This document shows, in pieces, positions 1 through 25,601 of a stretch of DNA of 25,601 nt. The position numbers and the translations under genes were made by a program. Source of the stretch: Promethearchaeota archaeon (GTDB lineage Archaea; Asgardarchaeota; Lokiarchaeia; Sigyniarchaeales; SOKP01); the NCBI GenBank assembly GCA_048938895.1, contig JBHLLU010000054.1, positions 1 through 25,601 of the forward strand, given 5' to 3'. Below the pieces are notes generated by a model. It had not been told where the DNA came from. It saw only the letters and a program-made list of their open reading frames with translations, and ran no database searches. How positions within the stretch are numbered: position 1 is the stretch's first letter; each line of letters begins with the position of its first letter.

Positions 1-48
1 AAAGAAGTCCCAACTCTTCGACCCAGGATCAATTCCAAGAGATATCAT
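1..48 (-). CDS. 5' end of a DUF1464-like (ASKHA/butyrate-kinase-related) protein, truncated by the window edge
   Basis: ATG at 48-46 reads MISLGIDPGSKSWDFF. The GIDPG(S/T)KS motif matches the ASKHA phosphate-1 loop. Only 16 codons are visible. Confidence 0.6.
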   Translation of the reverse strand, partial: MISLGIDPGSKSWDFF

Positions 49-183
49 TTTTACAAATTAAGTCAAAACTATAAAAATTGTAAAAATTTCTATTAATTTA
101 ATCTATATTTAAGATTTTATTATAATATAAAAACATTTCAAGAATAATTATAAAAAATTGGGTGAATAAAGATTTTTGTTAAA

Positions 184-699
184 GTGTATGTATGTAAAAT
201 ATGTGGAGAAGCTTATATCGGAGAAGAAGCACCAAGTCGTTGTCCATTTTGTGGGGCTTTTGAAAAATATTTTGTAGAATCGACAGAGTATGATGACACA
301 GGCGCATGGGATGTCGAATTAAATGAAAAAGATAAAGCAAATGTAGAAAAAGCATTAGAAGTGGAAATTTCAAATAATATCTTCTATAAATGCGCTAGCA
401 GCAAAACTCCAGAACTAGATGGTCAAAAGCTCTTTAAGATACTTGCTAAGGTCGAAGCAGAGCATGCTTCAGTCTGGAAGAAGATTTTGAAGTTAGGAAA
501 AATCGATTTTCCTAAATATGACAAATGTGCTCCTAAATTTAAGCCAAACTTGGAGGAATCCCATAGCAGGGAGGACAGAGCAATTAAGTTTTATGGACAA
601 GCGGCAGCTGAAGCAAAAAATGCACGTGTAAAAGAAATATTTCAAGCCTTTGTCGGAGTCGAGACAGATCATTTACATCTTTCCGAGCAAAGACTTTAA
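184..699 (+). CDS. Rubrerythrin-like protein (N-terminal rubredoxin knuckles plus ferritin-like diiron domain)
   Basis: CKIC...CPFC at the N-terminus; two ExxH motifs (EAEH, ETDH); GGTGA RBS-like element at 161-165. Exact start is uncertain. Confidence 0.9.
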   Translation: MYVCKICGEAYIGEEAPSRCPFCGAFEKYFVESTEYDDTGAWDVELNEKDKANVEKALEVEISNNIFYKCASSKTPELDGQKLFKILAKVEAEHASVWKKILKLGKIDFPKYDKCAPKFKPNLEESHSREDRAIKFYGQAAAEAKNARVKEIFQAFVGVETDHLHLSEQRL

Positions 700-715
700 G
701 AAGCATTAAAAAGTA

Positions 716-737
716 GTTTTTTTACATTTTTTTATTT
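716..737 (+). terminator. Oligo-T tracts after the rubrerythrin gene (archaeal-type terminator candidate)
   Basis: Two T7 runs immediately after the stop codon. Confidence 0.4.
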
Positions 738-762
738 AAAATTCACATTTTATTTTAGGAAC

Positions 763-1740
763 ATGGTTGAAACTAAAGAGGGATTTATCTTTAATATACA
801 GAGGTTTTCTACTGAAGATGGTCCAGGGATTCGAACTACTGTGTTCTTCAAGCAATGTCCATTAAAGTGTATATGGTGTCACAATCCAGAATCAATTTCA
901 AAGGATAGACAACTTGAATGGTTCAAACATAAATGTATTGGATGTAATACCTGTATTGACTCATGTAAATATAATGCACTCTCGTTTAATGATAATGGAT
1001 TAATAATTCAAAGAGATGTATGCATAGGGTGTGGTGAGTGCTCTGATGAGTGTCCTAGCACAGCTCTACATATGTGGGGTAAATATTGGAATTTGAATGA
1101 TTTGTTTCATGAGATTCAAAAAGATAAGGTTTACTACACTCAATCTGAAGGAGGAATTACTGTTTCTGGTGGTGAACCTACAATTCAATCAGATTTTATC
1201 CTAAAGTTCCTTAAAATGTGCAAAGAAAATGGTATTAACACAGCCCTGGATACGTGTGGGTATTCTTCCGAACAGATTTATAAAACAATATTACCTTATG
1301 TTGATCTTGTATTATTTGATATCAAAGAAATTGATATAGAAAAACATCAACAATACACTGGAGTACCGAATGATTTAATCTTAAGGAACGCTGTTTGGAT
1401 CGTGAATTATATAAAAAAAAATAATAAGCAGTTTTGGGTAAGAACTCCGATAATCCCTAATTATACTGCAACTGAAGAAAACATTATTGGAATTGGGGAA
1501 TTTATTGTTAATAAATTAAATAACATTCCAGAAAGATGGGATTTATTGAGTTTTAATCAGCTGTGTATTGATAAATATTCTAGATTGGATATGGATTGGA
1601 TTCTTAAGGATGAACCATTAATGACCCAAGAAGAGATAGAAAGTTTTATAAAAGTGGCTGAAGGTACAGGTGTTAAAAATGTGCACTGGTCGGGTTTAAC
1701 AAGAAGAGGAGAAAACCTTAAAAAGGAAAATCATGATTAA
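763..1740 (+). CDS. Glycyl-radical enzyme activating protein (radical SAM with ferredoxin insert)
   Basis: FNIQRFSTEDGPGIRTTVFFK, CPLKCIWCHNPE (CxxxCxxC), two CxxCxxCxxxC ferredoxin motifs, GGITVSGGEP, LDTCG. Confidence 0.93.
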   Translation: MVETKEGFIFNIQRFSTEDGPGIRTTVFFKQCPLKCIWCHNPESISKDRQLEWFKHKCIGCNTCIDSCKYNALSFNDNGLIIQRDVCIGCGECSDECPSTALHMWGKYWNLNDLFHEIQKDKVYYTQSEGGITVSGGEPTIQSDFILKFLKMCKENGINTALDTCGYSSEQIYKTILPYVDLVLFDIKEIDIEKHQQYTGVPNDLILRNAVWIVNYIKKNNKQFWVRTPIIPNYTATEENIIGIGEFIVNKLNNIPERWDLLSFNQLCIDKYSRLDMDWILKDEPLMTQEEIESFIKVAEGTGVKNVHWSGLTRRGENLKKENHD

Positions 1741-2437
1741 ATATAACGATATTGGATTGATCAAAAATCACTTATTTGAAGTATTAGTAACAACTTTCAT
1801 AACAGTTAAAGAAAAAATTATATCAAACACTGCAAGTATGGGAATAAGACTAATAGAAGATGAGATTCTTGTTATGAGTCCCTATTCTTATACTACAACC
1901 TATAAAAATTTAAAATTGAACGCATTTGCTTCAATTAATTTTGTTGATAACGTTTACTTGTATTCTTTAGCATCTTTAAAAGAACCAAATTCAGAGATCG
2001 GCTTAAAGGAATTCCCAATCGAGTACTACAGTTATTATGAAATCATCAATGAAAGAGAGAATGATAAAGTTGTGTTTCCTTACATAAAACAAGCTTGGGC
2101 AACTTCGTTTTGTGAGGTATTTGAAGAAAATATAATTACTAAACAAAATACACTAGGGGAATTAAAACTTTCTGAGTTCAAACTGAAAAAACATTTACTT
2201 ATTCAAAATAGGGAATCATTTAAACTATTTAATAGAGCAGAAAATTTAATCTTGGAGATGTTAATTTTAGCAACTCGATTAAAGGTAGCTAAAGAAAGAG
2301 ATGATCAAAAGCTTTTTAATAGAATTTTTAATAAATTGATGGATCATAAGCAAAATATCGAGAGATTTACCCAAAATGATAATGCTATTAAATCTTTAGA
2401 ATTAATTTCAAAATTTGTAGATAAATTTTTTGAATAA
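1733..2437 (+). CDS. DUF447 family protein
   Basis: EVLVTT...NTASMGI...TTTYKNL and FNRA...LEMLILATRL motifs typical of DUF447; start overlaps the upstream stop. Confidence 0.8.
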   Translation: MIKYNDIGLIKNHLFEVLVTTFITVKEKIISNTASMGIRLIEDEILVMSPYSYTTTYKNLKLNAFASINFVDNVYLYSLASLKEPNSEIGLKEFPIEYYSYYEIINERENDKVVFPYIKQAWATSFCEVFEENIITKQNTLGELKLSEFKLKKHLLIQNRESFKLFNRAENLILEMLILATRLKVAKERDDQKLFNRIFNKLMDHKQNIERFTQNDNAIKSLELISKFVDKFFE

Positions 2438-2450
2438 TTTTAATTATAGA

Positions 2451-2837
2451 TTAAATTTCTCGAATTTTCTCTATATACATCAGTGGGTATTGCATTTCTT
2501 CTATGTAATCAATTTTTGCATTTACTTCAATGTTCTCATACTTGAGAATTAACTCTGCACGTATAATTTTTCCTGTAATCTCATCATAATCAAATTCTGT
2601 GAATTTAGTACCGACTATTTTATCCCTATCTAAAATAATTCTTACAGATTTTACATAAGGCTGACATGAAATAGCAGCTTCAAATCCTCTTTCTATGGCA
2701 TCAATAATTTTTTCATTTGAGCTTATCGGTATACCAGAAAGGATGTGATAAAGAGCACCTAATTTTATACCAGTCTCAAAACAGGCACGTTCTCTCAAAC
2801 TCAAATCAGGTGAAAAATAAATTTTTTCATTAGCCAT
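2451..2837 (-). CDS. mptD: Archaeal dihydroneopterin aldolase (MptD/DUF381 family)
   Basis: RERACFETGIKLGALYH, AISCQPY and C-terminal YPLMYIE motifs. Start placed at ATG 2837 (MANEK); the ORF extends to 2846. Confidence 0.85.
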   Translation of the reverse strand: MANEKIYFSPDLSLRERACFETGIKLGALYHILSGIPISSNEKIIDAIERGFEAAISCQPYVKSVRIILDRDKIVGTKFTEFDYDEITGKIIRAELILKYENIEVNAKIDYIEEMQYPLMYIEKIREI

Positions 2838-2842
2838 TTGAA

Positions 2843-3850
2843 TCAATCAATATATTCAAATTTTGCTCCAATATTATTTGGTTTACATATATAGATATGA
2901 CCTCCCCCATTTTTTTGATTTTTTTGGACTGCTTTTAATAGATCCTCTGCCTCAGAATCTGTTTCTACAATACCAACAACACTAGGACCAAATGAAGACA
3001 TACCATATGCCTTTAAGCCGTAATCCTCAAAAAATCTTAAAAGTTTTTTTACAACCTCATCTTGTAGTTCAATTTCTATTTTCTTAAACCCAAGACTCTG
3101 TATTCTTTTTAATCCCTCACCAAAGCCCTCCAGATTATTTTTTATTAAATTTGGGATAATTTTCATTAGAATTTGATGAGAAACTTCATTTACTTCATCT
3201 CGTGGTATTGGAGCATAATCTTGAAAAACTCTAATTTCCTCATCCCCATATGCCCCCTTCTTTACATTAGGAATAACAAGAACAAATCGCCAGTTATGAG
3301 GGATTTCATGTCTTGAAATAGTTAACGCGGGATTAACAGAACCTGCTGCTGATGATGGTAAGAATGTTTCTTTTTCTTTACCTTTTCCAAATTCATGTCC
3401 TCCATCTAAAATAAACCCTCCAGTTTCATAACCTCTCCAACCTATTCCTGATGTACCACCCCTTTCTACTAGATGTGTTAATTGTTCAGTAGTCAGTTTA
3501 AAGTTCTTTAATTTGACAATAGCATTAGCAATCGCTAGTGAAAGTTGAGTCTTAGATCCTAATCCAACATGGGAAGGAAAATATCTTTTAAGTTTAAAAT
3601 GAAAATTTTTATTACTGATATTAAATGTTTTAAATACTTTTGATGCGATTTCATTAATTACTTCTATTGATTCACGATAATATTTATGGGCTTCAATTTT
3701 AAATTCTTTGGCACTATTTGAAGCTTCAAAAACTACATTAGGACGGTCTAACATAAGACCAATTCCCCCATCGACTCTTCCAGTGTACCCATTCTCATCT
3801 ATTAATGAAAGATGGATCCTACAAGGAGTCGTAATTCTTAAAGAGGTCAT
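2843..3850 (-). CDS. mptG: Beta-ribofuranosylaminobenzene 5'-phosphate (RFAP) synthase, GHMP superfamily
   Basis: TPCRIHLSLID, GRVDGGIG, HVGLGSKTQ, RGGTSGIG, GGFILDGGH, FLPSS, GMSSFGP. Probable start ATG 3850 (MTSLRI). Confidence 0.9.
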   Translation of the reverse strand: MTSLRITTPCRIHLSLIDENGYTGRVDGGIGLMLDRPNVVFEASNSAKEFKIEAHKYYRESIEVINEIASKVFKTFNISNKNFHFKLKRYFPSHVGLGSKTQLSLAIANAIVKLKNFKLTTEQLTHLVERGGTSGIGWRGYETGGFILDGGHEFGKGKEKETFLPSSAAGSVNPALTISRHEIPHNWRFVLVIPNVKKGAYGDEEIRVFQDYAPIPRDEVNEVSHQILMKIIPNLIKNNLEGFGEGLKRIQSLGFKKIEIELQDEVVKKLLRFFEDYGLKAYGMSSFGPSVVGIVETDSEAEDLLKAVQKNQKNGGGHIYICKPNNIGAKFEYID

Positions 3851-3962
3851 TGTACTTTTATGAATAAAAATATTCAACTATAAATTAGAATTTTCAAAAT
3901 AATTTAAATATATTATATACTTTAATTCTTAGATTTTAATGATTTAGAAAGATTTGAGCAAT

Positions 3963-5381
3963 ATGAGCGATCTTGAAGGTTTAACGAGAAATCTAATGAA
4001 AAAAGGGTATTCAGAAAAGAAGATTCTTACAAGAATTGTCCAAGAATATCAAGATTTCAAAAATATAGATAAAAAATCGGCATTGAATTACGCTAGAGCA
4101 ATTTTAGAAGAATGTCAGAAAAGTGACCTTAATCGAGTATCTAATCCCTTTATTAAAAATCTTTTGACTATAAATAGAGCAGATGTTTCGATTGGTAAAC
4201 AAGGAGTAGGATGTAGGGGATCTGGAGATTTTTTTGTTCATAAATTAATTGCAGAATTGTCAGAAACAGAGAAAAGAGCATATTTATCGCCAAGTTCCTT
4301 AGATGATGCTGGTGCTGTGAAAATAAGTGATATTGAAGGTTTTAAAGCTGAAGATGGATTAATTATTGTATCAAAAATGGAAGGTATTCATAGTCGCCTA
4401 AGTGACTTTCCCTTCTTGTGTGGTTTTCACGTAAGTTCATGAAATACGTTTGCATGAAGCGTATCGAGAGCCGCACTACGAGATCTCTATGTAAAAGGAG
4501 CAAAACCCATTTCAATAATGATTGATACCCATCTAGGAGATGATGCAGATGTTGGTAAACTATTTGATTTTATGGCAGGAGTCTCAGCAATTTCAGAATT
4601 AGCAAAAGTACCAATTACTGCTGGTTCAACTCTGCGTATAGGGGGTGATATGGTTATAGGAAACAGATTGGTTGGAGGGATTAGTGCTATTGGAATCTGC
4701 GATCGAGTTCTAGCTCGGAGGAACATTAAAGTGGGGGATAAAATATTAATGACAGAGGGCGCAGGAGGAGGAACAATTACAACAACAGCAATCTATTCTG
4801 GAAATCATCATGTTGTAAATGAAACTGTAAATATCAAATTTCTTGAAGCTTGTGAAAAAATTTTAAGCTCAGATTATATTGACAAGATACATGCTATGTG
4901 TGATGTAACTAATGGTGGTTTAAGAGGGGATTTATATGAAATTAATTATGAAGCGAATTGTGGAGTTCAAATTTATGAGCAAAAAGTTAGGAGTTTAGTT
5001 AACCCTAAAGTTCTTAAAATGCTTAACCAGGTAAATGTTGATTATTTAGGGGTTTCATTAGATGCATTACTCATTTATTGTTCAGATGATATTGCTGCTA
5101 GGATTATTGCTGATTTAAATGAAATAAGTATTAAATGTACTGAAATTGGACTGGTTGATGGTTCAAATCAAGTGAAGATGATATATAGTGAAGGAGAGCA
5201 TGAAACAATTTTACCTCGATTTAGAGAATCTGCCTATACTAAAATCAAACAAGAAGTTGGGGAGGATGAACCCAAATCAAGGGAAGAATTAGAGCATAGA
5301 GTAGAAGAGGCAGCATCACAAGCCTTGAAAAAACGCAGAGAAATAATTGATTTTATAATAAAACAATCATCAAGCGTCTAG
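3963..5381 (+). CDS. PurM/AIR-synthase-related protein, intron-containing: join(3963..4434,4465..5381), 462 aa
   Basis: ORFs 3954..4442 and 4518..5381 are in the same frame, and the gap between them encodes the missing family-like segment RAALRDLYVKGAKPISI. Removing 4435-4464 gives GIHSRLSDFPFLCGFHVTRAALRDLYVKGAKP. Other motifs: GVGCRGSGDF, DDAG, GSTLRIGGDMVIG, DVTNGG. Confidence 0.9.
4435..4464 (+). other. 30-nt archaeal-type (BHB) intron in a protein-coding gene
   Basis: Exon-exon stem 4418-4428 with 4466-4476 (11 bp including G-U); central helix ACGU 4429-4432 with GCGU 4459-4462; 3-nt bulges AAG 4433-4435 and AUC 4463-4465; intron hairpin UUCAUG-AAA-[UACG]-UUU-G-CAUGAA. Contains two in-frame TGA codons. 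Confidence 0.88.
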
Positions 5382-6197
5382 ATTTAAAACCTCGTTCATG
5401 GAGCCTGATCGAAAACCTTCAAGATCAATAGTTATATATGTAAATCCTAATGATTTAAGTTTTTCAGAAATAATTTTAAAATTCTCTTTGGATTGCACTT
5501 TAGGGAAGTCAGATGGCAAGATTTCGATACGTGCTAAATTATTTTCATGTATCCTAACTCGGAGTTGTTTTAGATTAAAAGTATTTCTAATGAACTTTTC
5601 TGCCTTCTTTATCATAATTAATTTATTTTCATTTATAACCTGACCATAGGGAATTCTAGAAGAGAAACAAGCCATAGACGGTTTAGATTGGACTTCCAGA
5701 TCGTAATATTTGGAAATCTCTCTTATTTCTTGTTTATTAATATTATAATCTATATAGGGTGTACAAATTTTAAGTTCAGTTAATGCTTTCATACCAGGTC
5801 TATAATCGGAAAGATCATCTACATTTGAACCATCTAAAATCATATCAAAATTATTAGAGTTTTTGATTTCAATTAATTCATTATACAAACCAGTCTTACA
5901 AATATAGCATCTATTTAATGGATTACAACTAAATTCTTTATCATCTAATGGATTTCTTTCAATAACTAAATGTGGTATGTTATACTTTACAGCAAACTGC
6001 TTAGTTTCTTCAATCTCTTCATCAGGATAGAGAATTGATTTTTCTGTTATTAACAAAGTTTCTTTAGCATATTTATGTGAAAGAAAGGCTAAAAGAGAGC
6101 TATCTACTCCACCTGAAAAAGCAACTAATACCTTTTTTCCTTTTAAAATTGAAATAATATTGTTTAATTTCTTTTCTAAAGTATCTGATAATTCCAT
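5370..6197 (-). CDS. larE: ATP-dependent sacrificial sulfur transferase, LarE family (PP-loop)
   Basis: AFSGGVDS PP-loop, RCYICK, DGSNVDDLSDYRPG, ACFSSRIPYG, LRVRIH, GFRSGSMN. Confidence 0.9.
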   Translation of the reverse strand: MELSDTLEKKLNNIISILKGKKVLVAFSGGVDSSLLAFLSHKYAKETLLITEKSILYPDEEIEETKQFAVKYNIPHLVIERNPLDDKEFSCNPLNRCYICKTGLYNELIEIKNSNNFDMILDGSNVDDLSDYRPGMKALTELKICTPYIDYNINKQEIREISKYYDLEVQSKPSMACFSSRIPYGQVINENKLIMIKKAEKFIRNTFNLKQLRVRIHENNLARIEILPSDFPKVQSKENFKIISEKLKSLGFTYITIDLEGFRSGSMNEVLNLDA

Positions 6198-6290
6198 AGT
6201 TAATTTATGAATTCTTTAACCTAGGAATATCACATTATAAAATAAAAATTACGATTATAAAGTAAAGACTTAAGAAAAGAATATTAAAGA

Positions 6291-7094
6291 TTACCACTTG
6301 AAGTTGGGATTGAAGAAGAGTAATGAGTTAAGCTTCTGTAGTGTAATGAATACGATGATATAATACCACCCAAGTGCACTAAACAGCATCACCCATTCAA
6401 GAAACTGCCTTGTGAAAGGTTCTGGGCAAAAAACGAAGAGGATACTTGCAGTTGAGGGACCTAACATCATAAAATATCCAATTGCTTTAGGAAATAATCT
6501 TTTTTTCAGAACTATCGCTAATCCTGTGAAAAAAGCCCCAAATGCAAAGCCTCCAAATGCTAGTGTAGAAAAATAGTAGTGGGCATCCATAGGGGAACGA
6601 TCCAAGCTAAAAATTCCCACAAAAAACATACCAAACACTCCCACAAAAAGAAATGTAACTCCCATATATCCAAATACCCTTCTGAATTTATTAATGTAAT
6701 ATGTGCGCTTAGAGTTATCTAAATTCTCACTCATATTTGAGCTATACAACCGACTTAAATTTAGTATTAGAGGAATAATGAAGATTGCTGATAGTGTACA
6801 TGTCACATCTAAAATGAAAGGTGCGGGAGTATATTTTAAGGATCCTAAATCACTGATATAATTTAACCATAAACTATATGGAAGATTACCATGAAAAATG
6901 GCCACAAGTAGCCCGGTGATTATTCCTGGTAAAAACGTAGCTAAGCTTATATAAATTGAAATTTTCACAATCTTGGGTTCAGTAATCTTATCATAGAATT
7001 TTCTGCTCTTTTGCCTAACTTTTATGAATTTGGGGGTTACAAAATTAATATAAAAATTGTTAAATCGCTGTAAATATGATTCTTTTTCGCTCAT
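6291..7094 (-). CDS. DUF998-like multi-pass membrane protein
   Basis: YSLWLNYISDLGS, GIFSLD...HYYF and EW motifs; about 6 hydrophobic segments. Confidence 0.7.
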   Translation of the reverse strand: MSEKESYLQRFNNFYINFVTPKFIKVRQKSRKFYDKITEPKIVKISIYISLATFLPGIITGLLVAIFHGNLPYSLWLNYISDLGSLKYTPAPFILDVTCTLSAIFIIPLILNLSRLYSSNMSENLDNSKRTYYINKFRRVFGYMGVTFLFVGVFGMFFVGIFSLDRSPMDAHYYFSTLAFGGFAFGAFFTGLAIVLKKRLFPKAIGYFMMLGPSTASILFVFCPEPFTRQFLEWVMLFSALGWYYIIVFITLQKLNSLLFFNPNFKW

Positions 7095-7262
7095 TTTATT
7101 CGTCTATTGTGATTTTACTAAGATTCCATTAATAATAAATTTTTACCAACTGGTATAATCATTTAAAATATTCTTATCCCAATTATCTTACTTAACTTAT
7201 ATATTAAGATAATATATTTCTTTTGATCTCAAAAATTAGGGGGCATTCTAATTCGATCGATC

Positions 7263-7310
7263 CAAAGATTTATATACTATGCGTGATATAGTATTCATAA
7301 AATACTATAT
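7263..7310 (+). promoter_or_regulatory. BRE/TATA promoter overlapped by inverted repeats (candidate PadR operator)
   Basis: CAAAGA followed by TTTATATA (7269-7276); ATACTAT-N7-ATAGTAT (7274-7294); perfect 10-bp inverted repeat ATATAGTATT-N5-AATACTATAT (7286-7310). Confidence 0.55.
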
Positions 7311-7335
7311 TATAAAAAATAAAAAATTAAAATCA

Positions 7336-7911
7336 ATGGAGTTGATAAAGATTATTAAACGCGTAAAGGAGTTAGATTCAAAGGCTCTCATTGCTTCAGA
7401 GGAATTTAGAAATTATGTAGAAAAACAAGAAACTGAGATTAATAGGGGAATTAGCTCTCTTTGTATACTTTCCATTGTTAGTGAAGCTGAAAACAAGCAG
7501 GACGCCGAAAAAAAAGAATTACATGGTTACAATATTCTAAAACAACTAGAAGAAAAAACAAGAAGAATGCTGGTGATCGAAGAAGGAACGCTTTATCCCA
7601 TATTAAGGAAATTAGAAGGTGATGGTATTATTGAGTCTATAAGAGAAGAAACTGGCAGAAAGAGAAAATATTACTATATGACAGAGTACGGTAAAAATGT
7701 TTTCAATCATCTTGCAGGATTTTATTCTAAACTTACTGAAGCAATTGCACCATTGTTCGATGTAGAAGTGGATTTAAAACAAGATCGATACTTATTTTGC
7801 CCTATGTGCGCAAATAAAATCGATCTCTCCAATTTAGATTTAAGATTTTGTACTATTTGTGGCTATAATATAGAAAAAGAATTAATAGAAAGAGGTTTGC
7901 GAAATGAGTAA
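7336..7911 (+). CDS. PadR-family transcriptional regulator with C-terminal zinc ribbon
   Basis: HGYNILKQL, EGTLYPILRKLE, RKRKYYYMTEYG; C-terminal CPMC...CTICG. Probable start ATG 7336. Confidence 0.9.
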   Translation: MELIKIIKRVKELDSKALIASEEFRNYVEKQETEINRGISSLCILSIVSEAENKQDAEKKELHGYNILKQLEEKTRRMLVIEEGTLYPILRKLEGDGIIESIREETGRKRKYYYMTEYGKNVFNHLAGFYSKLTEAIAPLFDVEVDLKQDRYLFCPMCANKIDLSNLDLRFCTICGYNIEKELIERGLRNE

Positions 7912-8953
7912 TACAGAAATGGATAATTTAGTTAAAGAATATTTACGTAATGTAAAAGCAAAATTACCTGATTGGTTAAAAGATAAAAAAGAACATAAGG
8001 ATATTTTATCTGAACTTGAAGAACATATCTGGAATAAAGCTGAAGAATTATCAGAGACAGGAAACCCAACATTAAGTTCAATTAAATCAGCAATAGAACG
8101 TATGGGTACACCAGAAAGCATTGCAAGAGAATATAAACGACGTGGTACACCAAAATTTTATATAACTGAAGAGATGTGGCCCCTTTATAAAAAAGTATTG
8201 TTTATCGTGTTTATGGTGATTATAGTTATCAATATAATTATTCCTATTGTGAACGTCTTCTTTGATAATATAAGTGGAAAACAAATTTTTGAAGATGTCG
8301 CTACAGGAATACAAATGGGTCTTCTCGGGAGTTTTGTGGTAATCACTGTTATTTTTGTAGTGTTATCGATGCAAGGTTATTTCCCTGAAGATTTTAAATC
8401 CAAGAAGGATTTGAAAGACGAAGAAAAGCAGATCGAACTTGCAAGGGAACGCGGATTAGCGTTTAAAACCAAAGATGGTAAACCATTGAAACCATTTATT
8501 AAACCTGTAGGAGAGATAATAGGGGGAATAATTGTAATAGCAATTGGTTTATTCTTATTAATTCAACCCATCCCTGGTTTGAATAATTTGATAGATCCAG
8601 AATTTCTATTACTCGTGAGATTTGGCAGTTTATTTATCATAGCTGAGGGTGTTTTTGATATGACACGTGGATTGATTGGAAATAGACAAGTTAACACTCA
8701 TCAAATAATTCATGTTATAACGATCATTGTTAAATTAAGCTCAATATCCATTGCTATTCTCATGATGATGCGTCCTGAAATATTTCCAATAATCGTTGTT
8801 GAAGAGCCTTCCGCTACTTTTATAAATATTGGGATTGCACCAGAATTCTATGGTCTTTTTAGAGGATTAGCTGTTTTAATAATGATTGGAATAGCTTTAG
8901 GAACAATAGAAAATTTCTATAATATCTATAAGCTCCAGAAATATAAAATATAG
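7904..8953 (+). CDS. HAAS-domain membrane protein (PadR partner)
   Basis: YLRNVKAKL...ILSELEEHI...AIERMGTPESIAREY is the HAAS signature, followed by about 6 TM helices; translationally coupled to PadR. Confidence 0.8.
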   Translation: MSNTEMDNLVKEYLRNVKAKLPDWLKDKKEHKDILSELEEHIWNKAEELSETGNPTLSSIKSAIERMGTPESIAREYKRRGTPKFYITEEMWPLYKKVLFIVFMVIIVINIIIPIVNVFFDNISGKQIFEDVATGIQMGLLGSFVVITVIFVVLSMQGYFPEDFKSKKDLKDEEKQIELARERGLAFKTKDGKPLKPFIKPVGEIIGGIIVIAIGLFLLIQPIPGLNNLIDPEFLLLVRFGSLFIIAEGVFDMTRGLIGNRQVNTHQIIHVITIIVKLSSISIAILMMMRPEIFPIIVVEEPSATFINIGIAPEFYGLFRGLAVLIMIGIALGTIENFYNIYKLQKYKI

Positions 8954-8963
8954 GTTAAATTAC

Positions 8964-9010
8964 TTTTTTTTTTCTTTTTTATTTAACGCCACACAAAAAT
9001 CAAAAAAAAA
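8964..9010. terminator. Bidirectional oligo-T terminator region between convergent genes
   Basis: T9 and T7 runs on + after the stop at 8953; A-runs (T-runs on -) at about 8995-9010 downstream of the CocE stop. Confidence 0.45.
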
Positions 9011-9025
9011 TTAATGAATTTTTGC

Positions 9026-11269
9026 TTAGTAGGATGTATGCGTGCTGCTCATATTGACTAATTGGGGTAAAATAATACAAGAAGGATAGTCTGGACCAGT
9101 TAAAAGTGTATTATTTGCGATATTGTAATTCAAATAACTGCGAGCTAATGGGGCACCAGTATTTGGGTTTGCAGCAAATCTAGGGTAATTTGAACTCGAG
9201 ATTACTACTCTGATTTTATGCCCTGGAGCAAAAACATAAGCAGTAGACCAACAATCAACAAGTAGTTCATATACATCAGTTTGATTACCTGACATGAACA
9301 CATCTGTGGTATAATTAAAGCGTGATCTAACTGTTAGTGAACCATCAGTTATTAGCATTGATCGTCCATCGGGATAAACATCAGTAAGTTTGACCGTAAA
9401 ATCCGTATCTGTACAATTGGATGTAATAAATAAATTACCCATGATTCTTCCTACAGTTTCGATCGACTCTGTTAGCACAGGAGTTTCAAAAATTAAAACG
9501 TCAGATCTATTTTCAATTTTTCTTTGATCCATAGGACCAGCAAGATCAAATGGTTGGTTTTGACCACCTAGATTAGGGACAGGATCACGAGGATCATATA
9601 GATAAGAGAAATTCCTATTTAAAGGAGGCAGAGTACTATTAATTAAACTCCCACTTGCATTAAAATACCATTTATCATCAACATGGTCAAGAGGCCAATC
9701 GTATGCATACCTCCAATAATTCCATTCTTTTGAGGGGGTATCAACATCACCCATCAAATAATATCCTACTCTTGTACCATCCCATTTAATACTTTTCCTT
9801 AAAAGAGCCGCATCAAATACTTTTTTCTCCCAATTAAATATCATATCAAAACCAATTGAGTTTTCCGGATAAATTAAATCACCTTGTTCAGTCGACCAAA
9901 TATTAACATGTGTCCAAGGACCCATAATTAATTTCTGATGCCCTTTTGCTGTTAGTGTTCCATTATCATCGTATCCAATATAACCATCTAATGTTCCTTG
10001 TAAAAAATGGTCATACCATCCTCCAACATGTATTCCATATACAGAAATATTCGAATAATGAGGTCCAATTGGGTTTGATAGAGATGTTGAATTATAAAGT
10101 GTTTCATTTTTTGGACTTGAATAAGTAAAAAGAGTATCTATTTGGTATTGCCAGTTATCAGGAGCAGTACTTTGTATCCATGTCTCTACAGAGGATTTAT
10201 GATAAGATCCTTGGTATATTGCATGATCATACAATTCTGGAGTACCAAACCATAATTGTTGTGCAACTAATCCTTCAGGAGCCATCCCCGCATAAAAATA
10301 TTGATTTATACATAGAGCAGAAGGGCCAGCACTTGCAATTTTACCATTACACCAGCTTCGATCTAAAATCCAATTTATAGTATCTACCCCATCTTGATAT
10401 GATTTAGTAAAAAGTAAGAATCTATCACCCCCTTCGGAATCATGTGTACCTCTCATATCCTGAATAACCAAGTGATAATCTTGTGTTGAATAGAAGGTTC
10501 TATACATACTCATTCCATTTTTACCATAAGGTGTTCTTATAAGAATTACAGGTTTTGGAGATCCAAAAGATCCTGGAGCAATATATACATCAGTTGCTAG
10601 TTTTATACCATCTCTCATTTCTATCATGTAAGTCTTCTTTTCTGGAGGTGCGTAGGTTGCGGATAGTGTAATAATTGTTGAAGGAATAAAGATTAACAGT
10701 ATTAAACCAGCAACTTTCCCGTATTTTGGGATTCTATTTAGTCTTCTTTTATCATATTTCTCTATCAGTTTTTGAAGTGATAAATCTCCAATTTTTAATC
10801 CATAATGCAGATATGCTATCAGACTTATAGCAATGGCGGCTATTGAGAAATAATTTAATTCAATGAAGAGAAACCAAATTATTCCTATCAAAGGAATTAT
10901 AATATTGAATAATTTTACCATAAGATCTAAATATTTAAATCTAAAGTTTTTGCTAATGTGTTTAAGATAAGAAGTGGTAATTAAAAGAGAGTAAAAGGAG
11001 ATAAAAATCGCTATAGGAAAGTAAATCATACCGAATAAAATGAGTGATATCTGTTTTATACTAAAATAAATCTTTTCATTTTTATTAAATAACTTTATTT
11101 CTTCATCTAATTCGTTATCATGATCTTTATGATATCTGAAGTAATAAGCGATCACATAAATTCCGCGGCAGATTATCAGCATTAGTAAATTTGTAATAAA
11201 TATATCTTCGAGATTTAGGAATCTTAAATTATAAAGAAAAAAGAATACCAATATTATCGAATCAATCAT
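9026..11269 (-). CDS. CocE/NonD (X-Pro dipeptidyl-peptidase-like, S15) hydrolase with N-terminal multi-TM region
   Basis: MRDGIKLATDVY, RTPYGK, QDMRG, nucleophile elbow GPSAL, GGWYD, GPWTH, YDPRDPVP, DTDFTVKLTDVYPDG, SSSNYPRF. Start at 11269 or 11350 (uncertain). Confidence 0.88.
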   Translation of the reverse strand: MIDSIILVFFFLYNLRFLNLEDIFITNLLMLIICRGIYVIAYYFRYHKDHDNELDEEIKLFNKNEKIYFSIKQISLILFGMIYFPIAIFISFYSLLITTSYLKHISKNFRFKYLDLMVKLFNIIIPLIGIIWFLFIELNYFSIAAIAISLIAYLHYGLKIGDLSLQKLIEKYDKRRLNRIPKYGKVAGLILLIFIPSTIITLSATYAPPEKKTYMIEMRDGIKLATDVYIAPGSFGSPKPVILIRTPYGKNGMSMYRTFYSTQDYHLVIQDMRGTHDSEGGDRFLLFTKSYQDGVDTINWILDRSWCNGKIASAGPSALCINQYFYAGMAPEGLVAQQLWFGTPELYDHAIYQGSYHKSSVETWIQSTAPDNWQYQIDTLFTYSSPKNETLYNSTSLSNPIGPHYSNISVYGIHVGGWYDHFLQGTLDGYIGYDDNGTLTAKGHQKLIMGPWTHVNIWSTEQGDLIYPENSIGFDMIFNWEKKVFDAALLRKSIKWDGTRVGYYLMGDVDTPSKEWNYWRYAYDWPLDHVDDKWYFNASGSLINSTLPPLNRNFSYLYDPRDPVPNLGGQNQPFDLAGPMDQRKIENRSDVLIFETPVLTESIETVGRIMGNLFITSNCTDTDFTVKLTDVYPDGRSMLITDGSLTVRSRFNYTTDVFMSGNQTDVYELLVDCWSTAYVFAPGHKIRVVISSSNYPRFAANPNTGAPLARSYLNYNIANNTLLTGPDYPSCIILPQLVNMSSTHTSY

Positions 11270-11339
11270 AAACTTATATTGAGATAAAGATATTAATAAA
11301 ATTATCTGTAAATAATTAGGATTCAATATATAACCGCGT

Positions 11340-12797
11340 ATGGAAAACAAAAAGCGAAATACTGAGGAGACTGCCTTTAGAAGGGCATTTGGAATTCATT
11401 TAACTTCAAGTAAAATCTTTAAAGATTATATTTTTCCTGAAATTCAAGATAAACTTTGGCAATATAAATGGATAGATTTGTATGCGGGTGAAGGAAATTT
11501 AATAATTCCAATATTGAATTCAATTCCTCTTAATGATCGGATAAAATTTTTTAATGATCATGTTTTTCTTTCTGACATTCATCCAGAAATGGTCGAGAAA
11601 TGTATAGAAAATGTAAGAAATTATGGAATTCCTTCTGAAGTCGCTTTAAATAACATTAAAGTTCGAAATAATTTAGAGAACTTCCCTAACTTCTTGAAGG
11701 ATGAAAAATTACCTTTATATCATATTACGAATCCCCCTTATTTATATTTGGGCTACATTAGAAAGCACAAAGAGACTCAGAAGTATTTAAAACTTTTTGA
11801 AGGAAAAAATGAAGGTTATCAGGATCTTTATCAAATCGCTATGATCAGCGATTTAAGAAATAATATTCAAAATCTCGTATATATTATTCCTTCTAACTTT
11901 TTATTTGGGGCTTCAGTTTCAAATAGATTTAGGGGAGATTTCTTAAAATTCTATGATATTAGAAAGATGTTTATCTTTGAAACCAAAGTTTTCGAATTTA
12001 CAGGTACAAATATTTGTATCGGTTTTTTTGAAAAGAAATCAATTCCAAAAGAAGAAAATGTAGAATTTAGTGGATTAAAAATTGAAAATCAAAGAAAACC
12101 AAAAGAAATGAATTATATCCTCAAACCTGAATTTAATTATAGAGCAGGTTCTGAATTTGATGAGTTTCTTAAGGAATACCAGCTTAAAGACACACTCAAA
12201 GTAAAATATTATCTTTTGAAGAAAGATTTATTGGTTAATTCAGGAGGGAACAAGTTAGACGTTATTGATGCTAATAAGTACCAAAACAATCAGTATAAGA
12301 AATTAACAATAGAAGTAAATAATGAGTTTAAAGAAACTATTCAATCGAATATATTATATGTTCGAACAGTCGATACTGGTTCTTACGACGGAAGAGTTGG
12401 GTTAGGTGTAATTTCTGAAGATTTCAATGTAAATGGAATTTATGTTTCTGGGAATACCTATCGGACTCATCCAATCCAAATATTCTTTGAGCCAACAATT
12501 TCATTAACTGAACAAAATCTTTTAAAGAATTATTTTAATTTTATATTAGAGACTTTTAGAGAGAGACTTGATAGTAGCTTTCTTACAACGTACAAATATT
12601 CTAATGCAGAGTATACGAGAAAATACTTAGGCTTAACTCAAGCGAGAAAATTAATTCAAACCTATCCATATACTAATATTTCTCTAAGGCTTAAGGAAAA
12701 GTTAGCTAATTTTATAAGAAAGAAAGATTTTAATGGAGTATTAGAACAATTAAAAACTTGCAAAAAGGAAAGCAATCAATCCGAGATACGCACCTAA
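11340..12797 (+). CDS. Amino (N6-adenine-type) DNA methyltransferase, gamma-type motif order, no adjacent endonuclease
   Basis: Motif I DLYAGEGNL precedes motif IV TNPPY; also DLYQIA, YIIPSNFL and VFEFTGTNICI. Confidence 0.85.
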   Translation: MENKKRNTEETAFRRAFGIHLTSSKIFKDYIFPEIQDKLWQYKWIDLYAGEGNLIIPILNSIPLNDRIKFFNDHVFLSDIHPEMVEKCIENVRNYGIPSEVALNNIKVRNNLENFPNFLKDEKLPLYHITNPPYLYLGYIRKHKETQKYLKLFEGKNEGYQDLYQIAMISDLRNNIQNLVYIIPSNFLFGASVSNRFRGDFLKFYDIRKMFIFETKVFEFTGTNICIGFFEKKSIPKEENVEFSGLKIENQRKPKEMNYILKPEFNYRAGSEFDEFLKEYQLKDTLKVKYYLLKKDLLVNSGGNKLDVIDANKYQNNQYKKLTIEVNNEFKETIQSNILYVRTVDTGSYDGRVGLGVISEDFNVNGIYVSGNTYRTHPIQIFFEPTISLTEQNLLKNYFNFILETFRERLDSSFLTTYKYSNAEYTRKYLGLTQARKLIQTYPYTNISLRLKEKLANFIRKKDFNGVLEQLKTCKKESNQSEIRT

Positions 12798-13622
12798 TTT
12801 TAGGATTAAACTAACTTTTTTAAAATCTTTTCTTACTAAATTGCTTTTCATCATTATTATCACAGCATAAGCAACAACCCCTAAACCGAAAAACATTGAA
12901 ATTAAGAAGAGCATACGATTAATTATTTCCGTAAAATACGGTAAGATAAAGAAGATAATAGCAAAAATTGCAAAGATCATTGATATTTTCGTGGATTTTT
13001 TGATCCCAATTCTTATAGCAAGAGTTTTAACTCCTTCTTTTTCGTCTCCTTCAATATCTTCGCATCCTTTAATAATTTCTCGGGAAAGTAAGAGGAAGAA
13101 TGAAGTCAAAAAGAAGAAATAGATATAAAACGGCACATTCGCATTATTTAATATAGCACCATAAACAAGACCAATAGAAAATGATACACTTACAATAATG
13201 TTTCCCATAAATCCGCTTTTTTTACCCCACGCAGCATATAACCAACCAATAAATACCATAAAAGCAGCAATAATAATGTTTAGAAATCCTCTGTTGAATA
13301 ATAAACCATGAAAAATAGCTACAACAATACCAATTATAGCAGCAATTAACCATAATATCTTTGCTTGTTTTAAAGTAATTGATTCTCTCGGGATAGGTCT
13401 ATCGGGACGATTTATTTTATCAATTTCCACATCATAATAATCATTTATAACATTTCCCGAACCAGCGATAAAAAAGTATGTAACAATACCCAATACAATA
13501 TTGATAATTAAAATAGGCACCTCCACTCCGACTCTGGTATTTAAGATACCAATTATCACAGTTAAGCTTCCCATAAGACAGTTAAGAGGACGGAGAATTT
13601 CAAATGCATCCTTTGCTTTCAT
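12750..13622 (-). CDS. Digeranylgeranylglyceryl phosphate (DGGGP) synthase, UbiA family
   Basis: ILRPLNC, NVINDYYDVEIDKINRPDRPIP, REIIKGCEDIEGD...GVKTLA; directly downstream of GGGP synthase. Confidence 0.92.
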   Translation of the reverse strand: MKAKDAFEILRPLNCLMGSLTVIIGILNTRVGVEVPILIINIVLGIVTYFFIAGSGNVINDYYDVEIDKINRPDRPIPRESITLKQAKILWLIAAIIGIVVAIFHGLLFNRGFLNIIIAAFMVFIGWLYAAWGKKSGFMGNIIVSVSFSIGLVYGAILNNANVPFYIYFFFLTSFFLLLSREIIKGCEDIEGDEKEGVKTLAIRIGIKKSTKISMIFAIFAIIFFILPYFTEIINRMLFLISMFFGLGVVAYAVIIMMKSNLVRKDFKKVSLILKLGAYLGLIAFLFASF

Positions 13623-13649
13623 ATTTTAATTCTTCTCAAGAATGAAATT

Positions 13650-14468
13650 TTAGTTTATTGAATAATTCTTCTTTTGATTACTTCCAGCAGATTTTATTTC
13701 TTCGATAATACCTTTTAATGATGTTCCATTGTCTTTTAAAACATTATTTTCAAGGAAAGTCCCCATAACGACAATATCAGCACCTGCTTCAACGAAAGTT
13801 TTCGCATCCTCTTTATTACCTACACCACCCCCGACAATCAAAGGAATATTAAGGATTTTTGAGCACATTTCAATATGCTCTTCTGGAATCCTTTCACTTC
13901 CAGAACCTGCTTCTAAATAAATCATTTTAAACCCAAACATCTCTGCTGCTAAGGCATAAGCGGTGGTCAACTTTGGTTTATTCCTTGGTAATAATTTAGC
14001 ATTGCCGATCCATCCAGCGCTGGCTCCTGGTTCTATTATTAAATAAGCCATCGAAATATATTCCAAATTAGCAGCTTTAATAGTATATGAAGCTAAAGCT
14101 TGTTCTCCAACGATAAAGTGAGGATCTGCAGAATTTAATAAAGACATGAAGAAGATAGCATCAGCATATTGAGAAATATTGCTAATTCCTCCAGGGAAAA
14201 TGATCAAGGGAACTTTTACTTTTTCCTTTATTTGTATTATGGTTTTATCCACAAATGTTTGATTAAAGACAGTACTTCCCCCTATCAAAATGGCATCAGT
14301 TCCCGCTTCTTCGGCATATGCAGCCATTTTTGCTGCCTTATTTGGGCTCTGCCTCAATGGATCTGGATCAATTAGGGAGAAGTGTAAAGCTCCTTCATCA
14401 TTTATTTTCTTAATAATATACTCATAAGTACTTTTTTCGACATACTCATCAATTATAATATCAACCAT
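13650..14468 (-). CDS. Geranylgeranylglyceryl phosphate (GGGP) synthase, group II-like
   Basis: HFSLIDPD, ILIGGS, IFPG, FFMSLLNS, YLEAGSG, LIVGGG, GADIVVMGT; Trp in SAGWIG at the aromatic-anchor position. Confidence 0.95.
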   Translation of the reverse strand: MVDIIIDEYVEKSTYEYIIKKINDEGALHFSLIDPDPLRQSPNKAAKMAAYAEEAGTDAILIGGSTVFNQTFVDKTIIQIKEKVKVPLIIFPGGISNISQYADAIFFMSLLNSADPHFIVGEQALASYTIKAANLEYISMAYLIIEPGASAGWIGNAKLLPRNKPKLTTAYALAAEMFGFKMIYLEAGSGSERIPEEHIEMCSKILNIPLIVGGGVGNKEDAKTFVEAGADIVVMGTFLENNVLKDNGTSLKGIIEEIKSAGSNQKKNYSIN

Positions 14469-14490
14469 ATTATCACATCTTTTACATCAT

Positions 14491-15882
14491 TTATTTCTTT
14501 TTAGTGTTAACAACCATTCTTTTAATTTTATCATAAATTCTAATAATATTTTCCTTCCATTCTGGAAATTTAGTAGGATTTTCAGGAAAACTTTTGTAAA
14601 GCCTCGAAATTTCATTCATTCTAATTCTCAAATAGTTTAAATCCAATAATAGGTTAGGACGGGATATTCCTTTGAATGCTTTTATTGCCATATTTACTAA
14701 TGATAAATTTAATCCACCTTTCGATGATATCTCTAGAATTTCATCCCCACTTAATAAATCACGTTCTAAACCAAAATTTAAATCCTCATTTGATAAGTGT
14801 TGTAGAACTATTCTTAATAAATCTAAAGCGGCAAATTCAGCTCCAAAACTTGTCATGACACTATGATTATAGTCCCATAATGCATTAACTGAATAATCCT
14901 CTTTTCCGATAGCAGAAGTAGCAGAAATAGCAGCATAATAACCTGCTCTCATTGAAGGATCTATTCCTCCACCATGAAGCGGATTCACCTGACAAGCAGA
15001 ATCCCCAATAAGCATTATCCCATTGTCAGTGCAAGACCATAATGGTCTTCTTACTGGAACTACACCCCCTCCCGAAGAAATTATTTCATATTTAGAGGTT
15101 TTAATAAACTCTTGAAAAACATTTTTTTGGTAGAAATCCTTTACTCTTCCCTTGTAATCCATAAAAGCTCCTAAGCCTATGTTAACGGAAGATCTATTCT
15201 TTGGGAAATACCAGATATATCCTCCTGGGGCTTTCTCCTGATCAAGTATTATTGTTATGTATTCAGGATCTTGCACTTCTTGGTCTTTTGATGAAAATCT
15301 TACGATTTCACGATAACATAGAATACTATCTTCTTTGGAAATGGTAGTTTCGATAAGATTACTAGAAAGAGCTTTTCTTAAAGGAGAATAAAAACCACTC
15401 GCATCAATTAAAACTTTGGATTTTAATTCAATCTTTTCTCCATTTGTTAATTTTACCTTTAAACCACTAACAGTACCATTAGTGTAAATTAAATCTAAAG
15501 CCATAGTCTTATCTAAAAATTGGTTTACACCAACATCAATAGCCTCGTTCAATAATCTTTGACCAAATTCTAATCTATTTACAATATACCCTGCTTGTTT
15601 CGGATCAACTAAAGTTAAACATTTCTTTAGGTTTGGTGAATATAGTTTTGCTCCTTTTATATGACAAGATAGCTCATCATTTCTTGGATGATTTATGTTC
15701 AAAAGGTCAAATATCTCATTTCCAACTGCATCTCCACATATCTTATCCCCGATTTTATCCCTCGGTTTCCCATCAATAAGACATACGTTTAAACCATTTT
15801 TAGCAGCAAACCTCGCGGCAGTGGTACCACCTGTACCAGCTCCGACCACAATAACATCAAACGATTTTTGGATGTTTTCCAT
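14491..15882 (-). CDS. Geranylgeranyl reductase (digeranylgeranylglycerophospholipid reductase)
   Basis: VVGAGTGG FAD-binding motif, KICGDA, PGGYIWYFP (YxWxFP), GDSACQVNPLHGGGI; in the lipid operon. Confidence 0.9.
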   Translation of the reverse strand: MENIQKSFDVIVVGAGTGGTTAARFAAKNGLNVCLIDGKPRDKIGDKICGDAVGNEIFDLLNINHPRNDELSCHIKGAKLYSPNLKKCLTLVDPKQAGYIVNRLEFGQRLLNEAIDVGVNQFLDKTMALDLIYTNGTVSGLKVKLTNGEKIELKSKVLIDASGFYSPLRKALSSNLIETTISKEDSILCYREIVRFSSKDQEVQDPEYITIILDQEKAPGGYIWYFPKNRSSVNIGLGAFMDYKGRVKDFYQKNVFQEFIKTSKYEIISSGGGVVPVRRPLWSCTDNGIMLIGDSACQVNPLHGGGIDPSMRAGYYAAISATSAIGKEDYSVNALWDYNHSVMTSFGAEFAALDLLRIVLQHLSNEDLNFGLERDLLSGDEILEISSKGGLNLSLVNMAIKAFKGISRPNLLLDLNYLRIRMNEISRLYKSFPENPTKFPEWKENIIRIYDKIKRMVVNTKKK

Positions 15883-15945
15883 GAAATTAGTATTGTATTC
15901 TTTACTTAATTTTAAAATTTTTGATATATCATTAAATTAAAATTG

Positions 15946-16698
15946 TTATAATAGAGTTAATAAATATATAATTAAGGTACTTCCTAAGGGAACGGTTAAA
16001 TCATCAAATGTACTAGGGGAAATTAATTCAATTACTGTTGCAAGAGCACTTGTAATTAGTGAATATAAAATGATTGTAATAAAAGAGAGTGGATCTTGAA
16101 AAGCAGGAATTAATAACCCAAATAGAAAAAATGATACAAAACATACTATGAATGAAGTTATAAAGAACGTTGTTGAACCTTCAAGAGTTCTTTTTGAATT
16201 TGTCCAAGGTAAGCTAATACCAATCTTACCCCAACGTTTTCCAATTACCGAAGCTAGTGTATCAGCCACTATCATTATCAATACTCCCGAGATAGGAAAA
16301 TAAAAATTATCGGGGGCGATAATTCCGAAAATAAAGACTAATGAAGTAATTGAAAGGCAATAAAAAAATGGTCCTTGAAGATAAGCTCTTTTTAAACCAT
16401 CTTCTTGTTCTTCTGAGATTGCATCATATAACTCCTTTAATTGCTTAACTTTTGAATCTTTTGAACTGAAATATACGAATAACGTTAAAGTTCCTGCTAT
16501 AATAGTTGGCCAAAATGGCCAAAAGTAAAATGTTGAGCTTAATATCGCGAGTCCCGCAAACATATGAACTGCTTTACGAGCAGAGAATTTGGAAATTTTA
16601 CCTTTTTTATAAAATGTTAATGGTATAAATATGGTTAGAAGAATATAAATATACGCAATTAAAACTACAAATAAATCCCATAAGAAATTATAAGCCAT
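15946..16698 (-). CDS. CTP-dependent polyprenol kinase family protein (phytol/farnesol/dolichol kinase-like)
   Basis: ARKAVH, GPFFY, ADTLASVIGKRWG, KRTLEGS, DDLTVPL; multi-TM. Probable start ATG 16698. Confidence 0.82.
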   Translation of the reverse strand: MAYNFLWDLFVVLIAYIYILLTIFIPLTFYKKGKISKFSARKAVHMFAGLAILSSTFYFWPFWPTIIAGTLTLFVYFSSKDSKVKQLKELYDAISEEQEDGLKRAYLQGPFFYCLSITSLVFIFGIIAPDNFYFPISGVLIMIVADTLASVIGKRWGKIGISLPWTNSKRTLEGSTTFFITSFIVCFVSFFLFGLLIPAFQDPLSFITIILYSLITSALATVIELISPSTFDDLTVPLGSTLIIYLLTLL

Positions 16699-16828
16699 AA
16701 TGAACAATACAGTTTATTAATAAACCAAAAAAGAATTGGTAGCAATAAAATCTTACTAATAGAAAGGATTTTATTACTTTAAAGAGTATGATTGATATTA
16801 TAACAAATGTAAAAAAAACATCTAATAT

Positions 16829-18013
16829 TTAGAGCTTAGTTGGGGGTAATGGGGGTACTTCATTAACATTCCATTCATCTACTAATGGATATGACCACCA
16901 ATGTTTAGGAATGGTATCATAAACACCATATTTTTCTAAACCTCTAGTAAATGCTTCAACATTTTCCTTAGGAGCTTGGATATGGTTTACTTGGGGATAG
17001 AAATAAGCGCCAAAACCTCCTTCTGGAGTTCCAAGATTTCGAATCATATGCCACACTTCTCGTTCGCATTCTTCAGGAGTGCCTAATGTGTAGATCGATT
17101 GAATATTTACACAAGCCCACATCATGATTTTTCCTCTGAATTGATGCAATTCAGGATATCCAGTCATTCGAGGGCTATCTAGCTCCAGAGAATCTAATTT
17201 CCAATCAATTAATTGAGGGATTATAGGGTCAATTTTCCCACAGCAGTGAAGATGAAAATCACACCCCAGTTTATGTGCTTTTTCAATTAAAGATCTGTAT
17301 ACCGATTCATAAAATTCTTCAAATAACTTTGGACTGAAGAATGGTCCCTTTTGTTCACCCAAGTCATCATAAATAACAAATCCATGAGGATCTCCATCAT
17401 GTTTTACCCACATTTGCTCATAATTTAAGTAAATTTCTGTTATTCGATTCAAAAGTTCCTTGAGGTTTTTCCGATTTTTGTAATGATCTAGCAAAAAATT
17501 GCTAAAACCTCTCATTTGATTAGCAACCTGAAAAGGTCCAAGACCGAGTGAGCACATCCGATATTTTTCTCTAGCTTGGTATTTAGCTGTCTGAATAGCG
17601 AAAGAATATCTATCATGATCATCGAAATTTGGAGTATAAATTTCAAAATACTCATCAAGTTGATCATAATCTAGCAGTGAAGGTCTTCCAGGGTGTCCCA
17701 TGGTCTCAATACCCCCTTTTATCCAAATAGTACCAAATTCATCTATTTCCTCTCGGGGTATATTAAACCAATTATTATATTTAGGATTTTTAGCCCAATC
17801 TGGTTTATCCCATTTCCATAATCCATATTTTATTAATTCATCAGCCCCATGAGGGAATAATCCCTCTTCATTTTTATTATGGCCTGGTTGCCAATTTTTA
17901 GAGGGTAGCGAAAATAATGTATAGACATCGCTCCCACTGCTAAATTTCCAAATTGGGACTTTATCTGGCTTTTCGAATTTTAGAGCTTTTTTAACCCGTT
18001 CGATTGATTTCAT
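16829..18013 (-). CDS. Uroporphyrinogen decarboxylase superfamily protein (corrinoid methyltransferase-like)
   Basis: ERVKKALKFEKPDKVP, DEFGTIW, MRGFSNFL, DDLG...FFSP, HLHCCG, GTPEE. Confidence 0.8.
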   Translation of the reverse strand: MKSIERVKKALKFEKPDKVPIWKFSSGSDVYTLFSLPSKNWQPGHNKNEEGLFPHGADELIKYGLWKWDKPDWAKNPKYNNWFNIPREEIDEFGTIWIKGGIETMGHPGRPSLLDYDQLDEYFEIYTPNFDDHDRYSFAIQTAKYQAREKYRMCSLGLGPFQVANQMRGFSNFLLDHYKNRKNLKELLNRITEIYLNYEQMWVKHDGDPHGFVIYDDLGEQKGPFFSPKLFEEFYESVYRSLIEKAHKLGCDFHLHCCGKIDPIIPQLIDWKLDSLELDSPRMTGYPELHQFRGKIMMWACVNIQSIYTLGTPEECEREVWHMIRNLGTPEGGFGAYFYPQVNHIQAPKENVEAFTRGLEKYGVYDTIPKHWWSYPLVDEWNVNEVPPLPPTKL

Positions 18014-18140
18014 GTTTAAAATGCCTTATTATAATTACCTTTAGATCATATAGATATAAAGAATTTAGGATAGATTAAGATTATTCCTCAAAACTTAAAT
18101 CTTATAATAAAATAGATATAAAATATTACATTTAGAATGA

Positions 18141-19511
<1,371 letters not shown>

Positions 19512-19657
19512 TATATTCTAGCTATATATTTTCAGGATATGGGATTTTCGCAGGTAATTCATGGTATTTATACTCAGATTAGAATTAGAGTAAAAAAAAA
19601 GAAAATTAGTCAAATGGACTTTCCATAGATCTTCTATTTAAATCTTGAGAGGAAAAG

Positions 19658-20524
19658 TCATTTCAAAGGCTTATCTAATATTTCAGAAAAAATTAGAAAT
19701 TCTGAAAACTCAAATGGTTTTAAAAAATAACCCTCGAATTCTACTTTTCTTAATCCTTCTTCTATTTCGCTGTAGGGAAAGGCGGTCATCAAGAATATTT
19801 TATAATCGTTGTCTCTATGCATTGATCTAATTCTCGTACATAATTCATATCCATTTAAATCTGGGAGAAGGATATCTAAGAGAATTATTTTAGGATTTCC
19901 ATTTTTTAAAACTTCAATGGCTTCATTTCCACTTAAAACCGATTTACAAGAGATATCGAATTTCTCAAAGTATTTTATAAGAACTTTTAGTGTAGGGGCA
20001 TCATCGTCGACAATTAAAATATCATACTGCTCTGATTCGTAAAAATTTTCTAATGAATTCTTGATTTTTTTCTCAAGTAAAATACTTGAATTAAAAATTT
20101 CTCCTACAATAGTTTCTATTTCATTATTAATTTCTTCATTATATTGCTCAAGAAGTATCTGGGAATTTGCTTTAATAGATGTTAATGGTTCTTTTAGATC
20201 ATGTGAAATTTTTGGTAGATTAACTATATATTCCTTATTTAACCCTTCTCTAAGCCTTCTATTGATATATTCATTTACACTTTCTCTGATTAATTTAGAA
20301 AAACCTTTCAATTCTCCTGATTCTTCGATAAATTCTTTCCAATAATTTTTGATTTCCTTCGAAACATACAAAGAAATCCTATCCTTATTTCTACTATAGA
20401 TTTTATCCCCCTGCCTCCATTTCTCAAATTCTTTAGTTATTTTACCTCGCCATATAGCTTTTTTGCCTGTTTCCTCTTCAAATTTTTTCATATCTAGTTC
20501 TATTTGGGATTGACTACTGGACAT
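19658..20524 (-). CDS. Multidomain regulator: short N-terminal module, ribbon-helix-helix-like domain, HisKA and receiver (no HATPase)
   Basis: RISLYVSKEIKNYW...FSKLIRESVNEYI (RHH-like); SHDLKEPLTSI (H-box); receiver with VDDD, LLDILLP, MTA and KPF. Start ATG 20524 or GTG 20536. Confidence 0.8.
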   Translation of the reverse strand: MSSSQSQIELDMKKFEEETGKKAIWRGKITKEFEKWRQGDKIYSRNKDRISLYVSKEIKNYWKEFIEESGELKGFSKLIRESVNEYINRRLREGLNKEYIVNLPKISHDLKEPLTSIKANSQILLEQYNEEINNEIETIVGEIFNSSILLEKKIKNSLENFYESEQYDILIVDDDAPTLKVLIKYFEKFDISCKSVLSGNEAIEVLKNGNPKIILLDILLPDLNGYELCTRIRSMHRDNDYKIFLMTAFPYSEIEEGLRKVEFEGYFLKPFEFSEFLIFSEILDKPLK

Positions 20525-20526
20525 GC

Positions 20527-20556
20527 TTTTTACCACGAAATGGACTTTTTTACCAC
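20527..20556. promoter_or_regulatory. 10-bp direct repeat TTTTTACCAC x2 at 20-bp spacing, upstream of the regulator (candidate operator)
   Basis: Copies at 20527-20536 and 20547-20556, between a - strand TATA-like element (about 20574-20583) and ATG 20524. Confidence 0.45.
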
Positions 20557-20699
20557 AAATATAAAGGAGCTTATTTATAAATATTTGTCTTTATTTTAAA
20601 TATTTGAATTGTCCAAAGTATGGTCAGGCATTTCCGACCCAAAATCTTTGAAAAGAGAAAAAAAAGAGAAAAAAAAAATTTTGATAGTTGATTATTCTT

Positions 20700-21512
20700 T
20701 TATAATTCTAGTATCGTAAAGAAATTTTGATAAGCTAAACTACCTATAATAAGTCCATCAGGGTCATCAGTTGAAATTTCAAAATATATATATTCTGCCT
20801 TATTTATCCATAATGTATCGGTAAGAACGATATTACTAGCTCCTACGTCCCCAATAAGTTCAATAAACGTTCGGAGGATTCCATTCACTCGAAGAGCCAA
20901 ATCGACTCTATAACCACCCACTAAATGCCCAACCTGTAGATTTACATGTATTTGATAATATCCGTCTCTGGGAGCTATGAATTGATCATTAATTAAATCA
21001 AAATCTGAATTAAGATCGTAGTCAAGAGAATCAAAGTCCACCTTTTCAGTAGTCGCATAAGGGATGGTTTGACCACCTGAATAACCTCGTATCTTTGAAA
21101 GGATTATATTTTCTACATAAACAATTACATCATCCTGGGCTACATCCATGCTGGGAATATCAATCACAATTATAGAAAGATTCCACCACCCATTACCAAT
21201 AGTACTAGTATTCCATACTTTAGGCAAAAAAATTCCTATTTCAGTTCCATTTCTAAGAATAGAAACAGAATAATTCTCACTACCATATATAAAAGCACTA
21301 ATTTTTACATTTCCTGATACAACTTCATCATAATCAGGATCTAATATTTTTACAATTATTCCTCCTAGCGCATCTTTCCCATCAGTTCCATCTTTTCCAG
21401 AAGGTCCTTCAACCACTTGAAAGTTTACAACTGAATATACTCCTACTGCTAATCCAGATAATCCAATGATGAGTGCAATAAGCCCAAAAAATGAATTTTT
21501 ATTTTTTACCAT
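20700..21512 (-). CDS. Membrane-anchored protein with short collagen-like repeat, Ig-like segment and C1q/TNF-like C-terminal domain
   Basis: N-terminal TM helix; GPS-GKD-GTD-GKD; WNT...NGWWNLSI (Ig-like); VDFDSLDYD...FIAPRDGYYQI...FFTI (C1q-like). GAGGTG RBS upstream of ATG 21512. Confidence 0.65.
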   Translation of the reverse strand: MVKNKNSFFGLIALIIGLSGLAVGVYSVVNFQVVEGPSGKDGTDGKDALGGIIVKILDPDYDEVVSGNVKISAFIYGSENYSVSILRNGTEIGIFLPKVWNTSTIGNGWWNLSIIVIDIPSMDVAQDDVIVYVENIILSKIRGYSGGQTIPYATTEKVDFDSLDYDLNSDFDLINDQFIAPRDGYYQIHVNLQVGHLVGGYRVDLALRVNGILRTFIELIGDVGASNIVLTDTLWINKAEYIYFEISTDDPDGLIIGSLAYQNFFTILEL

Positions 21513-21619
21513 AAATTTCACACCTCTAGGTTGTAGACTAAAATGATTATGTTACATGTGTAAGACAGTTTTGTATATAAATATACTATACATTACATAA
21601 TAATGTAAATTCTATTACT

Positions 21620-21835
21620 GGGATGAAATAAGTAAGGACACACTCGAGGAGGTCTGCCCTGCGTTGCTCAATTTGGCATTTGAGAGCGAAAAAGGTCTGC
21701 TCAAAAACCAGTTGGGAAACGTAATTTTCCAAAACCACAAATTATATCGCAGATCTAGCCAGACTCACTTTCCCCTCCTCTAAGGATTATATTTAATAAG
21801 GATTTTTGTTGGATTTTCGGTCAGAAACTCATCCT
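21620..21835 (+). ncRNA. Candidate structured non-coding RNA (family not recognised)
   Basis: GC-enriched non-coding island with nested compatible stems (listed in findings), TATA-like sequence at about 21575-21585 and T-tracts at about 21851-21890. Confidence 0.4.
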
Positions 21836-21959
21836 ATTCCTCTATCCCCTCTTTTGTTTTTTGGCTCTTTTTTCTCTTCTTTTTTTTTATTGAGTAGCCA
21901 GAAAATTACAAATTCTCTATACAAGGGAAACTTAAATCCTTTTTTTTATTATTACAACT

Positions 21960-22075
21960 ATGGGGCTTGTCAATCAAGTATCCCCTATTCTACCTTAAAA
22001 CGCTTAGAAGCAAAAGAACTGGTTGATACTAAAATGGATACACTGAATGGAAGAAAAGTAAAGAAAAAAAAAAAG
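21960..22075 (+). pseudogene. Remnant of a PadR-like winged-helix gene
   Basis: YSTLKRLEAKELVDTKMDTLNGRKVKK resembles the PadR recognition helix and wing (compare YPILRKLEGDGII...GRKRK in the 7336 gene); no plausible N-terminus; decays into an A-run. Confidence 0.45.
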
Positions 22076-22100
22076 GTTAGAGTAAAATTTATTGTATTAT

Positions 22101-22556
22101 TCATTCAAGATATTCTGCGCCTAACTCAGTAGCAAGACCTTGTATCTCTCCAAATGCGAATCTGCCTTAAACGGTAGTTCCGAAAAAGTTTGCATCTTGA
22201 AGGTTTCCTTCAATGACAAGGTCTCCAGACATGTATGCGCTAGTAGAATCAATTTCACCAGCACTTAATCCAGTCCAAGTTGCTTGAGTGGCTTTCATGG
22301 TAACAGTTGCATCATCATTTGCACCTTCACCATACTCAACTGCACCTTCACCAAATTTAACCCAATATTTAAAATCTAGATCAGTAACTTCCATTTGAGC
22401 AATGACAGTATCAATATCCTCGAGTTCTTCCTTAAATTCCTCGTTTTCTTCACCAAGCTGTTTCATGAATTCAAATAATTTAAGAGCATCAGAAGGTTCT
22501 CCTGGACCCTTCTCTCTCATTGCTTTTAACTCATTAATTAAATTTTCATCAACCAT
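22101..22556 (-). CDS. SCP2 sterol/lipid-binding domain protein, probably intron-containing: complement(join(22101..22159,22190..22556)), 141 aa
   Basis: DDATVTMKA...GEIDSTSAYMSGDLVIEGNLQDA is an SCP2 signature. After the TAA at 22169-22167 the same frame continues AFGEIQGLATELGAEYLE*, supplying the missing terminal helix. Confidence 0.8.
22160..22189 (-). other. 30-nt archaeal-type intron with relaxed BHB motif
   Basis: Helix AUGC/GCAG (3 of 4 pairs), bulges AAA and AUU, intron hairpin CUU-UUU-CGG-[AACUA]-CCG-UUU-AAG, in-frame TAA. BHB-register cuts give GAU GCA A|UC GCA UUU = DAIAF. Confidence 0.68.
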
Positions 22557-22679
22557 TCTTTTATCAACTTTTTTTTTTTTTGATATTTTTTTATATGTCA
22601 TCTTGTTTTAAAGTTTTATTTAAAAATTTGCAGTTATGTCCAAAATCACATATAGTCATAGGAATCAATCTATTTAAAA

Positions 22680-23891
22680 TTATAAGCTAAAACAACAATT
22701 TTTATACTTTTTTCCACTTCCACATGGACATGGTGAATTTCGACCTATTTTTGTCGATATAAACGGTATAGAAGAATTAATTTTAATCTCATCTCTTATC
22801 TTCTTGGCTAGTATTATAAAACGAGGCAATGTATAAGCATAGAATTTTTTCCATCCTTTACATAAAGCACTAATGGCATCTAAAACTTGAGAACCATTGA
22901 ATCGGAATTTTTGACAATCTCCATGACATAAATTAATGAATGGGCATTTACAACAGGCCTTATTCCATTTTGCTTTTGCGGAACCAAACTCCTTAAAAAT
23001 TTTAGAATTTATGAACTCATTCCAAGTATTTGTTTTCACATTTCCTAATAAAAGATCTTCTCGAACAAAAAAATCGCAAGGATATACACTCCCATCATAC
23101 TCGACTACAAAATATTGACAACAATTATTACCCATATAACAAACACTATAATTTCCATACACCAAATAATTTAAAATTGAATCGAATAAACGAATTGATA
23201 TCTTTTTTGTATCATTTTTGATCCAGTTATCAAATAATTCGCATAGAAATGCCCCCCATTCCTCTCCTGTAACAGAATATGGTCTAAGATCACCATTCTC
23301 ATCAAATTCTACACATGGGATATACTGGTGATAATAAAATCCATTTTCTTTTAGATATTGATAAATTTCATTAGGCTTTTTAACATTTTTATCATTCACA
23401 AGGGTTAAGATATTAAATTCAACATCATTTATTCTCAAATGATTAATTCCACGCATTACTAAGCTATGTGTTGGTGTATTGCCAATTGTTTTTCTATAAT
23501 AGTCATGAACATCTGGGGGACCATCTAAACTAACGCCAAGAAGAAACTTATATTTAGCAAAAAATTTAGCTAATTCATCTGTAATAAGAGTTCCGTTAGT
23601 TTGAAGTCCGTTACTTATTACTGCACCAGGAGGTGCATGTTTTGTTTGGAATTGCACAACTTTTTGCCAAAATTCTAAACCTAATAAGGTAGGTTCTCCT
23701 CCTTGCCAACCAAATGCATATTGATTATTTTGATCAGTTTGCATATAACTCGCTATCATTGATTCTAATGTAGCTTCTGACATTCTAGGCTTTTTTTCAA
23801 CAATATCTAGATGGTTGATATAAAAACAATATTTACATCTTAGGTTGCAATCTGCTGAAGCTGGTTTAATTAATAATGAAAAGGATTTCAT
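22680..23891 (-). CDS. Anaerobic sulfatase maturase (radical SAM/SPASM) with C-terminal SEC-C motif
   Basis: KPASADCNLRCKYCFY, WQGGEPTL, QTNGTL, SLDGP, GSVYPCDF, CxxC...C..GDC; tail GRNSPCPCGSGKKYKNCC. Confidence 0.93.
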   Translation of the reverse strand: MKSFSLLIKPASADCNLRCKYCFYINHLDIVEKKPRMSEATLESMIASYMQTDQNNQYAFGWQGGEPTLLGLEFWQKVVQFQTKHAPPGAVISNGLQTNGTLITDELAKFFAKYKFLLGVSLDGPPDVHDYYRKTIGNTPTHSLVMRGINHLRINDVEFNILTLVNDKNVKKPNEIYQYLKENGFYYHQYIPCVEFDENGDLRPYSVTGEEWGAFLCELFDNWIKNDTKKISIRLFDSILNYLVYGNYSVCYMGNNCCQYFVVEYDGSVYPCDFFVREDLLLGNVKTNTWNEFINSKIFKEFGSAKAKWNKACCKCPFINLCHGDCQKFRFNGSQVLDAISALCKGWKKFYAYTLPRFIILAKKIRDEIKINSSIPFISTKIGRNSPCPCGSGKKYKNCCFSL

Positions 23892-23921
23892 TTTTGTATG
23901 GTATACGACCTCAGTTTTGAT

Positions 23922-25601
23922 TTATTTTCCCTTAATTTTTACTAATTTGGTCATGGTTCTTAGTAAAGGAAGATAATTTTTAGGAAGTATTTTCTCAAAT
24001 ATTTGTATTAGTATATCTTCATCAATTTCAGTGATATTTTTCTTTATAATCTCCTTTTCTATTTGTGAATTTGTCGGATTATGGAACTGAGATGGAACAT
24101 AGCCCATAATTAGAGAATACATGCTTTTTCCTTTGTTATTCCAGATAATTGCTGTATCTGCAATTTTACCTTTCATCCCAGAGCGCGCTTCAGTTAGATT
24201 TAAATGTTCATCTGTAATTTCACCTTCATATGGGATTCCAAGACGTTCAAATTGTTCAGTTGGAGAATCATTTTCTTTCATTTCTTTAACTAAAGCTCTT
24301 ATCATCCTTTTCTCAATATCAGAATCAATCAGTGGACGTTCTTGATGAGGATCATTTTGAAGATCAAAAAGTAGGCTCCCAAAAACATAGGGATTAACAT
24401 ATGTGGATCTTGCCTCGGTCTTTATAAGTTTAATTCCTTTTGTAAAGCTAAAAGGATCTGCTAAATCGATGGTTTTTAATTCATTAAGAGCAAAAAATCC
24501 ACGCATGTGGGTAGGCATAAGAGTATATTCATAAATTGGTTTGTTTAAAATGTTTGTTGGCGCTCTCATATAAATATAACGCCCATCTGTAACATTTACA
24601 TGGGCTCCATGTGTTCCAAATATTAGATAATTCCTAATTTTCACATCTGAATCAACAGAATCTTTTAATACTTTACCCTGCATATCTTTTGTACGGGTTA
24701 TTCTGAAAAACTCAAGGATTGTAGGAACAATATCTGTAGTTTGCACTAAAGCGGTTCTTCTTTCATTTTTCTTTCCCGATCTTGGATCCCAGATAAATAA
24801 TGGTATTTGTGCTATCTCATTATAGATCGGTTGTACCCCCTTTGCCCACCAACCTTTCTCTCCTAAAAGAAAACCATGATCTGTAGAAACAATAAGCATT
24901 GTATCTTTCCACATATCTTTTTCATCCATCATATCAAGGAGTTTGCCAAGATATGCATCGCACATACTCACGGAAGCAGCGTACTCTTTTCGAATATGTT
25001 GTACCTGTTCTTCAGTTTCAGTTACTATTCCATAATTAGGCCAATCGAAATGTGGACCGTCATACTTATGTTTATATAAATCTTTATATTTTTGTTGGGT
25101 AAAAAAGGGTTCATGTGGATCAAATGTTTCAATGTGAAGGAACCAATTATCTTCCATATGGTTTTTATCAATGAATTCTAAGGCGAGTTTAAATGTTCCT
25201 GCTTGAGGCTGGTTTTCTTCTTTTTGCATATACTTACGGTTTACCCAATCTTGGCGCCAATGAGGCCAACCTTGCCGTATATTAGGTACGGTCTCAGGGA
25301 TGTCAGGATCTTTTACTTCTCCTTTCCAAGCATCTCCTTCATGACCTCGAATAATTTCCCATGTATTAAATCTGCTATGATATGTTAAACCACCATCTTC
25401 CCAATAATGATAATGATCACTAACAAGATGAGAATAAATATTGTTCCTCTTCAAAATCTCAGGCATTGAGTCATCAAACGGTTCTAAAGGCCCCCAACTC
25501 CTATGTAAAAAGTTGTGTCTTCCCGTATGAAGTTCTCTTCTAGCGGGAATGCACATTAAACTGCCACAATAGCAATTATCAAATGTTACGGTTTTTTTAC
25601 C
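23922..25601 (-). CDS. Cys-type sulfatase, 5' end beyond the window
   Basis: Frame is open to the window edge: GKKTVTFDNCYCGSLM-CIPARRELHTGR (CxPxR formylglycine motif), FDPHEPF, TDHGFLLGEKGWWAK; adjacent to the maturase. Confidence 0.93.
   Translation of the reverse strand, partial: GKKTVTFDNCYCGSLMCIPARRELHTGRHNFLHRSWGPLEPFDDSMPEILKRNNIYSHLVSDHYHYWEDGGLTYHSRFNTWEIIRGHEGDAWKGEVKDPDIPETVPNIRQGWPHWRQDWVNRKYMQKEENQPQAGTFKLALEFIDKNHMEDNWFLHIETFDPHEPFFTQQKYKDLYKHKYDGPHFDWPNYGIVTETEEQVQHIRKEYAASVSMCDAYLGKLLDMMDEKDMWKDTMLIVSTDHGFLLGEKGWWAKGVQPIYNEIAQIPLFIWDPRSGKKNERRTALVQTTDIVPTILEFFRITRTKDMQGKVLKDSVDSDVKIRNYLIFGTHGAHVNVTDGRYIYMRAPTNILNKPIYEYTLMPTHMRGFFALNELKTIDLADPFSFTKGIKLIKTEARSTYVNPYVFGSLLFDLQNDPHQERPLIDSDIEKRMIRALVKEMKENDSPTEQFERLGIPYEGEITDEHLNLTEARSGMKGKIADTAIIWNNKGKSMYSLIMGYVPSQFHNPTNSQIEKEIIKKNITEIDEDILIQIFEKILPKNYLPLLRTMTKLVKIKGK

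What the first reader, a model, noticed from the sequence alone, without database searches (positions are those of the whole stretch)
4418..4476. Canonical bulge-helix-bulge intron inside a protein-coding gene (AIR-synthase-like)
Seen in sequence: the gene looks split (3954..4442 and 4518..5381), but both halves share a frame and are separated by a 30-nt insert with two in-frame TGA codons. The mRNA folds into a complete hBHBh' motif: 11-bp exon-exon stem GUGUGGUUUUC/GAGAGCCGCAC, 4-bp helix ACGU/GCGU, 3-nt bulges AAG and AUC on opposite strands, and an intron hairpin capped by a UACG (UNCG-type) tetraloop. Established: archaeal splicing endonuclease EndA cuts after the second nucleotide of each bulge and RtcB ligates. 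Applying that rule removes exactly 4435-4464 and gives CAC GUA A|CG AGA GCC = H-V-T-R-A, restoring one 462-aa ORF with GFHVTRAALRD, which matches my recollection of this family's motif. The well-established archaeal mRNA intron is the crenarchaeal cbf5 intron. I do not know of one in this gene family. Splicing in vivo is inferred.
Basis: partly seen in the sequence, partly recalled or inferred. Interest (0 to 1): 0.95.

Follow-up and report, generated by a model that had tools for sequence, protein, structure and literature searches.

The report
Endonuclease-spliced mini-intron in Asgard protein gene
A 30-base insert that breaks an enzyme gene of an Asgard archaeon has the exact RNA shape that the archaeal tRNA-splicing enzymes cut, so it is very likely a rare intron in an archaeal protein gene, though no RNA data were available to show the splicing.

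Summary
Window 4418-4476 folds as its minimum-energy structure into a canonical hBHBh' motif. The motif has an 11-bp exon-exon helix, a 4-bp helix, two 3-nt bulges on opposite strands and an intron hairpin.

Cutting after the second base of each bulge removes exactly 4435-4464. In 28 of 29 orthologues from relatives, and 62 of 80 loci from a second collection, that stretch is absent and a single codon (Thr or Ala) stands there. The predicted junction codon is ACG (Thr).

The same insert (29 or 30 nt) occurs in 27 of 154 genomes of the order, in 5 of 24 genera of one family. There are 22 distinct alleles. All are broken if unspliced, all give the same junction, and the helices show compensatory changes. 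Both exons evolve under purifying selection (dN/dS about 0.11), as in intronless genes.

The genome encodes two EndA subunits and RtcB. Sequence near the intron has a different history from the rest of the gene, which suggests spread by recombination.

In the papers searched, the only reported archaeal coding-sequence intron is crenarchaeal cbf5. No RNA run was listed, so splicing remains inferred.

The parts
3954..4434 (+). Exon 1 of the AIR-synthase-family gene (TTG 3954; the likely start is ATG 3963). It ends with the first two bases of bulge 1.
   Evidence: ORF and translation. It is 73% identical to residues 1-161 of an intronless 463-aa orthologue. dN/dS is 0.12 among intron-bearing genes.
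4418..4428 (+). 5' strand of exon-exon helix h (11 bp). It lies in exon 1 and pairs with 4466-4476.
   Evidence: Minimum-energy fold. 97.1% of cells are paired over 22 alleles, with one pair changing GC to AU through synonymous changes on both sides.
4429..4432 (+). 5' strand of the central 4-bp helix H (in exon 1). It pairs with 4459-4462.
   Evidence: 97.7% of cells are paired. There is an A-G mismatch at the outer pair in 2 of 22 alleles.
4433..4435 (+). Bulge 1 (3 nt). The predicted 5' cut lies between 4434 and 4435.
   Evidence: Unpaired in the minimum-energy fold. The first two bases are conserved and the third varies. The rule of cutting between the 2nd and 3rd bulge residues is taken from PMC2738675 section 8.
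4435..4464 (+). Intron, 30 nt. It contains the two in-frame TGA codons, hairpin h' (4436-4441/4453-4458 plus inner pairs) and the 3' strand of H (4459-4462).
   Evidence: Absent to the base in 28 of 29 orthologues and in 62 of 80 loci. Present as 29 or 30 nt in 22 distinct alleles. The covariance model finds one copy only in this genome.
4463..4465 (+). Bulge 2 (3 nt). The predicted 3' cut lies between 4464 and 4465.
   Evidence: Unpaired in the minimum-energy fold. Bases 1 and 3 are invariant in 22 alleles. The junction codon is ACG in all 22.
4466..4476 (+). 3' strand of exon-exon helix h (in exon 2).
4465..5381 (+). Exon 2 of the gene (stop TAG at 5379-5381). It holds the rest of the AIRS N-domain and the AIRS_C domain.
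   Evidence: Pfam PF00586 (profile positions 43-97 of 112) and PF02769. dN/dS is 0.11. The 9 codons just after the intron encode the same residues in 21 of 22 alleles despite synonymous changes. They lie upstream of the first in-frame start codon (ATG 4518).
4230..4560 (+). Approximate tract around the intron that this genome shares with other intron-bearing genomes. It is a putative recombination or co-conversion tract, and its limits are rough.
   Evidence: Identity to intron-bearing genomes is 0.82-0.97 here against 0.63-0.79 elsewhere in the gene. Identity to intronless near relatives dips here. AU tests and nearest-neighbour counts agree.

Best explanation
Window 4435-4464 is a 30-nt archaeal bulge-helix-bulge (BHB) intron. 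It lies inside the coding sequence of a PurM/AIR-synthase-superfamily gene of an Asgard (Promethearchaeota-related) archaeon.

Proposed mechanism (inferred from the established pathway):
1. The pre-mRNA folds so that exon 1 (4418-4432) pairs with exon 2 (4466-4476) and with the 3' end of the intron (4459-4462). This presents two 3-nt bulges, 4 bp apart, on opposite strands.
2. The heteromeric (alpha-beta)2 splicing endonuclease, encoded on contigs C83 and C123, cuts after the second base of each bulge.
3. RtcB, encoded on contig C5, joins the exons and probably circularises the intron.
4. The joined mRNA has the junction codon ACG (Thr) and encodes one protein of 462-465 residues with an intact AIRS N-domain.
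5. Unspliced mRNA would give only a 162-residue fragment.

Secondary claim, held with about 0.55-0.6 confidence: the intron was not simply inherited vertically. An intron-bearing segment of a few hundred bases has been exchanged among species and genera of one family by homologous recombination.
For: Shown here:
- (1) Canonical hBHBh' as the minimum-energy fold, z -3.9, with 0 of 200 shuffles as stable.
- (2) The predicted excision equals the insertion relative to orthologues. 28 of 29 relatives have one codon there, Thr in 25 and Ala in 3. 62 of 80 loci from genome contigs have the same 3-nt spacing. The predicted junction codon is Thr.
- (3) 22 distinct intron alleles exist (18 of 30 nt, 4 of 29 nt). 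21 have an in-frame stop and the remaining one a frameshift. All give junction A|CG. 17 of 22 fold to the canonical motif on their own.
- (4) Structure conservation: 95.8% of 525 cells are paired, against 29-53% when partners are slid. Five pairs have changes on both sides, and 0 of 500 shuffles reach the observed paired fraction, double-change counts or covariation score.
- (5) Both exons are under purifying selection, equal to intronless genes. Median dN/dS is 0.12 and 0.11 against 0.15 and 0.11, with dS 0.75-1.45. Third-codon-position identity peaks at the junction at 0.89-0.93, against 0.60 gene-wide. All 12 best 10-codon windows lie at the junction, and intronless genes show no such peak.
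- (6) Codons between the 3' splice site and the first downstream start codon stay synonymous.
- (7) This is the sole orthologue in a 98.7%-complete genome.
- (8) Machinery is present: two tRNA_int_endo genes (101.5 and 68.1 bits, cut-off 27), RtcB at 566.5 bits, and 13 of 24 aragorn-detected tRNAs carry introns. A published analysis says Asgard archaea have the (alpha-beta)2 enzyme with the broad-specificity loop (PMC5829648 passages).
- (9) The insert is seen in 27 of 154 independently assembled genomes, so it is not an assembly artefact.

For the recombination claim:
- AU tests. For the exon sequence next to the intron (helix-h columns removed), one clade of intron-bearers is not rejected (p 0.47). 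For the distal 3' exon it is rejected (p 8.6e-55, with 17 changes for 18 rows). For the distal 5' exon p is 1.2e-5. The genus-only set gives the same pattern.
- The nearest neighbour of an intron-bearer is another intron-bearer in 16 of 18 cases proximally, against 3 of 18 distally.
- Identity to a genome of another genus is 0.97 in the intron and 0.84-0.90 in 4230-4560, but 0.63-0.77 elsewhere.
Against: - No RNA evidence of any kind was obtained: no spliced junction, no circular intron, no cleavage assay.
- 5 of 22 alleles do not give the canonical motif as their minimum-energy fold. 2 of 22 have an A-G mismatch in helix H, and 3 of the 29-nt alleles lose a pair in h'.
- With the first 10 close alleles alone, covariation did not exceed shuffles (80 of 500).
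- A genome-wide scan found no excess of ORF-restoring BHB motifs: 44 of true geometry against 35 mirror decoys. This is a lone case, not part of a visible class in this genome.
- Helix h lies in translated sequence, so ribosomes on exon 1 would melt it. Splicing would have to compete with translation (inference).
- For the recombination claim: the trees are quick searches on short segments and recombination violates tree models. In the wider set the mean proximal identity among intron-bearers is only modestly raised (0.78 against 0.73). These genomes are metagenome bins (this one has 7.5% estimated contamination). An old polymorphism shuffled by ordinary recombination would look the same as active spread.
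Confidence: 0.85

Rival explanations
1. The gene is broken, either a pseudogene or a tolerated split gene. The insert is never removed. The two ORFs (3954-4442 and 4518-5381) are dead, or make two polypeptides that work together.
For: Gene callers treat it this way. Public protein sets hold 284-287-residue C-terminal fragments for intron-bearing genomes (P0001, P0002, P0040, P0047). No RNA evidence of splicing exists (see Tried and rejected).
Against: - dN/dS of 0.11-0.12 in both halves equals that of intact genes, at dS of 0.75-1.45.
- The interruption has persisted in 27 genomes of 5 genera without further damage.
- The codons between the insert and the first downstream start codon remain under amino-acid constraint.
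- The break lies inside the PF00586 domain (residues 136-224 of an intact orthologue, with the junction near residue 162).
- The insert and its flanks are the most conserved synonymous stretch of the gene. A dead insert would not show that.
Confidence: 0.05
2. EndA cuts the BHB but the exons are not rejoined, or are rejoined only under some conditions. The element would then be a processing or regulatory site that switches the gene off or separates two transcripts, rather than a constitutive intron.
For: The Haloferax endonuclease processes a BHB in the 5' UTR of an mRNA, with an effect on expression (PMC7714728 passages). This shows BHB elements in mRNAs can have regulatory consequences. Nothing here measures splicing efficiency.
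Against: The excision restores exactly the orthologous codon in all 22 alleles, including the four 29-nt ones. Exon 2 is kept under coding constraint from its first codon. That is only useful if the exons are joined at least part of the time. RtcB is present.
Confidence: 0.06
3. Translational bypass. The ribosome takes off at the Val codon GUA (4431-4433) and lands on the GUA 30 nt downstream (4461-4463), skipping the insert without RNA splicing, as in phage T4 gene 60. The gene 60 mechanism is recalled, not looked up.
For: Matching GUA codons stand at both ends in 19 of 22 alleles, read from alignment A2. A stable hairpin lies in the gap. Landing restores the frame even for 29-nt alleles.
Against: - The repeat is an automatic by-product of the near-palindromic helix H.
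- In 2 of 22 alleles the landing codon is GGA, and in 1 the take-off codon is GUU.
- Bypass would put Ser at the junction, whereas 25 of 28 intronless orthologues have Thr and 3 have Ala.
- The exact 3-4-3 bulge-helix-bulge geometry and the 11-bp exon-exon helix, kept with compensatory changes, have no role in bypass.
- No archaeal case is known to me (recalled).
Confidence: 0.02
4. The TGA codons are read as an amino acid (selenocysteine or a variant code), so the insert is a 10-residue insertion in the protein.
For: Both stops in this window's insert are TGA. Some Asgard archaea have selenocysteine machinery (PMC11291895 passages).
Against: - TGA ends 3 of 24 long ORFs in the window.
- Four alleles are 29 nt long and shift the frame. 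At least one allele has TAA instead (L135).
- 28 of 28 and 62 of 62 intronless orthologues lack the 10 residues.
- The insert's translation is not conserved, while its RNA pairing is.
Confidence: 0.01

Closest known systems
cbf5 pre-mRNA intron of Crenarchaeota (Desulfurococcales and Sulfolobales). Sources: Watanabe et al. 2002, reference seen only; Yokobori et al. 2009, PMC2738675, abstract and section 8 part 1 read.
   Same: - A BHB-type intron inside a protein-coding sequence.
- Cut sites predicted between the 2nd and 3rd bulge residues.
- Linked to a hetero-oligomeric splicing endonuclease.
- Patchy distribution, with intron-less relatives.
- The inner part of the intron is variable, while the motif is kept.
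   Different: - A different host gene (PurM/AIRS-family enzyme rather than a pseudouridine synthase) and a different phylum (Asgard rather than Crenarchaeota).
- The motif here is a strict, canonical hBHBh' with a long 11-bp exon-exon helix. Most cbf5 introns are described as unconventional BHB.
- cbf5 splicing was shown by cDNA; this one was not.
- The cbf5 history was read as one gain plus lineage losses with no obvious gene transfer. Here the flanks point to exchange by recombination.
BHB intron in the 5' UTR of HVO_1309 mRNA, Haloferax volcanii (Schwarz et al. 2020, PMC7714728; passages read)
   Same: An mRNA substrate of the archaeal splicing endonuclease outside tRNA and rRNA.
   Different: It lies in the untranslated leader, not in the reading frame, so no protein sequence depends on exact joining. 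It was verified in vivo and in vitro. That paper states that the only additional BHB intron reported to that date was the one in cbf5.
Archaeal tRNA and rRNA BHB introns, including the heavily interrupted tRNA genes of Asgard archaea (PMC11291895 passages; bioRxiv 10.64898/2026.10.13.758758, abstract and one passage)
   Same: Same motif, same enzymes and the same short length range. This genome also has many tRNA introns (13 of 24 detected tRNAs).
   Different: The host is an mRNA, so helix h is built from codons and must satisfy both pairing and coding. The changes seen in h are synonymous. The covariance model finds no related copy elsewhere in the genome.
Unconventional HAC1/XBP1 mRNA splicing in eukaryotes (IRE1 endonuclease plus tRNA ligase/RtcB; PMC13149111 passages, PMC8718801 abstract)
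   Same: Spliceosome-independent removal of a short intron from a coding mRNA. A protein endonuclease recognises RNA structure, and the ligase is of the tRNA-splicing pathway. Splicing changes the protein made.
   Different: The endonuclease (IRE1) and the stem-loop motif are different, and the event is stress-regulated. No regulation is shown here.
Mobile group I introns with co-conversion of flanking exons (recalled, not looked up)
   Same: Presence or absence of the intron is decoupled from the history of the distal parts of the host gene. Sequence identity peaks at the intron and decays on both sides.
   Different: A 30-nt intron encodes no homing endonuclease and is not a ribozyme. Any spread must rely on the host's own DNA exchange and recombination.

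Membership tests
Archaeal BHB intron (EndA-cut, RtcB-joined) | Two 3-nt bulges on opposite strands separated by a 4-bp helix | tested here: met
   The minimum-energy fold of 4418-4476 has bulges 4433-4435 and 4463-4465 and helix 4429-4432/4459-4462. 17 of 22 alleles give the same fold on their own.
Archaeal BHB intron (EndA-cut, RtcB-joined) | Flanking helices h (exon side) and h' (intron side), which define the strict hBHBh' form | tested here: met
   h is 11 bp and h' is 6 bp plus inner pairs. 97.1% and 93.3% of cells are paired over 22 alleles.
Archaeal BHB intron (EndA-cut, RtcB-joined) | Cutting after the 2nd base of each bulge yields the functional product | tested here: met
   The excised stretch 4435-4464 equals the insertion relative to 28 of 29 and 62 of 80 orthologues. 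The junction codon ACG (Thr) matches the Thr (25) or Ala (3) found in intronless genes.
Archaeal BHB intron (EndA-cut, RtcB-joined) | Host encodes a splicing endonuclease and an RtcB-type ligase | tested here: met
   PF01974 hits on C83 (101.5 bits) and C123 (68.1 bits). PF01139 hit on C5 (566.5 bits).
Archaeal BHB intron (EndA-cut, RtcB-joined) | Structure conserved in homologous copies, with compensatory changes | tested here: met
   22 alleles: 5 pairs with changes on both sides, and 0 of 500 shuffles reach the observed values; slid controls give 29-53% paired. With only the first 10 alleles the result was not significant.
Archaeal BHB intron (EndA-cut, RtcB-joined) | Spliced RNA and excised (circular) intron observed, or cleavage shown in vitro | not testable with these tools
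cbf5 intron lineage (homologous to the crenarchaeal intron) | Located in the cbf5/dyskerin-homologue gene of Crenarchaeota at the conserved site | tested here: not met
   The host gene carries PF00586 and PF02769 (AIR-synthase family). Record titles of relatives are Promethearchaeota. It works like the cbf5 intron but is not the same intron.
PurM / AIR-synthase-related superfamily (host gene) | AIRS N-terminal and AIRS_C domains above Pfam cut-offs | tested here: met
   Window exon 2: PF02769 at 45.4 bits (cut-off 23.1) and PF00586 at 24.5 bits (cut-off 24). Intact orthologue P0003: 49 and 29.7 bits.
ThiL / SelD / HypE / PurL equivalogs (specific function of host gene) | Score above the NCBIfam curated cut-off | tested here: not met
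   The best hits (thiL 53.7 against 184; selD 43.6 against 125; hypE 39.6 against 252) are all far below cut-off. PDB sequence hits are weak (HypE, 2.6e-05). The specific function is unknown.
Programmed translational bypass (T4 gene 60 type) | Matched take-off and landing codons in all functional copies | tested here: not met
   19 of 22 alleles have GUA at both positions. 2 have GGA as the landing codon and 1 has GUU as the take-off codon (read).

The most novel reading that the evidence does not exclude
This would be the first endonuclease-spliced intron found in a protein-coding gene of Asgard archaea, and it behaves as a laterally spreading element. A segment of roughly 300-600 bases that carries the 30-nt intron has moved among species, and between at least five genera of one family, by homologous recombination with co-conversion of the flanking exon. 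It may be favoured by some form of drive or by a regulatory benefit of splicing. If so, the closest archaeal relatives of eukaryotes can acquire, keep and exchange protein-gene introns that are removed by the tRNA-splicing machinery (EndA and RtcB). Eukaryotes still use that type of enzyme set for HAC1/XBP1 mRNA.
Probability: 0.45. Interest if true: 0.9.

Novelty: new member of a known kind. Interest (0 to 1): 0.8.

Why it matters
Introns in archaeal protein-coding genes are extremely rare. A 2020 paper read here (PMC7714728) knew of only one coding-sequence case (cbf5, Crenarchaeota) and added one 5'-UTR case. My seven full-text searches found no further case and none in Asgard archaea.

A second coding-sequence intron, in the lineage closest to eukaryotes and with a textbook BHB motif, would have three consequences:
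- It would show that the tRNA-splicing machinery can serve mRNAs outside Crenarchaeota.
- It would warn that gene callers split or truncate such genes. Public protein sets hold only the 284-287-residue fragments.
- It would give a compact, testable substrate of 59 nt for Asgard EndA and RtcB.

The mosaic history around the intron also makes a long-standing question testable with existing metagenome data: how protein-gene introns are gained, lost and spread without a spliceosome or a homing endonuclease.

Tried and rejected
RNA evidence: the look-up of sequencing runs (kind rna) for 3954-5381 listed no run (none was listed, no RNA holder listed). Read laying therefore could not be used. This says nothing about expression.

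Other introns of this kind in the same genome:
- A numpy scan for strict hBHBh' (h at least 6 bp, H 4 bp, h' at least 3 bp, intron 14-120 nt) gave 6,947 sites, against 7,016 for a mirror-image decoy geometry.
- Sites whose removal joins two open frames of at least 60 codons numbered 44 against 35. That is no excess, and on inspection most are AT-rich intergenic spacers.
- Only the window's site is below -18 kcal/mol in the true geometry. One decoy is as well.
- tRNA introns with the usual 5-bp anticodon stem are excluded by the h criterion, so this scan is blind to relaxed motifs.

Is the intron a repeated element? Covariance model R1 (22 alleles) found only the window's own site in the genome (82.7 bits). 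The next hit (E 3.07, contig C85) is AT-rich sequence at a gene start and was dismissed. Rfam and ARAGORN found nothing in the window.

Covariation with the first 10 alleles alone was not above shuffles. It became clear only with 22 alleles.

The TGA-recoding, bypass and split-gene readings were considered and rejected for the reasons given under the rivals.

Function of the host protein: no NCBIfam equivalog and only weak PDB sequence hits. I did not fold it. My label 'RFAP synthase' for the upstream GHMP-kinase-like gene, and the idea of a tetrahydromethanopterin-biosynthesis cluster, come from recall plus the Pfam hits. They were not tested.

Papers:
- Searches looked for archaeal or Asgard mRNA introns, and search 83 for intron mobility.
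- The library holds open-access papers and bioRxiv only, so a report in a subscription journal could have been missed.
- Supplementary files were not consulted. The tables of cbf5 intron sizes and of Asgard tRNA introns may bear on the comparisons.
Full report
**What is in the window**

The window carries a gene on the + strand that is open from 3954 to 4442 and again from 4518 to 5381, in the same frame. Two in-frame TGA codons (4440-4442, 4455-4457) lie in between.

The downstream part matches the Pfam domains AIRS_C and AIRS. The AIRS match starts at profile position 43 of 112, so the domain is cut in two. No NCBIfam equivalog is reached.

In an intact 463-residue orthologue the AIRS domain spans residues 136-224, and the position of the break corresponds to about residue 162.

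The neighbouring genes have these Pfam hits: radical SAM, DUF447, archaeal dihydroneopterin aldolase, a GHMP-kinase-like protein and a PP-loop ATPase. From recall, this looks like a pterin or tetrahydromethanopterin biosynthesis neighbourhood. I did not test that.

**The RNA motif**

- an 11-bp helix between exon 1 and exon 2;
- a 4-bp helix;
- two 3-nt bulges on opposite strands;
- a hairpin within the insert.

Its energy is -21.9 kcal/mol, z = -3.9, and 0 of 200 shuffles are as stable. The same fold appears in a 141-nt context.

I checked the geometry against the canonical tRNA case by reasoning from the 37/38 intron position (established knowledge). The order h-H-bulge on each strand, as found here, is the natural one. 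The cbf5 paper states that cuts fall between the second and third bulge residues (PMC2738675, section 8). Applying that rule removes 4435-4464.

**Orthologues without the insert**

A six-frame search of 41 related genomes found orthologues in most of them. In 28 of the 29 taken as loci, the residues matching the end of exon 1 and the start of exon 2 are separated by exactly one codon. That codon is Thr in 25 and Ala in 3. In the window the spacing is that codon plus 30 nt.

The rule-predicted junction makes ACG, which is Thr. A second, named collection gave 80 loci: 62 with the single codon, 15 with a 30-nt insert and 3 with a 29-nt insert. Their record titles name Promethearchaeota and other Asgard labels, so the window's organism is an Asgard archaeon.

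The genome has no second orthologue. The only other hit is a paralogue at 24% identity.

**Orthologues with the insert**

DNA searches found the insert in 10 of 54 genomes of the genus and in 27 of 154 genomes of the order. All are in one family, in 5 of 24 genera: g1 9 of 53 plus the window's genome, g12 2 of 5, g16 3 of 4, g21 4 of 10, g22 8 of 42. There were none in the 19 genomes of the three other families. So many independent assemblies rule out an assembly artefact.

I collected 22 distinct alleles:
- All are unreadable as they stand. 21 have an in-frame stop inside the insert. The remaining 29-nt allele shifts the frame.
- All give the same junction.
- 17 of 22 fold on their own to the canonical motif.

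On the named structure, 95.8% of 525 cells pair, against 29-53% when partners are slid by 1-3 columns. Five pairs show changes on both sides. 0 of 500 column shuffles reach the observed values.

One of the compensated pairs lies in the exon-exon helix and is made of two synonymous changes.

Points against a perfect picture:
- two alleles have an A-G mismatch in the 4-bp helix;
- three 29-nt alleles lose a pair in the hairpin;
- five alleles prefer another fold;
- the first ten alleles alone did not beat shuffles.

The loop sequence varies, so the UNCG tetraloop is not part of the element.

**The interrupted gene is alive**

Among intron-bearing genes, median dN/dS is 0.12 (exon 1) and 0.11 (exon 2). 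Among intronless genes of the genus it is 0.15 and 0.11. Synonymous divergence is 0.75-1.45.

Third-codon-position identity among intron-bearers peaks at the junction at 0.89-0.93, against 0.60 for the gene as a whole. The 12 best 10-codon windows all lie at the junction, and intronless genes have no such peak.

The codons directly after the insert lie upstream of the first possible start codon of the second ORF. They encode the same residues in 21 of 22 alleles while varying at synonymous sites. This fits joined exons and does not fit a pseudogene or two separate proteins.

**Machinery**

The genome encodes two proteins with the tRNA-intron endonuclease domain (contigs C83 and C123) and one RtcB (C5), all far above Pfam cut-offs.

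A published survey says Asgard archaea have the (alpha-beta)2 endonuclease with the loop that gives broad specificity (PMC5829648 passages).

ARAGORN finds only 24 tRNA genes in this 98.7%-complete genome, and 13 of them have introns. This fits reports of heavily interrupted Asgard tRNA genes (PMC11291895 passages; bioRxiv 10.64898/2026.10.13.758758 abstract).

**Is it one of many?**

It is not, as far as I can see. A strict-motif scan of the genome gave 44 ORF-restoring candidates, against 35 for a mirror-image decoy geometry. Apart from the window's site, none stands out. A covariance model of the 22 alleles hits only this site in the genome.

**A mosaic history**

The gene tree did not unite the intron-bearers, so I split the gene.

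Within the genus:
- The exon-1 tree keeps the intron-bearers together or nearly so (one clade not rejected, p 0.28).
- The exon-2 tree scatters them (8 changes; one clade rejected, p 3.5e-81).

Sliding identities show why:
- Intron-bearers from different exon-2 lineages are 0.84-0.94 identical from about the gene start to about 100 nt past the intron. Beyond that they drop to 0.65-0.80.
- Each of them matches an intronless genome best in distal exon 2.
- In the window's own genome the shared tract is shorter, about 4230-4560. There, identity to its intronless near relatives dips.
- Against a genome of another genus, identity is 0.97 in the intron and 0.84-0.90 in 4230-4560, but 0.63-0.77 elsewhere.

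On the wider set (79 rows, 18 intron-bearers; 2 of 81 rows were dropped as too short), with the helix-h columns removed:

| Gene segment | One clade of intron-bearers (AU test) | Nearest neighbour is another intron-bearer |
|---|---|---|
| Proximal exon sequence | not rejected (p 0.47) | 16 of 18 |
| Distal 5' exon | rejected (p 1.2e-5) | 12 of 18 |
| Distal 3' exon | rejected (p 8.6e-55; 17 changes) | 3 of 18 |

Mean proximal identity among intron-bearers in this wider set is raised only modestly (0.78 against 0.73).

I read this as exchange of an intron-bearing segment by homologous recombination. An old polymorphism reshuffled by ordinary recombination would look alike. The trees are quick searches on short, recombining segments of metagenome bins.

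**What is known**

- The cbf5 intron of Crenarchaeota is the established case of a BHB intron in a coding sequence (PMC2738675, abstract and section 8).
- In 2020 Schwarz et al. wrote that it was the only additional BHB intron reported, and they added one in a 5' UTR (PMC7714728 passages).
- A 2025 structural paper on the endonucleases still cites only the cbf5 papers for protein-coding genes (PMC12397907, reference-list passage).
- Seven full-text searches found no report of an mRNA intron in Asgard archaea or in this gene family. The library is open-access only.
- Public annotations call the intact gene 'AIR synthase-related protein' or 'hydrogenase expression/formation protein'. For intron-bearers they list only 284-287-residue fragments.

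**Verdict**

[quoted passage not shown] It is a new member of a very small known kind. There is added evidence, at about even odds, that it spreads by recombination. Direct RNA evidence is missing and is the decisive next step.

Noticed in passing
window 763-3877 and 5370-6197: The interrupted gene sits among genes with these Pfam hits: radical SAM/4Fe-4S (763-1740), DUF447 (1733-2437), archaeal dihydroneopterin aldolase PF04038 (2451-2846), GHMP-kinase-like (2843-3877) and a QueC-like PP-loop ATPase (5370-6197). From recall this resembles a tetrahydromethanopterin or pterin biosynthesis cluster, which may hint at the role of the uncharacterised PurM-family enzyme.
   Followed up: partly
loci L035 (G047), L038 (G062), L039 (G053), L040 (G069), L042 (G059), upstream of the gene: In 5 of the 8 intron-bearing genus genomes with enough upstream sequence, the GHMP-kinase-like gene is not next to the interrupted gene. 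Their upstream regions are unrelated to each other (identity 0.38-0.49). G000, G024 and G061, and 8 of the 9 intronless genomes compared, keep the neighbour; intronless G046 does not. The 5' end of the shared tract thus coincides with a break in gene order.
   Followed up: partly
locus L009 (G002), region matching window 3960-4230: This intronless genome has a distal 5' exon that resembles the intron-bearing group (0.76-0.80) more than other intronless genomes (0.66-0.73). It may have lost the intron precisely, or it may represent the donor lineage.
   Followed up: no
whole genome G000: ARAGORN detects only 24 tRNA genes in a genome estimated 98.7% complete, and 13 of them have introns. Many tRNA genes are probably missed because of multiple or non-canonical introns.
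   Followed up: no
G056 contigs C286 and C276 (loci L051, L056): One genome of the genus holds two intronless copies of the gene on separate contigs. They fall in different parts of the gene tree. This may be strain mixture in the bin or a real duplication.
   Followed up: no
proteins P0001, P0002, P0040, P0047: Public gene calls for intron-bearing genomes list only the 284-287-residue C-terminal ORF. P0001 and P0002 are 96% and 94% identical to the window's exon 2. The gene is therefore systematically mis-annotated as truncated.
   Followed up: partly
G000 contig C83, + strand, about 41853 (46-nt candidate): This is the second most stable strict BHB motif in the genome (-14.1 kcal/mol). It is G+C-rich and may belong to an intron-bearing tRNA gene. 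I did not check it.
   Followed up: no

Follow-up and report, generated by a model that had tools for sequence, protein, structure and literature searches.

Two 30-nucleotide inserts in protein-coding genes of a Promethearchaeota archaeon as probable bulge-helix-bulge mRNA introns

Two genes in a 25,601-nucleotide stretch of an archaeal genome (contig JBHLLU010000054.1, called the window below) are interrupted by in-frame stop codons. The AIR-synthase-related gene on the forward strand (3963..5381) contains TGA codons at 4440-4442 and 4455-4457, and the SCP2-domain gene on the reverse strand (22601..22101) contains a TAA codon at 22169-22167. As described in the initial annotation, the stops are located in inserts of 30 nt each, which include a hairpin, lie after the first codon position (phase 1; A/CG for insert 1 and A/TC for insert 2) and have no sequence similarity to one another. 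No further copy of either insert was found anywhere in the genome. The assignment to the Asgard archaea, also proposed there, agrees with the titles of homologues and related contigs (Promethearchaeota, Promethearchaeia, Hod-, Thor- or Hermodarchaeota). Both inserts are spanned unchanged by DNA contigs from the public runs X1 and X2, which belong to one study and are possibly the source samples; therefore, the inserts are not assembly slips. The 15 public runs listed include no RNA run. It is highly likely that both are archaeal bulge-helix-bulge (BHB) introns of protein-coding mRNAs, which would be removed by cutting and joining of the RNA (Table 1).

Table 1. Features of the two interrupted genes and predicted elements of their introns (window positions)
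Feature	Position	Strand	Remarks
Exon 1, AIR-synthase-related (PurM/HypE-like) gene	3963..4434	+	Homologues begin MSDLEGL at the same ATG
Outer helix H1, 5' strand (exon 1)	4418..4428	+	Pairs with 4466-4476; MFE fold
Central helix, exon strand ACGU	4429..4432	+	4 bp with GCGU 4459-4462
5' bulge AAG	4433..4435	+	Predicted cut after second nucleotide, 4434/4435
Intron 1	4435..4464	+	30 nt, phase 1
Intron hairpin H2	4436..4458	+	23 nt, 6-bp stem UUCAUG/CAUGAA
Central helix, intron strand GCGU	4459..4462	+	Fold and 13-sequence comparison
3' bulge AUC	4463..4465	+	Predicted cut 4464/4465; symmetric cut gives 30 nt
Exon 2, AIR-synthase-related gene	4465..5381	+	Stop 5379-5381; Pfam AIRS and AIRS_C
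Outer helix H1, 3' strand (exon 2)	4466..4476	+	Fold and 13-sequence comparison
Exon 1, SCP2-domain gene	22190..22601	-	Pfam SCP2 match of residues 47-137 to profile positions 2-93 of 101
Central helix, exon strand (A)UGC	22192..22195	-	UGC pairs with GCA 22165-22163; A/G mismatch; hand reading
Intron 2	22160..22189	-	30 nt, phase 1; 1 nt + 23-nt hairpin + GCAG (22165-22162) + AU
Intron 2 hairpin	22188-22166	-	23 nt: 9-position stem with 6 pairs, 5-nt loop
Exon 2, SCP2 gene	22101..22159	-	(I)AFGEIQGLATELGAEYLE and stop codon; collinear with conserved C-termini of 29 orthologues

The Pfam AIRS N-domain match continues unbroken across insert 1 (residues 114-230 of the read-through), 12 of 13 aligned homologues (460-477 aa) are shorter by exactly 10 residues at this place, and exon 2 is 66-83% identical to related loci. 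Removal of the insert leaves the junction codon A/CG for Thr, as in the consensus FHVTRA of the intron-less homologues, and the predicted junction FHVTRAAL is that of intron-less orthologues. An insert of 30 nt occupies this site in 13 of 28 ortholog loci and is missing from the other 15, and its presence is patchy, with both states mixed inside genera g1 and g4. In the species-representative collection (73 scorable of 80), the site holds 30 nt in 15 loci and 29 nt in three; these 29-nt variants, from three species, make read-through impossible. One homologue, P0029, has a stop-free insert of 10 residues at the same place.

The MFE fold of intron 1 is the canonical hBHBh' motif, and none of 200 shuffles of positions 4415-4485 folded equally well (z = -3.11). 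Among 13 sequences, the outer helix H1 of 11 pairs is paired in 99.3% of cells, with one pair changed on both sides, and the central helix ACGU/GCGU, paired at 4/4 positions here, in 98.1%. The hairpin H2, which over 9 positions has one mismatch and a 5-nt loop, shows changes on both sides in 2 of 6 pairs. In total, 98.9% of 273 cells are paired, compared with 33-56% when the partner strand is slid, and compensatory change concerns three pairs with 8 cells altered on both sides, a score reached by none of 500 shuffles.

The RNA might be left uncut, and the ribosome might pass the inserts by hopping between matching codons or by stop read-through or recoding. Such a possibility could be prompted by the codons flanking the inserts, GUA...GUA (4431, 4461) and GCA...GCA, by the tRNA-SeC gene of this genome and by homologue P0029 being open through its insert. 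However, this mechanism predicts FHVSRA and DAFGE against the conserved FHVTRA and DAIAFGE, and the conserved covarying feature is a BHB and not a take-off/landing pair. Besides, all three stop codons are found inside inserts, and variants of 29, 31, 37 and 85 nt shift the frame. Passage by the ribosome seems very improbable.

For the BHB introns, a simple pathway can be proposed. In the folded pre-mRNA, the last four exon nucleotides would pair with four intron nucleotides, giving two 3-nt bulges on opposite strands. EndA would cut each bulge after the second nucleotide, which we take to be its usual position, and RtcB would join the exons, with the in-frame stops gone and the conserved junction codon recreated. 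Both enzymes are encoded in the genome: PF01974 gave two matches over the cut-off, in ORFs of 202 and 200 aa representing two EndA paralogues, and PF01139 gave one match to RtcB (E = 4.9e-170). EndA probably acts here as a two-subunit (alpha-beta)2 enzyme of relaxed specificity, the paralogues presumably being its alpha and beta subunits. Immediately upstream of rtcB, in the same orientation, is a gene with two putative introns.

The second insert follows the motif in a relaxed form. Its removal gives QDAIAFGE, as in intron-less orthologues; the insert is absent from 29 of 29 ortholog loci of relatives, all reading GNLQDAIA[YF]GE, and the 10 extra codons exist in this genome only. The best register has 3/4 pairs in the central helix, 3 bp in H2 and 1 bp in H1, which is only HBh'-like; it is the sole register restoring the invariant Ile, and adjacent offsets score lower. 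By hand reading, the bulges are AAA (22191-22189) and AUU (22161-22159), the second having no closing outer helix. On the reverse strand, the fold of 22210-22140 is no stronger than expected from shuffling, with 79 of 200 shuffled sequences folding equally well (z = -0.27). Being unique to this genome, intron 2 offers no covariation.

It is conceivable that only intron 1 is a true BHB intron, and that the SCP2 gene carries a recent unspliced 30-nt insertion leaving its protein short by 22 residues. Confinement to one genome (0 of 29 relatives), the weak BHB with its unexceptional fold, and a Pfam SCP2 match that already takes in profile positions 2-93 of 101 ahead of the stop would all suit an insertion mutation. 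Against it, the insert has exactly 30 nt and the 1+23+4+2 layout of the supported introns, no boundary other than the one set by the BHB register brings back the invariant Ile, and 18 codons downstream still match the orthologues. The mutation is considered unlikely, and a second BHB intron is preferred.

Similar inserts were found elsewhere. A motif-free comparison with one congeneric genome, to which introns common to both genomes are invisible, revealed 8 inserts, which fall in 7 genes of the 1697 that could be compared (about 0.4%). They include inserts in the genes of RNA polymerase A' (85 nt), a DnaG-like protein (37 nt) and CdhD (30 nt). The RNA polymerase gene is interrupted within Rpb1 domain 1 (profile positions 4-75 upstream and 74-312 downstream), and its downstream part has no start codon; excision would restore the junction codon for Glu there and QTE in the DnaG-like gene. 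Among relatives, nine stop-bearing 30-nt inserts occupy two sites of EF-2 in 8 of 30 fetched loci, and RNA polymerase A' contains inserts as well. Phase 1, seen in both inserts of the window, is not a shared property of the group, since the CdhD and EF-2 site B introns are in phase 0, and so is EF-2 site A by hand inspection.

With the register defined by homology, 6 of the 8 inserts of this genome show 3/4 or more pairs in the central helix together with an H2 of 3 bp or longer. Two inserts of G098, the one at EF-2 site B and the second one, do so too; 458 of 39,900 random positions (1.15%) reach the same level. EF-2 site A fits the BHB register by hand reading, and the second wHTH insert needs a 6-nt bulge. 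The insert in the LbH gene (C123 71048-71078, 31 nt) gave no BHB in a frame-restoring register. The indel of 10 codons at C174, which is free of stops and served as a negative control, has no BHB. Covariation at EF-2 site B amounts to one compensatory change, a score reached by 170 of 500 shuffles. Given the two BHB-shaped inserts of the window and the similar ones in other genes and relatives, it is very probable that some mRNAs are spliced in this lineage. Inserts 1 and 2 would then belong to a small recurrent class, mostly of 30-nt micro-introns (1 nt, a 23-nt hairpin, 4 nt and 2 nt), scattered among a small number of protein genes in this genus or family of Promethearchaeota, with gain and loss proceeding separately for each gene.

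The genome is a draft of 174 contigs with an estimated contamination of 7.5%, and one could suspect that the interrupted genes are pseudogenes or that the inserts arose in assembly or binning. This suspicion does not agree with the recurrence of the same inserts in many independent assemblies, with changes that preserve the structure, or with the DNA contigs of the two runs that include both inserts. The flanking exons remain conserved, and the hosts comprise the single-copy essential genes of RNA polymerase A' and EF-2, in genomes up to 100% complete. Decay or artefact is the least credible explanation, with a negligible chance of being correct.

The initial annotation proposed that mRNA splicing of the tRNA type is common in this lineage and that many apparent pseudogenes are intact. 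The BHB-type fit (canonical and covarying in insert 1), the enzymes, the Asgard origin and the recurrence of inserts in this genome and its relatives speak for its core, but the frequency of about 0.4% of genes does not agree with "common" or "many". At ORF breakpoints, the strict motif showed no excess over the mirror-geometry decoy (2436 and 2338 hits), and a family descriptor gave equal counts at ORF breaks (719/320/98/16/1 against 719/325/95/14/1). In-frame sites with a score of at least 14 and L = 30 numbered five for the real motif and one for the decoy. As predicted from these data, BHB introns of mRNAs are a recurrent but rare class in the Promethearchaeota (Lokiarchaeota-type) lineage.

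A further suggestion was a post-transcriptional layer of control, in which splicing would be conditional. In the eukaryotic system of XBP1/HAC1, the endonuclease IRE1 cuts a short mRNA intron at stem-loops and RtcB joins the ends, changing the frame or the product. A short mRNA intron, a protein endonuclease and joining by RtcB would be the points of likeness; the IRE1 enzyme, the twin stem-loop motif and the regulation by stress are differences, and neither homology nor regulation is claimed here. An in-frame stop exists in every 30-nt insert inspected, except that of P0029, so that unspliced RNA would yield no full-length protein, and the position of the two-intron gene next to rtcB may also be counted in favour of control. 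However, the sequence gives no sign of regulation, the interrupted genes have unrelated housekeeping functions, and intron-less orthologues are frequent (e.g., 15 of 28 for AIRS). Constitutive removal, as is assumed for cbf5, is simpler, and a control layer appears rather improbable.

In the literature searched, BHB introns of archaeal protein-coding sequences appeared only in cbf5 of Crenarchaeota, along with one 5'-UTR case in Haloferax, and no report of mRNA introns in Asgard archaea was found. The cbf5 intron (Watanabe 2002; Yokobori 2009, PMC2738675) is also of the BHB type within a protein-coding ORF, has an often relaxed motif and is gained and lost patchily among relatives; the authors link it to a hetero-oligomeric endonuclease of relaxed specificity. 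Its splicing was shown experimentally, whereas here it is deduced from DNA. The cbf5 case concerns one gene in one phylum, and the present one at least seven genes of one Asgard genome and EF-2 in relatives; unlike cbf5, the inserts have a modal length of exactly 30 nt with a 23-nt hairpin. In Haloferax volcanii, the mRNA of HVO_1309 is likewise a substrate of the archaeal splicing endonuclease, but its BHB intron lies in the 5' UTR and not inside the reading frame; according to that article, no further mRNA case besides cbf5 had been reported up to 2020 (PMC7714728).

A tentative, wider interpretation is that Promethearchaeia possess proliferating 30-nt micro-introns of fixed layout (1 nt, a hairpin of 9 bp with a 5-nt loop, 4 nt and 2 nt) that are still inserting, with a mechanism of spreading and with expression dependent on splicing, possibly conditionally. 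In this view, the SCP2 gene would have acquired its copy in this species alone, and interruption would have reached core genes already (RNA polymerase A', EF-2, the DnaG-like gene). A dedicated mechanism of spreading would be implied, for example one in which EndA/RtcB reverse the splicing reaction and the resulting RNA is copied into DNA. The archaea most closely related to eukaryotes would then rely on mRNA splicing, possibly conditionally, to express their proteins.

Apart from proliferation, the expression of a number of unrelated genes in a single Asgard genome appears to depend on splicing of the tRNA type; the gene of the largest RNA polymerase subunit would be one of them, and in relatives EF-2 would be affected too. 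If RNA data bear this out, the archaea nearest to eukaryotes would routinely splice mRNA with a protein enzyme, a point of relevance to the debated origin of introns. It would account for core genes that look "split" or "stop-containing" in Asgard MAGs, mark wrong database proteins, such as P0029 with its stop-free read-through insert, and provide a concrete gene-caller rule for such genomes.

The non-canonical tRNA introns of Asgard archaea, as presented in a preprint (bioRxiv 10.64898/2026.10.13.758758), have the same motif, with 4 exon nt paired to the intron and 3-nt bulges, a presumed two-paralogue EndA and repeated gains. They reside in tRNA genes and have a median length of 22-23 nt, in contrast to the mostly 30-nt inserts of protein genes. 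The preprint reports that 44 of 60 Asgard genomes have two EndA paralogues and that tRNA intron loads are heavy, and the word "mRNA" does not occur in the text searched. The tRNA introns predicted by aragorn in the present genome have lengths of 6-33 nt with no mode at 30, and a tRNA-SeC gene is among the tRNA genes present.

The window is AT-rich (GC 0.27-0.36) and contains no tRNA gene along its 25,601 nt. Rfam families were found neither in the whole window nor in 21450-21950, and the intergenic stretch 21615-21800 has a G+C content above its surroundings and folds no better than shuffles. Two plus-strand ORFs, one with its end at 4442 and the other beginning at 4518, share one frame, and reading through 3963-5378 gives a single AIR-synthase-related (AIRS) protein with two TGA codons. 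Homologues of this read-through protein number in the thousands; the top 120 measure 434-477 aa at 69-79% identity, and those with names stem from MAGs of Promethearchaeota, Thor-, Hod-, Odin- or Lokiarchaeia. In 12 of 13 aligned homologues, exactly the ten residues SS*NTFA*SV are missing, and the sequence across the gap is FH-VTRA(A/C)LRDLY. The remaining one, P0029, carries a different, stop-free insert of ten residues at the same position; in this database protein an AIRS intron copy that lacks stops has apparently been translated, which adds ten spurious residues.

The RNA of 4415-4485 was predicted to fold at -23.1 kcal/mol (z = -3.11), as good a fold being reached by 0 of 200 shuffles. 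At a motif of the bulge-helix-bulge (BHB) type, the tRNA-splicing endonuclease EndA cleaves each bulge 3' of its second nucleotide. Applied to this insert, the rule removes 4435-4464 and joins A|CG, encoding Thr, which yields FHVTRAAL, the consensus of the intron-less homologues. The homologues favour this rule, since a cut after the first bulge nucleotide would place Ser at the junction instead of the consensus Thr. The modelled fold matches the literature-defined hBHBh' motif, the definition of which is restated in an Asgard tRNA-intron preprint (bioRxiv 10.64898/2026.10.13.758758). Junction peptides predicted on intron removal are FHVTRAALR, NLQDAIAFGEIQ and GHFGHIELAR.

Predicted structural elements of the AIRS insert, and inserts of this genome found in the census against the congeneric genome G098 (C-numbers are contigs of the genome under study)
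Feature	Position	Strand	Size	Sequence	Source
Intron 1 outer helix	4418-4428 with 4466-4476	+	11 bp		fold of 4415-4485
Intron 1 bulge on 3' strand		+	3 nt	AUC	fold of 4415-4485
Intron 1 central helix	4429-4432 with 4459-4462	+	4 bp	ACGU with GCGU	fold
Intron 1 bulge on 5' strand		+	3 nt	AAG	fold of 4415-4485
Intron 1 hairpin stem		+	6 bp		fold of 4415-4485
AIRS insert	window 4435-4464	+	30 nt		census
SCP2 insert	window 22189-22160	-	30 nt		census
CdhD insert	C117 21017-20988		30 nt		census
First insert in the winged-helix protein encoded directly upstream of rtcB	C5 41715-41686		30 nt		census
Second insert in the winged-helix protein encoded directly upstream of rtcB	C5 about 41554-41525		30 nt		census
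DnaG/Toprim-like insert	C144 15801-15765		37 nt		census
Hexapeptide-repeat (LbH) insert	C123 71048-71078		31 nt		census
RNA polymerase A' insert	C159 9088-9172 (locus L296)		85 nt		census

The AIRS gene is present in 116 of 121 genomes of the same order. Thirty AIRS loci were fetched, and among the 28 with both flanking peptide motifs, which form the scored set, a 30-nt insert lies at the identical site in 13 (this genome included) and is missing from 15, presence and absence both being found within genera g1 and g4. In an alignment of the 13 insert-bearing sequences (A2), 98.9% of 273 cells are paired in the BHB structure, versus 33-56% after sliding the partner strand 1-3 columns along. Double-sided changes occur in three pairs (8 cells), and the covariation score was reached by 0 of 500 shuffles. 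A species-representative contig collection, which overlaps the 121-genome set, provided 80 AIRS loci: 55 without an insert, 15 with 30 nt, three with 29 nt and seven in which the motif was unrecognisable. The 29-nt inserts, found in three species (L217, L238 and L253), split the gene call, and a read-through cannot tolerate this length. As an explanation, translation of the interrupted genes by ribosomal hopping or stop read-through fails for the class as a whole, as it is contradicted by the junction residues, by the frameshifting insert lengths and by the occurrence of all three stop codons. In the result table, AIRS matches are also split in G062, G077, G042, G084, G105, G006, G034 and G047.

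In the insert-bearing AIRS genes, exon codons build the 11-bp outer helix (...GUGUGGUUUUC / GAGAGCCGCAC); insert-less orthologues have other codons there, often Cys for Ala (TRACL vs TRAAL). Given these codon differences, the intron appears to constrain the AIRS exon coding sequence.

On the minus strand, an SCP2-domain ORF halts at TAA 22169-22167, and its frame remains open for 22 codons beyond. All 29 SCP2 ortholog loci fetched from relatives are insert-less and read GNLQDAIA[YF]GE..., NFFGTTV*GRF being found in this genome only. DAIAFGE is restored by a single possible 30-nt deletion, with the junction codon A|TC. In this register, the exon-end UGC pairs with intron GCA (three of four central pairs), and the border bulges AAA and AUU are followed by a hairpin; adjacent registers score lower. 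This second insert has no outer helix and its fold is not above shuffles, so that its motif is at best of the relaxed HBh' type. For the SCP2 insert alone, confined to one genome and paired in the very register that restores DAIAFGE, a recent insertion that stays unspliced is an unlikely reading. Both window inserts are unchanged in DNA contigs from two sequencing runs. They are best explained as predicted BHB introns in mRNAs, belonging to a rare, recurrent intron class of this lineage.

A motif-free census was made against the single 2.27-Mb contig of G098, ORFs being compared with DNA in both directions by tblastn. With 1697 G098 ORFs having a usable match, eight frame-breaking inserts in seven genes were found in this genome and not in G098; the reverse census revealed two inserts of G098's own, in EF-2 and in a 215-aa protein. 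When the register is fixed from the homologues, at least three of the four central pairs form in six of these eight inserts, next to an intron helix of 3 bp or more, and the same holds for both G098 inserts (a copy at EF-2 site B and the other insert); the background is 458 of 39900 random positions. A stop-free 10-codon indel at C174, used as a control, has no such BHB motif. The LbH insert shows no BHB in a frame-restoring register; either a decayed intron or a genuine frameshift could account for it. One Pfam stretch spans the insert in CdhD. Both inserts of the winged-helix gene are stop-bearing relative to the G098 orthologue, and the boundary of the second is ambiguous over three offsets, with an irregular bulge. 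This gene (C5:40967-41749, locus L145) lies directly upstream of rtcB (C5:38935-40242) on the same strand.

Counted in this way, putative mRNA BHB introns affect about 0.4% of the genes that could be compared; this is a minimum, as any intron also present in G098 escapes the census. The proposal in the initial annotation that tRNA-type splicing of mRNAs may be common in this lineage is supported as to recurrence, with eight inserts in seven genes, and not supported as to commonness.

In the RNA polymerase A' of this genome, Rpb1 domain 1 is split at profile position 75 (Pfam; 4-75 upstream, 74-312 downstream), and the downstream piece lacks a start codon behind the stop that precedes it. All four central-helix pairs of the insert form (AUAU/GUAU, 4/4), and taking the insert out restores GHFGHIELARPV. 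As seen in the result table only, four other genomes have the gene split around residue 90, and six further ones carry inserts of roughly 30 nt in it; the variants listed are from G050, G067, G051, G009, G038, G099, G083, G019, G105 and G039. For EF-2, nine stop-bearing 30-nt inserts were found in eight of 30 fetched loci from related genomes (L152, L165, L167, L169, L173, L175, L177 and L181), at the sites SITAH|IDHGKTT and MTDSD|DEEQERG, both of which are occupied in one genome, G114 (L177). Site A fits the BHB register by hand reading, and at site B 94.9% of cells are paired versus 30-47% when slid, with a single compensatory change. Longer EF-2 matches, in the table only, occur in G040, G050, G063, G079, G006, G054, G025 and G071.

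That such genes are pseudogenes or the inserts artefacts likewise fails for the class as a whole, since the hosts are essential and single-copy, the inserts are seen in independent assemblies, and covariation is present. By hand inspection, most of the 30-nt introns consist of 1 nt, a 23-nt hairpin (a 9-position stem with a 5-nt loop), 4 exon-pairing nt and 2 bulge nt. No sequence similarity is shared among them, in agreement with what was initially observed for the two window inserts, and neither a donor nor a repeated copy of any intron sequence was found elsewhere in the genome.

A strict whole-genome hBHBh' scan with an ORF-restoration filter gave 2436 candidates versus 2338 with mirrored bulges, which is no excess. 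Scanning 894 sites of same-frame interruption with relaxed settings gave no more than a slight peak at L = 30 (5 against 1 at a score of at least 14), and a family descriptor based on the 9+5+9 hairpin equalled its decoy. Genome-wide enrichment of BHB motifs at ORF breakpoints, part of the criterion that the initial annotation had set for its proposal, did not appear in these counts. With scans matching decoys, motif search alone cannot find the introns; it was the comparative census that found them. Most new top hits of the relaxed scan are false by Pfam: C85 94081 (LMWPc then BacA) and C130 12645 (TldD then PmbA) are pairs of adjacent genes, and C95 39017 and C53 3868 are doubtful.

According to PMC7714728, cbf5 is the only additional BHB intron reported in archaeal mRNA, and a 5'-UTR BHB intron case in Haloferax is added. 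PMC2738675 connects relaxed motifs and a hetero-oligomeric endonuclease with the introns of cbf5. The word "mRNA" is absent from the accessible part of the October 2026 Asgard preprint (bioRxiv 10.64898/2026.10.13.758758), and searches of freely accessible main texts turned up no account of introns in the mRNAs of Asgard archaea. For the putative mRNA splicing, a regulatory role is a possible but rather unlikely reading.

In the genome (4.65 Mb, 174 contigs, of which the window is C101), the catalytic domain of the endonuclease is matched twice, by ORFs of 202 and 200 aa, and the RNA ligase RtcB once. Two EndA paralogues, as predicted here on C83 and C123, would be the complement needed by an (alpha-beta)2 enzyme, a type that PMC5829648 and PMC2738675 credit with cutting relaxed motifs. 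In the whole genome, aragorn found 24 tRNA genes, 13 of them intron-bearing, with introns of 6-33 nt, a range that leaves out the spurious 1828-nt "intron" of a doubtful tRNA-Pyl call. Interruptions probably hide many further tRNA genes from detection. A tRNA-SeC gene was also found.

What the first reader, a model, noticed from the sequence alone, without database searches (positions are those of the whole stretch)
22145..22205. Second 30-nt stop-containing intron, with a relaxed BHB, in the SCP2 gene
Seen in sequence (- strand): ...AAC CUU CAA GAU GCA A[ACUUUUUCGGAACUACCGUUUAAGGCAGAU]UC GCA UUU GGA GAG AUA CAA... The called ORF stops at a TAA inside the bracket, yet the same frame resumes with a helix-like tail AFGEIQGLATELGAEYLE*. 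The region folds as helix AUGC/GCAG (one terminal A-G mismatch), 3-nt bulges AAA and AUU, a symmetric intron hairpin (CUU/AAG, UUU x UUU loop, CGG/CCG) and an interrupted exon stem (one G-C, then CUUCAA/UUGGAG). Cutting after bulge position 2 on each side removes exactly 30 nt and gives GNLQDAIAFGEI, a natural SCP2 C-terminal helix. Established: relaxed BHB-like motifs are processed by broad-specificity EndA types. Splicing here is inferred and is less certain than for the first intron.
Basis: partly seen in the sequence, partly recalled or inferred. Interest (0 to 1): 0.85.

Follow-up and report, generated by a model that had tools for sequence, protein, structure and literature searches.

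The report
30-nt mRNA mini-intron in SCP2 gene
An Asgard archaeon's small lipid-carrier (SCP2) gene is interrupted by a 30-base, stop-containing insert that looks like an intron cut out by the tRNA-splicing enzyme, a kind of intron so far reported for only one archaeal protein gene.

Summary

- **Insert and boundaries.** Window 22160-22189 (- strand) is an exact 30-nt insert inside an Ile codon (A|..|TC) of an SCP2 gene, with an in-frame TAA. 19 of 19 same-genus orthologues lack it and read ...QDA-I-A(F/Y)GE... A 96%-identical intronless allele (P0068) ends exactly as the predicted spliced product.
- **Other carriers.** A homologous 30-nt insert sits at the same site in two metagenome contigs (L062, L064). 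A fourth allele is known only as protein (P0010).
- **Non-coding evolution.** Insert substitutions fall 5/5/5 over the three codon positions.
- **Structure.** The relaxed bulge-helix-bulge pairing is kept: 82% of cells are paired, against 35-57% in slid controls. Two pairs show compensatory changes, one of them in the exon-intron helix H.
- **Distribution.** Each carrier has an intronless twin about 95% identical, so presence is patchy.
- **Machinery.** The genome encodes alpha- and beta-like EndA subunits and RtcB.
- **Second intron.** A canonical BHB intron in the same window (4435-4464) is shared with another species as a 29-nt version with compensatory changes.

Caveats: H has only 3 of 4 pairs, thermodynamic folding does not predict the BHB, and splicing itself is unshown.

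The parts
22190..22556 (-). Exon 1 of the SCP2-domain gene. It runs from the probable true start (ATG 22556-22554, MVDENL...) to the last exon base, the A of the split Ile codon. The listed ORF starts 15 codons earlier, at 22601.
   Evidence: ORF list. Pfam SCP2 4.2e-13, profile positions 2-93 of 101. Orthologues start at MVDENL/MVSEDL.
22160..22189 (-). 30-nt insert, proposed as a relaxed BHB intron. It contains the in-frame TAA (22169-22167) and an internal hairpin (CUU/AAG, UUUxUUU, CGG/CCG, loop AACUA).
   Evidence: Absent from 19 of 19 same-genus orthologues. Homologous 30-nt inserts at the same site in L062 and L064. Structure counts. No other copy in the genome, nor in 53 other genomes of the genus.
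22101..22159 (-). Exon 2: TC of the Ile codon, then AFGEIQGLATELGAEYLE and stop TGA (22103-22101). This is most of the C-terminal helix of the SCP2 fold.
   Evidence: Translation. Identical tail in the intronless allele P0068. The Pfam match of P0068 extends to profile position 98 of 101, against 93 for the window ORF. The AlphaFold model of P0068 has helix 134-150, with the insertion site between residues 137 and 138.
22192..22195 (-). 5' strand of the central helix H (AUGC, exon 1). It is followed by the 5' bulge AA|A (22191-22189).
   Evidence: Direct reading. Pair 33-64 covaries U-A / C-G / C-G, and pair 34-63 G-C / G-C / G-U, across three sequences.
22162..22165 (-). 3' strand of the central helix H' (GCAG, intron). 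It is followed by the 3' bulge AU|U (22161-22159).
   Evidence: Direct reading.

Best explanation
The 30 nt at 22160-22189 (- strand) are an archaeal bulge-helix-bulge (BHB) type mini-intron inside the coding sequence of an SCP2-domain gene of a Promethearchaeota (Asgard) archaeon.

Proposed mechanism:
- In the pre-mRNA, the last exon-1 bases (AUGC) pair with GCAG near the intron's 3' end.
- This places the two splice sites in 3-nt bulges (AA|A and AU|U) on opposite strands. The intron's own hairpin forms the inner helix.
- The two-subunit splicing endonuclease EndA cuts after the second base of each bulge.
- RtcB joins the exons. This rebuilds the Ile codon (A+UC) and the C-terminal helix ...GNLQDA-I-AFGEIQGLATELGAEYLE.

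Shown here:
- exact boundaries;
- absence from nearly all orthologues;
- homologous inserts at the same site elsewhere;
- a non-coding substitution pattern;
- conservation and covariation of the pairs;
- presence of the enzymes;
- a second, canonical BHB intron in the same genome.

Inferred: that the RNA is actually cut and ligated, and that the relaxed motif is accepted by this EndA.
For: 1. **Boundaries.** 19 of 19 same-genus orthologue loci lack exactly these 30 nt and carry Ile at the junction. Sliding the cut by one base would give Phe or Asn instead.
2. **Intronless allele.** Protein P0068 is identical at 149 of 156 aligned residues, has no insert, and ends ...GNLQDAIAFGEIQGLATELGAEYLE.
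3. **Homologous inserts.** 30-nt inserts lie at the same codon phase in L062 and L064. A fourth allele, P0010, carries 10 extra residues there.
4. **Substitution pattern.** 15 of 30 insert columns vary, 5/5/5 over codon positions. In contrast, 7 of the 8 variable columns in the 37 exon columns upstream are third positions (my count on alignment A1). The G000 copy has a stop; the others do not.
5. **Structure.** 81.7% of cells are paired, against 35-57% when partners are slid by 1-3 columns. Two pairs changed on both sides, against 0-1 in slid controls. One is U-A <-> C-G in helix H, between a synonymous exon site and the intron.
6. **Chance.** The relaxed motif at an exact boundary occurs at 0.43% of genome positions, and in 165 of 20,000 shuffles.
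7. **Machinery.** There are two EndA paralogues. One keeps Tyr/His/Lys (best solved match 3p1z_B, 7e-35). The other has Ser in place of the His. RtcB is present. [quoted passage not shown]
8. **Precedent in the same window.** The 30-nt insert 4435-4464 (+) in an AIR-synthase-family gene is a perfect hBHBh' (h 6, H 4, h' 6 bp). It is absent from 28 of 29 other orthologue loci, which read GFHV(T/A)RA.LRD exactly as the cut predicts. It is present in G024 as a 29-nt, frame-shifting version with U-A->C-G and A-U->G-U changes in h'.
9. **Protein structure.** The insert lies inside the confident C-terminal helix 134-150 of the SCP2 model (mean pLDDT 87). Translating it or stopping in it would break the fold's last helix.
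Against: - No RNA evidence: 0 of 12 listed runs are RNA.
- The motif is relaxed. H has only 3 of 4 pairs (an A.G mismatch in all three sequences), and h is a single G-C followed by a 4-nt interruption.
- Energy-based folding does not predict the BHB. The MFE z-score of the region is -0.56. The BHB structure scores -5.7, -6.3 and -1.1 kcal/mol, against core MFEs of -11.2, -14.4 and -15.8.
- RNAalifold prefers a competing exon-exon helix, AUGC/GCAU.
- A preprint warns that relaxed BHB classes arise by chance at many boundaries when a placement window is allowed (10.64898/2026.10.13.758758, section 2.4 read).
- Covariation rests on only three sequences. In the shuffle control, 114 of 500 shuffles reached the observed number of double changes.
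- Three of four alleles are stop-free and all are 3n long, so translation of an unspliced form is possible in those.
- A genome-wide search found no further convincing mRNA introns.
Confidence: 0.75

Rival explanations
1. The insert is a translated 10-codon insertion polymorphism in the SCP2 C-terminus and is not removed from the RNA. On this reading the window's allele acquired a nonsense mutation. It is then a truncated or dying gene, and the BHB-like pairing is incidental.
For: - Three of four insert-bearing alleles are open through the insert, and all are 30 nt.
- Gene callers list them as 151-aa proteins.
- The BHB is weak thermodynamically.
- Carriers are rare: 2 of 120 listed proteins.
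Against: - Insert substitutions are spread 5/5/5 over codon positions. L062 and L064 differ at 6 of 10 insert residues, while flanking residues are nearly identical.
- Base pairs, not residues, are conserved, including a compensatory change between a synonymous exon site and the insert.
- The insert sits inside a confident helix.
- The Pfam match breaks at the insert: profile position 93 of 101, against 98 in the intronless allele.
- The tail after the stop is intact and identical to that of the intronless allele.
Confidence: 0.13
2. The insert is a small hairpin-forming mobile or recombination-borne DNA element with no RNA-level removal. It would be a neutral or mildly harmful passenger that spreads between alleles by homologous recombination.
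For: - Distribution is patchy. Three carriers each sit beside an intronless sister on the tree, needing 3 changes.
- Each carrier has a twin about 95% identical without the insert.
- Divergence jumps downstream of the insert in carrier/non-carrier pairs: 0.052 to 0.241 for L064/L063 and 0.093 to 0.296 for G000/L059. Intronless pairs rise only 1.3-1.9 fold.
Against: - No other copy was found in the genome, in 53 genomes of the genus, or at this site in 153 other genomes of the order. It does not behave like a repeat family.
- Patchiness and co-transfer of flanks are also what a spliced intron would show.
- A stop-bearing copy in an otherwise intact gene needs removal.
Confidence: 0.07
3. The insert is handled at translation, by ribosomal bypassing or stop-codon read-through, or it is an assembly artefact.
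For: The insert contains a hairpin and a stop, as bypass elements do (recalled from phage T4 gene 60; not tested).
Against: - Take-off and landing on the two GCA codons would drop two conserved residues (I, A). In L062 the codons do not match (GCA/GCT).
- Read-through would leave 10 foreign residues in a helix.
- An artefact is unlikely, because an independent contig of run X2 spans the insert.
Confidence: 0.03

Closest known systems
BHB intron in the cbf5 pre-mRNA of Crenarchaeota (Desulfurococcales and Sulfolobales). Source: PMC2738675, abstract and passages read; Watanabe 2002 and Yoshinari 2006 seen only as references.
   Same: [quoted passage not shown]
- The motif is 'frequently relaxed'.
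- The host has a hetero-oligomeric EndA.
- Distribution is explained by gain and secondary loss.
   Different: - The host is an Asgard archaeon (Promethearchaeota), and the genes are different (SCP2 and an AIR-synthase-family gene).
- Length is fixed at 30 nt.
- Presence or absence varies between alleles about 95% identical, with hints of transfer together with flanking exon sequence.
- Splicing has not been shown experimentally here.
Non-canonical (relaxed HBh'/hBH) tRNA introns of TACK and Asgard archaea. Sources: PMC5829648, passages; preprint 10.64898/2026.10.13.758758, abstract and sections 2.2 and 2.4.
   Same: - Same size range, cut geometry and presumed enzymes.
- Recent, repeated gains at sites that can form the motif.
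- The arrival route is unknown.
   Different: [quoted passage not shown]
- The exon half of H uses a synonymous site.
- The preprint does not mention mRNA ('mrna' occurs 0 times in its text).
The canonical BHB intron at window 4435-4464 in the AIR-synthase-family gene of the same genome.
   Same: - 30 nt long.
- 5' bulge AA|N and 3' bulge AU|N.
- Contains stops.
- Absent from nearly all orthologues and shared with one other lineage.
   Different: - That one is a perfect hBHBh' with 16 pairs, whereas the SCP2 one has 3 of 4 pairs in H and a 1-bp h.
- There is no evident sequence similarity between the two.

Membership tests
Archaeal BHB intron (EndA/RtcB-spliced), canonical hBHBh' class | [quoted passage not shown] | tested here: not met
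   The bulge geometry fits, but H has 3 of 4 pairs (A.G in all three sequences), and h is 1 bp before a 4-nt interruption.
Archaeal BHB intron, relaxed class (HBh'-like) | Cut sites after the second base of 3-nt bulges; at least 3 central pairs; at least one flanking helix. | tested here: met
   - H=3, h'=3 (extended to 9 positions with an internal loop), h=1 at the homology-defined boundaries.
- The chance rate is 0.43% of genome positions.
- The motif is kept in L062 and L064.
Archaeal BHB intron | Structure maintained in evolution (covariation), while the sequence is not protein-constrained. | tested here: met
   - 81.7% of cells paired, against 35-57% when slid; 2 double changes, against 0-1.
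- Variable columns fall 5/5/5 by codon position.
- Only three sequences, so the support is modest.
Archaeal BHB intron | Removal restores the conserved product. | tested here: met
   19 of 19 orthologues. The intronless allele P0068 has an identical C-terminus.
Archaeal BHB intron | Host encodes a splicing endonuclease able to cut relaxed motifs, and an RtcB ligase. | tested here: met
   - Two PF01974 genes: one with the catalytic His, one without it.
- RtcB at 566 bits.
- The L1 loop itself was not examined; its presence in Asgard EndA is taken from PMC5829648.
Archaeal BHB intron | Cleavage and ligation seen in RNA (spliced junction, circular intron). | not testable with these tools
   No RNA run among the 12 listed holders. 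Only DNA contigs could be laid.
SCP2 sterol-transfer family (host gene) | Match to PF02036 above its cut-off, and an alpha/beta fold with a C-terminal helix. | tested here: met
   49.9 bits against a cut-off of 21.3. The model of the intronless allele has pLDDT 87, five strands and a C-terminal helix at 134-150. The fold was not compared with solved structures.

The most novel reading that the evidence does not exclude
These are members of a class of about 30-nt BHB mini-introns that are currently mobile in protein-coding genes of Asgard archaea. They move between alleles and species, carrying short tracts of flanking exon with them, in a homing-like co-conversion that needs no intron-encoded enzyme. 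New copies may arise by reversal of the EndA/RtcB reaction. If so, this is ongoing intron gain and loss in mRNAs of the closest prokaryotic relatives of eukaryotes.
Probability: 0.25. Interest if true: 0.92.

Novelty: new member of a known kind. Interest (0 to 1): 0.8.

Why it matters
- **Rarity.** In the papers found here, the only spliced BHB intron reported in an archaeal protein-coding gene is cbf5 of Crenarchaeota. Four literature searches found no report of one in Asgard archaea.
- **Two candidates in one window.** One is canonical and one relaxed. Both are polymorphic between close relatives. This suggests the tRNA-splicing machinery of Asgard archaea also acts on mRNAs, and that such introns are gained, lost or exchanged on short time scales.
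- **Annotation.** Gene callers report a truncated 144-aa SCP2 and a split AIR-synthase-family gene here, and 151-aa 'insertion' variants elsewhere.
- **Evolution.** This gives a concrete, testable system for how introns enter protein genes in the lineage related to eukaryotes.

Tried and rejected
- **Thermodynamic prediction.** Single-sequence MFE, RNAalifold on three sequences and constrained energies do not yield the BHB. I kept the BHB on comparative grounds and report this under evidence against.
- **Rfam and tRNA scan.** Both found nothing in the window.
- **Genome-wide search for more mRNA introns.**
  - A strict hBHBh' scan gave 224,014 hits.
  - ORF-continuity filters left about 3,400, with no excess over slid controls.
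  - The slid control proved uninformative, because in-frame shifts pass the same filter.
  - A paralogue check of 3,452 computationally spliced candidates gave 70 with spanning matches, none convincing on inspection.
  - A relaxed scan gave 2,284 candidates. Of the 78 best, only the AIRS-gene intron looked coding on both sides.
  - So I cannot say how many mRNA introns the genome has.
- **RNA evidence.** No RNA holder was listed.
- **Related-strain contigs.** Contigs of runs X6 and X7 stop aligning at 22192. In X6 the alignment resumes at 19521 after 112 unaligned bases. This is consistent with strains that lack the insert and a 2.7-kb downstream segment, but the unaligned letters were not visible, so this is a hint only.
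- **Order-wide pattern search.** It gave one extra hit (L090), which is not an SCP2 gene.
- **Translational bypassing and read-through.** Considered and rejected (see rivals).
- **'Stops inside' other orthologues.** These lie upstream of the true start and are not introns.
- **Tools and files not available.** Supplementary files of the papers were not consulted. Those of the tRNA-intron preprint might list this genus.

Full report
**What is in the sequence.**
- On the minus strand, an ORF of 144 codons (22601..22167) matches Pfam SCP2 (4.2e-13, profile positions 2-93 of 101).
- It ends at TAA 22169-22167. The same frame then runs 21 more codons to TGA 22103-22101.
The pairs and bulges he lists are all present.
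- The region is not picked out by energy. The MFE of 22130-22220 has a z-score of -0.56 and does not show the BHB. Rfam and ARAGORN find nothing in the window.

**Homology fixes the boundaries.**
- The window is contig C101 of a 4.65-Mb, 174-contig genome, G000. Record titles of near relatives read Promethearchaeota/Promethearchaeia MAGs, so it is an Asgard archaeon.
- tblastn of the read-through translation against the 19 best same-genus orthologue loci gives a 10-residue gap exactly over NFFGTTV*GR. All 19 of 19 have Ile at the junction.
- At DNA level the orthologues read GCA AT(A/C/T) GCN, and the window reads GCAA[30 nt]TCGCA. Only this cut yields Ile; one base either way gives Phe or Asn.
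- The 'stops inside' other orthologues listed lie upstream of their true start (MVDENL/MVSEDL). The window gene probably starts at 22556.
- In a search of 5.8 billion proteins, 118 of the 120 best hits have no insert.
- One of them, P0068, is identical to the window gene at 149 of 156 aligned residues. It ends ...GNLQDAIAFGEIQGLATELGAEYLE, which is the predicted spliced product.
- Pfam aligns P0068 to profile position 98 of 101. The window ORF and an insert-bearing protein stop at 93.
- An AlphaFold model of P0068 (30-sequence alignment, pLDDT 87) puts the site between residues 137 and 138, inside the C-terminal helix 134-150.

**The insert is real, unique in sequence, and has homologues at the same site.**
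- A contig of run X2 (a second sample of the same study) spans 21197-22724 with one mismatch and one homopolymer indel.
- The 30-mer has no other copy in G000 (blastn-short). It has none within 3 mismatches in the 53 other genomes of the genus.
- A degenerate pattern for 'insert at this codon' hits only G000 in the genus. It also hits only G000 among 154 genomes of the order, apart from one chance hit that is not SCP2.
- Among 31 anchored loci from public metagenome and genome contigs, two carry a 30-nt insert at the same phase of the same codon: L062 and L064, at 74% and 73% protein identity.
- A fourth allele is seen as protein only: P0010, with 10 extra residues.

**The three inserts align without gaps.**
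- 15 of 30 columns vary, five at each codon position. In the 37 exon columns upstream, 7 of 8 variable columns are third positions.
- L062 and L064 differ at 6 of 10 'residues' of the insert.
- G000 has a stop in the insert; the other alleles do not.
- This is how non-coding sequence evolves.

**Structure.**
- 81.7% of cells are standard pairs, against 35-57% with 3' partners slid by 1-3 columns.
- Two pairs changed on both sides, against 0-1 in the slid versions.
  - One is in H: a synonymous GAU/GAC site of exon 1 pairs with an intron base, giving U-A in G000 and C-G in L062 and L064.
  - The other closes h' (C-G, U-A, U-G).
- The A.G mismatch at the outer end of H is present in all three sequences, and the single G-C of h is invariant.
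- The shuffle control is weak with three sequences: 114 of 500 shuffles reach two double changes.
- At an exact 30-nt boundary, the criteria H>=3, h'>=3, h>=1 are met at 0.43% of 9.28 million positions of the genome, and in 165 of 20,000 shuffles of the insert.
- Against the model:
  - The BHB conformer scores only -5.7, -6.3 and -1.1 kcal/mol, while the local MFE is -11.2 to -15.8.
  - RNAalifold prefers an exon-exon helix, AUGC/GCAU, that competes for the same 5' strand.
  - The preprint on Asgard tRNA introns warns that relaxed BHB classes are permissive when a +/-3-nt window is allowed (section 2.4 read). Here no window was needed.
  - That text also says only 58% of called Asgard tRNA introns sit at canonical motifs, so non-canonical substrates appear common.

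**Machinery.**
- G000 has two PF01974 genes.
  - The 202-aa protein on C83 keeps ...VVYRQGPGLEHS... and ...SVRKKF... Its best match is chain 3p1z_B (7e-35), aligned over chain residues 29-186. I recall, and the tool does not show, that this entry is the Aeropyrum pernix heterotetramer.
  - The 200-aa protein on C123 aligns best to 1a79_A. It has KDSAQ where that chain has KEHSV, so the catalytic His is lost. NCBIfam also gives it a weak beta-subunit hit.
  - This fits an (alpha-beta)2 enzyme.
- Passages read in PMC5829648 say that Asgard archaea have this type with the L1 loop. [quoted passage not shown]
- RtcB is present.

**The other intron in the window.**
- The 'first intron' is 4435-4464 (+). 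It sits in an AIR-synthase-family gene that ORF calling splits into 3954..4442 and 4518..5381.
- It is a perfect hBHBh': h 6, H 4 (ACGU/GCGU) and h' 6 bp, with bulges AA|G and AU|C (and direct reading).
- 28 of 29 other orthologue loci lack it and read GFHV(T/A)RA.LRD, as the cut predicts.
- G024, another species of the genus, has it at the same site as 29 nt, so unspliced it shifts the frame. In h' it shows U-A->C-G and A-U->G-U, and its loop is one base shorter.
- G000 and G024 are 81-93% identical in 60-nt windows starting at columns 330-510, around the intron. The four other orthologues are 48-78% identical there. Over most of the rest of the gene (for example windows 30-180 and 600-780) G024 is the least similar of the five. 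This looks like transfer of the intron together with flanking exon sequence.

**Distribution of the SCP2 intron.**
- On a protein tree of 50 rows, the three DNA-level carriers fall in one clade of 19 rows. Each sits beside an intronless sister, with starred supports for L064+L063 and for G000+(L059, L002, L077). Three changes are needed.
- Each carrier has an intronless twin about 95% identical: 149 of 156, 134 of 141 and 134 of 141 residues.
- Nucleotide divergence jumps downstream of the insert in carrier/non-carrier pairs.
  - L064/L063: 0.052 to 0.241, Fisher p 3e-5.
  - G000/L059: 0.093 to 0.296.
  - Three intronless pairs rise only 1.3-1.9 fold.
- This suggests recombination near the intron, but the tail is short (54 nt) and evolves faster in general.
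- Contigs of two other studies (runs X6 and X7) stop aligning at 22192, and X6 resumes at 19521. That would fit close strains without the insert, but I could not see the unaligned letters.

**How it most likely works, and what is not shown.**
- The comparative data say three things.
  - The 30 nt are a discrete unit with exact ends.
  - They are not constrained as protein.
  - They are constrained to keep pairs that place both ends in 3-nt bulges four pairs apart.
- The host has the enzymes that act on such a motif, and it has at least one other, canonical, mRNA intron of the same size.
- I therefore read the insert as a relaxed BHB intron, spliced by EndA and RtcB (confidence 0.75).
- Cutting and ligation are inferred. 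No RNA run was available.
- Rivals are a translated insertion with a nonsense allele in G000 (0.13), an unspliced recombination-borne hairpin element (0.07), and translational tricks or an artefact (0.03).

**Comparison and novelty.**
- The closest known case is the cbf5 pre-mRNA intron of Crenarchaeota. It also has a relaxed motif, a hetero-oligomeric EndA, and gain and loss (PMC2738675, abstract and passages).
- Four full-text searches found no report of BHB introns in protein-coding genes of Asgard archaea. The recent tRNA-intron preprint does not use the word mRNA. Supplementary files were not seen.
- I file this as a new member of a known kind.
- Attempts to find further examples genome-wide were inconclusive.

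Noticed in passing
window 4435-4464 (+), in the gene split as 3954..4442 and 4518..5381: A canonical 30-nt hBHBh' intron with two TGA stops in an AIR-synthase-family gene. It is absent from 28 of 29 other orthologue loci. G024 has a 29-nt version with compensatory changes. G000 and G024 share a tract of about 250 nt of raised identity around it, which suggests lateral transfer with the flanking exon.
   Followed up: yes
window 19522-22191: Contigs of related strains (runs X6 and X7) align up to 22192. In X6 the alignment resumes at 19521 after 112 unaligned bases. These strains therefore seem to lack the response-regulator/HisKA gene (19658..20536), the 273-aa gene with no Pfam match (20700..21521) and the spacer downstream of SCP2.
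   Followed up: partly
window 22680-25601 (-): SCP2 lies directly downstream of a radical-SAM/SPASM maturase with a C-terminal SEC-C motif, and of a sulfatase. SCP2 also weakly matches the alkyl-sulfatase C-terminal domain. The three may form a sulfatase module with a lipid-binding partner.
   Followed up: no
window 12750-15882 (-): An archaeal ether-lipid gene cluster: a UbiA-family prenyltransferase (12750..13622), a PcrB/GGGP synthase (13650..14468) and a geranylgeranyl reductase (14491..15882). The first two share a frame 27 nt apart, but they are separate genes, not an intron case.
   Followed up: partly
window 22568-22580: A long A/T homopolymer just inside the 5' extension of the called SCP2 ORF varies in length between contigs (one extra base in X2 and in X7). 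Orthologues start 15 codons further in, at MVDENL.
   Followed up: no
G000 whole genome: ARAGORN calls only 24 tRNA genes, 13 of them with an intron, in a genome 98.7% complete. This suggests many tRNA genes are too interrupted to be recognised.
   Followed up: no
both introns of the window, plus L062, L064 and L044: All copies have a 5' bulge AA|N and a 3' bulge (A/U)U|N. This may reflect an EndA preference or a shared origin.
   Followed up: no
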